A stretch of DNA of 64,000 nucleotides from NCBI GenBank assembly GCA_965637545.1, contig OZ281498.1:6944001-7008000 (forward strand). Reading direction: 5' to 3'. Position numbers and translations under genes: made by a program. Within the stretch, counting starts at the first letter, position 1. Each line of letters begins with the position of its first letter. The stretch comes from Phallusia mammillata (Eukaryota). Under the pieces are notes generated by a model. That model worked only from the letters and a program-made list of their open reading frames with translations. It searched no databases and had not been told where the DNA came from. Below, one piece after another: positions 1 through 64,000 of the stretch.

Positions 1-320
1 TATTGTGACGCACGAGGTGACTGTTTATTTGCATTGTTTGAACACAATAGGCGTATATAAAGTGTGATGCACAGTGTGTCTTCACTACCTACCTATGCAT
101 CTTGTGTGTGCTCTTCCCGGAAGTCGACGGTTTGTGTATGTGTTTGTTTTTTGATTTTTTTCTCACAGACTTTTTTCTTGCATACGAAACATGGTCGTGG
201 ATTAAATCCCCATTTGTTTTCCCCTATCACAACAGAAAAACGGTTCAAACAATCAAATTTGCCCACAATGTTGAGCTTTGCATGGTACATATGTAGTTTA
301 CAACAACCCTAAAATTAAAA

Positions 321-725
321 TTGGCGGTGCAAATAAAAAACGTGATAAATCGTTTGGCAAAAGCAATTGCTTTGTACTTTAAAAAACTTGTTATTTTGGG
401 GTTTGATGATACATCCGCTAAACACTTTTTAAAAATAAACTCATTTTGGAAAAATTATACTCAATCTGACCGTTTGAACAAGCTTTTTGCGTTTGAAAGG
501 GAGTATATAAAAACATTACATGGAAACAAGGATACTAGTTGCAATCAGGATGAATATAAAAAAGCGTGTATTGATGCTCTGGCAAAGCAGCTCACTAGAT
601 ACCCCAATCACTCATCTTTACCTATAAGTGCAATAACTGCAATAACTGCTAAGCAAACAGTAAAAACGATTCGATATAAATGGTTCAATAACCTGGCATT
701 TAGAAAATGCGTCCAACAGTCATAG
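321..725 (+). pseudogene. N-terminal segment of the transposon polyprotein, no recognised domain
   Basis: 134-aa ORF overlapping the PHD ORF at 707-725 next to an A-run (gtcaaaaaacatg), consistent with a frameshifted continuation. Confidence 0.45.
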
Positions 726-1258
726 GTCAAAAAACATGTTGTGTTTGCAAAACTGTTTGGTGCGGAGAACAAATGGTAGAATGTGAATCGTGTTTACAAT
801 GGTTTCATCCACGATGCGTGTTTCAAAATGTCACCCCCCAAAAATTTAGCAACGAGCAATGGAATAAGCTTCATTTTGTATGTAATAATTCAATTGTAAA
901 CGACGCCGATCCAAAAAACGTGTACCGCCATGCTTCCATTGATATAGGCACAATCAGTACGAGCAAGCCAGCATCCCCTAACTCAATTAATCCCGTTGTT
1001 TCAACTAGTATTTCAAAAACTCAACCGCTATCATCCGACTTTTCTGACGAAAGCCTCTCACCTGCCACGGACGCCATGTCAACTCACGCGAACGATTGCG
1101 CATTTTCTGATAATTTAAGCGATTGTAGTGTCGATTCACAAATTGAGAGCACAATTCAAAACAGTTCGTCAGAGGAGAAATGGATTTCGACAAATGTTTT
1201 AAACGACCTTGGTAAAGTTAAAAAACAAACAACTTCTCTGATGCAATGTTTACGTTAA
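707..1258 (+). pseudogene. PHD-finger plus Ser-rich linker segment of the transposon polyprotein
   Basis: CCVC-x(11)-CESC-LQWF-H-PR-C...HFVCNNS matches the C4-H-C3 PHD pattern, but the eighth ligand is Ser instead of Cys. An S/D-rich low-complexity linker follows. Confidence 0.75.
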
Positions 1259-3468
1259 CCTGCAAGAAAAAATTCACAATGATCTTGACGTTTGGGACAG
1301 TATTACAAAAAAACGCACTGCGAATAAGTTTGGGAGCAATGCGTACAAAGACACTATTTTTTAAAAAAATACGACAAATATATGATAATTGCGTCCCTAA
1401 CATTGAAAGCCATTATTTACGGGATCCCCAAAATGTCAATACTATTAAGCCAAATTCCGACAGCTACCTCGAAGGAGCAATCAAACTGTATTGTGCCCAC
1501 GGGAGATGCTGCAACTGTGAAATAAAAATATGTGTGGATTTGATTTCGTTCGTGGATCGAGTTGAAGGCCAAGTAACGGTAAGAGGCATGCGAAACCACC
1601 AAAAAGGTTGCAAACGGAGACGACGGGCATCTGGTAAAAGACGGGGCCAACTTAAACGCCAACTTCAATTTCAGTCTGCGAATAAATTACAAAGAAAATT
1701 ATTTGACAATTTAACAGAAGCGGAACGTTGGTTAGGTGCACATACTTTTTTACCCTCTCAATCCGTGCTTCGCAACATAAAAAGCGAAGGTAAATCCATG
1801 TTCCATTATTTTAAACTATGGTTTATAAATTTGTTGCACTTTCTCCAGTTAAAAAAGCAACGAACTTTTGTTCGCCTAATATGCATTCATCCCCCGTCTG
1901 TAACATTATATTCAAATCCACAAGTAAAACTCTATTTCGATCTTTGTTTAAAAGATATCGTCTACTTTGATGCTACTGGAAGTTGCCTCCGTAGTCAAAA
2001 TGGATACTCTGATTTTCAGGTGTATACACTTTTAGTAAGAAACCCTACTAAAGGGGAAGTGGCACTTCCGATGGCAACAAACGTTACCACTTGTCATGAC
2101 AGCAACAGCATCAGCCTTTTTTTTCGAGTTTTTTTTTATGAACGTTGTAAAAATTTGTAAAGTTTCTAGAAAACCGGCTTTTATAATAATTGATGAATCC
2201 ATGGCCATGTGGAATGGGGTTCTTAAAGCCTTATGTAGAGAATCGCGCCTTGAATATTACAATCGTTGTCACCCCATAGTAGTTGGGTTGCCACTCAAAG
2301 ATGATTTAAAACTAACAATAGTGCATAATTGTTACAGTCATGTCATGAAAGCAGCCAAAATTCTTTGCCTGAAACAATGGTCCGACAAGAAATTAGCTCA
2401 GTCGGCTCTATACTGGATAAATTTGCTTTTTACTTGCAAAACTATTAAGGAATTAGATGATGCTGTTGCTAGTTTAATTATTTTAACCCACTGCGAAAAA
2501 AACTCTCCCCTTGTAGAAAAACATTTTAACAATTTGAAACATAAACTCGATAACTCCCCAAATGAAAACGTTAACGATAACACCTTTGAATTGGACCCGG
2601 GTGATGATGCAGATTATTTTTTTACTGGAAAAAGTGATGATGCTTTACAAGAAAAAAATCCCGATTTTTTCATCGTTACGACAGAATGTTTAAAAATATC
2701 ATGGTTTCAGACGAGTACAACATACAACTGTCAGCAAATCTTGAAAACAATTTGTACCACAATCCAACTTTTTTCAAAATATTACTTGAACGGGTACTGA
2801 GCAGAATTTGTTGCACATCACATCTATTGCTAGGGGATTTATCTCGACATGTTGCCGACGACACGTCGCCTGAGCAGCATGAGCTGTACTTAGATTATTC
2901 AAATAAATGTGACAAATTAAGTAATGTGAAATTTCAGACCATTTTGACAAACAATAACACACAAGGAATTATAGAACAACATTTCGGGGACATGAAACAA
3001 AATTATATCGACGGTAAAAGAGTAGCACGAATAGACGACTTTGTCCATCTATATCACAAAGCGATAAAGGTTCAGGAAAAACAATTTGCTGACAGTTTGA
3101 TGCATTTAAATAAAAATACGCAAAACACTGGAACAGACGAAAAATCCACGCCTCTGGTTTTGGCGCAATTTAAAAAACGAAAACGAAACTCAAAAAGCTT
3201 CTATTCGTCACCACGATTGGCAAAACGAATTCGGTTTCAAAATAATAGTACTAAAGACAACAATGTATTAACCCGTACCCCAACTTTGGCGCATTTTTCC
3301 TTTGTTCCATCAACTCCCTCTGTCGTAAAAATGGTGAAAACATTGGCAAATTATATTTGGCATCATGTGACATTTACTGACGCATCAATTTTAAATCAGG
3401 CTTTAATAACGCCCAACGGCAGTCCACTAACATGGGAACGGTGCCCTATGCATTTTCTCTATTGGTAA
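1246..3468 (+). pseudogene. MULE/NOF-type DDE transposase split over three ORFs by two frameshifts
   Basis: First Asp in VYFDATG (1969-1971), second Asp in IIIDES (2192-2194), CxxH in HNCYSH (2330-2341) and Glu in TNNNTQGIIEQHF (2974-2976). This order and the CxxH motif are typical of Mutator-like transposases. Frame switches lie in T-runs at about 2116-2137 and A/T-runs at about 2650-2690. Confidence 0.8.
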
Positions 3469-3474
3469 CAAATT

Positions 3475-4821
3475 TTGATTCCAAATTCGTTAAATTTAAC
3501 GAAGAACAAAGCATTTAAAAACTTGCAAGGAGTTATGCAGCCCATCTGTCGGCCAACAGACGGTCAAATCAGGAATAACTTACTTATTCCTATCCTATGG
3601 AAAAATCATTTTATGTTAATTTGGTTTTGCAAAGATAAAATGGAACTTAAATTATTTGAATCAGCTAAAGAACCCCAAAACGAACTTGTTAAGTTAATAC
3701 AGTCCCATCTAGTGCCGTTTTTAAATGACATTACTGGCCCAGGCTCAAAGATTAAATTCTTCCATGACACTTTAATACCACAAACAGACCAGTTAAGTTG
3801 CGGAGTTTGCGTTTGTTATGGAGTAGACCGAATTATTTCAAACGTATCAAAACAACCCCTATGTAATCCTAAGTTTTTCGGTCAGTGGATTGCATACGCC
3901 TTAGTAGAAAATTCGCCACAGTGCAATTTTGCAATAAAACGACATTTAGACGAACAAAATGACCAATCCGTCGGTTTGCAAAACTTTGGAAACACATGCT
4001 GGTTAAATTCTGTTTTTCAATCACTTAAATTCCTCATGAAGCAAAAGTTTGCCAATTCACCTCGTACGGCTGTTTCTGACCCCGTTGCTAACTTTTTAAC
4101 TTCCTTAAGTAACAAATCGTACGACGTAGACGTCCATCGCAATTTGATTAAAAAAATCTGTAAAGATCTTAAATGGAACTTTAGTAATCAACATGATGCC
4201 GGCGAGTTTTTAATGTTATATCAAAATGGTAGTCTGCTAGAAAACTGTGGCCTTAATCCTATGCATCAATTTCGGTCAACCACCACCTGCCAAACCTGCA
4301 AAAGCGTCCAGAATCAAATGGAACCGGAGCAAAACTTTTGGTTTGTTCCGATGTACCAAAACATAGTTGCTGGCAGTAAATTAAGCAAGTATTTCGATAA
4401 ATGTTGCAATGAAATCTTTTTGGCAAACTGCTCCACTTGCGGCAGTGAAAAACAGTTTGAAAAAAAATTAAAACTTGTTTCAACTTCCGACGTTTTGCCG
4501 ACCGTATTGCCACGATCTAGTATTAGCGGAAAATGCACCAAAACGATTTTATCGGATTTGCGATTGACACTAGGAGACGCTGTGTTTGTTTTAAAATGTG
4601 CAATTGTTCATGTTGGCGCGCAATCCAGTTCCGGGCATTACATGGCCTACTCATTTGCGGAGCAAGGAATATTAGAATACAATGACAAAAAAATCAAACA
4701 TGTTAATTGGGACAATGTTGAACATCGAATACAGAGTGGCGCATACATTTTGTTTTACACTAAATTATCTCAAATTCCCCAGAATATGCTAAGTACAAGC
4801 CAAATCCCTATCACAATCTAA
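3475..4821 (+). CDS. Tandem Ulp1/C48-like protease plus USP/C19 ubiquitin-specific protease domains (transposon-borne)
   Basis: Ulp1-like: IPILWKNHFML (His 3607-3609), LFES (Glu 3658-3660 at the usual Asp position), PQTDQLSCG (Gln 3781, Cys 3799-3801). USP: Cys box VGLQNFGNTCWLNSVFQ (Cys 3997-3999), QHDAGEFL, two CxxC pairs (CQTC, CSTC), His box HVGAQSSSGHYMAY (His 4636-4638), YND (Asp 4684-4686) and terminal AYILFY. Confidence 0.9.
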   Translation: MIPNSLNLTKNKAFKNLQGVMQPICRPTDGQIRNNLLIPILWKNHFMLIWFCKDKMELKLFESAKEPQNELVKLIQSHLVPFLNDITGPGSKIKFFHDTLIPQTDQLSCGVCVCYGVDRIISNVSKQPLCNPKFFGQWIAYALVENSPQCNFAIKRHLDEQNDQSVGLQNFGNTCWLNSVFQSLKFLMKQKFANSPRTAVSDPVANFLTSLSNKSYDVDVHRNLIKKICKDLKWNFSNQHDAGEFLMLYQNGSLLENCGLNPMHQFRSTTTCQTCKSVQNQMEPEQNFWFVPMYQNIVAGSKLSKYFDKCCNEIFLANCSTCGSEKQFEKKLKLVSTSDVLPTVLPRSSISGKCTKTILSDLRLTLGDAVFVLKCAIVHVGAQSSSGHYMAYSFAEQGILEYNDKKIKHVNWDNVEHRIQSGAYILFYTKLSQIPQNMLSTSQIPITI

Positions 4822-5469
4822 AGAAAAAAAAAAAGAAAACTTAACTTACAACACGCTAACGCTCAAATTTCTGAAAAAAATTTTTTTGAAAATTATCCGT
4901 TGTACCACGCTACTTCAGATAATGTAATTGATAAAATAACTGAACTGGATTTAAACAACAAGGACAGAGAAATTTATCATACTGTAACAGAACACTTGCT
5001 ACGTGATATGAGTATGAACTGGACCAACGCCCAATGTGTAACTGCTGGGTATAGATACTGCCTTTATTTGACCTTATCAAAATGCGACCTAAAAAAGTAT
5101 TATCAAAATTTTTCATTTGAGAAAAGCAATATTTCGACAATTGAAACCTTTAATTTGTGGCAATACGTAAAGCATTTCCTGTGCCGAGAAAAAATTAGGA
5201 ACCGCCAATTTTCAGACGGCCAAATTGTTAGTTCTTCAAGAGTGGGATTAGAATTAAAACCAAATTTAATTTCGAAACAAAGCTTGTTGAATTCCGTTGT
5301 TAACAAAACAAATTACAATTTGCTCGAATTTTTGGATATAGTTGTAAACCGTGAGGCTATAATTTACTACCAGGCTACCTGCGATGAAACGTCGTACGAC
5401 GTTGCTACTGCTAATTTCTCCTTATCCTGTAATACTTTTGAAAAAAACCAACAGTCAACTACGAAATAA
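4822..5469 (+). pseudogene. In-frame C-terminal extension of the transposon polyprotein, unrecognised domain
   Basis: The frame is open from 4822 (RKKKRKLNLQ...) through the 4900-5469 ORF, in the same frame as the protease ORF and separated from it by one TAA. Confidence 0.5.
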
Positions 5470-5510
5470 AAAACTGCAGATCTCCATACAAAACCTAACA
5501 AACTCTAGGC

Positions 5511-6014
5511 CAGGGGTCTCAAACTCAAAGTGCTTTGAGGGCCAAAAACAACAAACTATTAAGTAAGTCGAGGCCCGCACTATCGAAACATTTGTTACAG
5601 TGTAGCATGACAACAAACATATTGCGTGATTAAAAAGGGGAAATGTTCATTAATCCCATTATCTTTATTGAACAAACAATATTGTGATAAATAACAAACA
5701 AATATACAGTGTAGCAAAGTGAAAGAGCCAACTCTGCCCTGTTGCTTTGTGTGGAAACAATGGCATACAGTGACACCACAATAACAGTGACGCAACAATC
5801 GCAATTGCTGATTCTAAAGAAGGACTATTTCGATTATGCCATTTAAACGTTGCAAATACTGCTATCAGAGAATGAATATATCATGTAAACTCACTAGTTT
5901 TACTAGGTATTCCGCCCGAGTAAAACACATAACTTCTAAAAGTTCCTTCGCGGGCCGCACAAAAAACCTTGGAGGGCCGCATGCGGCCCGCGGGCCGCGT
6001 GTTTGAGACCCCTG
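5511..6014. mobile_element. hAT (Buster/Charlie-type) MITE
   Basis: Perfect 14-bp TIR caggggtctcaaac / gtttgagacccctg. Perfect 8-bp TSD ctctaggc (5503-5510, 6015-6022). GC-rich gggccgc subterminal motifs. Confidence 0.95.
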
Positions 6015-6453
6015 CTCTAGGCCCAGGTAAAATACGGCTATTGGCAAAGGTCCTGGGTTAACAAAAAAACCGAACGACCACCGCAAGGACTGCCTCCTGG
6101 GCGTGGTTGGAAAGTCCTAGTTAAAGTTGCAAACTTTAAGGTAGAATTCGTAATACAAATAAGTTTTACTTTAGTATTCCTGATTAGCCACTTAAAAGTT
6201 AAAGATAAAATAAATTCAGCTAAAAAGCATGGCCATAAGGTTTTAAACTTAAATAAATTTGTCCCGAACAAAAAAAACGCTTTTTTCCAAATAAACATTT
6301 TGTTAAATTTTCAGTTATCGGACTGCCGCCTGATTGTCGATAAAAAAAAAAAAACATTTCGAAACATGTATATGGTAAACGGATAAACCACATACATTTC
6401 CACAAAAAAACTCGAATTCTCATTTCGGCGAAATGACGGTGGTTAAAAAACAA

Positions 6454-6488
6454 TGTAAGCCGCGGCTTACAATCGAGTAAATACGGTA
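6454..6488. mobile_element. Isolated transposon-like terminus (CCGTA-type end with TA, as in pogo/Tc2-like elements)
   Basis: 18-bp perfect palindrome tgtaagccgcggcttaca followed by atcgagtaaatacgg|ta. No partner end was found in the window. Confidence 0.35.
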
Positions 6489-6659
6489 TTTATGAAACGA
6501 TGTAGGGTTTTCGCCTTGTTTAGTAGTTCCTCCGTTAGGTTTTATTCTGACATTTGTTTAGTGTTTACCAATGTCCTTGTATAAGGCAGTTGCTGAAACT
6601 GAGTAGCACTCGTCAATTTGATCATTATGTATCAACGTTAAACAATCAAGTTGGAAAAT

Positions 6660-9600
6660 ATGTAAGCATGATATGCCTGCTTTGTTAGTCAATAGTTTTT
6701 TAAATTTTTCATTGTTTTAAACTTTTAGTTATTTTGTTTGCGCATTTCAAAGCAAGGTTGTACTTGTACCTAACATTGCATTTAACTACATAATATAAGA
6801 AATTTGATTGACTGCACAACTCAACATTTCATGTGCATACCATCCAGCAGGGAATCGTCATAAGTATTGTGTTACTTTAGGCCTACTTGTTAATATATTT
6901 GTTTACAAACAAAGGTCTGAAACACAGAGGAGAGATTGTTTTCAACAAGTAATTGAAGATGTCGGTATCAAACAATGGTTTGAGTATGTGAGAAAACTAG
7001 GACTTTCAGAACCCGATATTCAAAATGCATGGGAGCTACAGGAAGTAATCAGTGAAAAGAAACACAAAATGCTTATTACTTGGAGCAACTACATTGGTAA
7101 TAATGTGTGATATTGTACTTGCTCTCCCTCTCTGTAGAGGTTTACCAGTATATTTTTAGGAAATTTCAATGACAACCAGAAAAAAATACTGAATGAGGTT
7201 AAAAGGGAATTGTATGGTCCCAGAGTCACAGGCCTGGACAATCACCTGCCAGTAAAACTTTTAGCTAGTAAGACTTTCTTAGTCGGCTGTACATAATTTA
7301 AAAGTTTTCAATGTTTTCAATTTGTAGCAAATGTTTTTAGGCACCCCAAACATTGTTAAAAAGGATCTAGTGAAAATAATACTCACCCACTGATGTGACT
7401 GTGTCAAAGCAAATACTATATCAAATCAAACATGCTTCTATTTTTTACAATGACTGTCGCTAAATGTTACGGGACATAAATATGTGCTAAAATGTGTTTT
7501 ACTCCAAACCACTGTTTCCCAATCTTTGGTACTTATATATACCACCAGTATCAATAAAAGCTGTGATTTAAAGTCTTTGTAAAAATGCATTTTTGGGGTT
7601 TGTTCATAAGTTTTTGTACCAGGGGACAACATTTCAACACAACACTAGCAAAGTTTTGCCATTGATCCTCATGATTTTGGCCAATGCAAACATAGGGGTT
7701 AAACTTTAACTTGGCTAAGAATGATTTCAAGTCTGTGTATAGCAGTGGTTCCCAACCTTTTTGTAGTCACAGACCCCTTTTATAAATTTTAGATGCCAGA
7801 TGACCCCCAAGGTAACTTTTCTTAAGTCTTTATGTTTTTCGTTTCTTTCATAATATGTTACTGTACTTTTTGGGTAGCATTTTTGCTCAACCTTCACACT
7901 CCTTAATTTTTTACTGTAGCAACAAAGAGATATATATATTCTAGTGTACGAAGGTTGAAACAAAGCATTATAAATTCCATTGTTCATGTGTGTTGTGATG
8001 TCACAATGGGACTAACAATCACAAAAAAGTAATTTTTCCTGACCCGAAGGTTTAATTAACAGTCTGCACTTGTATGCAGGTAAGTAAAAACGGGTCAAAC
8101 ACTTACACATTTTTTACTGTTGGTAAATGGTACTAAAATGTTTGCCTCCAAGGACCCCCTAAAACCATCTCACAGCCCCTTGGGGGTCCGCGAACCTTAG
8201 GTTGGGAACCACTGGTGAATAGTGTTTTTAATGATTTTATGTGCTTTAGAAAAGTCCAGTTGCAAATAACCGAACTGACAAAATTAAGTTAATAATCAGT
8301 CCAATGCAACTTTTCATCAGTTATCTGTGTATGTTTTTGTGTTTAATTCGACACTATTGTATACTCCAGATCGGGACAAAGCATGGCTTATATACCTGTT
8401 TGTCAAGTTTTACTGTGCTGATGCTGTCTTTTTGGGAATTGTTAGAGGAAAAATGGAATTAACTGAAGATAATATTCAACAAATCAAAAATGATTATTAC
8501 CAAAACACTAGTGAACAAAAGTTTCAGATGGTGTTGACTTGGTGCAAACAAACAAATAAAAGTAAGTAAACATAGACGCTAATCCAGACAACAGCACTGC
8601 TTACATAATTTTCTTTGAAAGTACATTTTTGTTGCTATCTTTCGGGGGATTTTATGATTTCAAAAATATATACTGTTTTACTGTTCTTATTGTAATTATC
8701 AGCCTGCTTTAATTTTGGTTAAGCTTGCCCTATTTAAGGTGTTAACCTTTGCTCCTATTTAAAAACTATTGTGTCTTGTATTATTTATTTGTGCTGGTGG
8801 CGATGTGTAGTTGTAAAATAATTATTTTTTTACTTTAGAACTGACTGCTGAACACTTTTGTGCAGGGCTGACCAATTATGACACATGCATTGCAATATGC
8901 TCCAGCCTACACAATAAATTATTTCTGCATAGGTGTTTGTCCAACCCACCTTCAGGGTCATATATATATATGTATATATTCCAGATACTGTGCATGAAAT
9001 TGCCCATGGCTTTAGGCACTTAAATGCCTATGTTCCTGATGAATTCGATTTTATTTTTCAACCTGTGCAAACAGAGAATGGTTCCAGACAAGAAGGTAAA
9101 AAACTTTTTGATACTTTTTCTAACAAACATGAACATATGTTGATCACTTGAATAATCCTTGAAGCATTTAGACCAGCGATGATGACATGGTCAAAATCAT
9201 AGTATGCCAGGCCTGTTGAACATGTTATACATAACCTAAAGCTAAGTTCTTTTTCTTTTCAGATCATGTGGATGGATCAATATCTGAAGGTCCTGTGACT
9301 TGCAATGTTTCTGCAGGTGCACAATTCATTATTTTCATGTCTAAACAACTATGTCAAAGAATTATATGATAGTTTGGTATATTAGTTTGAAAAAAACACA
9401 ACTTGTATAATTTATTAATACATTAAACCAACAATGCAGCATTTCCATTCTTTTATTGTTAAACGTTGTTATAGATTTTTCTTGAAAAAACAAATTTTTA
9501 CAACACTTGTATTTAAGTCAATAGGTTTAACTTCAGAGCAAAATTGGCATTTTAAAGTACAAAAAACATAGTTAAAAGGTAAACTAATCTTTACATATAC

Positions 9601-10635
9601 CTACATACCTTACATAGAGTTTTATGAAGTCTTCAGACCTAGTATGTTTTATTTGCAGTGAACCCCTCACAACCATCACTGCAGGTATATCTACTTTTTG
9701 GTGAACTCTTTTCAGTTTTTTAATCATGACTAATTGATTTTTAGAATCCTCCTGTAGAGTGCTGCCTAATGTTCAGCTATGCACACCAACTTTCTACAAT
9801 CCCTAGACAGGTAAAAGTTTTAAAAAAACCTTTCTTGGCCACATGATTTAAATGACTTTGTCATGATTTGGCTTACAAAGTAGCCAAAAGTACTAAAACC
9901 TTTCCAGCAAAACATTAGTATTTGACTCAATCAATCAAATACTTTTTTTTGTTTTATTAAACTCAAGTATTCAATGTTGTCCTTTTTTTGCAGATTGCAT
10001 TGCGCATCACCAAGAGCCCTGATCTTAATTTTAGAATTTGGATTGATGAAGAAAATATCCATGGCCGATTGTATTCCTCTATGGCAGACGCTGTGAAGCA
10101 ATGCCACATTTTTTTAATGTTTATTTCCAAGGCATATCAAGAGAGCGACAACTGTAGAAAGGAGGCAGTTGCTGCTTCAAAACAGAAAAAACATATTATT
10201 CCTATCAAAGTAGAAGAAGGTTTTAAGCCTGACGAATGGTTAGGTAATTATAATAGCTTGTATGAAATTGACAAACAGGATTCAAAACCTACCATGTACT
10301 GTATAATTTTGTTGATTAAACAGCAAACAGATACAGTCGACTTGTTATTATAACTGGCATGATAAAATACCTACAATAAAGAAATTCATGCAGCAATCCT
10401 GCCTTAAGGGCAACTTGTTTTGAATAACAAACTAAAACAATAAGGTAGAATTTGTTTGACAAAACATTTGTTAAACTAAAATGAATCACAATAAAGTAAA
10501 TGTTTACAGCAGACTTTATTTGACTGTTTCTTAGACTTGATCATGGAAGACCTAAAGTACTTTGATTTTACTAAACATCCGTTTGAGGAAGAGTTTAATG
10601 CATTGCTGAAAGAAGTTCAACTCTACATTCGATGA
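6660..10635 (+). CDS. Gene 1: death domain-death domain-TIR protein (about 363 aa, MyD88-like architecture with a TIR_2-type domain)
   Basis: Phase-consistent exons 6660-6661 (AT of a split ATG, tentative), 6915-7096, 7160-7267, 8370-8561, 8985-9095, 9263-9316, 9659-9684, 9745-9810, 9994-10243, 10535-10635 (TGA), all GT-AG. DD1 is FQQVIEDVGIKQWFEYVRKLGLSEPDI...KMLITW and DD2 is ...MELTEDNIQQIKNDYYQNTSEQKFQMVLTW. The TIR reads LMFSYAH...IWIDEENIHG.LYSSMADAV...FISKAYQESDNCRKEA...IIPIKVEEGFKPDEWLDLI...YFDFT. Confidence 0.85.
7743..8214. mobile_element. hAT (Buster-type) MITE in gene 1 intron
   Basis: Perfect 16-bp TIR cagtggttcccaacct / aggttgggaaccactg. TSD gtgtatag / gtgaatag (7/8). Confidence 0.9.
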
Positions 10636-10892
10636 ATAATAATTAACATCAGCTATGTCGAGATTAAAGTTTACTCATAGTCTTAAACCTTATTGACTTG
10701 GTTGTTGGCAGCAAGACAATGTTAAATGATGATGTATGTAAAGCACTGTGATGGTTTAATTTTCTATGTTCAATGTACTGGTAAAAGCATACCTTCTGTG
10801 TTATTTTGCTGATATAAGCATATCTTTTTTGTATATTACAGTTTTATTGGTTATTTTTATGGGTCTATACCAAAACTTTTAATTATAATATA

Positions 10893-11730
10893 CATGGGTC
10901 CCTTTCCCTGAAGGGGACACATATTGATTTTACTCTAATCGTTTTTTCTTTTTGTTTCCTGAAAGTTTGTCCCACTCGTTTTGCTGTCAAATGTTTGATG
11001 GATTTGGATGAAACTTACACAGATGGTAGATTTTGTTATGTGGATGTGAATCCCACTTTGTTTGTGTTGATCACCCCAGCATTTACGCTGCTAGCCCCCT
11101 AAATTGTTTTTTTCCCCAAAGCTTGCCCGACTCGTATTGCCATAAAATGTTTCATGGATTTGGCTGAAACTTCCACAGATATAGTTATGTAGATGTGCAT
11201 TCCACCTTGCTTGTGTTGATAACCCCAGTATTTACCCCGCTAACCCCCTAAAATGTTATTTTTCTTTCCAAAGTTTGTCAACTAAAATAAGTGATCGTTT
11301 AAAAAACGTCAGAATTAAATGAAATTTGCAAAGTTTATTGAACATACTATTTTAAGTCCTCAATTGTTGTGTTTTAGTACCACAATTCCAGCTGGCCCCT
11401 AAAATGAGTGACACTTTTAACAATGTTTAAATTTAATGAAAATTGGACAGCTTGTAAATTTGCTAGTTGTAGGTGTCTATTTTTTGTTTTACCCCATTAT
11501 ACCACTATTTACTCCTTTTCTTTAAAAAGAACGTTAAATAGAGCATACAATATCTGGGGTGAATCTAACTTGTATAGTCTGTGATCTACATAGTATTATT
11601 ATTAAAGCCCAGTGCCGATCACTGTGTTTTACCTTACAACACCCGACTTTCACATGGTTATCTCTTGAAATGCATTATTTTGCACCTTGCATGTGTGGGG
11701 ACCCATGAGTTTCTGCTTGCGGAAACAACT
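10893..11730 (+). mobile_element. Helentron-associated (HINE/DINE-1-like) non-autonomous element
   Basis: Subterminal inverted repeats catgggtccc (10893-10902) and gggacccatg (11698-11707), a 5' stem gtcccttt..aaggggac, and a 3' hairpin gtttctgc-tt-gcggaaac (11709-11726). Internally there are two clear tandem units of about 155 bp containing atggatttgg.tgaaactt, plus degenerate copies. Confidence 0.6.
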
Positions 11731-11953
11731 AAGGTTATAAAAGACGTTTGCTAATATTGGACTCAACATAAAATAAGCGAAGGAAATATATTAATGTTTT
11801 AAAATGAGTTGTAGTGTATGCGCAACGACAAAATGTGCCATGTCACCCTTCTACTTTCTTCCTGTTTCTTATTCCTTGTGTTGTTTGCATATGTACTTTG
11901 GCGGGAAATATTCAATGTATTTAGATGAAACAGTTGTGCTATTTGTTTTTTAC

Positions 11954-12138
11954 CAGTGGTGGGATTCAGCCGGTTCGCACAGGTTCTTTAGAAGGGTCTC
12001 ACGAAAGTTTATGAGATTAGCGAACTGGTTAGCATTAGCCTACTGGTTACTGTCAATGAACTTTTTGTAACAGAACCGGCTAAAAAATGTGACTTTTGTG
12101 AAAGAACCGACTGACAAAAAATTTGAACCCCACCACTG
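11954..12138. mobile_element. Short hAT (Ac-type) MITE
   Basis: TIR cagtggtgggattca / tgaaccccaccactg (14/15). Flanks ttttttac / tttatcac (6/8). Internal ccggttc/gaaccg motifs. Confidence 0.7.
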
Positions 12139-13615
12139 TTTATCACCCAAGTGGTGTGCATGTAAGCCCATTTTGTAGAGTACCCCTGGCGTTATGACGT
12201 TCATATCGATGAATACAAATTCCAAAATATGCATATTAATAACTGGAAAATATTTGTTTTCAAACGTTTGTGCGCTGAAAAGCTTTAAATGCGTAGAATA
12301 TTGTGCCAAAATTTGGTATCGTATCTTTTTTAGTTTTGGAGCAATAGCGATTGTTGGCCAGTTTCACTCAGGTAAAAGACAAAGGGTTTGGAACCGTGCG
12401 TTGAGTTTATTTCGCTTGAAATAGCTGCGCAACGTTAAAACGTTATGGAGCCCAAGAAAGTGTGGCACACTTGTTAATAACAGCTGAACGCGCTGCAGCT
12501 ACACCTACGCCGTATTATAAAGTGTTTGTAATGATATAGTGAAATGTACATGAAAGGTGGCGAAAGCTTCTAAATCTAATCCTGCTTTTTCTACCTTGTC
12601 TTGATAGGCTATCATTGGTCAGAGGTTTCCAACTCATTTTTTTCCGGGAACCTAGTCAAACTAAAAAAACAATACGTCGCGAAGTTCACACTGCACAGCT
12701 GACATTCATTTTGAGTTTGATAAGGCTGTGTACGGTATGTAGGCTAAGAGCAGAATTAAAACATACAAAATCGAACTTTACCCGGTTTAAAAAACGCAAT
12801 TCGGTTTGAAACGGACATTAACCCGAACCCTAAAATAGTTTGTTTAAAACAATCTGAACCGAACCAGAACCCCCTAAAAACAGTAGGTAGTAAACCCGAA
12901 CCTAAACCATATAATACTGCAAGCGTTTCTATTGAAAAAGTAGCCAGCCTACTAGCTAGGCTATTATGGACGGATAGTCTATCAGTTTTTCTCTTTAAGA
13001 AAGGTTGGTGTTAAATGAGCTTAATCCTAGCAATTGCTCCGCTCATATAAAAAATGCTTACCATTTGTTCATATTTTCTTGTTTAGACCACATTTGATTT
13101 TGAGTCGTCTGCAATGTGCCTTACAGTAACATCATTACCACTAGTGGCGGAAGAAATGCGCGGGAAAAATGTTTGGGGCAACTAGCAACAACGAGGGCAG
13201 GAACTTGGCCGAATGGTCTGGCGCGCCTGACCCACATACAGACATAAAAAAAACCTTAATCGGGATTCGTCCCCGGGAGTGTCCTGGATTCGAACCCCGT
13301 GAAAAAAAAACATTTAAAAAAATAAAAACTAGCAACAACGAAACGATTTGTTTGCACATACTTTTTGTTTTTGTTTGTTTGCATTTCGATTACAATAGTA
13401 ATAACATAAAATAATTTTAGTGATTTTATTCAGCTTCACTACAATTAAAGTTGCAATCATATTCTCAATTTGTTAATGGTATTTGTTACGGTAGTTCCTC
13501 TTTCCTAAAAAAGCAAACAGCTCGAGCTGTATTGTGTTGAATTGCTGATTTGTCTCCGAGCCGGCTGTACATCTAAAATAAACAGGACCGCATGTATTAC
13601 TTTGAATATTGGTTT

Positions 13616-13844
13616 GCTTGGTGCAAATTAATATCACTCTAGGTCTAATATTGCTTGGTGCACCTTCATATCGCTCGATGTACCTTTAAATCGCTTGGTG
13701 TACCTGTCTACGGCTAGGTGCATTTTTACCTGTCGATATAATAGGTGCGCCAAGTGGCATAAAGGTGCACCAAGCGAAAAAAATGTACTAATCCATGTTA
13801 AGGTGCACCAAGTGATATAAGGGATAAGGGTGCATCAATATTAG
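13616..13844. repeat. Foldback-like inverted repeat built from tandem 20-bp subunits
   Basis: Left arm: gcttggtgcaccttcatatc, gctcgatgtacctttaaatc, gcttggtgtacc (13653-13704). The right arm carries reverse-complement units ggtgcgccaag, aaggtgcaccaagc and aaggtgcaccaagtgatat. Outer pair ctaatattg (13645) / caatattag (13836-13844). Confidence 0.7.
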
Positions 13845-14079
13845 TGTTCTCAAATAAACCTTTTGTGTTCTGTAGAGTAAAAGTAAAAGCACTGGTAGTA
13901 ACAAAAGTGTTTTCTTTTGTTCAGAAGTTTTTTTACAAACATGTTACAGTTATATGTTTAATGTGAGTTTAACAGATCTCCGTAAAGTTTCCAGACACTC
14001 TTATGTCAGTTGTCATTGAACTATCTTTGACCATTCAGGCATTTACCAATCCCACTAAACTACTGTTTTTTCATGGAAA

Positions 14080-17000
14080 ATGACTGAAAACGAAGACCCC
14101 AACCGCCAGTAAGTTTTCTGTTTACTTTTTTCTCAAGTATATTTGTGTTATACCTCATTCCATTACATCAGTTTTTTTGTGGCAAAGTTTTTGTGTTGAC
14201 TACCAAAAGGGCAAATAGTTTTTATAAAGTTAAGTGTAACTGTGCATGTTGGCTAATATATAAAGCACTTCTAAAACTGTGGTTATTTTGATAAAGCTGT
14301 TTATGATCTCTAATACAGTGGTTTCCTAACTTTTTTGTGGTACCAGTTTTAAGGTTACACACCCTGTTTTCAAGCAGAAACTGTTATATACATACTGAAT
14401 CTAAAAGTGTAGTACAATGAAGAGCTTAGCATACTAATGCACCATTTGTAAGTTCTTGCTTTCCAATGTACTTTTTGCACTTTCTGTACACCTAAATTCC
14501 CTAGACACTAGTTTATTGGTGAGTGCATAATCGAAGAAAAAACGTTTTGTGTACAAAAAGTTACTAGCGTCCTACTTTTGCACCAGATTGTAAGTGATAC
14601 AACAATGTGTTTCAGTAACAGAATAACTAAGTGCTGATAGCTGTTCACAGACCACCGGGAATGCTGTCTTGCTAGTGGTACACATATATACTATTGGTAG
14701 GGAACCACTGCTCTAATGTCAATGATAAAAGTTGACCTATGAGTTTGTGCTAAGGTTATTAAAGTGATTAATGCTCTATACCAGGGGAGTGCAACATACG
14801 GCCCGCGGGCCACAGTCCGGCCTGCCAAGCTTTTTAGTGTGGCCCCCACCAACACACTGATATAGATAAAAAATGCAATTCTTCTAAGAATTTGGCAAAA
14901 TTTTCCACTAGTTTTTAGTAAATCTCCTAAGTTGCTATACTATATGTAACAATATAAGCTAAATTAGCGTTTTCCAACTAGTGGATCATACAGCAGTTAC
15001 AACAAGTAGCCTACTTCACTGCATGTGACGTAACAATTCCCTTTGTCTTGTAAACAATTACTTTGTTGCGAAAGCCAGCGTTGCGCCAAAACTTTATATG
15101 TTGTAGAAAATAAATTGGTTGATGCTTTTGGAAGAATTTCGAATTTATTGTGCACATGAAAAAAAGTTATGTGGCCATCGCTTGAGGTCAGAAATTGGTT
15201 ATACAGCCCACCTATGAAAAATGTTGCACACCCCTGCTCTATACTGTGATCAGTTTTTTTTAAGGTTTGGTTTGGGTGACCGCTAAGTAGTTTTAAGAGA
15301 CCGCAAGTGTTTCATTTAAATACCAAAAAATAGCCATATTTGCTTATTTGGGAAACCGCTGGAAAAATTTGGGGGACCGTTTCGTTCCCCCAAAACACCT
15401 TAAAAAAAACACTGACTGTGATTTTTTCAGACTTACTAATGCAGAAAAAAATGAGGTATTTGCGAATTTAATTTCCACTATTGGTGGCATGTGGCATGAA
15501 TATTTGAGAAAACTTGGAATGCCAGAATCTGATATGCCAACACAACCAGACAGTAAAACTGACAAACATGCTGTGTTATGTCAATGGGTTATGAAAATTG
15601 GTACGTTGTTACACAAGTTTATGTGGTTGTGGTATAAATTTGAAAAGCAACCACGTATTGACAATGTCTTTTAAGTTTAACTGATTTGCAAATATGTTTG
15701 GACAGGGACACTCACTGCTGAAAAAGTTGTTCTAATGCGCAAAGTAAGACATGAGGTTTTAAATCCAGAGGAACCAAGAAAATGTGAGGTTGATAGAAGC
15801 CTTCCAGAAAAACTTGCACAAAGTAGGTGTCATATGGCTCTTTATTTATTTGTTGATTTGTTTATGTCAGGTGTCTGCAATTTTTTAGGCGGCACATGCC
15901 AATTTACTTTTATTTCCATGTGTTAAGCCCTCGCGTGCCAACGCTTTTTCAAATAGTAGTGGTTCGTGTCAGCAGATATTAATATTAAAGAGAAAGCAAA
16001 GTGTTTTGTGCATGTAAGGGTGAATTTTAAGACAATGGCATAATAAAAACTATAAACAAGCAGTGTGACATTAAAACTATAAGCAAGCAATTGTTACTTC
16101 AATATAAACACGCCAATCGGTTGGGATGCCATGAAAAACCACCTCGCGTGCCAACGCATGTCAGGTGTTGCCGACACCTGGTTTATGTATTTAATAAAGA
16201 AGATTCAGCTACTTTTTATGTAACACTCTAAACAACTATTGAACACTGATTATTTAAAAGTGTCTGAATAAAAATCATTATGGATTGTGACATGCTTTTG
16301 GTACATAGTGTTTTTGTCCTAATATTATTTACCTGTCTTAGTCATTTTTGTAACAATATTCAAGTTAGAATAAGTTTTATAGGTTGAACCATTGTAAGTT
16401 TTATGCAACTTTTAACTGAATTTAGTCATAACTAAAGGTGTCTGTCATATCTGATTTATATCTACTTTGATTGAAACATATGGACTGCGAAACTAGCCTT
16501 GATTTGCAGCAATTTGAAACATAAAAGATGATGTAGCACTTCAAAAGAATTCGATAGCATTATTGCAAGTTTAAAATTTTTTCCCAACCCCCTTTTACTT
16601 TTCCTGGATCCAATATTGTGCTCCCTCTTACAGCCCGTCAGTTACATTTCTGGTCTTCTAAAACAGATCATTTCAAAATGAAAACTGAATAAACATGAAA
16701 TGGTCTGAGTCTGTCCTTATGATGTGATTAGGGGCATATACTGTAACTTAAATTTATAAACTTCCCCAATGACATCTATTCCCATTTACTCTGGGAAATT
16801 ATGCTATAAAATTCATGTCTGCTAGTCAGTAGTTGTTTCATTGCCTATTTTATTCAATAATTTAAAATGACATGTACAGCAGTAAATGCCTTCTTCCAAG
16901 TGTAAAAACAGACCTGAAATTTAAAAACCTGTTATGCCAAAAAGTTTTGCGCTGTCTACAGCTTAGAATTGCTGAGGTGTCAAGTGGTGGCATCAGGTCC

Positions 17001-18673
17001 TATTATTATCTATTATCCTAAATTCCTAATGACAACACCAAAAATAATTTTAACGAAACCTCAGTGCTAAAAACACTAAAGGGCGAAAACACCTTTCTGA
17101 AGCAGTGATGCACTTGTTAAATTGCCACAGTCACAAATACTGTGGAGTTAGTTACTGGAAGACAGACATTATGCCAAGCATTGGAGGTTTAGCAGCAGAC
17201 CTTTAGAAGACACTTTAATTGAATATTTGTAACTAACCATCGGCTCGGTGGACAACCTGAACTGATGATGACAACAGAGATTGTTGAATTGACTGCATCA
17301 TGTATTCTATATACACCAGTTATATGGTACCTTTGTTTATGATTAAATTCATTTTAAAGTGAGTGTATATTGTTCCTAAACAGTTCCAGGTTTGGCAGAA
17401 ATAGTTTTTATTTCAATTAGTCTTTTGTCTGCCATAGTTTTCTGGTATCCTTTCAGTGTTTTAACTGCTTTTTTCTGTTATAGGTCGTGATCGAGCATTT
17501 TTGCTTTATTCTGTTATGGACAACTTCTATGGTAAGAGTTGGAAGGAGATCGCTCGGCGAGAATTGAAGATTCGTGACAGTGTTTTGTTTGATATTTGTG
17601 AAGATCACAAAACCAGTCAAGAAAATCGATACATGGTGCTTGCTTACTGGGTCCAGAAAAAGGGTTTTAGTGAGTGTTATATGTAACCTTGTTATGTGTT
17701 TGGCTACTCCTGGGGTCGGCAACCTTTAAGGCGACGCTTGCCAATTTACTTGTTATTTTCATGTATTAATGACCTTGCATGCCAACGTTTTTCTAAATAA
17801 TAGTGTGGCTTGTGTCAGCAGGTATCAATAAAAAAGAGAAAACATTATGTTTTGTGCATGTAAGTCTGAATTTTAAGACAATGGCATGATAAAAACTATA
17901 AAAAGCAGTGTAACAGGTTAAGATGTTACTTTAACATAAACACGCAAATCGGTTGGCGTACCATGAAAAACAACCTCCCGTTCCAACCTTGGCATGCATG
18001 CCAGGGGTTGCCGACCCCTGGGCTACACTTTGTATTATAAAATAAATATGCCATGGCTTTAATTGTCCCATCTACGTAGCTTAGTAGATAAAGCACAGTA
18101 ATTCAAGTACATCCATATTTGGCTATATTGTAGTTTACAAGAATACATGTTTTTTCCTTTATTTACCGCATGTCATAGATAATTATCTTTGTTTAAAAAC
18201 TGGTGTTCTAGCTCATTTTAGCTTTCTACAAGCAAGCAAATTAAGTTGCTATGGTATGATCACTACATAGTTGCTTCTAGTAAATACCTAGTGTGAAAAC
18301 TTAATACTTTGTTGTGTACCTTGGTATTAGTTAATTTCCTGGAAATGGCATGGTATTTTTAAATATTTACTTTTTAAGCAAAATTACCAAATAATGACAC
18401 ACCTGCATACACTCATTACACACATCTGCGCAACACTCACAAACAAAAACGTATTTTTATTGCAATATATATAATCTCCTTCATCATTGTAAGCATTGCA
18501 AATTGTACATAATGAATATAGTACATAAATTTGCTGCAAAAACGAAGTCATGTTTTCTAATCATTGACCTACTTTGTTTGCAGGGAGCAATGTTGAAATA
18601 GAGCGTGCATTAATAGACTTGAAATTGTTGCACCCTAATGCATATGTTAACCGTGAAGGGGCCGAACAGGAAT
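14080..18673 (+). CDS. Gene 2: tandem death-domain protein, paralog of gene 1 without a detectable TIR (3' end uncertain)
   Basis: Phase-consistent exons 14080-14108 (MTENEDPNRQ), 15431-15600 (LTNAEKNEVF...WHEYLRKLGMPE...QWVMKIG), 15706-15822, 17484-17669 (RDRAFLLY...WKEIARRELKI...YMVLAYW), 18584-18673. Intron phases and positions match gene 1. A possible last exon is 18912-19132. Confidence 0.8.
14316..14710. mobile_element. hAT (Buster-type) MITE
   Basis: TIR cagtggtttccta / tagggaaccactg (12/13). TSD ctctaata / ctctaatg (7/8). Confidence 0.85.
14782..15236. mobile_element. hAT (Buster-type) MITE
   Basis: TIR caggggagtgcaacat / atgttgcacacccctg (15/16). Perfect TSD ctctatac. Confidence 0.93.
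15868..16180. mobile_element. hAT (Buster-type) MITE, family X copy 1
   Basis: TIR caggtgtctgcaa / ttgccgacacctg. Perfect TSD gtttatgt. The internal sequence is shared with 17710-18020 and 39848-40124. Confidence 0.92.
17710..18020. mobile_element. hAT (Buster-type) MITE, family X copy 2
   Basis: TIR ctggggtcggcaacc / ggttgccgacccctg. TSD ggctactc / ggctacac (7/8). Shares the internal gccaatttacttgttattttc...tgaattttaagacaatggcat. Confidence 0.9.
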
Positions 18674-21003
18674 GTAAGTACATACTTGTGCATGTTAGCT
18701 TTATTTTTCGCTGGAAATAGAAGATTAGATATTTTGTACTTTTTTTGCATGCCCGTAAGTTTTAAAACATATTTGCTTGTGTTCTTTTCTTTTTTGATAA
18801 TTTTTTTAGCATAATATTTAGAACCTTTTTGCATAATATTTATGCGGTACTTGAATCATAAGCTAGGTGCTTAGTGTTGGCATACTGACACATAATTAAG
18901 TTAACTATTAGCAACTCCAGTTGTGGCAGCTAGGTGGGCTATTTGTGTGGCATGGTTAAGAGGAAAAACAATACTGTCAACAAAGTTGTTATGTTTGTTG
19001 AAGTGTTTTATAAAGAATAAAAATACAACGGAAGGAAAGTTAAAAGGGACTAATACAGAAAAACAATTTAGAAAAAAGAAGACAGGAGGGACCAAGAACA
19101 TTGTAGTAAACAATATTAACAACCTTGACTAAGGAGCAAAGCTATGTAAAAGCTACTCAGAGACAAAAACAGAATGTAAAAAAAACTATGGTTAAAACAT
19201 ACATTATGAGCCTGCAGATGCAAGATACATAATGATACATAACGAGTCTGCAGAAGAAGATTAAGAATAATGCCAACCAAGGTTATGTATCTGTTTATTT
19301 ATGTGAAGATTCCTTGTTTTTGTGGGTGATTTATTTTTTTAACACTGTTCGTTTCAATTGTGCACAACGATTTGTTTGACTATTTAACGCAGGGTTCTTC
19401 AAATGGGGATTTATTCTTCTTCAGGGTTCTTTGCAGCAAGGGATTAATGCAGGTTTACTAACCATGCTGTGTCAACTTGTCAGTGCTTTGATACCATCAG
19501 GATTTATACTATGAGCATATACATTTTGCTTAAAGTATGGTTTAAGCTAAAGTCTGCTAATAGATTAACAGCCGTACTGGCCATCAGATTTTCTGGTGTA
19601 CTGCATTTACCTAGACTATGTTTTGGGTTCAAACATGTTTTGTTACTGTATGGTTTGTTGTGCTGATATGCATATTTTTAACCTACCATTTGTTTTTGTA
19701 TTTTCAGGACATTGGTGTGTTTCTACAGAAACAAACCTCTTGCAGCAATGTTCCAGTTTGTAATTTCTGAAGTCTATGCAGTTAATTTTACAAATTAAAT
19801 TATTTTATATGGGTTTTTCAAGTGTGTTGTTTAAGCAGTCAGCTTATACTTTTGATATAATGGTTAACCAGCAATATGCACAAACTTTTGTAAACATAGT
19901 AGTTTTTAAAAGTTTTCCTTTGTTTGCTTGTCACAAAATCAAGTCTTTAGAAGTGTATTATACGGCATAAATATTTTCAGATAATTGTATTCTTTTGTTT
20001 TTTTAGGGGGTAAACCTCATACAGGCTTAACTTTTTCTATTTTTTTGTTTTTAACCGAAATATGATTTCACCATTTGTTTTTATATGTGACATGTGATGT
20101 TTTTTGTTCTATATCAAACTCTAACACTCAACAGCACCTCTTGTAAACCCTGTTGCTTTTCAAGCGTATTTTAGCTATTATGATGTCAAATATATTTGAT
20201 ACTTTTTTTTGTATTGTTTAAAAAGAAAAGTTCCATCTTTGACCAAATTTTTTGTGTGCTTACATTGAAAAAGTCGTGTTTGAAAAACTACTTGATCTTA
20301 TGTGTCTATATCAATGTTTTGTTTCACCACCTATCTGTAGGATTGCTAATACTGAGCGATTTTGGCTTGATTTTGTTTAACTATTCCAAAAACTATGGTT
20401 CTTAAAATTACTGTCATAAAATTTTATCTATTTCCACCATTGTTTGTAAACATAGCCAAAACTTTTATTGACTCTTAAGTGCTGCGCAATTACAGTCTTT
20501 CTTCCATCCTCATATTTGGGTAAAGCCTATTTTTTTGTTAAAATTGTGTCTTTAAATGACCAATTTGGTGTTGTCCTATTAAAAGATATGATGTTTGTTC
20601 ATTGTGTCTTCAAAGTGTATGCAATGCAACTTTATGCTATGTGAACTTTTTTCTTTACTTAAAATGTGCCTTTTTGGAATTTTAGTGGTCTATTGGTTTT
20701 TTTTTTGGCCTGAAATGTAGTTTCTTGACATTGGGTGGCATAAACTTATTGACTCAATTATTTTTATTTTTTCAATTAAGTGTATTGGTATAGGTGATTT
20801 AACTTACCTGCTGTATTGTAATGGACTGTATGTGTAATCATGTCACAGACAGCAAATCTTTTCATAATGTTTAATTTAAACGAATATGTAAGTTTAAAAT
20901 CTTGTTGTTTATTTAGGTGTAATTTTAATTTATCTATATTGATAGTTTTTTTGTCAGTAAGTGGAATAAGGTGTTTTCAACTGGGGAATTCTTTGGAGTC
21001 ATC

Positions 21004-23286
21004 ATGACTAATGTGTAAGTTTCATCTTTTAGGATTATAACAACTGCAAAATGTTAGGAGTTTTTAATGCAATTCGTATTTATTCTTTTTTATAGTATGG
21101 AATGTTATATAATGGTACCAATTAATGACACTTTGTGTGCATCCTTTTGCCTTTATTCAAACAGATTATTGTATTTTGGAGTTCCATTTATATCTTTATA
21201 ATTGAAACTGGTATTGGTTTCCCAAGGAAAACTTTTTGCCTTTTTCATTTTGTAATCTGTAGCAGCACTTGCTTGTTATAAATTGTTATGAATTTTTTAA
21301 AACAGGTGCATATGGTCTACAGCTTTTCAGTCTGTATTGCTTCCCAGATTGCCTCAGTGGTTTTCCCATCTTTGCCACAAAAGAACAATTTTAATGAGCA
21401 CTGCAAGCCACTATAAATCGAAAAATGATAAAAATTATTTACAGCGGCAGGGTGAAACAGAAATTTATTGAAATGTAGTTTGGGTAGTTCAACTTCATTT
21501 GCCATTTTTATCATTTACTGTCAAATGGTAATATTTGCTTTTACTTTCTGTGGTTAGAAAAAAATATTATACAGCACTGACTTTGTGCTGAACGTTTTTC
21601 AACTTTACAACTTGTTTTTCTGTTTTTACTTGTTGTAAAGGCAAGTCTGAGTATGGTTGTGTGACAATTTTATCTCCATTTGCACGAAGTTGTAGGTAAA
21701 AAGGGGGGATCTTTTGGTAAATAATATTTTGCTTTGTACCTTTGTCTGGAAAGTGTGTATTATTTATTAAAATCCTTTATTGGATCAAAGTTTTTTAACC
21801 TTTCAGACTTACTAATCGAGAAAGAAATGAACTTTTTGATCAGTTGATTGAAGATGTTGGAAAAAAATGGCTGGAGTTCCTGCGGAAGCTTGGAATGCCA
21901 GAGAATTTAATTATGGACCAAAACACAACCAAACATGCAATGTTAAATCAATGGGTCATGAAAATGGGTATATTACTTGATTTGTGAATAATTTGTAAAA
22001 AATGTTCTGACTGTCCTTGAAAAATAGGCTTGCTTTTTATTGGGTTACTGTTGAATGTACCTAATTGTCGCAAGACGAAATATAAAACGAAAAAAAAGAT
22101 AAAATATTGATGTAACTGCTGTTTTGTAGGTAACCAGTTTATTTATGGTTGGTCTAACATTGTCTTGCCAATGTTTTTGTTGAGTTATATATATATATGT
22201 GTATGCTGCACACAAACTCCATATTTTGTCCTTGTAGCAACGAACAAATCCTTACACTCTTTACTGTTGTAAGAACTACTGTGTAAAAATACTCTGATCA
22301 GCTGCAATGAGATAAGTTTAAAGTTTACATGATTTGCTATATTTTGTTGGTAAAAATAATTAATGATTTCGGGAACTGGAACAAATGGCATTTAACTGAA
22401 CTTTGCTAATTTTTTTAGGTGCGTTGGATGTTAACAGAAAACAGTTAATAAAAAAAGTGAAACACGAAGTGTTTAATGCAGATGAAAGAAATCGTGATGT
22501 TGACAGTGGACTTGAATCAAAACTTGCAAAAAGTACTTCTTTTCTACCCTACTATTCAACCTAGCAAGAAAAGTTAAATATAAAAATGTGTAAAAATTGT
22601 TGAAAGTTAAATCTCGATGAAATAAAATGTAACCCATTAAAACTGATACTGTATAAAAACTAGCTCTTTTTGTGTGCTCTTAAATGAATTCGTTTTAAAG
22701 TTCTATGCACATATTGCTGTTCTAGCAAAACAATGTTTTTTCTGTATTGCAGATCGTGATCGGGCATTTTTACTATATGGCTTTGCGAAAACATACTATG
22801 GTCCTCAATGGGATGATATTGTTCGGAACAAATTTGAAATGGATAGCAACGCATTGCATAATATAAATGTAGACCATGAGGCTAACCAGGAAAAACAATA
22901 CCAGACACTTCTGCACTGGATTCAAAAAGAAGGATTTGGTAAGTTTATGTTTTATCCAATTACAACAATTTTGGAATCCTGGTGAAAACTTGTGCACTTA
23001 TAGTAGATATGGCTGTGGTGACGTGTTATCTGTTTCTTTCACTCAATATCCCCAGTGATTAACACTGCAAGCTTCCAAAGAGAAGAAAAAAATACATTGC
23101 TATGGATTGGCTGATATTAATGTAGTATTTTTTTACATTGCACTAGTAACACACAAAGAAACAGTTTATGTTTTATATTATATAATGTGCTTACAGAGAC
23201 AAATTATGAAATTGGAGATAAACTCAAGAGTTGGAATTTAGTTGTGTCACGGGAATACACCACCGCCATGGGTACACAATCTGAAC
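21004..23286 (+). CDS. Gene 3: tandem death-domain protein, paralog of genes 1 and 2 without a detectable TIR (3' end uncertain)
   Basis: Phase-consistent exons 21004-21014 (MTNV), 21807-21967 (LTNRERNELF...WLEFLRKLGMPE...QWVMKMG), 22419-22532, 22753-22938 (RDRAFLLY...WDDIVRNKFEM...QYQTLLHW), 23197-23286. The candidate phase-1 acceptors downstream (23409, 23577, 24075) all reach a stop within 16 codons. Confidence 0.8.
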
Positions 23287-24946
23287 GTAAGTAGATCTAA
23301 AGCTTTGGTATATGTGCTTAACTATTGGCACAAAAGATGTTCAGATATATATAAGTTACAAAAAATTGATTTGTTTAGTATGTAAGTTTTGGCCAGTGCA
23401 ACTTACAGACATGTACAGCTAAAACCTTCACAGCAAAAGATGGTCTGCAGATATCGTTTTTTTTATCTGTTAACATATACTAGATGTGAAGGAAACATAT
23501 TTATTTATTACGAAGCAAACATTGTTGTACCAAATCTGTTTACTGATTTAGCTGTTTGACACAAACTTAAAAGTTAGATGTACAGCAGTTTGAAAAAGTA
23601 CACAAATTTGATTTAACACTTGTGTAAGCTGTAAAGTGAGTGAAAACAGTTTAATTAAACTGTGTACAAAAAGCATCAAAGAAAAAGATCTGTCAGAAAA
23701 ATGAGACAGAAAAGGGCAGAGTTTGTGTCAAAAGAAAATAACACAGAGAGAGATGGAAGGTACGGTACAACAATGTAAGAAGATAGTACAAGTAGGAAGA
23801 AATGAATTGAAGACAGACGAAAATCTTAAATTTAGAGCATTCAAGCTAATACAAGGTATGTGAAAAAATGTTAGTCAGTGTATGGATTGTTGTGAGAATA
23901 TTTTTTCACCATTTCAAGTTTGTTTTTTGCATGCAATATTTGCACTTTGCACACAAAATTATAAATGTTTTGTTGTATTTTTCAAAGCACCCAAATATTA
24001 GCAATAAAACTGAATTTAAGGGTAACTTGCATTCTGTCATGCTGCCAATATTAAACAAATTCTATTTTTTATCAGGATCTTGACTCTTTGTGGAGTTGCA
24101 GCTGTTGTTCAATATTTAAGACATGGAATTTCCTGTTAGACTCAGGTCATAAATTGTTTTTGCAAAGGTGCCTAACTGAGGTTGTCAATTTCATCTGGGT
24201 GATTTCAAAAACTTCACAAAAAGCAGGTTTTGCACTAAACCTCTAAAATGTGTTGGTGTTTGTTTACATTTCCAATTTAAATTGAAAAATCTATTAAAAT
24301 GTTTCAACTTTCAATTGTTTATGAAAGTAAAAATTCTTCAACTGTTATCTGTACAAGTTTGTTTATATGCACTGTTTTTCCTTTTTATCCAAATAATTTT
24401 TTAGCATTTTTTGATATTATTACCCTTAACTGATTTTGTGTTTTTTAATCTTTGTCATGTAAACTAAGGTACATGTTTATCTATTATTGCATTCAATTGC
24501 AACCTGTATCAACAAACTTTGGTTTCTGAAAGAAATGGTAGCTACCATTTTTTATTAACTGCCCCAATGGGATTTGATCCTCCAACTTCAAGATGTAAAA
24601 CGTGTTGCGACCGAGTTCTTCATTGGTGTTTATTTTTTGATGGTGCAAATTCAATCCGTAAGTTCAAAAGGCACATTTTTGTTTGTGATGGTTTTAGTTT
24701 AAACATAAATGTGCCTTATAATGTGTTGTGATTTTATGTCATCAATGGTACCAGCAAATGATAAACATAGTCTTTTGGACAAAGATTTATGTTTTGAGAT
24801 ATCCCTGGTGTCTTACTTTTTATTGCTAAACTTCAATGCTACAATATTAATTCCCCAATGCCCGAATTAGAGTTATAAGTGTGACCAGGCTTTTCCGGTC
24901 AGGTTGGGGTGTATAATCTACTTAAGGCCGATACAGGCCTACTGAG

Positions 24947-25633
24947 TAGGGCTGTTATCAAATAAAGGTTTTTAATTTTTCAAATAATCAAATATTTTTT
25001 TCCTTTCAAATCAAATAATTCAAATAATTTACAATACCGGATATATAAGTCCCAGAGTCATTATTAAATAAGGATAGTTGAAATTACTAAACAAATTTTA
25101 TAAGCTCTTAGTCATTAAATCTAGGCTACATCTTCTTTTCTGTTTAAAATAATAAATTAGTACAGATAGAGACAAGCTTCAATTATTCTCCCTAATTTGG
25201 CAAAACCATATGCACATATTCCGTGTGTATGTTTATGCTATTACAACATCTTTTTCTTGGATACTGGCTGAATTGAATTGTGATCTATACCATTTTAATA
25301 ACTTGCTGGAAAAACTTCAATTATTCCTGGGTGTAACTAGTACCGGAATGAACAAAAAATTATCATGCTTTTTTGGTCCAACATTTTTGGGGTAATGGGT
25401 AATGAACATTAATATAAGGCTGAAAACATATGTTTAAGTGCTTCTGTGTAACCGCAATTTCATAAAAAAGTCCCCAATGTGTTCAAATAAATTGATTTTG
25501 TACATATATCGAGGTGTACTGCATAGGAAAAAAATATTTGATTATTTGAAACGAATACAAAATTATTTGATAAATTTTCAAATAATTAAAAATTTCAAAT
25601 AATCAAACAATTATTTGTTTGATAACAGCCCTA
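24947..25633. mobile_element. hAT (Ac-type, TAGGG ends) MITE
   Basis: Perfect 16-bp TIR tagggctgttatcaaa / tttgataacagcccta. Perfect TSD ctactgag (24939-24946, 25634-25641). Repeated (tc)aaata subterminal motifs. Confidence 0.95.
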
Positions 25634-26654
25634 CTACTGAGGCATTTCTTTAAGGTAAACTAACCGAGCCTAGGTCGTAGGGACTTAGACCTGGTTTTAT
25701 ATTTTGCAAGTCGCGCCTTAGGCTGGTTAACAACTCGACATAACACTACTCGCCTTCTGTTTGATGAACTCGTGATGCACTGTTTTCTAGCGCCACCTTG
25801 TGTAATTTATATTTCGAACTATTTTAGGGCATTGCGAAGCACTTTTCGATGTACGTTTTTTGCAAAGCAAGCAATATATTTTTCGTTTGTTTTTTCTATT
25901 TTCCAAATTTCTTATTTCTTTCTTCATGTGATTTCGAACGCATAACAAAATAAAGTTCTAAATTGTTTTCCAGTTACTGCGTCATTAGCTTACTTACTAA
26001 ACGTTTGGCAGCAGTTTTTAGGCGTATTTTTTCGTTGGTAAATTTATTAACCGTTTATACTGTTATCATCATTTTGTTGGAATCTTGTTTCCCTGGACGA
26101 TGTTTCGAAGCGAAGTTTTACATAGTTCTGCCATTTAAAAATAAATCGATTGGGTAGTCTGCTATCCATTTTACATGAACTCATATAAACTAACTCGAAC
26201 AAGTTCTGCATTTAAATGCCTTGCTTTTGTTATTGTTAAATTAATACAGAGAAGAGCGGTGATAAGTTGATATTTAGCGTTAGACGCAAAAAGTAGCATA
26301 AAATATCATAGCCGAAATATAGCTTAAATCTGAAAAAAATACTTGGTTTAAATCTGTTGCCACCTATGACCTTGCTGATCAAAGAACGGGTAAACTTGCA
26401 ATAATAAAACCCTGATAATGTTTAGTGTTGCTTTTACTGTAGATCAGTAACTTTGTAAGTTCAAAAGGTGTTTTGTTGGGCAGGTACCATAATGTGCTAA
26501 CGGCTGTAAGTTAAATTAAATTCAGTAGTACCTTAATTTTGTGACATGGACTACTACATGATTCTCTGCCCTAAACGCTTAATCCGAGACCAGTCTGTAA
26601 AGCTTTTACGGCTGTGTGTCATTCTATGTCTTCACAAACCTCAAATGCTTCAAA

Positions 26655-26660
26655 TTTATT
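26655..26660 (-). terminator. Candidate polyadenylation signal of CCP gene D
   Basis: AATAAA on the minus strand about 210 nt downstream of the predicted stop at 26868. Confidence 0.4.
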
Positions 26661-26867
26661 GTCTCCAACAATATCTGTACACGTTTTAGGCGAAATATAT
26701 GTTGGTGGTCAGTCAAGATGGATTCGGTGTCATCGTCGCCAATAAAGCAGAGTGGCAACAAGCAGAGAATCCATAAGGTTAGCGACGTTCTTTCCTTGGT
26801 TCATTAGTCAGTGTTAGTGTCAACTCGGAACGAATCTATAGATCATGTTTCCGTAGCTTGATCCAGG

Positions 26868-29800
26868 TTAGTTAATACTTGCTGAAAAAATAGAAACACG
26901 ACACTTCGGTTTTCTGCACTTGATTTTGCAATGTGCCAAATACCGATTCATTGGCGTCGGGTTGATTTTAACCTCTTGCGCTGGTGAGAAAAACATAGCG
27001 ACACTAAATAGTCACCGCGAATCGGTATTTGCTTTCCGCGACTTTGCATGTTACAATTAATGTGGTACAGTTACGATCTTTTTACCTGCTATTAGGTTTA
27101 GAACTTGTTTTTCACAGCGACAGAAGTAGCGAAGTGTGCGTTTTTTCTCGTGAGATTTTTTTGATCAATCTAAAGATGCCTGGGTAATTTTGTTGTACTG
27201 TTTAACACTTACCAACACATAAAGGTATAGGAAGAACCTCATTGCCCGCAGTGGACCGACATGAATTGACGGGGGTTCCAACCAGTATATGACCATCTTC
27301 ACAGGCGTAGGTAAAAGAAGTGCCCACATTGTATTCCGTTTGTGCCCTCGGCTCAATGTATCCATTTACGGGGCTTTGCGGGGTACATGTGCTATCTGCC
27401 GCAACCGGTGCCACAGTCGCTGCTGAATAAGAATGTTTAGTTTCTAAACGGTTTCAAGCCAAACCTAAAAATTGCAGGTCTGTTTTGAGACTTCTTTCAT
27501 AGTATTTAAGCGTATTTTTGTCTATCCAATTGCAAAATAATTTATCAATCTTTGAAGGATCTGTTTTAGATATGATAAATATGACTTAACTTATTTCTTA
27601 ATTTTATTATTTTCTTTTGGTTGGTTGTGGCGCTTCTTAGAAAAATCCCAAATAGTTGTAGTTCGCTAATGTTTATTGCATACTTCAAAGTATTTCTTAC
27701 CAATGACGCCCTCTTTTGCCATTACGGATACAGTCTTACTTACCCTCGCACGTTGCGACTTCAACAGCCACTGTGCCATCCAATAAGCACACATTAAGGC
27801 CCAATCCTTTACGCACATAACCTTCGTCGCAGGCCACGCTGAACGGAACACCGACTTCAAATTGTGTTACATCTTTTGGCACAAAATGACCGTTTATGGG
27901 TGGAGTCGGTGTGCATGTGGGCAAAGGTGGTTCTGTGGGCTCTTCAGCTGCTGAGAAAATAGCTGAATACTTTAGCGATACAGTTATTGTTATGTTATTT
28001 AGAAAGCGATCTTAGATTATTCGGATCCTGAAACATACAAATCCAAAACAGAATTTTCGAATTCACTTTAACTCTTTCACATGTTCTTGTTGTCGATCAA
28101 ACACAACGATTGTGCGATAAGAACAGACGCGCAGACATACTTTGTATTTATTTGTGATGAGAAGCAGTCACATTAACTTAGAAAAAAAAAACGAAAAGAA
28201 AACTTGTGCAAAAACAGAACTGGATTCGGTGTTTCGGATTCAAAGCAAGTAAACTAGAACAATTCTAGAAAAGCAAATTGTTCTACATTGCCCATCATTA
28301 TAGGTGCAGTAAATTAGTGTTTGCAAATTAGACCCTGAAGCGTTTTACATGCTGTTCCCTTCTTGATAGCTCATTTCTTTAAGGGTACAAACAATACCCA
28401 TTCTTCAATATATCAAATCATAAGGTGCACATTGAAGCGATTATGGACTTGCCTTACCCAAATAATTTCTTGGTTATGCGAGTTGGCAAGACGTCCCTTT
28501 CATGCGTAAATTTGTATATAAACAAAAATTCTGACCACCTACGTTCACATTGTGGTGTTTCACCAAAAATGACACCTCCGCTTTGACACAGCCTCGTTCC
28601 TGCGTTGGCCAACGAGAAATTTTCGAAACACACGACAACGATCAGTTCGCCTTCTTGCCACTCTGTTTTGTCGACGGGTTCGATTCTTCCATTTGCAGGC
28701 ACCGTAGGGTTAGTGCACGTGTTCGGGTTTGGAGGTGGAAGAAGCTCTGCGAAGTATAAACGTTTGTTTGCAAAAATAATTGATACAGAAAAAATGACTG
28801 CATTTATCAGCACAAAAGCGCGTAGCAAATTTCCTGAAGCAATATGCCATTTGTACTGAGAATTCCTGACCTATGTTTTCTTATCAGCTGAAATCTTTGA
28901 TGCGTTTGCGACTAGTCATCATGGAAAGGTTACGTAAGACAAAGTTCGTTTTGATGTTCGTTAAAAAAACGCGTATCCACTAAATTTATTTTACTGTTTT
29001 TAAAAACTTTTTTTTTCGGTCCTCTGTACACAAATAAAAGACAGTAAAGACAAAAGAAAATTAGACTTACGGCAGGACTGTGTGCCCGTACTGAAAAAGC
29101 CGCTGGATTGACAAACAGGAGGTGTAGGACCTACAAGCTGATATCCTGTCACACAGCCCAACTGTACTGCCTCTCCAACTGTATACGAGCTTTGAAGATT
29201 TACTACAAAACCGTTTGCGGGCGCCGCTGGGTTAGAGCAGGTCACCGATATAATTGGCGGATTTGTAACAATTTCTGCGGAAATATAATTGATTTTAGTT
29301 ATCAGTCATCAGTATTAACAACACATGGTATGAAGCAATAAAGTGTTTTAAGGCAGTTCAATTTGGCTTACTTAAAGTGACACAGTGAGTCGTTTATTGC
29401 GGTTTTTGTAACTTGTAATATAAATGATAATCAAAGTATTCGTACACTTGCATGACACCAGATCATTATTTTGCCCAAAGCAAGGTTTTTATTTGTGGAA
29501 TGAAACAGAAATTGTGTTTTAAAATTCAGGTTGTCGGTAACACATTCACGTTCTGGTACATTCCACAACTGACAGTGCTTTGCAGCATTGTTCCAAGGGG
29601 CGTCATCGTCCAGCAACTTGGTTTCAAAGTGTGTGTTTTTTAAGTAGTGTATAAAACAGCGGGTTTAAATGTGCCATGCATGTTAGATTGCTTTTTGGCG
29701 TCTGAACCTATTTAAAACTAAATACATACGAGCGCATTGCACATTTCCTGAGCTAAAAATCCCATTATTCTGACAGACTGAAGGCAATTGACCAACAAGC

Positions 29801-32800
29801 TGGTATCCGCTGGCACAGCCAATTTGAACAGCCTCACCAACAACGTACCCCCCTCGGTTATTTGTGACAAAACCGTTTGCTGGTGCTGTTGGGTTTGAGC
29901 ATGTAACTGCTACATTACGATTTGTTGCGGTTGCTGTAACAAAATGTTGTGTCATATTCTTTTATGATCGTGTGACAACTGAAATTTTAGAGTAGTCGGT
30001 TGAACATTTAATAATTTCGGCTGGTAAAGATTTTTACTTGTGCAATCACAAAGTGAGCAGCAAGTTAAATCTGGTTGTATTTTTATTTCAGAACTTTGAG
30101 TTGTTGTTTACATTAAAGTTTATTTCAAGGAGTGTTAAAGGCGATGGTGTTTTGAACATACGACTTATACTTCACCAAATATTGTTCTCTCAGAGATTTG
30201 ACTACAGACTAGCTAAAAATTAGCTTTATCTTGGTTTGTGTGCAACCAACTAAACATAGGTTTGTAAGCATGTAATGCTTACTGGTGTGGTCACAATACG
30301 TATGTGTTATTTTCTTGCTGGAAAGGTTGAAAAATGTGTATGGTTTGACGTTTATGATGGGGTATAAACATTGTTGGTTTACTCTTAAGTACTCATGACT
30401 CTGCAGATAAAAATGCAGAACTGATTTTTCCATTTTTATTTCACTTTAAAATTAATGGGTTGTGTTTGACATAAAAATGTTTGATCTTTGTGTGATATTT
30501 GGAATTTGCACAAGCATTATTTTTAAGTTGTCGTGGTAATCAACTCTTGTGAAACCAAAATTAACACTTAATGCAATTGCAGGAAAAAATCTTGACTATT
30601 GTTAAAGCAAAATCTTCAGGACCAGAAAAAAACTTGAAAAATAAGGAACTTGACCTACTGCTGTACATATTACGTCCGTTAAAAGTACCTTGTATCAGTG
30701 CGTTTTGGTTATTTATTATCGTCTAACAACTTGATTTCAAAGTTTATGGTTTCTTTCTAGGCAGACTAATGTATAAAGCTGCTCGTTTAAATGTGTCATA
30801 TACATAGTATATCGAACTGTTTTCGTTTCGGTAACTGAAGCAAAATTTAAAAAAACAAATACGTACGAGCGCATTGCACGTTTCCGGAGCTAAAAAGCCC
30901 ATTATTCTGACAGACTACAGGAACTTGACCAACCAGCTGGTATCCACTGTTACATGATACTTGAACAGCCTCACCAACAACGTACGTCCCTCTGTTGTTT
31001 GTAACGACACCGTTTGCTGGTGTTGTTGGGTTTGAGCAGGACACTGCTACTGGTGGTGGTTGCGTTGTTAATACTGCGAAAAAAGCTTGCCTTAAGGTTT
31101 TCACTATTACAGGAATGCGTGTAAAGACGAGTTCAATACAAATGTGTGCAGAGAAAAATGCATTGCGCAAACTTGTAATTGACATTTTATATGAGACATT
31201 GCAATGAACATGATTACTGTTTGCCTTTATGTGGTTTAATCTGAAGTGGTTTGTGGAGATTTGTGAAAATTTTGTGGCTGTTCAAATTAGGTAGGCTACT
31301 TGTTGCGTTACATACGCTGAGTAATCCAAATACAGGACCTTAAAATATGCTTACTATGAATACTTACAAACACATTGAACATTTCCTGCGCTAAAAAATC
31401 CATTATTCTGACAGACTGCAGGAACTTGACCAACCAGCTGGTATCCACTGTTACATGATACTTGAACATCCTCACCAACAACGTACGATCCTCTGTTGTT
31501 TGTAACAAAACCATTTTGTGGCGAAGTCGGGTTTGAGCAAGTTACTCCAACTGGTGGTTGTGTTGCTGCGAAAATACATCGGTTTAGGTCTTAACCTAAT
31601 TTATCTGATTCGGTGCATCACTATTTTGTATGTTTCACTATATTTTGCATGTCAGCAGACTACGCCAAAACTCGCGGATCAGGGCGAATGCTTCGTTCAA
31701 TGGTTAGAGAAGTTTAATCAATACATAGGAACAAAGAACTTTTGATACTCACCAATGCATTGCACATTTCCAGAGCTGAAAGAACCGTCAGCCTGACAGA
31801 CTGGTGGCGTTTGTCCCACAATTTCATATCCACTAACACACACAATCTGCACAGCTTGCCTAACTACGTACGTGCCTTGATTACTTGCGACGAAACCGTT
31901 TGCTGGTGCCCCTGGGTTAGAGCAGGTCGCAGCTACCGGAGATGGTTCGGCGCCTATAACGTACGGAAAGCGAGTTTATAGAGAATACTTGCAAACAGAG
32001 CCTGTTAAACATTATCTAACGAAATAATAAGGCTCCAAATATCATTGTTAAATTTGTCAACATTTTTTCAACGTGTGAATGCTTTATTGTGTAACTTGGC
32101 CTGGCCTTTAACTTGCATCTACAGATTTAATGTTTTCTTCTGTAATCAAGGTTTAGTCTCATAATAGAGTATGTTGTTGGCATGTGTTTCAACGCCTTTG
32201 CCAGCAAAAGGCTTTCACTTGCCGATGCAGTATGGAAATGGATGGTTGTATCTCCCGTTGCTTTGACATCTAAGTTGTGATTCTCCAAATATCCTTAAGC
32301 CAGTGGCGCACGAATATTGGACTGTTTCTCCCGGGTTTAGTTCTCGCATATTGGCGGGAGTCACAGTCCCACCAGCTATAACCATAGTCCCACCAGCTAT
32401 AGCCACTGGTACACTGCACCTCTGTGGAGCTGCAAAGCGGTTACATAACAACGTTAAACTCAAATATTGATGTTTTCATACATGTTCAAAAACGACAAAC
32501 AACATTTTTAGTCGCTTTTCAAATTTGCATTTTAATGTTATTTTTATAGAGCTACAAAAGTAATGGTAAAGCCGCTGCCTTAAACTTAGAGAATCCAAAC
32601 TTCATCCGAAAGTAGTTTGAATACTTTATTCAGATCAAAGCTTAAAATTTTCATTTTGCAGACTGGACTGCAAAAAAACACATACAAATTAATAAAAATG
32701 TAATGTCGCAAATCTGCTAATACTATTAAGCTTTTAAAAATGCTTTTACTTCCGCAAAATGGTGGTGCGTTGCTGTACTCTCCGTTGTTCTGACAAACCG

Positions 32801-35800
32801 CCGAGCTGCTGCCGCTCAATGGAAACCCTGCGTTGCAGCTGTAAGTCACTCGATCTCCTTCTCTCCATACTTGTCTTGCCTCGTTCACTCTTCCATTGAG
32901 TGGGGCAACCGGTGAAGGACAAGTTGCCCTCACGACCACTTGAATTACTTCATAATATAAAATGTTTGGGATTTAATTTGTGAATTAAAAGTCGCGTTAC
33001 TCTCGTTCGACAAACCTATGGCTGCACATAGTGCTGTTGCCAGGCATAATCCACAAACTGTTATTTTGATTAACCGGCAATTATATTTGAAATATCATTG
33101 ATACCTATTTGATCTGTAATGCGTTTGCTAGTGCTGCAAGTATATTAAAACTTTCTTCGTAATTTTATTCATTTTGTTTCGTCCTTTTTTTGAAATCCAC
33201 ACAAAAATATAAGAAGTGAACTCATGGATACCAATGTTTGTAAATTGCGTTTGCATTATTAAAAAAACTAGACTTCTTACATGTGCAGCTTGGGTTGTGT
33301 GCTGTGAATGTTCCGCTAGCAGTGCAGGTGGCTGTGCTACTTCCTGACAATCGGTATCCGTTGTTGCATTGGAAACCAACACTTGCGCCGACATTCCATG
33401 CTGTGGTTCCGACCGGCAGAGATATTCCGTTTGCTGGCGTAAGAGGACCAGTGCATTGGACTGGTGCAATGTTCCCTGTGGATCCAAAAGTAATCGAGAA
33501 AGTGCTTATTTAACTCTAAACACAGCAAGACCACAACACGGAACGTGAAAAAGATTTGGGAGTTGGAATATTCCAAACTGGGGCCATATATAAAGTAATA
33601 TTTACGCTTGTATGATTAAAACAAAATTGAGAGTTTTTCAAATAAAATAAATAACTAATGATAATAATTTATGTACATTAAGTACCTTCACACCATGGCG
33701 TTTTTTGTCAAGATCTCCAAGAAATCCCGTTTTTATTTCGTGCATACACGGTAATTACCACGAATTATAGGGATTGGGAAATGTTACCCTCTGGATTTCC
33801 AGTAAATTGTTAACAATTGTATGAGCCGATTATAATGTTGTTTTGCGGTTTTCTTGAATTTGGTCTAAAAATACTAATTTTCAAACGGCACACTGTTTGA
33901 AAAGTGGCAAAGGAGTTGCATAAGTTGGACTATTTAGTGTGTGTGCGGTGTGACAATCCCTCCAGCTATAGACACTGGTGAACAGCTCCTCTGCGGGGCT
34001 GCAAAACGATTAGAAAAATACACTTCTTCAAAACAACCTTAGACTTGAACATATTGATGTTGTCATACACTTTCAAAAACAACAAACAACATTTTGCGGA
34101 CTCTTTTCATTTTCACTGTTCATTGTCTTTTCGTTCCAGGTAAAACAGTAAGGACTATTCAGTGTGCGTGACAGCGCAAAAAAATTCTAGCTCACATTTG
34201 TTTGATTCATCTTTACTTTGTTGTTTTTATGGTTTCTCAGCAACGGCATGCTGCTGCTTTTGGCTTTTGGCCAGTCTCCGATTTTCACTCACGAATGCCC
34301 CGGGGTTAAACGAAATTTTTTTTTTGGCTGTTTATACAACCCAACATTTTGCTCAGCAATTTGCGTGCTTGAATTTTAAATTCTTTGCGTTGTGCTACTC
34401 GACATTTGTGACAAAAAACAACAACAGAAATTGCTGTTGTTTTCTTAGCAAGGTAAATTTGGTATAATACGCAATTTAATATAGGCATTATAGGTTTTTC
34501 GTTCTTTGATAAGTCTTAATCCCGAGTTTGTACCACCACCAAAACCCTCTATACCAGCGGTTCCCAAACTGGGGTCCGCGGTCCTTTAGGGGTCCGTGAG
34601 GCAATTTTGGTGGGACCGCAAGGCGGGTAAAGTAATTCTATAATCTTATTTAGCGTCAGTTTGTGCCACTGAATGAGTTTAAATCAAGAGAATTGAGAAA
34701 TCGACTGTCTCCATTGCTAAACAATAGCCTTTATTAAATGACAACTATCAAAAATGCAATTGTTCGCGCACAATCGTACTGCTTTTTTTCTTGTCTTTAA
34801 TGTCACAAGCTGTGTTTAGAATTTAGATCATTATTATGCGCAATTTTGCATAACTAGCGAAAATCCTGCAATCAACTTTCGTTTTTCTAAAATACACATT
34901 CCAGCTTATGGACCGCGAGCCCTCGAAATAATGGCAAAGGGACCGTTTTGACAAAATAATGAAAAAGTTTGGGAACCACTGCTCTGTACGCTTTTTTTAC
35001 TGGGATCTTTGATAAATGAAGATTGATATACATCTTTTAAGTTCTTTCAAGTTTGTTTATTTTAATCATTCTATTCAGTAAATGTTTGATGTTTTGAAGT
35101 TTTTTGCTCATCAATGAGGTATAGATCTATGTAATGCCACATTGTTCAAAAAGCTAGAATTCGTTTGTGCTGGCTGCGGGATATTACTCGAATGAATTAG
35201 CTAAAAAAGTAAATATTTATTAATGACTCACGTCGACAAATTGGAATAGCGGTGGAAAATTGTCCATTTGATGCGCATGCTGAAAGACGTTGCCCATCCA
35301 ATGAGTAATCTCCGGGACATCCAAATGCGATGGATTCTCCCACTGCCCAGACCGCTTTGCCAGCAGGCAATGTAACCAGATTGTCTCCAGTTGGTCGCTG
35401 ACAAACAGTGGGTTCCACAGGTACTGATGGTATGAACGTTGGCATGGCTGCAAAAGTGAAATTGGTTTTGAACTGAGCAAAATTTGGAGAGGACTTTTCA
35501 AAAACGTTTTCGGCAGACAACTTTTAAAGATTTCGAGGATGGTTGTAGAAAATGTTCTAAAGAACTTCGAATAAAACGGTTTACTGTGATGAATGTTGAA
35601 TTAACAAATTTTGAACTTTGTAAAATATTTTATTGACTATTTACATAAACCGCCTTCGTTTGGATTTATATATATGAGCCGCCTCCGCTCAAAAACCACT
35701 TATCTTGTGGCGATTAACGATCGATCAGAGTTGTCGGCCTCGTCAGGGTTACACAAATGTTTAGAAGCAAAAGTTCGTACAGAATTGTTTTTTTTTATAC

Positions 35801-38773
35801 GTTTACTGTTTGTTAATCATGTTATATTATAAACATTGTCAAAAGTTTCATAACGTTTCAGCGTTTATGTCACCAGAAAGCCCCATTAACATGTCAATAA
35901 AGTTTGTTTTTAATATAAACAAAAGTTTGACGGAGCCTCGTCCTGGGGCATAATTTGAACGTTTACAGAAACGCTTTTTCTACCCTGTAACCTTCGTCGC
36001 CTTCGTGTACTTAACATTGCCTCTGGCCAGGTTATCCTTTTTCGCAGGTGTCGCACACACCCTGCTCTTAAACGAACCTTTCTCGATTATAATTATGTGC
36101 TTTACTTCTGTGATATGAAATTTGCACCTACAATGTGCAAAACTGACTGGTAATGTGCAACATGGTAACCAATGCGCTTCCGTTCTGCGAAATCATAACA
36201 CCCTGTAATTTTAAGTCATCATGTTGCCGCCATACTTCGTGTTTTTTTTACATTATGGGACAACAAAGTTCTGCGCGGGTATGTTTTTTGGTGCTGCGTC
36301 TCTTCTATTTCTTTCTACTTACCAATACATCGTCGTAATGAGAAGGACACAAAATATCCGGGATTGCAAATACATGCCGGTAGTTTGTAAACAGCGCACG
36401 CAGAGTTTGCAGGGCACGGCTGTTGTGTAGCGCACTGAGCTGGAGTTGCATCTGTAAGCAGGCTTCGGGCTAAAACAAAAAGCATATTGTTAAAAGTTAT
36501 TGTTTCCTAAATGAAACAAATACTAAAGAAAGGAAAATATTTTAAATCTCGTTTATTAAACGGTGTTGTTACTTTTTTACGATGTTGTACTAGAGATTTT
36601 TTTCATTTATTATGAGATATTTGGATGATTTCTTAAAACGCTGCGGTCAACTTTCCGCTTTACTATTTGGATGATTTCTTAAAACGCTGCGGTCAACTTT
36701 CCGCTTTACTATGATCACACCGCCAGAATGGGAAACCGAATTGCCCACTAAAATTAATTTGCATGATTCGCGATTTCATAGGAAGGTTTTGTGTACGACA
36801 CTTCCAATTATCCAATACTCACCTACGCACCCATCCGTCTGGTGCCTGAAGTAACCAGCGTTACAGGCGCAATAGTTTGTTCCCCCATATGTCACACATC
36901 TGCTATTATCTGCACAAGCGTTTACGGCGCAGTAAACCGCCACGCCTACATCTGGTGCTGGTAATACAGGACCAACCGTAGCGACTGGCCCCATTCCTCC
37001 CATCATAGGGTTATTGATACCTAAAAAATAGGCCGTAAAAATTAAAAGTTTGTTGCCATTAGCAAAATGTGTAAAGATCTAACAGCAGCAAAACACAAAC
37101 AACCAGCTAGAAACGAGGTGTATAACGCCTACGCATCTGAACACAGCCGCCTAATTGCACATTGTTAATAAACACATCACCGAAAAATGTTATTTGTTTT
37201 AATTGCGTCTTCTAGTTTGTCAACTGTATATGTTTTCTTTCCTTCTGTTTTGCACCTACCTAGCGCGCGAAATTGGTGCAAAGAATTGGTTGTACTTCCG
37301 GGCAGCATGTTTTTGAAAATAATGCATTATCACGCAAGGCATTTGGATACAAATGGCATTTGACCACAAAGTAGCAATTTTGCGTGAATTCATTTCCACA
37401 ATGTCCGCGAAATTCGTAGTTTTTAAATAGTGACACACCTGCTTCCTGACAAGCGTTAAACGATCAGCAATGTTTGTTTTCTCTGCATACGTGCACACGT
37501 TTTAGCCATGGAAGGTTTTTAAAAAATATTCTTACAGTCAAAATTGCCTATAAGCGTCAACGCCATGATATTGACCGACACATGCACTTTCTCCAACAAT
37601 TCGCCCCCGGCCAGGTTGACTTTTGCCCGATATCTTGCTATAAAATTGTGTTTAAAAAAGCTACTTTCGTTTCATACAACTGCACCATGGTGACCATACT
37701 CGCATTCTATCCATTTATGCATGTCTTTGTTACTGTTACTTCCAAAAACCCAGAAAAGTTACATACATGTTACTATCGTGTTACTGATGTGCAGCTTATA
37801 GTTACGTTATGAACATTAATAGTGATTCAGAAGTACATTTAAATTTTACAAGTACAAGTAAGGAACCATTTGCCATATAGAAGATAAGAAAAATATATTT
37901 GTTATAGCTCGAGTTAAAAATAACCAGGTTTGGTGTCACCAAATTTGTTATAACTATGGATCACAAACACGACGTTATTGTCTCGCATAATGCCGCAGAT
38001 CGCTAACTTCTGTCCACAAACTTTGGCTCTAAGTGTACAATAAATTATAAGCGAAAACTTTCCCCCGAACTTGTGTTTGGGCTAAGAGTATCTTTCATGA
38101 TGTCTTTAGCTTATGGCTTGTGATTTTATTAAACGCCTAACTACAGAAGTAAAAATATTACCGGGGTGGCGTTAGACTTTAATATAAAAAATGCTGCATG
38201 CGTTTAATTGTTGGTACATGTTCTTACGGACGCATCGCGGCCCGGATCTTGGATTCCGAATCGACCTCCAGTAGGTTCCAATGCACTCCAGTACGCTTTC
38301 TCCCAAGTTTTCATACCCATTGTTACAGGTTATTGTAATCCTGTCTCCCCTGTTGTATCTTTGAAGTGTGCCTGTAGGTTGGGGCGTGTAAACTGCATTC
38401 TGCACGAAATACGGTCTGTTGCAAAAAGCTGAAACAAAAAGCTGGTGTTGGTAATGAGCATGCGAGACCAATTGTTGGTATAATAGAAAACACGAAAGCC
38501 TATTTTCATTAACAAATTCACGAAACACGAAAGCTTAATTTATTCATCAAATGCTAGTTTATCCGATATACTTTCATTTCTCGAATCCACTTCTTAGTTA
38601 ATTTGACCTCCACTGGTGCCAAAACTGCAGTTACATCGAGTACAAAGGCTCGAAACTTACATTTTACAACCCTGATTACTTATTAGTGATTACTTATAAT
38701 ACTTACTTCGTAACTGTGCTTTTGTCAGCAAGATGAAACCTGCCAATGTCAAAACACCTAACAAGCGATTCAT
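26868..38773 (-). CDS. Gene D: secreted sushi/CCP-repeat protein (signal peptide, CCP, 2 EGF, 12 further CCP; about 1016 aa)
   Basis: Minus-strand exons: 38773-38707 (MNRLLGVLTLAGFILLTKAQLR, signal peptide); 38428-38228 CCP; 37020-36823 and 36451-36323 EGF; then CCP exons 35447-35232, 33475-33281, 32938-32750, 32429-32223 (GC donor), 31953-31753, 31565-31368, 31073-30867, 29933-29730, 29274-29071, 28746-28543, 27950-27744, 27422-27213; last exon 26881-26868 (ASIN*). All internal exons are phase 1-1 and multiples of 3. Each CCP has the C..P..NG...C..G(Y/F)...G...C...G.F...C pattern. No TM segment. Confidence 0.85.
33934..33998 (-). pseudogene. Truncated pseudo-exon, a duplicate of the 5' part of CCP exon 32429-32223
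   Basis: Acceptor ttttgcag, then APQRSCSPVSIAGGIVTPHTH* (compare AAPQRCSVPVAIAGGT...VTP). The upstream intron (34030-34100) also resembles 32452-32515. Confidence 0.75.
34555..34981. mobile_element. hAT (Buster-type) MITE in gene D intron
   Basis: TIR cagcggttcccaaact / agtttgggaaccactg. TSD ctctatac / ctctgtac (7/8). Confidence 0.9.
36618..36709. repeat. Perfect 46-bp tandem duplication (intronic)
   Basis: tatttggatgatttcttaaaacgctgcggtcaactttccgctttac occurs twice in tandem. Confidence 0.95.
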
Positions 38774-39847
38774 TTTGCCAATGCTAATTTGCCGACTTCT
38801 AAAAAACATACAATGTTATTGGTTTCAAAACAGTTGATGTATTCGCGTTGACGTCGGGTTGTAACTTTTTTCAATCTAAACTCCATTTGTCTCTATAAAA
38901 CATCGTTGTTGTGTTTTGTATTGAGCAAAGTGTTTACTTACATGAATCAGTGTTACAATCTACCTGAGCCTTGGGCTCTAAAAGCGTCCGACATCCATAT
39001 GTACCACGTACTCTTGACAAAATGTTGTTTTTCTGCATAAGCTAGGCCTGAAGCGGTTTGTGATTATTCTGCTTGTAATACATGAGCACATACAAGGACA
39101 TTGGATATACAAATCATTTTCTTGTATGACAGCACCTTTATTCTTTCCTGAGCTTGTATTTCTATATTATGTTTAAATAGTTTTGGCACTTTAAACTGAA
39201 TTCAACGACTTTAGCTTTTATCAATCTTATAAAGTATTGTACATCGATCTTTTCCCACATACTGAAGTTATGTCACTGCGCGCAATCTGCGCCATTTGAC
39301 TCGTTTGCTGCGATGGCGCGTAGTTCTCGGGGCGGCCACGTCTGCCCGAAGGCAGAACGCGAGGTTTAAATAGATTCCGTGTTTGTGATAGCAAGCCCCA
39401 ATCACAAACACTCATCTGACAAAAATCTTCCACTTCTGCAACTCAAAACCGGTTATTTGCGCAGGATACGAGTTTCAATTTTGGCCACTACGCAGGTTCT
39501 GCTGTCTGCAAAGTTGGGTCGAAGTTTGGCCTTGCGTTGATAGGTGTTTGTCGACAACAACGATGTAAACATGTCATTGGAAGTTGATTTTGAAATTTCC
39601 AAAAATTTTCAGTATGTTTTTGCTGTGAATTTTGGCTTCTTCTAATTAAATGTTTTAATTGTCGTTTGTAAGAATTACACATTGTTAATATGCCCCAATC
39701 GCACAACCACCGAGAATAAATTGTTTCTTGTTATCCAATAACTCTTGTTTTGCACAAATTTGAACAGCGTTGTTTGTTTTTTCGAGGTTGGTTGTTTTAG
39801 CTCTGCAAGAATAACAAGAAAACCGCTTTAGATATGTTATTCTAAAG

Positions 39848-40124
39848 CAGGGGTCGGCAATCCATGACACGCGTACCAAGATTGGCACGCGAGGGTGTTT
39901 TTCATGGCACGCCAACCGATTTGCGTGTTTATATTGAGTAACAATTCAACCAGTAACACTGCTTTTTTCAGTTTTCATTATGGCATTGTTTTAAATTCAA
40001 CCTTACATGTATAAAACACTCTGCTTTCTCGATAACTTATTATTGCAATCTGCTGGAGAGGTTAGTTAATACATAAAAATAACAAGTAAATTGGCACGCG
40101 TCGCCTAAAAGGTTCCGAGCCCTG
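39848..40124. mobile_element. hAT (Buster-type) MITE, family X copy 3 (opposite orientation)
   Basis: Ends caggggtcggcaa / ggttccgagccctg. Perfect TSD ttctaaag. The interior is the reverse complement of 15868-16180 and 17710-18020. Confidence 0.9.
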
Positions 40125-40728
40125 TTCTAAAGTATACCGCTTTCATAGCTTACGAGATTTAAAATTTCCTTTAAATATATACACTCGTTCGGTGTGTAAA
40201 CAATCTGCACTTGTCGTTGAAAGCATTCCTGCATCGTAAACTGTCGTTGAAAAAAACTCAACTTGGTTGCTTTATTGTTTTGTATTTATAGAATCACCGG
40301 GTAAATACTTGCATTAATTGGTTAACATGCAGCAAGCACTTTCTAATGTAGTTTCGCAGCTTATTACTAACGACAACAAGTTGATGCATCTTTTATTCTT
40401 GTTTGTTTTCTGTTATGAGCCTGCAAATATACAAAGCAATTTTAGCAAATTTTTCAAACGCTAAATACGTTTTTAAGTGAATGGATGGCATAAGAAATTA
40501 GATTTTCTAAGTTTTGCTGCACGCTTTTGAGACCTTTCAGGAAATGATATTGGGAATCCATATTACAAAAGACTACTTTTTGTCAGTTTTAGTATTCTTC
40601 AATCAGATTTCAGCGCCTATTTTGTACTATGGCGTGCTTGGTGACCTAAAATGTGGCAGATGTTATCGTCAAAATCGTTTGCGCAGAGAACGTTATCATT
40701 TCTAGCAAGGACCAATAGAAATCTGTAC

Positions 40729-43700
40729 TTACTTGCATGTAGGCGGTTCGACGGCCAACTGTCCACTTGAAAGACACAAATTTCTTTGTAGGCCAACAAG
40801 CTCGTATCCTTCATTGCAGGCAAACGTTATTAAGGCATTACTATTAACCACAGTTGTACCATTCGGCACGATGAATACGTTTTCTGCTAGTTCTGGTTCG
40901 CATGTGACCGACCCGGTTGCTGTTCCCTCTGTAAAAATGTATAAATGCAATAAGAGCTTTGTCGGCGATACTTGAAAAATTTGCAATACAGTAAAGATGC
41001 GACAAATTTTAAATGCACCAAACTGGGAACAATTTGCGCTTTGAAGATTGCACAAGCTGTAATAGCTAATACGTTGGGTTGTTGCGCAGTTTTTTAAGTT
41101 TGAAATAGTTTCCACGTGTGCAATTTATCTAGTAGTTTCCTATTCGAAATAATTACTAAATAACTTGTTTCCATGTAGGCAGCATGGATTGTTAAATGTT
41201 TCTCAACAATCTTCCAATTTTACTTGAATCCACACATAAATGCCTTGCCTCCGTATGGTTAACAGTACATATATGTTAAAGGTACTTACTGACGCATTTT
41301 GGCTCCTCTCCTAATATTGTCCCATTCTCAAGACAATACCGCCTTCCAGTAGTATTAGCTGAAAGCTGATAGCCAGTCACACATTCATAGGTTATGATAC
41401 CATTTGGCTGGTATTCTGTTCTGTCTTCAGGTAAAATCCTTACGTTTGCCGGGGCCTCTGGTCTTTTGCAAGTCACAGTTTTTGGAGTTGTCGTTAGAAC
41501 TGGGGATTTTGAGGGACTCACTGTCGAAAATGGAAAAGCATAAATTGTTGCATTAACTCATTGCCTTGATACAAAACATTAGTAACTCACTAGATTTGCA
41601 TGTTTTATTCAGATTTGATTACAAAAACACACTAATGGTTGTTATTTTTGAAATCAAGAAGTGTGGACTGATGATAAGTTTAAACCCGTACCAGTATGGA
41701 TGCCTTATTTTTTACTGACTTAAATCACTAAAACAGTTCTCCAACTATAAATTGTTCATACTTACGATTGCAAACTGGCAAATCTCCGAAAACCATGCCA
41801 CTCTCTTGACAGAAGCGCAGGCCACTGCTGAATGGAGCCAGTTCATATCCTTGCTTACATCTATAGGCGATAATCTGAAACGGCTTCCATTCGGTTTGGT
41901 CAGGCGGCACCAGCTGTGCGTTCGGTGGCACTTCAGGATTTTTGCATGTTGTTACATTTGACTTCTGTGCTTCTGTGTCAAGATATTTTAAATAGTGTAA
42001 GTGACTTTTAGAATCATTTTTAAGTTTTGATTTTATTCGACACTTATTCAACCCATTTTGTCCCCAAGTACTTCCTTAATTTGACGATCTTCTTAGTTTA
42101 CTCGCTCAATGGTACGTAACGATGCCATCTTGAACTGAACTATGTGAAGATTGCGGCGGCGAAATAAATTAACCGAAACAAATAACAATATCTTCACATT
42201 TGGTAAACTTGAAAATTATTGCGAAACATACCTATACCCACTTTTGGGACCAGACACGAACGATTTTCGCTCATACAATCCTTTGCTGTATAACTAATAT
42301 AAAACTTTTTCATTTACCGACGCAAGTGGGTGGATCAGCAGAAAACTGCCCATTCGACTGGCAGAGGATGGATGCCGGTTGACGCGACGGTTCGAGTCCT
42401 GGTGGACATCCAAACTGCACGGTGTCTCCTGCTTCCCATGGCCCATTTTTAGGGTTTGAAATAAATATCAACGTGGGTAGGATGGGTGCTGGACAGAGCC
42501 TTGTTAAAGGCCCCTCTATAAAGAATATTTGCTGTTTGGTCTTTCGCTTGAAAAATCATTTCTATTTTTTGACGGACTTTCTTGTAACGTTTAAGGTCTT
42601 CATGGTGTAAGTTTTTGTTGTTACAAAACGTGCCAGTGGCAACTTCAATATTTTTTTGTCAAACTACCACTTTTTCGTTTCGTTCAATGCGCTGTGTTTT
42701 CTATCACGTAAAAATGATGCCTAAAGTACCGATGCTACTTGGTATCCCCCTGTTTTCGGAATACTGCTATTTGACTTACTGGTGCAAATTGGAACATTGC
42801 CGTTAAATTGTTCGGTTGCAAGACAAACCAAGCTTTCTGGTCCAACTAGGTTGTAGTTCGCGTCACAGTTGAACAGGATTCTTTCACCCACTGGCCAAAA
42901 GCTTTTGTTTGCTTCGTCTATTCTGAGAAGAATTTGGCCATTGTCTGGTGGTAAAGGTCTTCGGCATCCTTGTTGTACAACTGCAAATATAAAAGATTAG
43001 AAAGCAATTTTATGTGTTGTTTAACCTATAAAGCAAACAACATCAGTAAGCATATGTGTAAAATGAGAAAAACAATCGCTTTTTACGGTCAAAGTCATGT
43101 AGTTTGTATTGCAGGGCAATGAAAAGCAGAAATCAGGTGTGTAACATATTGCTTAATGCACGACAAACTGCAATGAACAATTTAAGCTGCCCACTTCCGA
43201 CCTGAGTTTATTGACACTATATACTGTATGAGGAATTTTCTTACTTTCACAACTTGCTGAGAGCTGACTGAATGTTCCATCAGCTTGACAGTTAATCATC
43301 GCACTCCCGACTAAACGGTATCCAGCTGCACACTCTAATCTTGCGACTTGTCCCACAGTAAAAACCGTTGCCTCTCTCACTAGTCGTAAGTTTGCTGGCA
43401 ATAGCGGATTTGAACAAGTGATCTGACGACCTGAAATAGGCAAATAACAAAATAAATAGAGGGGGTTTAACGGACTCTAAGTTTCCGAGATGTTGGTTTA
43501 ATTTATCTGCGCTTTAGTGCTGCAAATCGTATATTTAAGCTCGACCAAGGCATTTTTGTCCGCATCTTGATTTTGACCGTAGGATTTTCTGAAGTCTGCA
43601 CACTAACCTGTGCATATTGGGAAGGTGTCCGAATACTGTCCATTGGTCATACATCTAATAATAGGGTTGCCGATAAGTTGAAGTCTAAGGGTACAGGAAT

Positions 43701-46700
43701 ACTGAACAACATCTCCTGGAGAACGTAGCTGCTCGACTGTGCCGTTAATGGTTGCTCCGAATTGCACCACGGGAGGAGGACACTTCTGTGGCACTTAAAA
43801 CAATAAAATAGTATTAGGTTCAACCCACTGCTAAAATTTATCCGACCTAGAGGTTTACTTTCTTGTTATGACTTGTTGACTACGCAAGTTGACCTGATAA
43901 ATATGTTGTATAAAGACTGTTTAATCTATAAATTATGATTTTTGCAATGTTGCATTTAGTATGTCGGTAGAAAATTCATGTTCTCACGATAGCCGATTTA
44001 AATAAATATCGTGTTATTCGAACTAACCAACACTCCAAACCCGTTGGTTGCAAAAACGTGTAGACAAGTTCTGGTGGAGTATTATGCTGATATTAATGCT
44101 GCGGCATGCAAACACCATATCAGTCGAATCACACAAATAAGTTTTCTTTTCTCAAAACATTTGAAAGTTTATGGTTGCTTATCCCTCCCAGACTTAAATT
44201 TTCCCGCTTTGAAAACTGTAACAAAGTTCATGACAAATTCGGTCTGCGCAGAGTTTAAGTTTTCTTTTCTCGAAACATTTGAAAGTTTATGGTTGCTTAT
44301 CCCTTCCAGACTTAAATTTTCCCGCTTTGAAAACTGTAACAAAGTTCATGACAAATTCGGTCTGCGCAGAGTTTTGTTTTCACATGCAAGGCGTACCATT
44401 AAATTTTATCACCTACTTGTGCATACGGGAGGGTCGCTTCCGTATTGTCCGTTGTTGAGGCAGACAATTTGTGCAATTCCGGTCAAATTATATCCACTGT
44501 CACATATGTAGGTGACGCGATCGCCCGCTCTCCATTGTGTTCGGACTTCCACTATTCTTCCATTGGTTGGTGGACTGGGAGGTGGACATGTTGGTATTTC
44601 CACTGTAGTAGCTGAAACGTGAAACCCACTGGGCAAAATGCAACGTCAAGAGCTGGGGTCTCTAGTGGTTTTCAACGGATAACAATGAATTCTATAAGCG
44701 CATGTGTTTAAGTTTCAAGCTGTTAGAGTTACCACATGTTCATGCAAAACCTAGCATCTGATTTCTGTTATCCCAGCAAGGCAGATTTCTTAAATATTTT
44801 CCCAATTTTAATGGAGAATCCGGAATGACTGATAATAACTTTGGTGTGAGGCCTCCAAGTCCCCGATGGATAATATTTTATAAAAGGCAGTGGAAACTAT
44901 CTAAGCCTGCCGCACTCCTAATATAAGTGCCACTTTGTACAGGTGAAACTAGACCGCATCGATTTTGATAGGTTTTGTCATTTCAAGTTTGCACTATTTT
45001 TGTTTGAACCATATACAAGCCAGTCGTGTTAAACAAGCGAAGGACATTTCTGCTAGCTTAAGTACCTGTGCATCTTGGATCGTGCTTGGAAAACAATCCA
45101 TTAGAAAGGCAGGTTGCTCGAGCTACCCCTGATAACGTGTATCCCGTCTGGCAGGAAAAGGTCACCTCTTCGTTGACATTCCATTCAGTCTGCCCCAATG
45201 GTAGAGAATTTCCATTTCGCGGAGTGGATGGATTGGTGCACTTGTTTGCTAGAATATGTAACATGAACGTGTATTGCAATTTTCTGTAATGTGAGCAGGT
45301 ATTTTGGTAGTAATGTGAAAACAGTAACACCTACAGCTTGATTTGTTTTACATCCTCGGAAGGTTTTTGAGTGATCAGAAAGTTAGTTAAACAAAGGATT
45401 CTATAATGGTTCAGCTTGTCATGCAAGGTTTTATAGCCTATGCCTTGTCGTATGGGAATGGTTTGGCGACAGACTTGAATCAGTATAACGCCTCTAATAC
45501 GCCTGATGTGCTTTGATTTCTAGCGTTATAATGCGAAATACGTGGCATAATATGCAGACAGCACACCATACGCTCTTACCGACACACATGTTTCTGATGT
45601 TTTCAAACGTCCCGTCACTTCGACATTGGAAGGACGATGGTCCGATCAGCCGGTATCCCTCTACGCACGTAACCTCGACCACTTGTCCCTCTGTAAACAC
45701 CTTTCCACCGCCGCCTACTACACGGCCGTTGATGGGCGTTGGTGGGTTAATGCAAGTCACATCAGCAGCAATTCCCCCATCATGAAAATCTCCTGCAGCA
45801 ATGTAATTTATCAGGTAACCCAAATTCTAAAGTTGATGGCAAAACTTTTTAAACCGTCGGCAAGCGGTCACTGCATATCATATGTAGCAAACTTACGTAT
45901 GCAGTAAGGAAAAGGTGAGGTGTAGTTTCCATCTGACAAGCAGGTTAGGAATGCTTGGCCGACGAGTTGGTAACCATCCAAACAAGTGTAGGCAACGACA
46001 TCTCCGGTATTGCGACGTTCGAACTGCGAACCATTAATCATTCCTCCTTCTGGAATAACTGGCCGACAACATTGCATCATATCTGTAGAAATAGGTTTAT
46101 GGAAAACGAGCATGAACCTCTGACAATGTACATCACTTTTTGGCCCAAACCCACAAAGGCACACTGATCTGCAATTGAACTTGGATAATATATAATTTTA
46201 CCCCGGATTTGGACCTGGACTTGGGTTTTTTACGGAGCATATCAAAATCCGGCTACATTTAGTTTATTTCTTTTGTTTTGGCATAAGTTATCTGCTGCGA
46301 GTGTTTTATTTTCGTACAAAAGGCGTAAAATTAAATAAGTTCCTGGTTTTGGGTAACTGATACGAAGTGGCCCAATGTTGATTGAAACGAAATATTTCGT
46401 CAGACTCCAATTAGGCCTTGGATTTGTATTGATAAATGATCTATACTGGCGAATGAGCACCAAGGATAAATTAAACCCGTGTATGTGTTTACGTGGATAG
46501 CTTTAACGTAGATTTGGGAAACCAAACAAGAATATGGCGATAATAATTTGCGCCGGACGGTGTTGCAATTTTATACATATTAGGCAAATTCTTCGTACAT
46601 GTACAAATAGGTGTCGGGCTGCTGAACTGTCCATCTCTTTGGCACACCGCTTCACTTGCTCCGTTTATTGTAAACCCGAAGTTGCAGGCATATCTTATTC

Positions 46701-49700
46701 GCTGACCAACACTCCATTCGACATTCTGACCCACGATTCTTCCGTTGAGTGGGTTCACAGGCGGAACGCAAAGGACCCTTTGTGATCGCATTGATATCTC
46801 TTCTAAAAAGTAAATTGTGTTAGTAAAAGAAAACAATCTTGTCAAAGCAAATCGGTCCGGCAACTCAAAGCACAATCGGTCCCTGCTTAAAAAAAGTTGT
46901 CTGGTCAAAGTCTGACGTGTACCTGCGCTGTTGTGTCTATTTTAACGGTCCTTACTTCCAGCTTTTTATGAACACGTTAGACGTAGAACCTTTGTTCTTC
47001 GAAGTTTCGACCAAAATAGTCGGCGTGCTGAGGCCTGATTTAGCGACCCGAAAATACCATGTTTACTATGCGGTTACCGATACAGGTGGTGTTGTGCGTT
47101 GAGAAAAATCCGAAAGAAAGACAAGTTGCCGAGTTTCCGCCTTGCAACACGAACCCTTCGTCGCATCCGAATGTTACAACTTCGTTAACATTCCACGCAA
47201 TCTTTCCAAACGGTCGTGCGAAGCCAAACACCGGTGGTTTGGGGTCGACACATTGAATAACTCCTGTACAAAAATAACATTATCTGTGTCATTAGCGGTA
47301 CTTGCGTCCTAAAGAAACTTGCACAGCTTCAAGTAAAGACAAATTTTGTGCGCCTTTGGCACTTTTTCAATATTTGATAGTTTTCCTAGGTGAAAAAGAT
47401 TTGCAAGATAAGTTTAATTAATGGTTAAACAGCGTAAAAGTATGTCAGAATAAAAGTTGACAAAATGTACGTTTATTTACGGTGATCACTTAAACATGTA
47501 TAATGGCGATTGCTAATACCATAGTATAGTTTATAAGGGTAGACTTACTACTGCACATAGGTGGTGGGTTACTGAAAAGTCCGTTGTTGCGACAAAAGGC
47601 CACACTACTTCCCCGCATCTCATATCCAGAGTTACAGAAGTAGGAAATGCTATCTCCCTCCCTCCATTCGTCACCCTGTTGCGAAATTCCTCCGTTTATT
47701 GGCGACGTAGGCTTCGCACACCTTGCCCTGTTTGCTAAAATAAAATATCTGACCGTGATACTCATGTTTTTGACTTTCCTACAAAATAGCAAGCGGATTT
47801 GCATTCTAAACTAACTAGAATGAAACCTGTTAAGATGAACATAAATAACTGGGATCAGCACTGAAGCGTCTATGCAGACCAGCGATTATACGGCACACTC
47901 ATATATAAATCACAGTACGCCAGACCCATTGAAGGCGCCATATCGAATGGATTTGGCTAGCAATGTACCTATAGGTACAACCTTATTTACCTATAGGTGT
48001 TTATAAATGCCGTACACTAGTTACGAAACACGCTAACTTTTATTCCTATTGGAACAGCGCTATATTTGGTTATCTTTGATTGTGGTGTGAACACTACTTA
48101 AAAAACATTGGGTATCAGTTTTACCTATGCACGAAGCAGTGTGTGCTGAAAAGTAGCCATTCCTCAGGCATGTTGCTGTGCTGACACCCTGAAAGGTGAA
48201 TCCATCGTTGCAAACAAAACCTACAACATCCGTTACTCTCCACACGGTTTGGTTTAGTGGCAGGATGTAGCCATTGTCCGGTGTTACAGGCGGGATGCAA
48301 CGAGTCACTCCTGAAAACAGCAGCGCATACTTTATTGAATTGTGTTAAACGGTGCCATTGGAATTGTGCACAGTTTGAGGGAAAATTGTCGGTTCTCACA
48401 ATTGTGCGGTAGCGACGATCTAGTGACTCAAAACACTAATTGGTTTTAAACGCTTTCAGCATCGCTGTATTGCGAGAAATTATTAAATAGTGGCATGGAT
48501 CTTGTGTAAATAGGTTAAACAGCATTGATAATGTGAAATCAGGTTTGTTAGTGGAGATTTGAGCTTGTGTGTGCAATTGTTTATTGGTAGTTATTAAAAA
48601 AATGCTTACTGCTGCAGAGTGGTGTTCTTTGATCAAATTGTCCGTTGTTTTGACAAACGGCCATAGGGCTTCCCGTCATCTCATAGCCAGGGTTGCACGT
48701 GTAGGTTAAGCTGTCGCCTTCTAACCATTGGACTCTAAGCTCCGTGATTCTTCCATTAATTGGTGCCCGAGGTCGAGCACAAGTTGAGGTAATCGCTACA
48801 ATGTAGAGGAATAAGGTTAAAATTCGTTGCGATATCTTGATGATAATAACGTTACCTTTGCATTCTGCGCTGTGTGACGTAAAGAATCCAGAAGAGAGGC
48901 AAGTGGCAATGCTGATGCCCTGAAAACGGTAACCACGTATACAATCGAATGCCACAACCTCGTTCACACCCCAGTCGGATTGGTTCAGTGTCAGAATGAA
49001 GCCGTTTTCGGGTGCAGTCGGCCTTGCACACCGAACTGCAGGGATTGGAAACAGATGTTTAAGATGTTGGAACGGTTGAAGAAATGTAACAAATTAAGGT
49101 CTGACAACAGTTTTGATTTAAGTTAATCCAATACTATTCTGTTTTTTAGCCTACACGCATTCACTGATTCGTAAGTCACGAAGGCAATTGGTTTGGTACA
49201 TTTTGCAATTGGGTTTTGGCATGTGGGGAAAATTCACCAGTCGACACTATTGCCAAGAAGTAAATTGTAGAGCGAAATCAGAAGACTTTGAAGATATGAA
49301 CAGCATATTTAACTTTGTTTTAGTTTGGCGAAAAATACATTTCAATTGGGTACTTACTACTGCATATGGGAGGCGGGTTGTCAAACTGTCCATTGTTCTG
49401 GCAAAATGACTCGCTGCTGCCGCTCATCACATATCCAGCATTGCAGGAATATGTTATTTGTTGTCCCGGCGTCCACTGGACTCTCTGTTCCAAAATTCGG
49501 CCATTGATTGGGACAGGTGGGCGCGCACAAATTGGTGCCATTTCTAAGTGAAAGAGAATTTTTGGCGGGTGTATTTGATAACGTTTTTTGACCACCTTTG
49601 CACAGGAAAAACAATACATCTATCACCTCTATATACTTTTACTATATTTCTCTCACTACAAACCCAATTCTAATTTCGCACATTTTTGCATGTGCTAGCC

Positions 49701-52700
49701 CCTATTAACTTATATATCGAGCATCTAGGATTCTAGGATCAATAGTTAACTCAGAGTTGAGTTGTAAGAGTTGTAAGTTGGGCCTGGCTTTTCAGTTCGG
49801 GTTCGGCCAGGGTTTTAGACATGTACTTTCGGGTTCGGACCTCGATTTCTGGTCCGCCTACAACTCCGCTGCAAATTGCCTATTTTCATGAACATTATGA
49901 TTTACATATTATACCTGCGCAAAAAGTAGTATGTGGCGAAAATAATCCGGTACTGAGGCACCTCGCAGTCCTTACGCCTTGAAAGTTGAACCCAGGATTG
50001 CAAGCGAACGACACAACCTCATTAATTCGCCAAACAGTTGTGTTTCGGGGTATCGTGTAGCCATTCCTTGGTGTTTTGGGGTCAGTGCATAAAATTATTC
50101 CTGAAAAAATATATTTTACCTAAACAGCACAAGAGGATTCATATTGCACACTTTTCCAAATACACTCTTTACTTTTGGTGAACTCATTGAAAATGTAAAG
50201 TTTTTTGGTTAAATGCACAGAATTTTGTTCTGTGTTTTTGAGTTTTATCTGATATGTAACGTAATATATATGTTTGTCATGAAACAAGAGCACGTATTAA
50301 CAAAACATGTTCCTTCCTACGCCTGCATATGGGCGGTCGGTTGTCAAACTGTCCGTTGTTCTGACAAGTCGACGAAATTCTTCCAATCAGCTCGAATCCA
50401 TCATTACAGGTGTAAGTTACTTGAGTTCCAACTGGCCACTGTAAAAGGCTAATAACAATCCGACCGTTGACTGGAACTGTTGGGTTGCTGCAGGTTGCTG
50501 CTGCAAGTTTTAAGATTAATTAAAGTTTCAATTCAAATTTCGAAACTAAAAACCACCAGTTTCCACTTCCACTAAGCATTTAATTTGCTTCCAATTGTCT
50601 CAATTCATTCTCTAAACTGAAGCATGGATAATTTTCTTGATGTGGTAATTTGTTTGACTTTGTAGTCAGTCTGTTGAGTTGCGGTTTCAGTTTGTTATAA
50701 CTATAATTCGAGTATCATTTGTTTATCTCTCGATGTAAAGAAGGAAATAATACAAGTTTAACACAACAAAAACTAAGAAATTACAGTAATCCTGACCTGC
50801 AATGACAATAATTTTATGTTGTTGATTGTTGTTATTAACGGTTTTTGTTTAGACATATATTTAACTTTAATGCTGCTTTGTATTACTCTGCCACTGCTGC
50901 GTTTTGCCAAAACAATGGGGACTTACCAATACACGCTGGAGGAACGCTACTGAACTGTCCGTTACTCAAGCAAACTGCATTGCTGCTGCCCCTCAAAGTA
51001 AAACCATTGTTGCACATATAGACGATCTCTTCGTCTGTCTGCCACAAGATCTTCTCTCCCATTATTCCACCATTAGCCGGTTCCACAGGTCGTTCGCAAG
51101 CTGATACCACTGTTGGTTGTATTGATGACGTTAAAAGTATATTATGACAAGAACATGCTGGTTGATTTTTTTAATCAACCACACAGGCTATGTTTCCAAG
51201 CCCTTGTCGTCAGTTATGCTTTTGTTTTAGAAAACTTATAATACTTTGAATGACGAACAGGTGCGTTTTAAACTAGATATAGTGTTTCTCTTCTGGTCAT
51301 TCCTACCTGCACAAGATGGATTTTGTGTTGAAAATGATCCATTCCCTAAACATGTGGCACTTTCGAAACCCAGCAAGGTAAATCCGTCGTTGCAGACAAA
51401 GTTCACAACTTCTCCCACTCCCCACTCATTCTGACCGAGTGGTAAGGTTCTGCCATCCAATAGTGGTGTAATAGTACAAGTAACTCCTGTTTAAAAAACG
51501 TTTGATAAGTTATTTCTGGTTAGAAATACCATATTTTTATCACCAGAAAGGTGCCAGATTTTTGATGAAAAATGTCAACGACTACTTATGGGATCAAAGA
51601 AAATAAAACCTTATGATATTTGAATTTAACACTTTCTGAACATTTTTTTATGATTAAAATGCCCAATACCTCATACTTTCAGGTTTTGTGATCAAAAATG
51701 GTTCATCAAAATTTTATTTGCACTTTTACGCATATTTTGGAGGTTCGTTTCCGGATTTGTGTTGCAAATACTCGGTTTCCTCGGTATAAGAACTTACTAT
51801 TACACAATGGTGCTAGGCTGTTGAATTGTCCGTTGCTCTGGCAAACCACCACGCTGTCTCCATTCATCACAAATCCACTGTTACATGTAAATGTCAATCT
51901 CTCTCCTTGTCCCCATTGCAAGCGTTGTTCACTTATTCCTCCATTCATTGGCGCCGCAGGTCGACTGCACGTGACGGCTATGGCTAAAAGGATTTGAACG
52001 TAATCACATTCAATGTTTTGTTGTTTATATCTACTGTTGTGCAAGTATGTTACTGTTAGTTAACCGGCTGTTAGTAAAGTATGGTGGCTGTTAGTAAAGT
52101 ATTAGTATATGTTACTCTTAGTAAAGTATGGTGAAACGATTTTTTTCAATGCAACCTTTTGTGTGTTTTCACAAAAGACGCTTTTTTGTTTTTGCAATTG
52201 TTCACATTTTAATACTTTTTTTAACTCTTTGTTCTATGATCTTACCTCTACAACTGGGATTGTGTGATGTAAATATTCCGGTACTCAGACATCTTGCGCT
52301 ACTTGAACCAGTCAAAGAAAACCCAGGGTTACAAGTAAAGTTTACAATTTCGTTCAAACTCCAAACAGTTTTTTCTCGAGGCCAAGAAATTCCGTTCAAG
52401 GGTGTCGATGGATTTGTGCATTGCACTACTGTGGGTAAACAGAACGATTGTTGTTTGATTTCGTTATGATCGTATGCAATCCTAACTAAATGCAGAAATT
52501 TGTCATGATTTCTTATGATTTATTTATGGCATCTGACAAAATAGTTGCTTTTTTGTAAAAAGTACTCACTATTACACATGGGAGCCATATTGCTAAATTG
52601 TCCGTTGCTTTGGCAAACCGCTACACTGTTTCCGCGCATTACAAATCCGCTGTTGCATGTAAAAGTCAATCTTTCTCCTATACGCCATTGTAAGCGTTGT

Positions 52701-55700
52701 TCAGTTATTCCTCCATTGATTGGCGCCGCAGGTCGATTGCACGTGATTGCTATGATTAGAAAAAGTAAATACATTAACTGTATTATTATTACTTGGCTCC
52801 TTAATTGTTGTACAAGGATGTTGTCAAATACTATACGTGAACAAGACCTTTTTTGTATGTCTACAAATAGACGCATTTTATTTGATTTCCTTGCTCACAC
52901 TTTTAAACTCTTTGATTTTTGATCTCACCTGTACAACTGGGATTGTGTGATGTAAATATTCCGGTACTCAGACATCTTGCGCTACTTGAACCAGTCAAAG
53001 AAAACCCAGGGTTGCAAGTAAAGTTTACAATCTCGTTCAAACTCCAAACAGTCTTTCCTCGAGGCCATGATATTCCATTTACAGGAGTGGTTGGATTTGT
53101 ACATTGTACGACTGTGTGTGAACAAAACCTTTGTTGTTTTGTTTAAATGTAAAACGTTAAATGACAAGCCGTCTAATTAGACTAATAATTATAATATTTA
53201 CGATTTTTTAACGTATGATTATATCAAACTCAACTCAACTATGGTGATTTGAAAGTCTGTGTCATATATGCTGAATGATCAGTGCATCGTTTACCTTTAA
53301 GACTTTCGGTTTGTACTTACTGTTGCACATGGGTGCTATGCTGCTGAACTGTCCGTTTCCAAGGCAAACTGTCACACTGTTTCCAGTCATCGTAAATCCA
53401 CTGTTACATGTAAACGTCAAACTTTCTCCTACTTGCCATTGTAAGCGTCGTTCAGTTATTCCTCCATTGATAGGCGCAGCTGGTCGATTGCAGGATATCG
53501 ATATAGCTAGAAAATATTTTGAAGGAATTAACAGAAGTGTGATAAATAATACTACTATTTATAATACATGTCAAATGCATTAATTACAAACGCTTGTGTG
53601 ATCAAACGTCTTGTTTGACCCCACCGCTTTAAAACTGTATCTATTTTCAAACCTGTGCAACTGGGATTGTGTGATGTGAAGAATCCAGTATTTTGACATC
53701 TTGCGCTACTCGATCCGGTCAAACTAAACCCGACGTTGCAAGTAAAGTTTACAATTTCGTTCAAACTCCAAACAGTCTTTCCTCGAGGCCATGATATTCC
53801 ATTTACAGGAGTGGATGGATTTGTACATTGTACTACTGTTTGCAAAAAACTTTGTTGTTTCCTTAAATTGCAAACGCTTGACTATGGAACTGTATGATAA
53901 ACCAGTTACTGTGTTGTTGATAATTTTCCAACACTTCGTTGACTAAAAGAATCGCGTCTATTGAATGTAGCCTGATCTTGAACTGAATCACGAAACGCAT
54001 TTTATCAGCTTGTCATAACACTTTACTCACAAAAACGACTAGTTTGTTTACTTTTATTTTAAACAGTAACTTACTGTTGCACATGGGTGCCATGCTACTG
54101 AACTGTCCGTTGTTCAGGCAAACTGCAACACTGTTTCCAGTCATTGCAAATCCTATGTTGCATGTAAACGTTAAACTTTCTCCCACTTGCCATTGCGAGC
54201 GTTGTTCAGATATCTGTCCATTGATGGGAGCCTCAGGACGGTTGCAGGTTGCAGTTATGACTAGAAAAGATATTTGGATGGATCAAAGATTACTGTAGTC
54301 CATGATGCTGCTTAGTTGATGCGTGTTACATTATTTGGGAAATTCTAACAATCCGTCAAGCAACGTTATAAAGTTACAAAAATATACCGTTTGGTGGGTT
54401 AAATTGAATATTTGTGTTAAACTATTTAACTATGATCTCACCTATACATCTAGGATTGTGTGGTGTGAATAATCCAGTACTCAGACATCTGGCATTATTC
54501 AAACCAGTTAAAGTAAACCCGGCATTGCAAGTGAAGTTCACAATTTCGTTTATATTCCACACAGTTTTTCCTCGAGGCCATGAAATTCCATTTGATGGAG
54601 TGGATGGATTTGTACATTGCACTTGTCCTGTTGGTAAACGATGCATTAACCAAAAGCATCCTTAATTCATATGCCTGCTGATACAGGCAGGTTTTCTTGT
54701 TTCTACTTCTCGATAATGTATTGGCAAATACTTACTATTACACAATGGCGCTGGGCTGCTGAACTGTCCGTTGTTCTGGCAAACTACAACACTGTTTCCA
54801 TTTATTACAAATCCACTGTTACATGCAAACGTCAATCTTTCTCCTATTCGCCATTGCAAGCGTTGTTCAGTTATTCCTCCATTAATTGGCGCCACAGGTC
54901 GATTGCAGGTTACAAATATCGCTGCTATTAAGACATGATATTGTAAGACAAATTTAATTGTACACTTAATTTTAAAACTGTACAGAAATATTGCCATTTG
55001 TTTGCCTCTAACTTCTTTAAACGTTTTAAATTTATACTACGTTCTCACCTGTACATATAGGGTTATGCGATGTAAATAATCCGGTATTCAGACATCTTGC
55101 ACTACTGGAACCAACTAAGGTAAACCCGGCGTTGCAAGTAAAGTTCACAATTTCGTTGAAACCCCAAACAGACTTTCCTCGAGGCCATGAAGTTCCATTC
55201 AATGGTGTGGAAGGATTTGTGCATTGCACTACTCCTGTTTGTAAACAAAATTTGGAAAAAAATTACAAAGCAGTCTGGCTTATATTCAGTGTCCCTGTCA
55301 ACTCTGCATGGTTTTCACAACCTCCTATTATTTTGCTTGGTCACAAATTACCAAAAAAATATTTTTTCAAGATTGAAAAAGCCAATATCGGTACTGTGTT
55401 TTAAAATGGATCCAATGTGAAAACGTCTGTCGCTTACTTCTACGGTTTTTTTGTAGTATTTCATCCCTTGCGATTAAAACATTTTGTCTTGTTAAGTGGT
55501 CTTTATTTTTACGAGCAGTGAACATTTCACCCTTAAAACTGATCCATGCTTTCTAAATTCAACTTTTTTGTCTTTATTATATCAATGAATACTGATTTCA
55601 ACTTTTACTAGTAATTTTGCTCACTCGAACACGTTGGGGCCTGTCCGGAAAACAATCCGTTCCGGCATTCTATCAGATTGGTTCCTGTCATCATAAATCC

Positions 55701-58700
55701 TATGTTGCAGGCAAACACCACGACGTTTGCGTTTTGGATAACGATTCTTCCGTTAAGTGGTGCAGTGAATTGAGAACATGTCGTCGTCATCACTGCAAGG
55801 TAGTAAAGATTTACTACGACTACGCCAGGTTGAAAGCACCCAATCTAGTTAGATGTTTGAAGTTAAGCTAAAAATACTAGGTGTTGTCCTCATTAAAAAA
55901 GGCATTAATAATTAACTTACCTCGGAACAGGGACATTAGCCTATAAAAGTAGGTACTTTTTTAATTTTTGATCTACTTATGTATCCTTATTGAAACATAA
56001 GCTAAAAAGTTATGACGTTTTAAGCCTACTAGTCCATAACATGAATATCTTAGCTGTACTTTCTTCTTATCGACATGATATTAATAACATCGCTTACTTG
56101 AGCATGTTGGCGGACCGTTACTGAACTCTCCATTGCCTAGGCAAACGGCCATACTTCTTCCAGTCACCGTATATCCAGCGTTGCAAGCGTACATCACTAT
56201 ATCCCCTAACATCCATCTTTCCGAGGGGTTTTCAAGTATTCCGTTGGGTGGCGCTAAGGGTGCTTGACAAGTAGAATCTACAGCTGTAAAGTATTTACCG
56301 TTACCTGAGAGACCTTTGTATATTTGAACTGGCGCTATTTTATTTTTGTGTTTTTTACGGTTTGTATATCCAAACAGAGGCAGCTAGTTTTGTCCTATGT
56401 GGGCTAGTTATGATTGGGGTTGATGAAACAGTACCTCGCGTAGCTTCCATAGGTTTTGAGCAAGGCTTGTGTCCACTGTTTAATCGTTAGTTTTAAAACT
56501 TAACCGATTTGCATTACAGTTAGTCTGGTTTCATTTATGTTTGATAATTAATTGGTCCAGAGAAAAAACTAAAAAAGAGTTTCACAACAGTTTTTGTTAC
56601 AACGCAAACTAATTGTATATCTGTGAAAATATTTACACATAACAATTAACTTATTGGTTGCGTTGTGAATAATGATATTGCTACCTCTGCAAGTGGGATT
56701 ATGTTCAGTAAAAACTCCATCTTCCTGGCATGTCGCACTGCTTTCTCCTTGCAGAATTAATCCATTGTCACAAACAAAGAACACACGTTCATTGACGGCC
56801 CATTCGGTTTGACCAGATGGCAGGACAATCACATTCTCTGAGATTGATAGATTGGTACACGAAACACTTGAAGGTTGATCAGCTGGAAAAGTATTTGTAA
56901 TAACTACCTCAATATAATCACTTAATGCCACTCTGGTATATTTATATTTGATTTTGATTCGACACTGAACGTTTTGTATATTCATCACATTCACTTCCGA
57001 AAAATAAATATATTGCGGCAAAACTTCAAAGCACAACTGTTCGTGTTTTAGTGGTATAGCTACAAGGGTCTTTGAAATACCTCGCTGGTAATAAAAGCTT
57101 GCCAGTCTTTCTTTTAAATACAGTTAAAGGCATTTATAAATCAAACTGAGTGTAAGTTTCTAAACGAAGACAATTTACCTTGTTTCACTTGACACACTGG
57201 AACAGAACCAAATGTTCCCGATGCAGTGCAGACAGAAGTATTTTGTCCTACAAGGTTGTAGCCTTCAGCACATGCATATCCTATTGCCTCCCTTTCCATC
57301 CATTCCGACTTTTCAGCGGGAAATAGAAGAAGGTTTTCGCCGATAGGTTTAGGACAAATTGCCTCTGGCATAGCTACAAAAGAGAAAATAACTTTTAACC
57401 TACCAAGTGTACATTAACATTGCACTTGACTAATGCGCCGCGCCATGATACACAAACACGTTATGTATTGCAATAAACCAGTTGGTATTGCATAATTCGT
57501 ATAGATCTGTATGTTTCAAACTTGTATTATATTTCAAGATTACGATAATTGCAAGGTAGGCCTATTCACCCATAGTTGCATTGCTGAACTTGTGTTGAGC
57601 ATTACATCATCCACAAACTTATGTACTAAAATTGGAGTACATGTAGTTGTATTTGCATTACGCAAGGATGGACGTCCAATTCATTGCGTTTTGGAATTTA
57701 TTTAGGGGCATTGTCTTCATAGAAAAAATTCTACTGGGCCATATTTGATTGATTAGCTGCAACCTTTTGACAGTGTTATCCAATATTTTCTGTTCTCGGA
57801 CCATTATTGAATCAGAATATCCATTCGTGCATTTGTTGATATTGTTTTTTATGAGAGTAGTATGGCGTTGAAAAGGTTTTTCTCACGACTCACAAAAAAC
57901 AGTTTATGAACACACGTGAGTCTACGAACTCAGGTTTAAGAAACACAACCATATTGGGTCGGCTTTCAGCGCTAATCTTTTTTGTTCTAACAGATGCTCT
58001 AACGGATTTTTTCCTGTACATGTAATCGCGTTGTGGTAAGATTGCAGCTTTGCTTCAAATGTATCGCTTTAAAACTGGGTACCAAACGTGTTACTTTTTA
58101 AAGCACCTGGTTTATTTGTGGTTGGACTCATTGGCGTAGCCAGGCCAGGGGTCACCTCCTCCAAAAAAATTTAAACTGCTCATTTTTGGTTCAATATCTT
58201 GGTGTTTTAAACTGACTGTGAACTGTGTGCCGCGACACACCAGTGTGCCGTGAGAGATTTCAAAGTGTTCTGCAAAATATTTTCTATTTCATAGTGCAGA
58301 CATTCCCTGGTGTTTAGGGATTGACTTTATGACAAAGTACTGGTGTGCATGACAACGCTTCAAAGCTCATATTTTTTGTGTTGGTGATGAAAAGCATCCT
58401 TACCCACCGCAATAAAGTTGAAAATTAACATTCTGTGAACAACGTTTGTTTTATGTTTGCCTGCGTGTGCCGCGGCTGGGAATTTTAGTTCTTATTGCGC
58501 CGCGTGCTTAAAAGGTTTGAGAACCACTATACACACACGTATATATATATGACACAACCGTTTTACGTTCTTTCCAAAAAATGATTGTCCCTCTTCCAAA
58601 ATTGGTTTTAGCTACGCCATTTCAAGTGTAATGGATAGCATTTTGTTGGATATTTTTCACCAAAGCTTTTGCATTTTCTACAAATCCACATAACTCGACC

Positions 58701-60487
58701 AGATGCTGACGCTACGCGATATTTCACTTTCACTTACCGATACATTGCCGCAAAGGCAGAAATAGAAAATAGCTGTCTTGACAAATACAGGCGACCCTTC
58801 TGTATGTAAGACACTGGGAGTTGAGCGGGCAATTAAGTGCAGCACAATCGCCAAAAGAAGCTGGAGTAAGTCTCGTACGTTCTGTTAAAATGCATAAATT
58901 GAAACAAACATTAGGGGCTTGACTAATTCAATTAACTACTTTAGTTTTTATCAATTTGTGGTCTACAGTTTTCGGTTAATTCCTTTTTTTCTTAGACTCC
59001 TCACATTAAGTACTTTGCTTTTGCACAAAACACCACTTTAAGACGATCGATCATTTTTTTCGTTTATCCCCCGATCTTATGTTTCAAATACAGCTTTGAC
59101 GGAAAAGTATTTGCTCTCACCCCAAACTTACCGACACAACCATCTGCAGGGTGTGTGAAAAATCCAGGGTTACAAACACATATATCTTGTCGTTGGTATG
59201 ACACGCAGTGACTGTTTCGCTCACAGTTTTTTGTGCATCTCGTCGCGACGTTAATGGAGGGCTGGATATCTAAAAATATTTTGATTTGTAAACTGTTGGC
59301 TGAAATACGTGTAATGGCCCCGAGATGTTAGTGTGAAGCCACAATCCCAGTTTACGAACAAAAAATGCACTGTACCGGCATAGCAGCAAACGCTGAAAAT
59401 TTTCTGTAAAAATCTTTGTCAAACAAATATAATTTTTTTGGAATATACTCCAAACTGATGATATGAATACAGCTTACATAAAAGCGGATTTGACGGTAGT
59501 ATACGAATGTAGACTATATAATGCACCATAATTAGTTTTTCCTGTTTAACGTACTTAGACATCTCGGCGTGGTTCCTCCTTCCACCGTCCATATACCATC
59601 ACCACAAACAGCTACACTACCTCCGACACTTTTGTAGCCTGCGTTGCAGATAAAAGTTATGTTGTCACCTGCGTTGTACCTCTCCCTGGAGAGTGGTGGG
59701 TCAGGGATGTAAATTGCATTCAGTATCCCCGGAGGACGGTAACAGAAGTCTGTATTTGGAAAAAAGGATAAGGTATTGTATACTTGCACACTTCTACTAG
59801 TTTTCACGGATTCTGTGTCTTTAGTTGTGCTCCTGCTGAGATGACAGCGGACATAAACGCCAACCTGAAACTCATTTTTTTACAGAACAAACAGCAAACT
59901 TTGTGAACCGTTGTGAGTACGTATAAATTTTATGTTAACAATTTTTTTTAAATATTTTTTTTAGTTTATCAATTTGAAAAGATACAAGCAATGGGCCGTA
60001 CTTTGTTGAAGTACTTTCAAGTACCTTATATATCACCGTTTATTAACACAAATTAATTGGCAACTAATATTAATAATGGTAAAGTAATGCTGACTTCGCC
60101 AGGCAACAGTTGAATTGGAAAAAAAGAATTAGCGATGAGCAAACCTAACAAATATTTGTTTTGTCAAAGAACAAGTATTTAGAAAGCACCGCTTCGCCAC
60201 TGGTAGCAATGTCATTATACAACGAAAAGCAGTGACAGCACCAAAAAAGACTCTAAAAAATTTTTTGTAAGCTGCAAAAACTTCACTGTTTTGCAGTTTT
60301 TTACTCGGTTTATAATAGTTACCAACATGCAAAATATTTTTATATTTTACATGTCATCTTATATTCAGTATATTTGTCTCCAATTGACGTCCACGGAAAA
60401 CTCACCAACAGGTTGCTGTTGTCCGTCAACCACGAGAGTTACGCTTGTCAGTGTTAGACAGCAAAACAACCACTTTGAGTGAACCAT
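40729..60487 (-). CDS. Gene B: giant secreted sushi/CCP-repeat protein (signal peptide, CCP, 2 EGF, 36 further CCP; about 2460 aa)
   Basis: Minus-strand exons: 60487-60406 (MVHSKWLFCCLTLTSVTLVVDG, signal peptide); 59749-59555 CCP; 59269-59132 and 58881-58738 EGF; then CCP exons 57373-57179, 56882-56685, 56283-56098, 55792-55625, 55234-55049, 54924-54736, 54627-54442, 54260-54075, 53835-53653, 53506-53321, 53111-52929, 52749-52570, 52428-52246, 51983-51798, 51486-51307, 51109-50927, 50500-50321, 50100-49915, 49543-49358, 49035-48856, 48795-48610, 48310-48125, 47734-47549, 47263-47078, 46802-46599, 46082-45897, 45792-45580, 45248-45066, 44611-44417, 43793-43608, 43430-43245, 42980-42780, 42515-42318, 41972-41766, 41520-41290, 40928-40729 (PPTCK*; alternatively spliced at 40733 to 40420-40393, KLITENKQE*). 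All internal exons are phase 1-1. No TM segment. Confidence 0.82.
44139..44374. repeat. 118-bp tandem duplication (intronic)
   Basis: Units 44139-44256 and 44257-44374 are near-identical; two substitutions were seen. Confidence 0.95.
51798..55234 (-). repeat. Five recent tandem copies of a two-exon (two-CCP) unit within gene B
   Basis: Alternating exons QCTNP(S/T)TP.NG.SWPR.K.VW..NEIVNFTC and TC.RP.AP.NGGI.EQR.QW..GERLTF.C recur with a period of about 0.6-0.8 kb. Nucleotide sequences are near-identical (for example 53111-52929 vs 52428-52246) and parts of the introns are similar. Confidence 0.9.
58129..58622. mobile_element. Degenerate MITE (tggcgtagc ends) with a nested partial hAT MITE
   Basis: Inverted pair cattggcgtagc / gctacgccattt without a matching TSD. 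The interior carries ccgcgacacaccagtgtgcc...aaaaggtttgagaaccact, a hAT-like right end only. Confidence 0.45.
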
Positions 60488-61486
60488 TGTACTGTCTTCG
60501 CAAAAATATAATTTTAAAGGAATCCTGTCAATACGAAAGCACACATTAGACTAACTGTTATTTTGGTTTTGAAAAAAAAAACACTTTCTCTTGCTTCCTT
60601 GTGTTTAAAACAAAAGGAGTCGAACAAACGCTAAAGTGACTATAGGCTTTGGAGGATGCGAATTTTAAATAATATGCCATTTTCGAAACGTTGCTACCCA
60701 AACTCAAAACGAGTTCATGTGACTGCTTGTGCTGATCTGAGTCAAACCTTTTTAAGTCTTTTGCCAGAATGTATTCTTTTTTAACATTGTGGGACGAATT
60801 CAATCTTGTGTCTTGCCTCCCAGCGATTCCCAGTCAAGCCCCGAGTTTTGTGGGTAACTTGACGCCCCTCTAAGACCTCGGGTAAGATTAGAATTTTGAT
60901 ATTTGGGACCGCAGCCTGCACATAATGCACTGTTACTTTCCATTTTCACTTGAGGTCGGTATTTTGCGATGAAAAGTTCGTTATAAAACGATATGTGAGT
61001 TTGGGATGATTGATACGTTTTTCGATAAGATATATGTGCCTTTTTGGGTAAACGATAGTTCTCGTCATTTCAATTGCAGAAGGTGGGGCTAATTTTACAT
61101 TGATACTGGACATTTGACCAATGGTATGATTTATGTTTGATGTCTGGATTTCACGTTTCGCATCGCAAAGTAAAAACCTTAAAGTGATGATTTGTTGTTT
61201 TAGCAATTCGCTTTAAACTACCACAAGCATCAGGCTTTTAAAACCATTTGTGTTTTTGTCAAAAAATATAGGGAACACTTCAAAGAAAACAAATGACTGA
61301 TCAGTGACACTATTGTTCGCTAATTTGCACTGTCTTTGACACCTCCAGCACGAATTCTTTTACATATCCACTTAAAATACGTGCTCTCTAAATTCTCAAG
61401 ACCCCCTGTAGGCAAAACTCTTTACCTGGAAACTTCACTTGTTTATCGGGCCTTGTGTCCTCCCCAACTGCACGTTTCGTGATCAT

Positions 61487-63678
61487 TTACTTGGCGACTG
61501 TGGTTATTTTTTACATGTTTGTTTTTATGTTGTCTTTTATGTATGTCGATAGTACTTGAGCTAAAGTTCCTTTTTCGCTTCATATTTGTGGCATCAACCG
61601 TAAATATTGTATAAAAGTTGCTTTACTAATTCTGATTTTTTTAACAACCAGGTTTATTCAGCAACATCGAAACCTACTTTTACAATTGCAAGATTTTTTT
61701 AGTTTGATAATATCGGCTTTTTATGATAGTCTCGTGCTTATGCAAGCTTCGTTGTTTGCCATAAATATTTACCTGGAATTTGTCGTTACCCTTTGACATA
61801 TACTTTGTATTGCCCTAAAGCTATTCGAAACAAAACACTGACCCTTAACCTTTAAAGATTAGGTTATTTGGTCCTGAAGCTATAGAAGTTTAATGCCGTG
61901 TATATTGCGTTTGTGGTGTCGTTTACCTAAAATATTAACAAACTGAATCCTTGTAGAAATTTTTTTTTGTATGTCCTTTCTGATAGTATGTTACTATAAT
62001 GTGCGTGACAACGTAAATGATTTTCATCTCTTAAAAATGTCCTACATTTTCTTTTATAGAATCCAAAATCATATCAAATTGACACCTGGTCAAAGACCTG
62101 ATCTATACGGTTGGTGTTGATAATTTCCAACCGTGTTTCTAACCTTTAGCATTGAAAAGCTGCCTCAAAGCTTTCAAAAACAGCATTTTGGAGGTTTATT
62201 GACAAAAACAGCGCACAGTATCGGTATTTTAACACTCAGCTTTGGAAAAAAAAATTTCTTTCTGCAGCAATAACAACAACCTTACATGAGACTCGAAGTA
62301 ATCGGGGTTGGTGACTCGGTTGAAATAGCTGCAAAAAACATTGAATAAATGTTTGTCACGAAGTAGTGGGAGTGGCAATAAACTGTTACGTTTGCACTTT
62401 AACGAAACCCTTCTGCATAGTATCTCAATTAACACTTTTCAAACGACTAAAAGATTTCTTTTGCAACTATTGGAAATTATTCGATTTAATTTTGCGGTAA
62501 ATGATAAAGTTAAATCAATACAACGAGATAAGAAAAGTAACCTACCTTCACAAACCGGCAGAGGACCGAATATACTGCCGTCCCCTTGACAGAATCGAAT
62601 TGGTAGAGCAAATATTGGGTGGCTGGTCGGACTTGTCTCATAACGGTAACCTGGCAGACACATGTAAGTGATAATTTCGTTGGCTCGCCATTTCGATTTG
62701 CTTTCAGGAACGATCTTAGCATTTGCAGGAACTTCAGGATTGTTGCAAATCACTTCTGCAAAAATTTACACATGATTAACGTATGTGCATTGTCATTTAC
62801 CCACATCTGCTAAGACACTTGTTAAGTAACTGTAAAACGAGTTGGAGATATTAAAGAAACGTCCGCTGCATCTTAATGTAGTGTTAAAGAGTCATTAGTT
62901 TTTTTTTCTTACCTTTGCATTTTGGGACATCTCCTAAAATGGTTCCGTCCGGTGTGCAGAAACGAGTTGAGGAACCAACAATTTGGTAGCCAGTAGTGCA
63001 CTTGTAAGTAATTAGCTCCGTGGGTTTCCAAACCGTCTTTTCTGGTGGAACAGTCATGGCGTTTGCCGGAACTTGTGGGTTGTTGCAAGTCACTGAAATG
63101 TTTGGTTGTACGAATGGCGAAGCTACTTGGTCAATCTCCACTTCTGTGAAATATACATACACTATGTTTTTACTTTCTTGTAAACATTTAGATTAAAGTT
63201 TGTCAGCATACTCATTTATTTAAATTAGCCCCAACTCTAAAATAACCACTATGTGCAGAGTTGATATTTTTGACTCACCTTTGCAAACTGGCAATTTGCC
63301 GAAAATTTTCCCGTTCGGCAGACAAAACCGTAGTGGGTGGCTGTCATGTGTGAACGTATAACCGGAGATGCACTTATACGCAATAATTTCCAGTGTCTGC
63401 CACTCCGTTTTTCCTTTGGGGTAAATCTTTGCGTTCGGTGGCACTCTCGGACTTTTACAAGTACCTGTAATGAAAGAGAACATGCCGAAATTAATCAGAG
63501 TACTTAATCGTTCTGATATACTCATCTGCGCGATTTTTGTCCATCAGGCAAATAACAGCGTTCCTGCATATCATCACCCCCCTTCAAATGAAAGAAAACG
63601 TTTCTTACCTTGTCCAATAACAAGAAGACCAAGACTAGCAAATACAAGAAAACTAAACATAGAAGTTTTGCAGTCCAT
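61487..63678 (-). CDS. Gene A: small secreted protein with three sushi/CCP domains (about 235 aa)
   Basis: Exons: 63678-63609 (MDCKTSMFSFLVFASLGLLVIGQG, signal peptide); CCP exons 63464-63279, 63143-62913, 62755-62546; tentative last coding exon 61497-61487 (VAK*). Confidence 0.75.
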
Positions 63679-64000
63679 GATGTCGTTGTTGATTTCCAAG
63701 TTTTTGTCTTCCTTAATGCGTATGTCGAAGTTGGAGTTTGATACCGAAAGTAACAGGCAGTTGTTGGTTTTATACAGAACTTGCTAATGTATATGCAAAG
63801 TATTCTTTGCTTTTGTTCCAAGCCGTTGGCCATTCGTTGAAACTCCAAGTTCTTGAGTTGTTCATTAACATGCAAAGCTTAATTTTGTGTAATGCCTGGC
63901 AGTAGTTCGTGTAACAATTTTGTTATCGCCATATAGGTAAGAGTTTTACTTTGAAAACGTGATGCCTATGTGAGTGTTAATTTTTAGAAATATACCACAA

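What the first reader, a model, noticed from the sequence alone, without database searches (positions are those of the whole stretch)
321..5469. Mutator/NOF-like transposon carrying a chromatin reader plus both a SUMO-type and a ubiquitin-specific protease in one polyprotein
Seen: the domain order is PHD finger, DDE transposase (D1969, D2192, CxxH, E2974), C48/Ulp1-like protease (H3607, E3658, C3799), then C19/USP protease (C3997, H4636, D4684, two CxxC pairs). The segments share a frame or are joined by simple frameshifts, with no introns. Established: Ulp1-like domains are known cargo of plant MULEs and Zisupton, and Ginger elements can carry OTU, Ulp1 or PHD domains. SUMO and ubiquitin marks are central to transposon silencing. 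I do not know of a described element with tandem Ulp1 plus USP fused to a Mutator transposase. Inference: this could be a self-contained anti-silencing kit in which the PHD reads histones and the two proteases strip SUMO and ubiquitin (for example H2A-Ub) at the element or insertion site. All six protease catalytic positions look intact, while the transposase part carries frameshifts.
Basis: partly seen in the sequence, partly recalled or inferred. Interest (0 to 1): 0.85.

Follow-up and report, generated by a model that had tools for sequence, protein, structure and literature searches.

The report
Dead Foldback-type Mutator transposon, two proteases
This stretch is a broken copy of a multi-copy sea-squirt jumping gene whose single giant gene joins a histone-mark reader, a Mutator-type cutting enzyme, a SUMO-type protease and a ubiquitin protease; the combination is conserved in intact relatives, but nobody has tested what the two proteases do.

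Summary
Window 728-5427 (+) is colinear with intact single-ORF proteins of 1,900-2,300 aa found elsewhere. The domain order is PHD finger, DDE transposase, C48 (Ulp1/SENP-like) protease, C19 (USP) protease, then a short conserved tail.

The transposase core folds like IS256/MULE transposases (ISCth4, Z 10.3). By shape it also matches a protein cluster named after the Drosophila NOF-FB protein, whose members often carry PHD and C48 domains. In one relative genome the ORF lies between inverted arrays of a 176-bp satellite, which is Foldback architecture.

The family is multi-copy in the window's own species and in others, so it is a transposon and not a chance neighbour of a pseudogene.

This copy is dead:
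- four frameshifts
- two in-frame TAA stops
- about 50 residues missing from the C48 domain
- Glu in place of the family's catalytic Asp
- no ends found

PHD+Ulp1 on animal Mutator elements, and a C19 protease on another transposase, are already published. I found no paper describing tandem C48+USP on a MULE. The anti-silencing role is untested.

Earlier notes of this scan describe the same family elsewhere in this genome.

Verdict: new variant of a known kind.

The parts
345..725 (+). Possible N-terminal piece of the ancestral ORF (frame 3); tentative
   Evidence: Open frame 321-725. The only similarity is weak and colinear, to Styela clava P0167 residues 94-155, which lie upstream of that protein's PHD (tblastn E 0.008).
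728..1243 (+). Frame-2 piece holding the PHD finger (737-883: CCVC 737-751, WFHPRC 800-817, HFVC 872-883)
   Evidence: Pfam PHD 27.9 bits against cut-off 24. Aligned to the PHD of P0007 at E 4e-10. blastx is colinear. Motif coordinates.
1244..1357 (+). Short frame-3 piece between two frameshifts (near 1243 and 1357)
   Evidence: The frame-3 translation matches the relatives' EW..MTKNRS..F..AY block. Other genomic copies differ by +2 nt at 1243 and -1 nt at 1357 (table 4).
1358..2118 (+). Frame-1 piece: pre-core region with conserved Cys/His, and the first half of the RNase H-like core including the first catalytic Asp (codon 1969, motif DATGS)
   Evidence: 40% identity to P0007 744-1041, E 4e-69. 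Motif invariant in relatives. Codon checked.
2119..2651 (+). Frame-2 piece: second catalytic Asp (codon 2192), CxxH motif (NCYSH, 2327-2341), start of the helical insertion domain
   Evidence: 43% identity to P0007 1030-1176, E 1e-40. Motifs. Other copies differ by -1 nt at 2118 and +1 nt at 2651 (table 4).
2652..3465 (+). Frame-1 piece: rest of the insertion domain, catalytic Glu (codon 2974, motif TQGIIEQHF), basic linker, and a remnant of the start of the C48 domain
   Evidence: 33% identity to P0007 1250-1486, E 7e-30. Glu checked. Alignment.
3466..3468 (+). In-frame TAA stop, next to a deletion of about 50 residues in the C48 N-terminal lobe
   Evidence: Stop map. Read-through with X at the stop, aligned to five relatives, shows the GWLS..DAY..FG.LDC block is absent.
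3475..3969 (+). C48 (Ulp1/SENP-like) catalytic lobe: His 3607, Glu 3658 (Asp in most relatives), Gln and Cys in QTDQLSCG (3781-3804; Cys 3799)
   Evidence: Pfam C48 subthreshold in the window (E 0.07). Family profile hits SENP8 at E 6e-4 with the catalytic residues aligned. Pfam C48 in 7 of 27 relatives. Conservation.
3970..4818 (+). C19 (USP) domain: Cys box (Cys 3997), QQD-like box, two CxxC pairs (4288-4299, 4429-4440), His box (His 4636), Asp 4684
   Evidence: Pfam UCH 62.4 bits against 23.9. Best solved relative USP36, E 9e-11. These residues are invariant in 10 diverged sequences. Coordinates.
4819..4821 (+). In-frame TAA stop inside the ancestral ORF
   Evidence: blastx to P0180 runs through it in one frame, 2659-5427 against residues 844-1857 of 1860. 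Codon.
4900..5469 (+). Conserved C-terminal tail of the ancestral ORF (no known domain)
   Evidence: Colinear with the ends of P0180 and P0156. Weak pairwise similarity to the P0156 C-terminus (E 0.003) and to the ORF overlapping the end of P0007 in L001 (E 0.011).

Best explanation
Window about 728-5427 (+) is a dead, truncated copy of a multi-copy DNA transposon of the Mutator superfamily, of the Foldback/NOF/Rehavkus-like kind.

In intact relatives one intronless ORF of about 1,900-2,300 codons encodes, in order:
- a variable N-terminus
- a PHD finger of the H3K4me3-reader type
- a DDE transposase with an IS256/MULE-like RNase H core, a CxxH motif and a helical insertion domain
- a Ulp1/SENP-like C48 cysteine protease
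- a USP (C19) deubiquitinase with a zinc ribbon
- a short conserved tail

Shown here: the architecture, its conservation across diverged lineages, conservation of all catalytic residues, the multi-copy state, Foldback-like inverted satellite arrays in one relative genome, and the decay of this copy.

Inferred: the DDE core performs cut-and-paste transposition. The PHD tethers the protein to H3K4-methylated, active chromatin. The two proteases remove SUMO-like and ubiquitin conjugates from chromatin or repair proteins near the element. They might do this to blunt SUMO/ubiquitin-dependent silencing or to steer repair of the excision and insertion breaks.

The confidence given is for the identity and architecture. 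For any specific role of the proteases I would give no more than about 0.3-0.35.
For: - Colinear matches of all window pieces to P0007, P0156, P0180, P0201 and P0216.
- PHD and UCH above the Pfam cut-offs.
- C48 by family profile against SENP8, with His/Asp/Gln/Cys aligned, and Pfam C48 in relatives.
- Core model pLDDT 72.5. Best solved match is the ISCth4 IS256-family transposase: Foldseek E 2.9e-5, Z 10.3 over 227 residues against 8.5 for Hermes.
- Shape search finds a cluster named '120.7 kDa protein in NOF-FB transposable element' (C48 in 45% and PHD in 34% of members), then MULE clusters. The language-model search gives only MULE/SWIM clusters. Weak Pfam MULE hits sit at the right profile positions.
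- The DATGS, IDGS, NCxSH and TQGIIEQxF motifs are conserved.
- Both proteases are present in every full-length relative, with invariant catalytic residues.
- Clusters at 90% identity hold 14-45 members of many lengths on different contigs.
- About 770-1,040 short contigs per DNA run of the window's species lie on 1-6000 at 88-100% likeness. Part of these belong to the other repeats at its two ends.
- Four loci of one assembly are 97-99.5% identical over more than 26 kb, with inverted 176-bp satellite arrays on both sides of the ORF.
- The PHD's nearest solved relatives are the H3K4me3 readers Spp1, BPTF, DIDO1, CFP1 and PHF2.
Against: - No TIRs or target-site duplication were found for the window copy or for any relative, so mobility is inferred and not shown.
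- Pfam MULE never reaches its cut-off (best 16.3 bits against 27.6).
- The link to Drosophila NOF rests on the automatic name of an Atlas cluster (TM 0.60), not on a direct alignment.
- The satellite arrays were seen in relatives only. The window has none within reach, and its left side is cut by the window edge.
- No activity of either protease and no histone binding has been tested.
- The only hint of transcription is a few low-depth contigs in a run that is only guessed to be RNA.
Confidence: 0.85

Rival explanations
1. The proteases serve transposition itself, not anti-silencing. They would deconjugate ubiquitin or SUMO from repair and replication factors at the double-strand breaks made by excision and insertion, biasing repair in the element's favour.
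For: Bao, Kapitonov and Jurka proposed this for Ulp1 and OTU domains on Ginger and Mutator transposases and for a C19 domain on a Trichomonas transposase (PMC2836005). Fusion in one polypeptide with the DDE core puts the proteases at the break site. The catalytic residues are conserved.
Against: There is no direct evidence. It does not explain the H3K4me3-type PHD. It is not exclusive of the chromatin reading.
Confidence: 0.25
2. The PHD is a target-site selector that steers insertion to H3K4-methylated promoters, as Mutator elements prefer gene 5' ends. The proteases would be self-processing enzymes that cut the giant polyprotein into working parts, as clan CE proteases do in adenoviruses and Mavericks.
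For: The nearest solved relatives of the PHD are H3K4me3 readers. The protein is unusually long for a transposase, with long poorly conserved linkers. The comparison with clan CE proteases in virus-like elements is from my own knowledge.
Against: I saw no ubiquitin-like domain or conserved Gly-Gly cleavage site in the alignments, though I did not search for them systematically. Two different deconjugating folds are not needed for self-cleavage.
Confidence: 0.1
3. The family is a lineage-specific host gene family (a domesticated transposase fused to chromatin enzymes), and the window holds a pseudogene of it.
For: No ends or target-site duplications were found. A Styela clava member is annotated as an ordinary gene with isoforms.
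Against: There are dozens of copies at over 90% identity, of all lengths, on different contigs. Hundreds of diverged fragments occur in the window's species. Copies over 26 kb long and 97-99.5% identical carry inverted satellite arrays. The ORFs are intronless.
Confidence: 0.04
4. The protease part is an unrelated processed pseudogene that happens to lie next to a transposase fragment.
For: None found.
Against: The same order occurs in one uninterrupted ORF in P0007, P0156, P0180, P0201, P0203, P0205 and P0216, from several lineages and assemblies.
Confidence: 0.01

Closest known systems
Foldback elements carrying NOF (FB-NOF of Drosophila melanogaster) and database proteins named '120.7 kDa protein in NOF-FB transposable element'
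   Same: The shape search puts the DDE core next to a cluster with that name, whose members often carry PHD and C48 domains. Relatives of the window element lie between long inverted arrays of tandem repeats, as FB elements do. Most Foldback elements are placed in the Mutator superfamily (PMC4079207; PMC3169594).
   Different: A USP domain is not among the common families of that cluster. I made no direct alignment to Drosophila NOF. The repeat unit here is 176 bp, in arrays of at least 8 kb. The window copy has no arrays within reach.
Rehavkus (Repbase group beside or within MULE)
   Same: [quoted passage not shown] Relatives here have a PHD plus 176-, 186- and 238-bp arrays.
   Different: Rehavkus is reported only from arthropods and annelids, with 9-bp duplications and 26-400 bp TIRs and no protease domains listed. 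I could not test sequence relatedness because no Repbase copy was available.
Animal MuDR-type elements with Ulp1, with or without PHD (Hydra, lancelet; Repbase Reports cited in PMC2836005), and plant MULEs with ULP1 domains (KI-MULEs; melon, rice, Arabidopsis)
   Same: A Mutator transposase together with a C48/Ulp1 domain. A PHD sits beside the Ulp1 in some Mutator transposases.
   Different: No USP/C19 domain is described in them. In plants the ULP is often a separate captured gene.
Ginger1 transposons with OTU, Ulp1 or PHD
   Same: A transposase fused C-terminally to a deconjugating cysteine protease, sometimes with a PHD.
   Different: The Ginger core is a Gypsy-type integrase. Here the best fold match is IS256/MULE. 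Ginger elements carry one protease, not two.
Trichomonas vaginalis XP_001314237.1 (transposase_11 + Peptidase C19), cited in PMC2836005
   Same: A C19 ubiquitin hydrolase fused to a DNA transposase.
   Different: It belongs to a different transposase superfamily (IS4/IS5-like) and has no C48 and no PHD.
Zisupton
   Same: From my own knowledge: a large animal DNA transposon whose transposase carries a zinc finger and a C-terminal Ulp1 SUMO-protease domain.
   Different: Zisupton belongs to the KDZ group. Every fold and language-model hit here goes to MULE/IS256, and none goes to KDZ families. I made no direct comparison.

Membership tests
Mutator superfamily (MULE / IS256-like DDE transposases) | RNase H-like core with D, D, E and a C/DxxH motif after the second Asp | tested here: met
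   DATGS, IDGS/IDES, NCxSH and TQGIIEQxF are conserved in 13 relatives and in the window. The model shows b1-b2-b3-a1-b4-a2, then helices, with Glu in a helix.
Mutator superfamily (MULE / IS256-like DDE transposases) | Fold closest to a solved IS256/MULE-family transposase rather than hAT, P, RAG or integrase | tested here: met
   ISCth4 is top in Foldseek (E 2.9e-5) and in VIA-align (Z 10.3, 227 residues, against Hermes 8.5 and integrases about 7.5). The margin over Hermes is modest.
Mutator superfamily (MULE / IS256-like DDE transposases) | Pfam MULE (PF10551) or Transposase_mut at the gathering score | tested here: not met
   No hit in the window pieces. Best relative reaches 16.3 bits against cut-off 27.6, though at the right profile positions, 25-94 of 99. 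So this is a distant member.
Mutator superfamily (MULE / IS256-like DDE transposases) | Target-site duplication of 8-11 bp (usually 9) and terminal inverted repeats | tested here: inconclusive
   No TIR pair around the window ORF or around L001-L003. In L003-L006 the copies extend beyond the 10-kb flanks, so the ends were never reached.
Foldback / NOF-like elements | Long inverted terminal regions built of tandem subrepeats around a coding middle | tested here: met
   Met in relatives only. L004 has a 176-bp array at 1-1532 and the inverted array at 18197-26581, with the ORF at 10001-16582. L005 and L006 have the same layout; L003, cut about 1 kb past the ORF, shows only the upstream array. 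Not seen in the window.
Foldback / NOF-like elements | Protein homologous to the Drosophila NOF protein | tested here: inconclusive
   The only evidence is a shape match (TM 0.60) to an Atlas cluster automatically named after NOF. No NOF sequence was available for alignment.
Rehavkus | PHD finger in the single transposase ORF plus a subterminal minisatellite | tested here: met
   PHD in the window and relatives. Arrays in L002 and L004. The definition is from PMC6446971.
Rehavkus | Sequence relatedness to Repbase Rehavkus transposases; 9-bp duplication | not testable with these tools
   No Repbase or Dfam library was available, and the element ends were not found.
Peptidase C48 (Ulp1/SENP, clan CE) | His-Asp-Cys triad with the oxyanion Gln, in the order H...D...Q...C | tested here: met
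   Met for the family. The profile aligns His, Asp, Gln and Cys onto the matching motifs of SENP8, and the residues are conserved in A7. The window copy has His 3607, Glu 3658 instead of Asp, Gln and Cys 3799, and it lacks about 50 residues of the N-terminal lobe.
Peptidase C48 (Ulp1/SENP, clan CE) | Pfam PF02902 at the gathering score | tested here: not met
   Not met for the window piece (13.3 bits against 20.7). Seven of 27 relatives match at E up to 1, best 4.8e-6.
Peptidase C19 (USP) | Pfam UCH at the gathering score, with Cys box, His box and catalytic Asp | tested here: met
   62.4 bits against 23.9 over the full profile. Cys 3997, His 4636 and Asp 4684, plus four zinc-ribbon Cys, are invariant in A7.
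PHD finger, H3K4me3-reader subclass | Cys4-His-Cys3-type zinc ligands; aromatic cage residues (Tyr before the first Cys, Trp before the His) | tested here: inconclusive
   Pfam PHD 27.9 bits against 24. The nearest solved relatives are Spp1, BPTF, DIDO1, CFP1 and PHF2. Relatives have LYCVC and WFH. The window keeps WFH but has Cys in place of the Tyr. Binding was not tested.
Ginger (Gypsy-integrase-like transposases) | Integrase-type DDE core with H2C2 finger and GPY/F motif | tested here: not met
   Integrase cores score below ISCth4 and Hermes. There is no integrase Pfam hit.

The most novel reading that the evidence does not exclude
The family is an animal transposon that carries its own chromatin counter-defence. 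A PHD reads H3K4 methylation, and two active erasers, a deSUMOylase (or deNEDDylase) and a deubiquitinase, are delivered in cis with the transposase. Together they would locally undo the SUMO- and ubiquitin-dependent steps of heterochromatin formation or of break signalling. This would be the first transposon-encoded anti-silencing enzyme pair in animals.
Probability: 0.25. Interest if true: 0.8.

Novelty: new variant of a known kind. Interest (0 to 1): 0.5.

Why it matters
SUMO and ubiquitin conjugation drive transposon silencing and DNA-break signalling in animals. Transposon-encoded enzymes that reverse them are known only as scattered single domains (Ulp1, OTU) of untested function.

This family keeps two different deconjugating proteases with intact active sites, next to an H3K4me3-type reader, across lineages only 22-28% identical to the window copy in the protease region. 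That argues for selection on both activities. It also gives natural intact sequences on which to test whether transposons fight silencing, or steer repair, enzymatically.

The family also links protein-coding Foldback elements to large satellite arrays in chordate relatives.

The window copy itself is a dead fragment of no functional consequence.

Tried and rejected
- Word-indexed homologue search with the 448-aa ORF alone found nothing, because of the length filter.
- The first structure model of the 681-aa middle region, from 3 sequences, was unusable (pLDDT 36). The trimmed 16-row alignment worked.
- A profile of the middle region against PDB sequences gave no hit.
- TIR searches around the window ORF and around L001-L003 found only chance pairs. 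The 243-282 / 6800-6828 pair is not colinear and lies in the neighbouring gene.
- I considered the joint 177->5968 in read contigs as an empty site and rejected it. It has only a 22-nt side, and both sides lie in other high-copy repeats.
- Exact look-up of a window-encoded protein, meant to fetch the upstream flank, found no record.
- Zisupton/KDZ and Ginger were considered and set aside, because all fold and feature hits go to MULE/IS256.
- Two Atlas look-ups of P0156 failed because the service was busy.
The stop was read through only with X.

Full report
**What is in the window.** On the + strand, open pieces in alternating frames run from 321 to 5469.
- Pfam places a PHD finger at 737-883 (27.9 bits, cut-off 24) and a full-length UCH/USP domain at about 3970-4758 (62.4 bits, cut-off 23.9).
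- The stretch before the USP gives only a subthreshold Peptidase_C48 match (E 0.07).
- The 1246-3468 region gives no Pfam match.

**Relatives.** An exhaustive HMMER search with the 448-aa ORF found 404 proteins. Most are ordinary USPs, but several cover both the pre-USP part and the USP part. One of these is P0007, a 2,074-aa protein from a Tara metagenome scaffold.
- Every window piece aligns colinearly to P0007: PHD E 4e-10, then 4e-69, 1e-40 and 7e-30 for the middle, then the protease region.
- Further searches gave P0155 and P0156, eleven more relatives including a Styela clava protein, and full-length cluster members of 1,860-2,316 aa.
- blastx of the window against these shows one ancestral ORF from about 728 to 5427. 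It reads straight through the stops at 3466 and 4819.
- The ORFs of relatives are uninterrupted over 5.2-6.9 kb, so the gene has no introns.

**The transposase.** Relatives and the window share four motifs: DATGS, (M/I)IDGS (IDES in the window), NCxSH and TQGIIEQxF.
- A language-model search of the middle region returned only MULE/SWIM clusters (top score 0.94).
- Pfam MULE matched 3 of 14 relatives weakly, at the expected profile positions.
- A model built on a 16-row alignment (pLDDT 72.5, pTM 0.75) matched the IS256-family ISCth4 transposase best. Foldseek gave E 2.9e-5. VIA-align gave Z 10.3 over 227 residues, ahead of Hermes at 8.5 and retroviral integrases at about 7.5.
- By shape in the ESM Atlas, the second-nearest cluster is named '120.7 kDa protein in NOF-FB transposable element'. 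Its members carry Peptidase_C48 (45%) and PHD (34%). MULE, FAR1 and IS256 clusters follow. The Styela protein gives the same picture.
- I therefore place the core in the Mutator superfamily as a distant, NOF-like member. Pfam's own MULE threshold is not met.

**The C48 domain.** I aligned 27 sequences covering the pre-USP region.
- The alignment shows the Ulp1 signature in order: WLS..V.DAY, then HF.L.W, DS, Q.D.SCG.
- Its profile hits SENP8 (2bkq, E 6e-4), with these His, Asp, Gln and Cys motifs aligned to the corresponding motifs of SENP8.
- Pfam Peptidase_C48 matches 7 of 27 members (best E 4.8e-6).
- In ten sequences only 22-28% identical to the window, the C48 His, Gln and Cys are nearly invariant.
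- In the same alignment the USP Cys box, QQD box, four zinc-ribbon Cys, His box and Asp are invariant.
- Every full-length relative tested has both proteases.
- One protease-only relative (P0063) has lost the C48 catalytic residues.

**The PHD.** Its nearest solved relatives are Spp1, BPTF, DIDO1, CFP1, PHF2, PHF8 and ING proteins. From general knowledge, these all read H3K4me3. Relatives carry LYCVC and WFH, which are the positions of the aromatic cage in BPTF (my recollection, not tested). The window copy keeps the Trp but has Cys where the Tyr should be.

**State of this copy.** The ancestral frame runs f2 728-1243, f3 1244-1357, f1 1358-2118, f2 2119-2651, f1 2652-5469.
- TAA stops lie at 3466 and 4819.
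- Contigs from other copies in the same species differ at exactly 1243 (+2), 1357 (-1), 2118 (-1) and 2651 (+1) (table 4). At least the contig-assembled copies therefore lack these four frameshifts.
- Read through with X at the stop, the window lacks about 50 residues of the C48 N-terminal lobe, the GWLS..DAY..FG.LDC block.
- The catalytic acid is Glu where 7 of 9 relatives have Asp.
- So the protease half is not spared. The copy is dead throughout.
- 321-725 is only weakly supported as part of the ORF.

**Transposon nature and structure.**
- Clusters at 90% identity hold 14-45 members, from 49 to 2,316 aa, on different contigs.
- In three DNA runs of the window's species, 770-1,040 short contigs lie on 1-6000 at 88-100% likeness.
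- The summed word depth over 200-5400 is several-fold that of the one exact junction contig, 150-373. This is a rough indication only.
- Four loci of one assembly (L003-L006) are 97-99.5% identical over their whole 14-26.6 kb and differ by internal deletions.
- In L004 the ORF (10001-16582) lies between a 176-bp satellite array at 1-1532 and the same array inverted at 18197-26581. Both arrays are cut by the locus edge. A 238-bp array lies at 7384-9023.
- A different lineage (L002) has a 186-bp x 28.5 array upstream of the ORF.
- This is Foldback architecture.
- The true ends and target-site duplications were not reached. No TIRs were found around the window copy or around L001-L003.
- The window has no such arrays downstream. 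Upstream, it is cut by the window edge.

**Comparison with what is known.**
- Most Foldback elements are assigned to the Mutator superfamily (PMC4079207; PMC3169594).
[quoted passage not shown] They are reported from arthropods and annelids (PMC6446971).
- Ulp1 domains, sometimes with a PHD, occur on Mutator transposases of Hydra, lancelet and plants. A C19 domain occurs on a Trichomonas transposase_11 protein. The authors of PMC2836005 proposed that ubiquitin/SUMO pathways take part in transposition.
- Four literature searches found no paper describing tandem C48+USP on a Mutator-type transposase. Repbase could not be searched.
- Earlier notes of this scan describe the same family elsewhere in this genome and reached similar conclusions. 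I treated them as leads. I confirmed a Foldback layout only in relatives from another assembly, and the domain order in this window and its relatives. I did not find the esterase domain that one of them mentions.

**Mechanism.** Shown: the architecture, the conservation of catalytic residues across deep divergence, and multiplicity. Inferred: the DDE core performs cut-and-paste, and the PHD tethers the protein to H3K4-methylated chromatin. The two proteases would remove SUMO-like and ubiquitin marks locally. Less likely, they process the polyprotein. The H3K4me3-type PHD fits targeting of active chromatin better than reading of repressive marks. None of this has been tested.

**Verdict.** The window copy is a decayed fragment. 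The family is a new variant of a known kind, namely NOF/Rehavkus-like Foldback MULEs with an added USP. The anti-silencing interpretation remains a hypothesis.

Noticed in passing
window 5505-6020: A MITE-like insert with 20-nt terminal inverted repeats (CTAGGCCAGGGGTCTCAAAC and its complement, 90% match). Its word depth in DNA runs is 10-30 times that of the MULE, and many contigs begin at 5511. It is unrelated to the finding and lies just after the ORF.
   Followed up: partly
window 1-200: A short high-copy repeat around 23-72. The depth of bin 1-200 is 5-10 times that of the next bins, and contigs break at 22-23 and 55-74. It sits at the window edge, so the left flank of the element cannot be read.
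   Followed up: no
L004 7384-9023 and 17167-17524: Inside the giant relative element there is a 238-bp tandem array (6.9 copies) about 1 kb upstream of the ORF, and a 358-bp palindrome about 600 bp downstream of it, between the ORF and the right satellite array. These could be transposase-binding or regulatory parts.
   Followed up: no
L004 4211-4450, L005 4212-4451, L006 5965-6204: A conserved 79-codon ORF lies in the unique left arm of the giant relative element. It has no Pfam family on record.
   Followed up: no
L001 10703-11305: A 200-codon ORF overlaps the end of the 2,074-aa ORF by 17 nt. It is weakly similar to the window's C-terminal tail (E 0.011). The tail may be made by a frameshift or be a separate product in that lineage.
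   Followed up: partly
P0001 (NCBI KAM4815304.1, Thomomys bottae, 3,205 aa, 'LOW QUALITY PROTEIN'): This was the top hit of the USP part (E 1e-46), with 10 matched stretches. It is a mammalian gene model with about ten USP-like repeats, which could be tandem copies or an assembly artefact.
   Followed up: no
window 46596-56192 and 29091-31946: Two sets of diverged direct repeats with periods of about 650-1,100 bp (families D1-D7, 60-88% identity). They look like tandemly repeated exons or domains of neighbouring genes.
   Followed up: no
window 16099-18020 vs 39848-40114: Three inverted repeat pairs of 49-88 nt (86-94% complementary) lie about 22 kb apart. They are probably two copies of another small repeat in opposite orientation.
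   Followed up: no

What the first reader, a model, noticed from the sequence alone, without database searches (positions are those of the whole stretch)
6660..10635. Double-death-domain TIR protein with an intact NADase-type glutamate
Seen: two death domains, each split by a phase-1 intron at the same position (an internal two-exon duplication), then a Pro/Ser linker of small exons and a TIR with NCRKEA (Glu at 10162-10164). Established: MyD88 has one DD plus TIR, and enzymatic TIRs (SARM1, plant and bacterial TIRs) need this Glu and are activated by oligomerisation, which death domains provide. Inference: an adaptor-enzyme hybrid in which DD filament assembly switches on NAD+ cleavage or signal-molecule synthesis. 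This differs from both MyD88 (non-enzymatic) and SARM1 (ARM-SAM-TIR).
Basis: partly seen in the sequence, partly recalled or inferred. Interest (0 to 1): 0.75.

Follow-up and report, generated by a model that had tools for sequence, protein, structure and literature searches.

The report
Sea-squirt double death-domain TIR protein
The sea squirt Phallusia mammillata expresses a gene that joins two death-type assembly domains to a TIR domain of a family in which some animal members make NAD-derived signals, but nobody has tested whether this TIR is an enzyme.

Summary
Spliced RNA contigs from four studies join ten exons, 6660-10635 (+), into one 363-aa ORF. A UniRef record of Phallusia mammillata (311 aa) matches residues 53-363.

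The protein has two divergent death domains, a disordered linker and a C-terminal TIR_2 domain. Both death domains are closest to RIPK1/TNFR1/DR3 death domains, and none matched MyD88. The Glu sits at 10162-10164 and aligns with the catalytic Glu of Cat1, RPS4 and TIR-1.

- The Glu is a family signature (S-x-N-C-R-x-E; Glu in 95% of 326 related domains), not a special feature of this gene.
- The Trp usual at -4 is Asn.
- A 2026 preprint tested TIRs of the same broad sequence type in E. coli. Five were active, including one with N-C-K-K-E. Nine were inactive, including a Phallusia TPR-TIR.

So catalysis is plausible (about 45%) but unshown, and death-domain-driven activation is inference.

The DD-DD module occurs only in this gene and two TIR-less tandem neighbours. 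None of 272 related TIR proteins carries it.

Verdict: a real, lineage-restricted new architecture built from known parts. Interest is moderate.

The parts
6444..6661 (+). First exon: 5' UTR plus the first two bases (AT) of the start codon. The 5' end is approximate.
   Evidence: RNA contigs start at 6444-6528 and join 6661 to 6915 in 4 runs. An in-frame stop lies 7 codons upstream of the ATG.
6915..7096 (+). DD1 first-half exon (aa 1-61); ends in phase 1
   Evidence: Joints. Pfam Death E 5.5e-4, HMM positions 2-55. DD1-type profile hits the RIPK1 death domain at 3e-5.
7160..7267 (+). DD1 second-half exon (aa 62-97); ends in phase 1
   Evidence: Joints. Helical in the AF2 model. No Pfam hit on its own.
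8370..8561 (+). DD2 first-half exon (aa 98-161); ends in phase 1
   Evidence: Joints. Pfam Death E 0.017 on the exon. DD2-type profile hits the RIPK1 death domain at 1.1e-4. hhalign to the DD1 type gives E 8e-6.
8985..9095 (+). DD2 second-half exon (to about aa 187) and the start of the linker
   Evidence: Joint 8561|8985 in all 4 runs. The Pfam Death match on P0001 runs 73-123, which crosses this junction.
9263..9316 (+). Linker exon (18 aa)
   Evidence: Joints. pLDDT below 50. Composition.
9659..9684 (+). Linker exon (26 nt)
   Evidence: Joints.
9745..9810 (+). TIR exon 1 (beta-A strand, motif M-F-S-Y)
   Evidence: Joints. TIR_2 match on P0001 183-303. Strand E179-184 in the model.
9994..10243 (+). 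TIR exon 2 (BB loop to beta-D), containing S-D-N-C-R-K-E
   Evidence: TIR_2 E 1.4e-12 on the exon alone. pLDDT above 90.
10162..10164 (+). GAG codon of Glu304, at the position of the catalytic Glu of enzymatic TIRs
   Evidence: Coordinates. Aligned with the Glu of Cat1, RPS4 and TIR-1. Glu in 310 of 326 family domains.
10535..10635 (+). TIR exon 3 (alpha-E helix) and stop codon
   Evidence: Joint 10243|10535. ORF ends at TGA 10633-10635.
10636..10933 (+). 3' UTR (end approximate)
   Evidence: Transcript contigs run on to 10923-10933.

Best explanation
This is an intact, expressed, cytosolic 363-aa protein of the ascidian Phallusia mammillata. It was made by fusing a tandem death-domain module to a three-exon TIR_2 cassette. 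The death domains are of the RIPK1/TNFR1/DR3 type, and the module is shared with two TIR-less neighbouring genes.

Shown: the exon chain, its expression, the identity of the domains, and retention of every residue that is invariant in this TIR family, including the alpha-C Glu (Glu304).

Inferred: the death domains recruit or cluster the protein in a death-fold signalling complex. Clustering brings the TIR domains together. The clustered TIRs then act as an induced-proximity enzyme that uses Glu304 to turn over NAD+, most likely to cADPR or ADPR, as in the active animal members of this sequence type. In this reading the TIR does not act only as a passive TIR-TIR adaptor.
For: Gene and expression:
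- Identical spliced contigs in 4 studies and a 363-aa ORF.
- An independent UniRef record equals residues 53-363.

Death domains:
- Each DD type hits the RIPK1, TNFR1 and DR3 death domains.

TIR:
- TIR_2 at 62 bits and a confident TIR fold.
- The family profile scores enzymatic TIRs best: Cat1 3e-12, RPS4 9e-8, TIR-1 5e-6, against MyD88 6e-5 and SARM1 7e-5. The Glu is aligned to their catalytic Glu.
- Family signature S-x-N-C-R-x-E, with Glu in 95% of 326 domains.

Experimental precedent (10.64898/2026.04.20.719644, Table S4):
- TIRs of this sequence type are Glu-dependent enzymes in E. coli in 5 cases. These include Latimeria H2ZXV5, whose motif is N-C-K-K-E and which depletes NAD+.
- That paper notes that isolated-domain assays miss oligomerisation-dependent activity.

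Established knowledge: TIR NADases need oligomerisation, and death domains form oligomers.
Against: - No assay exists for this protein.
- Nine TIRs of the same sequence type were inactive in the same screen, including Phallusia TPR-TIR A0A6F9DHT8.
- The Trp at -4 that contacts the ligand in SARM1 (PMC7075850) is Asn here.
- The Glu is also common in TIRs with no reported activity (PMC7075850).
- The fold search ties enzymatic and scaffold TIRs.
- The DD2 model gave no death-fold match, and DD2 has lost the conserved helix-2 Trp, so its ability to assemble is uncertain.
- The self-association prediction gave no answer.
Confidence: 0.45

Rival explanations
1. It is a non-enzymatic adaptor, a functional analogue of MyD88. 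The TIR only docks onto other TIR proteins (the two TLRs or TIR_2 proteins). The tandem death domains recruit a death-domain kinase or FADD/caspase-type partner. The Glu is kept for structural or interface reasons.
For: - DD plus TIR is the classic adaptor layout.
- The Glu is conserved in many TIRs with no detected activity (PMC7075850; discussion of TLR2 and IL-1R9/10).
- Most tested members of this sequence type, including the Phallusia TPR-TIR, were inactive.
- There is no Trp at -4.
- The fold is as close to the MyD88 TIR as to SARM1.
Against: - Near-invariance of S, C and E in the alpha-C motif across hundreds of domains in very different architectures fits a shared pocket better than a shared partner.
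- Five members of this sequence type are Glu-dependent enzymes.
- The negative E. coli results are weak, since known plant enzymes such as RPS4 and RPP1 also scored inactive.
- The TIR is not of the MyD88 group.
Confidence: 0.35
2. It is a regulator or decoy. It is a fast-evolving protein with a degenerate DD2, and it titrates death-domain or TIR partners of the neighbouring DD-DD proteins or of TLR signalling rather than transmitting a signal.
For: - DD2 has lost the conserved Trp that both paralogues keep, and its model does not match a death fold.
- No orthologue was found by word-based search.
- It belongs to a tandem family that includes TIR-less members.
Against: - The TIR keeps all family-invariant residues.
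- The ORF is intact and spliced identically in four studies.
- Nothing positive points to inhibition.
Confidence: 0.12
3. It is an annotation artefact or pseudogene: the death-domain and TIR exons belong to different genes, or the ORF is broken.
For: The ORF-like piece at 8839-8932 would break the frame if it were spliced in. The UniRef model lacks the first 52 residues.
Against: Single contigs in 4 runs span 6444-10933 with all nine joints and an open frame. The piece 8839-8932 has zero depth in all runs.
Confidence: 0.02

Closest known systems
MyD88 (DD-TIR adaptor of TLR/IL-1R signalling)
   Same: An N-terminal death-fold module and a C-terminal TIR in a small cytosolic protein. The presumed logic is oligomeric assembly.
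   Different: - It has two death domains, not one.
- The death domains match RIPK1/TNFR1/DR3, and no MyD88 death domain appears even at E 10.
- The TIR is Pfam TIR_2, not TIR (62 bits on the protein against 17.5 bits for TIR on TIR exon 2).
- It carries the alpha-C Glu, which is rare in the MyD88 group (PMC7075850).
- Ciona has a separate canonical MyD88 (PMC12816324).
SARM1 / TIR-1 (ARM-SAM-SAM-TIR NADase)
   Same: A TIR_2-type TIR with Glu at the catalytic position. The oligomerisation domain lies upstream of the TIR. BB-loop Asp, Glu and Gly are kept, judged by eye from the TIR-1 alignment.
   Different: - No ARM or SAM domains.
- No Trp at -4, and it lacks the SARM1 alpha-C insert.
- The family profile scores SARM1 no better than MyD88.
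Invertebrate/early-vertebrate TIR_2 proteins of the S-x-N-C-R-x-E type (TPR-TIR, ARM-TIR, SAM-TIR, multi-TIR; 'ecTIR-DC' proteins), some shown to make cADPR or deplete NAD+
   Same: The TIR belongs here. There are 30-41% identical relatives in ascidians (Clavelina), amphioxus, rotifers, molluscs and fish. The motif and invariant residues are the same. The tree places it with amphioxus-type double-TIR proteins (support 0.82).
   Different: None of 272 collected members has this death-domain module. Activity varies by member (Table S4) and is unknown here.
Plant TNL resistosomes, bacterial TIR filaments (Cat1, SPARTA, Thoeris) and oyster TIR-STING
   Same: The proposed working principle: a separate assembly domain clusters TIRs and thereby switches on NAD+ chemistry.
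   Different: The assembly domain would be a death-fold module, which has not been described for an enzymatic TIR in the sources I could search. This is analogy only, not membership.

Membership tests
Death domain (Pfam PF00531, death-fold superfamily) | Match to the family HMM above the curated cut-off | tested here: not met
   20.4 bits for the DD1 first-half exon and 18.8 bits for DD2 in P0001, against a cut-off of 22.6. DD1 could only be scored as a half domain because the spliced protein has no reference.
Death domain (Pfam PF00531, death-fold superfamily) | Significant sequence-profile similarity to experimentally solved death domains, in register | tested here: met
   The DD1-type profile hits the RIPK1 death domain at 3e-5 and TNFR1 at 2.4e-4. 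The DD2-type profile hits RIPK1 at 1.1e-4. The joint profile hits RIPK1 at 1.9e-7, DR3 at 9e-7, TNFR1 at 1.2e-6 and Fas at 7e-4.
Death domain (Pfam PF00531, death-fold superfamily) | Six-helix antiparallel bundle fold | tested here: inconclusive
   The AF2 model of DD2 has 5 helices (pLDDT 71). It has no death-fold match by Foldseek, VIA-align or the atlas. The ESM Atlas's own model gives TM 0.48-0.49 to Death-containing clusters. The alignment was very shallow.
TIR_2 (Pfam PF13676) | HMM match above the cut-off and a TIR (flavodoxin-like) fold | tested here: met
   62.4 bits against a cut-off of 28, covering HMM positions 3-122. The AF2 TIR region has pLDDT above 90. Foldseek gives probability 1.0 to the SPARTA, MyD88 and SARM1 TIRs, with TM by target of 0.71-0.76.
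Catalytic (NAD+-processing) TIR domains | Glutamate on helix alpha-C at the catalytic position | tested here: met
   Glu304 aligns with the Glu of Cat1, RPS4 and TIR-1.
Catalytic (NAD+-processing) TIR domains | Aromatic residue four positions before the Glu (W-x-x-x-E of SARM1, AbTIR and plant TIRs) | tested here: not met
   It is Asn here and in 75% of family domains. This is not universal among active TIRs: Latimeria H2ZXV5 (N-C-K-K-E) depletes NAD+.
Catalytic (NAD+-processing) TIR domains | Measured Glu-dependent NAD+ consumption or (c)ADPR product | not testable with these tools
   This needs expression and LC-MS. Only members of the same sequence type have been assayed.
Catalytic (NAD+-processing) TIR domains | Self-association that forms the composite active site | tested here: inconclusive
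   The two-copy TIR complex prediction returned 'no answer'.
MyD88 orthologue | Single MyD88-type death domain plus a PF01582-type TIR without the alpha-C Glu | tested here: not met
   Two death domains of RIPK1/TNFR1 type. The TIR is TIR_2 with Glu.
SARM1 orthologue | ARM repeats, two SAM domains, and a TIR with W-x-x-x-E | tested here: not met
   Pfam finds only Death and TIR_2. The motif is N-C-R-K-E.

The most novel reading that the evidence does not exclude
A death-fold-assembled TIR enzyme. Oligomerisation of tandem RIPK1/TNFR1-type death domains would be the switch that turns on Glu304-dependent NAD+ conversion (cADPR or ADPR signalling, or NAD+ depletion). That would couple death-receptor-type complexes directly to nucleotide second messengers in a chordate. 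The two TIR-less DD-DD neighbours would act as co-assembling regulators.
Probability: 0.3. Interest if true: 0.75.

Novelty: new variant of a known kind. Interest (0 to 1): 0.5.

Why it matters
Animal TIR domains are being re-examined as enzymes (two 2026 preprints). What couples their activity to upstream signals is unknown outside SARM1.

A natural fusion of death domains to a Glu-bearing TIR_2 domain gives a compact, testable case. The question is whether death-fold assembly, the standard animal way of building signalling hubs, can drive TIR catalysis. The species is a close invertebrate relative of vertebrates and has good experimental tools.

If the TIR is inactive, the gene is still a clear example of lineage-specific domain shuffling that creates a second, non-MyD88 DD-TIR adaptor.

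Tried and rejected
1. I first took the open piece at 8839-8932 for the second half of DD2. It breaks the frame and has no RNA depth. All runs join 8561 to 8985. Rejected.
2. The spliced 363-aa protein has no reference, so it could not be sent to Pfam, fold or search tools. I used exon references and P0001 (residues 53-363). Whole DD1 was therefore never scored or folded.
3. The DD2-only AF2 model gave no death-fold match in Foldseek PDB, VIA-align wide or the atlas. This is inconclusive, not negative.
4. The complex prediction with two TIR copies gave no verdict. It is neither evidence for nor against binding.
5. Word-based homologue searches with the whole P0001 and with its death-domain part found only P0001 itself. 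Orthologues in Ciona or other ascidians could not be checked, because no animal genome collection was available.
6. The name LOC100181987 appears in no held paper.
7. I looked for a canonical MyD88 in this genome through PF01582. The only two hits are TLR genes, and the exon-wise search probably misses MyD88.
8. The Foldseek ranking does not separate enzymatic from scaffold TIRs.
9. The assayed active TIRs of the 2026 preprint were not among the session's proteins, so I could not place them in my tree. Their kinship rests on the shared motif and on the inactive gar protein W5N735 (P0272), which is in my family set.
10. A search of the preprint's tables for double-Death TIR proteins found nothing, but the largest tables are truncated.
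Full report
**Gene model and expression**

The window is G000:C5:6944001-7008000 of a 240-Mb animal genome. The only database protein identical to the locus is a UniRef/nr entry of the ascidian Phallusia mammillata, 'Uncharacterized protein LOC100181987' (P0001, 311 aa).

I laid contigs from four runs, each from a different study, on 6000-11900. All four gave the same nine GT..AG joints. Spliced contigs cannot come from genomic DNA, so the gene is transcribed.

The exons are 6444(approx.)-6661, 6915-7096, 7160-7267, 8370-8561, 8985-9095, 9263-9316, 9659-9684, 9745-9810, 9994-10243 and 10535-10635. The 3' UTR runs to about 10930.

They give a 1092-nt ORF of 363 aa. The start codon is split by the first intron (AT|G), and an in-frame stop lies seven codons upstream of it. 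P0001 equals residues 53-363 with two substitutions, so an independent model uses the same chain but starts at an internal Met.

An open piece at 8839-8932 looked at first like a death-domain half. It is not spliced in, has zero depth in all runs, and would break the frame.

**Death domains**

Pfam Death matches the DD1 first-half exon (E 5.5e-4, HMM positions 2-55) and DD2 in P0001 (E 1.8e-3, HMM positions 24-74, crossing the 8561|8985 junction). Both are below the gathering score.

Two further genes downstream on the same strand carry the same pair of first-half exons: 15432-15605 with 17465-17662, and 21808-21972 with 22722-22919. I built a profile of the three DD1-type exons and another of the three DD2-type exons. 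Each hits solved death domains independently:
- The DD1-type profile hits RIPK1 at 3e-5 and TNFR1 at 2.4e-4.
- The DD2-type profile hits RIPK1 at 1.1e-4.
- The joint profile hits RIPK1 at 1.9e-7, DR3 at 9e-7, TNFR1 at 1.2e-6, Fas at 7e-4 and ankyrin death domains.

No MyD88 or IRAK death domain appears even at E 10.

DD1 and DD2 types are homologous in register (hhalign 83.6%, E 8e-6; z about 4). All three introns that flank or split the units are phase 1. This fits an old two-exon duplication that predates the tandem gene duplications. The second-half exons have diverged beyond recognition.

At the fold level DD2 is unresolved:
- The AF2 model is helical (five helices, pLDDT 71), but it finds no death fold.
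- The ESM Atlas's own model gives TM 0.48-0.49 to Death-containing clusters.
- DD2 of this gene has lost the conserved helix-2 Trp that both paralogues keep.

**The TIR**

TIR_2 (PF13676) scores 62 bits on P0001, whereas the classical TIR model PF01582 scores 17.5 bits on TIR exon 2. With a 61-sequence alignment, AF2 models the domain at pLDDT above 90.

Foldseek ranks the SPARTA, MyD88, SARM1, Hydra TRR-2, RPS4 and Cat1 TIRs almost equally. The fold is a canonical TIR and does not discriminate enzyme from scaffold.

By sequence, the family profile scores as follows:

| Solved TIR | E-value |
|---|---|
| Cat1 | 3e-12 |
| RPS4 | 9e-8 |
| C. elegans TIR-1 | 5e-6 |
| a TLR TIR | 9e-6 |
| MyD88 | 6e-5 |
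| SARM1 | 7e-5 |

The family's C-R-x-E aligns with C-W-D-E, C-V-R-E and H-K-E of the three enzymes. The TIR therefore groups with neither MyD88 nor SARM1.

Its nearest relatives among 1.84 billion representatives are TIR_2 proteins 30-41% identical to it. They come from the ascidian Clavelina, amphioxus, bdelloid rotifers, molluscs, echinoderms and non-teleost fishes, with multi-TIR, ARM, SAM, ankyrin or TPR partners. In a FastTree of 326 domains it sits with P0004, an amphioxus double-TIR protein, and P0010, which also has two TIR domains (support 0.82).

**The glutamate**

It is a family signature, not a peculiarity of this gene. Across 326 domains from 266 proteins, the motif positions are conserved as follows:

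| Position relative to Glu | Residue | Share of domains |
|---|---|---|
| -6 | Ser | 97% |
| -4 | Asn | 75% |
| -3 | Cys | 96% |
| 0 | Glu | 95% |

The Trp at -4 that contacts the ligand in SARM1 is absent.

The literature bears on this in two ways:
[quoted passage not shown] It is frequent in TLR1/2/6/10 and rare in MyD88, TIRAP and endosomal TLRs, and it does not track known activity (PMC7075850).
- A 2026 preprint (10.64898/2026.04.20.719644) reports that most non-TLR animal TIRs keep the Glu, and that 12 of 61 tested animal TIRs made cADPR isomers or depleted NAD+ in E. coli in a Glu-dependent way.

Its Table S4 includes domains of this same sequence type (M-I-S-Y ... W-x-D ... S-x-x-C-x-x-E ... 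W-L-G):
- Active: Latimeria H2ZXV5 (N-C-K-K-E, NAD+ depletion), Clupea, Magallana gigas A0A8W8J0Z4, Adineta steineri and Branchiostoma lanceolatum A0A8J9VAE2, the last four making cADPR.
- Inactive: nine others. These include the gar protein W5N735, which is P0272 in my family set, and a Phallusia TPR-TIR, A0A6F9DHT8.

The authors stress that isolated domains in E. coli miss oligomerisation-dependent activation. Known plant enzymes such as RPS4 and RPP1 also scored inactive, so the negatives are weak. I put catalysis for this TIR at roughly 45%.

**Architecture and origin**

None of the 272 related TIR proteins collected carries this death-domain module. I checked the two nearest genomic TIR paralogue sites, one of which holds two copies. 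Neither has such exons within 10-20 kb upstream. The window has no second TIR.

Genome-wide, the DD1 exon finds the gene itself, one hit inside the window that belongs to the second tandem neighbour, and one weak hit elsewhere. Word-based searches for orthologues found only the protein itself.

The gene thus looks like a lineage-restricted fusion of a small tandem DD-DD family with a TIR_2 cassette. The only two PF01582-type TIR loci in the genome are TLR genes, both with W-C-x-Y-E. Ciona is reported to have a canonical MyD88 (PMC12816324), so this is an additional DD-TIR protein, not the MyD88 orthologue.

**Mechanism and rivals**

The best reading (0.45) is that death-domain-mediated recruitment clusters the TIRs, which then process NAD+ through Glu304. 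The steps shown are transcript, domains and conserved residues. The steps inferred are death-domain assembly, clustering and catalysis.

The main rival (0.35) is a purely scaffolding adaptor. A decoy or regulator role (0.12) is possible given the degenerate DD2. An artefact or pseudogene is essentially excluded (0.02).

**Novelty**

DD-TIR adaptors, Glu-bearing TIR_2 families and induced-proximity TIR enzymes are all known. The combination of tandem RIPK1/TNFR1-type death domains with such a TIR was not found in the sequences or papers I could search. I rate it a new variant of a known kind with moderate interest. It would be high if death-domain-driven catalysis were shown.

**Limits**
- The spliced protein could not be submitted whole.
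- No animal genome collection was available for an orthologue search.
- The complex prediction gave no answer.
- The scan's first stage had already noted the two TIR-less DD-DD neighbours (s1-392448). This agrees with what I found independently.

Noticed in passing
window 15432-15605 + 17465-17662, and 21808-21972 + 22722-22919 (+ strand): Two tandem paralogues, each with a DD1-type and a DD2-type first-half exon (31-40% and 18-21% identical to this gene's). No TIR exon lies anywhere else in the window. They are probably short DD-DD proteins and candidate partners or regulators of the DD-DD-TIR protein.
   Followed up: partly
window 7743-7758 and 8199-8214 (intron 3): Perfect 16-nt inverted repeats, 440 nt apart, which looks like a MITE. 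Unrelated RNA contigs with loose ends map to 7576-8360, suggesting a dispersed, transcribed repeat.
   Followed up: partly
window 10951-11262 and on to about 11900: Two to three tandem copies of a unit of about 150 nt (82-84% identical) just downstream of the 3' UTR. Summed RNA-contig depth is very high (up to about 6800 against about 130 for the gene), so this is an abundant repeat family.
   Followed up: partly
window 6394-6590 (5' UTR exon): Depth is higher here than over the coding exons. Several contigs diverge at 6488-6489 or 6444, and one contig carries 622 further 5' bases that do not lie in 6000-11900. The true 5' end, or a shared repeat, is unresolved. The UTR holds several upstream ATGs.
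   Followed up: no
window 27100-31200 (- strand): A series of open frames encoding Sushi/CCP-like repeats (C-x-N-P-x-x-P-x-N-G ... C-x-x-G-Y-x-L-x-G ... C), identified by eye. This is a complement-control-type gene next to the death-domain cluster.
   Followed up: no
window 707-5469 (+ strand): Six consecutive long ORFs (183-448 aa), unusual for this intron-rich genome and probably a transposable element. The scan has a separate note on it (s1-392400).
   Followed up: no
L013 (G000:C4:14524000-14533999) and L014 (G000:C3:31285000-31294999): The only two PF01582-type TIR loci of the genome are multi-exon TLR genes with LRR exons. Their TIRs carry S-S-W-C-Q-Y-E and S-E-W-C-R-Y-E, that is, the Trp and Glu of the catalytic-type motif.
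   Followed up: partly
window 8464: T to G in the transcript contig of run X1 only. It is a synonymous third position of Thr129. P0001 differs from the genome at Leu250Ser and Leu337Val. These are ordinary polymorphisms.
   Followed up: yes

Follow-up and report, generated by a model that had tools for sequence, protein, structure and literature searches.

Adjacent genes of the ascidian Phallusia mammillata predicted to encode secreted proteins of 37 and 13 CCP modules behind a common CCP-EGF-EGF-CCP head, lengthened through different modules

The question raised by this locus is how two neighbouring genes with a common beginning came to carry such different numbers of CCP modules, and whether the proteins they encode are of a new kind. 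We analysed a window of 64,000 nucleotides (contig OZ281498.1, positions 6,944,001 to 7,008,000), to which the coordinates of single features refer. A scan for the four-Cys pattern, together with an HMM built from the exons, found 53 CCP modules in the window (HMM E 1e-13 to 1e-26), all 53 on the minus strand and one per exon, and none on the plus strand or at 1-26 kb. The count of 37 CCPs proposed for gene B in the initial annotation was borne out by both scans, and its neighbour, gene D, has 13. At the level of sequence it is confirmed that these two adjacent genes encode predicted secreted proteins, in which the CCPs stand behind a common CCP-EGF-EGF-CCP head. An assembly artefact was considered and rejected, as the DNA of the repeat units differs by 11-27%.

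The modules have the exon structure of Sushi domains, with one module per exon and phase-1 introns: acceptor and donor are in phase 1 in nearly every CCP exon of B and D, and therefore single exons and pairs of exons can all be duplicated without a shift of frame. Nine of the ten pieces tested against Pfam Sushi (PF00084) scored 24-45 bits, over the gathering cut-off of 20.7, and the K class stayed below it at 15.5 bits. All four Cys are kept in each of the 50 CCP modules of B and D. The canonical Trp between Cys3 and Cys4 is retained only by the head CCP1 (GIW, TYW), and in modules of classes N, R, S, G and K that site is occupied by Phe, Tyr or Ile, with a Trp placed earlier in the module. 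The modules of B and D are variant CCPs, the fold of which is not in doubt.

Gene B (40729-60487, minus strand, as are all exons given here) has 40 predicted exons for about 2,430 amino acids, with a signal peptide, CCP, two EGF-like exons, a second CCP and 35 further CCPs before the stop. Exon 1 (60407-60487; ATG at 60487) encodes the signal peptide (MVHSKWLFCCLTLTSVTLVV...) and ends in a phase-1 donor (TTG|GTGAGT). It is followed by CCP1 of class head1 (59555-59749; YNAGDNITFIC), which keeps the canonical Trp, a first EGF-like exon with six Cys and phases 1-1 (59132-59269), a second with the six-Cys EGF-like pattern (ACICQDSYFLFLPLRQC; 58738-58860) and CCP2 of class head2 (57179-57373), assigned by the CCP scan and the exon tree. 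Exons B03 to B26 (46599-56882) alternate between N and R, with 12 N and 14 R including the extra R exons B05, a shortened module, and B18. Within them lies the youngest tandem block of five N-R pairs (B06-B15, 51798-55234), which has a period of about 0.7 kb and a DNA identity of 73-89%, introns included. According to the scan and the tree, two successive N-R-G-S tetrads follow (B25-B28 and B29-B32, 43245-47263), and then B33 (class X, carrying a loop insertion) and B34 (class Y) at 42318-42980, whose positional orthologs in a third paralog, P, are its X and Y exons. Two K-class exons placed by the tree (B35 and B36, 41290-41969) precede the terminal T-class CCP (B37, 40729-40928), where the last Cys is followed by one Lys and TAA, without a hydrophobic tail. 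The order of B is thus the head, ten N-R pairs with two extra R, N-R-G-S twice, X, Y, K, K and T. The string first read for it, of about eleven N-R pairs, two tetrads and K-K, was right in the tetrads and K-K, but the pairs are ten with the two extra R, and X, Y and T had been overlooked.

Gene D (27202-38773) is predicted to have 16 exons for about 1,000 amino acids, with the order signal peptide-CCP-EGF-EGF-CCP-N-R-G-S-S-S-S-S-K-T-T and a stop after VGKC. Its signal-peptide exon (MNRLLGVLTLAGFILLTKAQ; 38708-38773, ATG at 38773) has a phase-1 donor (GAA|GTAAGT), and its head occupies 35232-38428 (CCP1 38228-38428, EGF1 36823-36957, EGF2 36323-36469, CCP2 35232-35447). Then come D03 (N), D04 (R) and D05 (G) at 32223-33475, where the splice model of D05 requires a GC donor, the five S-class exons D06-D10 (29071-31953), which form a clade within the gene, and D11 (K), D12 (T) and D13 (T), placed by the exon tree and followed by the stop (27202-28746). 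Here the order first read, N-R-G-S-S-S-S-S-K, stands, but the terminal T-T had been missed. A dispersed repeat, found by self-alignment, lies in the spacer between the genes and outside both (39848-40122, no strand assigned). A membrane anchor downstream was also considered and rejected: in the frame scan the stretch from B37 to gene D contained no hydrophobic or TM-like open frame, and no convincing one lay past D13.

The common head holds as claimed: a signal-peptide exon that ends in a phase-1 donor (found also in P) opens both genes, and a CCP with YNxGD.IT..C, a pair of EGF-like exons with six Cys each and another CCP follow. The homology of the second EGF-like modules of B and D holds too (E 4.7e-7, 44% identity). 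Each of the six modules of B, D and P shows the spacing C-x3-5-C-x5-C-x8-C-x-C-x12-C, and a nine-module profile matched solved structures of NELL1 EGF repeats (E 4.9e-6) and CD97/EMR2 (0.007-0.17); with this spacing and similarity to known EGF, the modules belong to the EGF-like domains. Scores against the Pfam EGF families fell below their cut-offs, and a PDB sequence search with the EGF pair of the public protein of P alone gave no real match. The AlphaFold model of the head is poor (mean pLDDT 56.9), and its Foldseek matches were all generic chains of several CCPs with TM near 0.2, uninformative on the EGF pair; ESM Atlas look-alikes were likewise generic, with scores below 0.9.

The initial annotation had sorted the modules into the classes N, R, G, S and K and had derived B and D from an N-R-G-S tetramer. 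In a tree of 71 CCP exons nine of ten classes formed single branches, and none of 200 label shuffles was equally good. N, S, G and K were recovered, as were X, Y and terminal T, three classes previously overlooked, but R is a paraphyletic backbone and not one clade (AU p 0.043). A single clade unites the young N exons of B, a separate one the S exons of D, and self-alignment of the DNA shows the tandem N-R units to be homologous through their introns, which together indicate that different modules were amplified within each gene. Paralogy, common head, exon grammar and separate amplification thus agree with the proposal, but clean copying of the tetramer as dimers does not. N-R-G-S is a single-copy core, present in P and loosely in a Clavelina relative, and the tetramer was duplicated once, only in B. 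For the young units, the tree of N exons disagrees with that of R exons, which points to repeated unequal exchange or conversion in their history. The ancestral layout was probably head-N-R-G-S-X-Y-K-K-T, ending a few residues past the last Cys. B was lengthened to 37 CCPs mainly via repeated tandem duplication and exchange of N-R pairs of about 0.7 kb, plus the one N-R-G-S duplication, and D via S-exon monomers, with X-Y lost. A segment of N-R (D03-D04 in gene D) was exchanged between D and P by gene conversion, the two being 90% identical across 784 bp with the intron included. The duplicated exons are under purifying selection, with dN/dS within the repeats of 0.07-0.45; the values of 0.15 (N) and 0.22 (R) in the youngest block, B06-B15, at dS of about 0.6 argue for long-term purifying selection after duplication and for functional exons.

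B and D are two of five genes (P, Q, A, B, D) in a tandem cluster at 6.97-7.03 Mb of the same contig, all on the minus strand. P, the third full paralog, lies just beyond the window and matches a public protein (P0007: CAB3266722.1 / A0A6F9DTG4, 939 aa, automatically named SVEP1) exon for exon. The match validates both the predicted exon structure and the architecture, secreted and Sushi-only; one CCP exon is skipped in the public model of P. In B, D, P and Q the stop comes directly after the terminal T exon, with no TM-like frame downstream. A and Q are headless K-only fragments, and a scrambled copy is found on another contig; gene A as first annotated (62550-63678) comprises a candidate signal-peptide exon and three K-class CCP exons, the last of which keeps its donor, and no terminal exon was found for it. 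Classes K and Y occur nowhere else in the 240-Mb genome. We consider it quite probable that the region belongs to one tandem cluster encoding secreted mosaic proteins specific to ascidians, with fixed positional CCP types and module gains by exon duplication.

It could be argued that gene B is not a working gene of 37 CCPs but an array of exons that is decaying or is not expressed, or else more than one transcription unit misread as a single gene. The cluster evidently sheds dead pieces, as the A and Q fragments and the scrambled copy show, and P is in the public protein set while B and D themselves were absent from the collections searched, where the queries were single exons or public proteins. 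B has no match among RNA contigs or public protein fragments: in the word search no public protein of 70-224 aa matched a B exon pair, and none of 516-1,643 aa matched D, with candidates swamped by common CCP words. Words of 50.6-60.6 kb were almost absent (0.00) from twelve same-species runs tentatively labelled RNA, which by appearance are small embryonic-type libraries, so that their absence weighs little; the two holders of these words in the run search were both DNA-type. Contigs of four of the twelve runs matched 38.1-44.1 kb only in the dispersed repeat. The gene itself speaks against decay, as every one of the 40 exons is open, the 37 CCPs all have their four Cys, splice phases are uniform and the dN/dS of the young block indicates purifying selection. 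Searches inside B by CCP-HMM, EGF pattern and open frame found no second head module, in-frame stop or terminal T exon, which does not suit a series of misread units. A non-working B is unlikely in our view, and it is more probably a single gene for 37 CCPs.

The architecture had been described as unrecognised and the length of B as outstanding, and neither can be upheld. The protein of P is already public, and Clavelina lepadiformis CAK8691394.1 / XP_076804760.1 (992 / 984 aa) has the same SP-CCP-EGF-EGF-CCPn layout with the ordered classes N, R, G, X and K. In these proteins Sushi is the sole Pfam family over the cut-off, the end comes directly after the last CCP and the alignment is colinear, for the Clavelina protein over its full length at 34% identity. 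They have 12 CCPs, compared to 37 in B and 13 in D, and are automatically named 'SVEP1(-like)' or unnamed. The K-class profile was searched against 1.84 billion representatives and gave a list of mostly proteins with many weak CCP matches; 150 matches re-scored with class HMMs led to P0007 and P0034. P0007 (284.8 bits against Pfam Sushi over 11 stretches), P0034 and P0162 have only Sushi in Pfam, and P0007 is the best match of B and D exons, class by class. A word search with whole P0007 returned only itself and generic CCP proteins at 22-29% identity, and with its head region (1-255) only itself, common CCP words swamping the candidates so that the Clavelina relative was missed. As for length, Styela clava XP_077970683.1 (57 matched CCP stretches), Ciona XP_026694042.1 (31), Branchiostoma 'CR1' CAH1243596.1 (38) and other predicted proteins match as stretches of 30-57 CCPs, and chains of such length are frequent among predicted proteins of invertebrates. 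The three named are likewise very long chains without detected TM, but they lack the CCP-EGF-EGF head and score 20-50 bits against the classes, compared to 90-135 within the ascidian family; they are different families. B and D share with the ascidian proteins the head, the ordered N-R-G ... K ... T and the end after the last CCP, and a literature search turned up no publication dealing with this architecture or with sushi proteins of Phallusia. Judged by sequence comparison, theirs is a real, undescribed, small lineage-specific family, confined to ascidians as far as seen.

None of the known protein types compared here fits the two genes in domain make-up. SVEP1 (polydom), from which family members have their automatic name, is also large and secreted with many CCPs mixed with EGF, but the VWA, HYR and pentraxin domains and the numerous Ca-binding EGFs of SVEP1 are lacking here, where Pfam finds only Sushi and weak EGF. 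Selectins and SUSD1 also have EGF modules adjoining a CCP chain, but selectins own an N-terminal C-type lectin and a C-terminal TM, and SUSD1 Ca-binding EGFs, Fn3 and TM, all of them absent from B and D. CSMD proteins alternate CUB and sushi and have a TM, and here there is no CUB match or TM segment. The claim that TM, lectin, CUB and VWA are all lacking is thus sustained: CCP1 comes directly after the signal peptide, and frame scans found no other domain exons in the introns of B or D. Drosophila Hikaru genki / Hasp and C. elegans LEV-9 are secreted, CCP-dominated, non-enzymatic matrix organisers, and Hikaru genki is among the structure look-alikes, but they carry Ig or WAP and no EGF pair, and no sequence-specific kinship came to light. 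RCA proteins (factor H, CR1, C4BP, DAF) are chains of one-exon CCPs, some of them secreted, that grew by tandem duplication of several CCPs, as in the long homologous repeats of CR1. B and D depart from this CCP-only build with two EGF-like exons between CCP1 and CCP2.

From the domain type, the products of B, D and P would be extended, rod-like, multivalent extracellular binding proteins, soluble or matrix-bound and not membrane-anchored, in which the copy number of N-R or S may set chain length and valency. By analogy, candidate ligands would be of the matrix or cell surface, as for proteins of the SVEP1, selectin or Hikaru genki type, or complement fragments. The hints at haemolymph, tunic and C3 binding in the initial annotation have no basis in the sequence. 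A more specific proposal is that B, D and P are humoral complement regulators of the factor H / C4BP kind, in which a few CCPs bind C3b-type fragments and the rest are spacer. Such a role would suit chains of CCPs that are secreted and contain no catalytic or anchoring domain besides, whose generic nearest kin in word and atlas searches include factor H, DAF and beta2-GPI, and ascidians have C3, Bf and MASP with only putative CCP regulators (PMC5465252). However, the similarity to factor H of 22-29% is generic to any CCP, an EGF pair is lacking in RCA proteins, the canonical Trp is replaced with Phe or Tyr in most modules of B and D, and dN/dS has no arms-race signature, and we regard the proposal as rather improbable. 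It is a long shot that the whole five-gene cluster is the ascidian counterpart of the RCA locus, encoding soluble C3-fragment binders with reach and valency adjusted as N-R or S exons are gained and lost in frame; if true, N-R copy number might vary between individuals, like the CR1 long homologous repeats in humans.

Nothing is overturned by the cluster of ascidian secreted mosaic proteins described here, as giant proteins of many CCPs and CCP arrays built by exon shuffling are well known, and one member of the family was already deposited. If B is expressed, it would show cleanly how a modular protein of the extracellular space can become three times as long when a unit of two exons is duplicated in tandem and in frame, and the intact short paralogs adjoining it provide a natural series for the effect of CCP chain length. 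No member of the family has been studied, which makes the family a candidate for the humoral CCP proteins still missing from tunicate complement or matrix systems.

The four-cysteine scan and the HMM built from its matches returned 53 CCP modules in the window (AT-rich eukaryotic DNA, GC 0.30-0.42), all on the minus strand, with zero modules on the plus strand and zero in 1-26 kb. Pfam Sushi exceeded its cut-off in nine of ten representative pieces, and K-class modules are divergent CCPs (15.5 bits with Pfam Sushi). Nearly all modules are one exon each, with a phase-1 acceptor 5-35 nt upstream of the first cysteine and a phase-1 GT donor 4 nt past the fourth. The array is real and far above chance, as indicated by the module scans, the Pfam scores and the uniform exon phases, and the CCP-exon genes of the initial annotation were borne out.

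Gene B opens on the minus strand with a signal peptide (SP; ATG 60487) and a phase-1 donor, followed by a CCP with the motif YNAGDNITFIC, two six-cysteine EGF-like exons and a second CCP (together the head), and then by 35 further CCP exons. The last of these, B37 (40735-40902, minus strand), ends with its last cysteine, one lysine and TAA. The predicted model spans 40 exons and carries 37 CCPs in about 2,430 aa. No hydrophobic open frame was seen between B37 and the next gene, and a GPI signal would not fit into the predicted end; module count and open-frame scan thus agree with the 37 CCPs, without TM or GPI tail, proposed earlier. Past the head, B reads ten N-R pairs plus two additional R modules (the shortened B05, and B18), N-R-G-S twice, and X-Y-K-K-T. 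The N-R array and the two N-R-G-S blocks had been recognised correctly, but about eleven pairs were counted and the tail was given as K-K. Gene D (ATG 38773, minus strand) has a head of the same layout and continues N-R-G-S-S-S-S-S-K-T-T to a stop after VGKC at 27202, with 13 CCPs in a predicted 16 exons (about 1,000 aa); the earlier string was right as far as K and missed T-T.

Some details of the exon borders deserve mention. The TAA of B lies within a perfect donor-like hexamer, GTAAGT, in phase 2 (40729-40734), as does the stop of paralog P (C5:7017360-7017368; C5 is the contig of the window, which occupies C5:6944001-7008000), which may be a relic of an earlier splice donor; no coding exon was found downstream of either terminal T exon. 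The B21-B22 intron (48796-48855) is short (60 nt), in frame and stop-free, and its retention would preserve the reading frame. The phase-1 donor of the G-class exon D05 is GCAAGT instead of GT (32217-32222), by its sequence either a GC-AG intron or a weakened donor. Young tandem duplications occur in introns of B (44138-44381; 118 bp x 2.1, 96% identity) and D (36618-36712; 46 bp x 2.1, 100% identity), and a roughly 300-bp dispersed repeat is found at 39848-40122, 15870-16181 and 17712-18021 (74-77% between copies).

Searching the animal's own genome with head exons located a third head outside the window, 17 kb from its end. It belongs to P (C5:7017369-7025953, minus strand, 9-18 kb past the window end), which reads SP-CCP-EGF-EGF-CCP-N-N-R-G-S-X-Y-(S)-K-K-T. 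Two minus-strand pieces lie between P and B: Q (C5:7010512-7012807), with a candidate SP exon, K-K, a broken Y fragment and K-K-T, which ends VS-stop as P does and shares 82% identity with its tail over 1.2 kb, and A (window 62550-63678), with a candidate SP exon and K-K-K, for which no terminal exon was found and whose last exon retains a donor. Carrying tail modules only, Q and A would be either headless mini-genes or fragments. The layouts of P, B, D, Q and A argue for a common ancestral layout head-N-R-G-S-X-Y-K-K-T; D is without X-Y, and K and Y modules are absent elsewhere in the 240-Mb genome. The ancestral N-R-G-S tetramer proposed earlier holds as a single-copy core, but its duplication as a tetrad is confined to B. 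A scrambled partial copy of the D region on another contig (C6:20203995-20217533; 77-86% DNA identity) holds the D 3' flank, SP exon, EGF1, EGF2, CCP2 and pieces of the B-D spacer, with CCP1 missing, and is probably a dead dispersed duplicate.

Exon classes were set by position ahead of tree building. In the 53-exon tree, S, K, G and both head classes each formed one branch; in the 71-exon tree, which includes exons beyond the window, so did N, K, S, G, head1 and head2, as well as X, Y and the terminal T, which the initial annotation had left unnamed. Label changes on the larger tree numbered nine, the minimum possible, against a shuffled mean of 47. N, S, G and K were thus recovered as proposed, but R was not a single clade: G, Y and head1 branch from within it, which leaves R a paraphyletic backbone, and a forced R clade was borderline rejected (AU p 0.043).

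The DNA self-comparison resolved five N-R pairs at 51.8-55.2 kb as tandem units of about 0.7 kb each, aligning across both introns at 73-89% identity, and older pairs are discernible at the protein level only. Within B the young N exons cluster as one clade, and so do the S exons within D; the two genes therefore amplified different module types, as had been suggested. Among the young units, N-exon and R-exon relationships are incongruent, which points to repeated unequal exchange having built the array, not a simple series of dimer copies. With dN/dS of 0.07-0.45 within repeats (mean 0.15 for N and 0.22 for R, dS about 0.6), the duplicated exons are under purifying selection, neither decaying nor diversifying. 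The N and R exons of D with their intron (32746-33528) match P (C5:7021518-7022286) at 90% identity over 784 bp (dS 0.15-0.24) whereas the flanking exons share only 40-55% protein identity, which marks gene conversion between the two paralogs, 45 kb apart.

A K-class profile was searched against 1.84 billion representative proteins, and 150 hits, the majority of them proteins that match weakly at many CCPs, were re-scored with class-specific HMMs, which singled out two. One (P0007, 939 aa; CAB3266722.1, UniRef A0A6F9DTG4, auto-named SVEP1) is paralog P exon for exon, save one skipped CCP exon (C5:7018930-7019094) that is intact with four cysteines and may be alternative. The other (P0034/P0162, 984/992 aa) comes from Clavelina lepadiformis, of another ascidian order, shares the head with P, differs in its order N-N-R-G-N-R-X-N-S-K, and, from one end to the other, is colinear with P0007 (34% identity). 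Since these proteins have the architecture with Sushi as the sole Pfam family above cut-off, the architecture that the initial annotation did not recognise is already in databases, uncharacterised and mislabelled. The B and D proteins themselves were absent from the collections searched, with single exons and database protein entries as queries. Nor are 37 CCPs exceptional: predicted proteins of Styela, Ciona, amphioxus, annelids and corals have 31-57 matched CCP stretches without a TM segment, and are other families because they lack this head and score low with the class HMMs. No study of the SP-CCP-EGF-EGF-CCPn architecture was found in the literature; for Ciona, reviews speak of 'various putative molecules with CCP domains', and otherwise they list just vCRL1, which is transmembrane, and an SCR cDNA from Botryllus.

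The EGF assignment follows from the cysteine spacing, weak Pfam EGF matches under the cut-off, and a profile of nine EGF-like modules that matches solved NELL1 EGF repeats (E 4.9e-6) and CD97/EMR2; a modelled head structure was of too low quality to contribute. Combinations of EGF and CCP characteristically occur in adhesion and matrix proteins. RCA proteins, unlike B and D, are without the EGF pair, and the similarity to factor H is generic (22-29%). The sequence offers nothing that would favour a complement regulator above a matrix or adhesion protein, and we consider the former unlikely.

As to expression, the run index gave two DNA-type runs containing words from 50.6-60.6 kb, and 12 same-species runs, tentatively RNA, contained almost none. 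Against 38101-44100, four such runs (four studies) matched only the dispersed repeat at 39.9-40.1 kb, in contigs continuing into unrelated sequence. This is a weak sign of silence, because the 12 runs look like small libraries.

The earlier observation stands and its interpretation is partly supported. The genes are an undescribed, lineage-specific variant of the known multi-CCP secreted protein theme and as such no surprise: a predicted secreted, unanchored CCP chain behind a CCP-EGF-EGF head, with a layout conserved in two ascidian orders. The products would be extended multivalent extracellular binding proteins, whose length would be fixed by N-R or S copy number.
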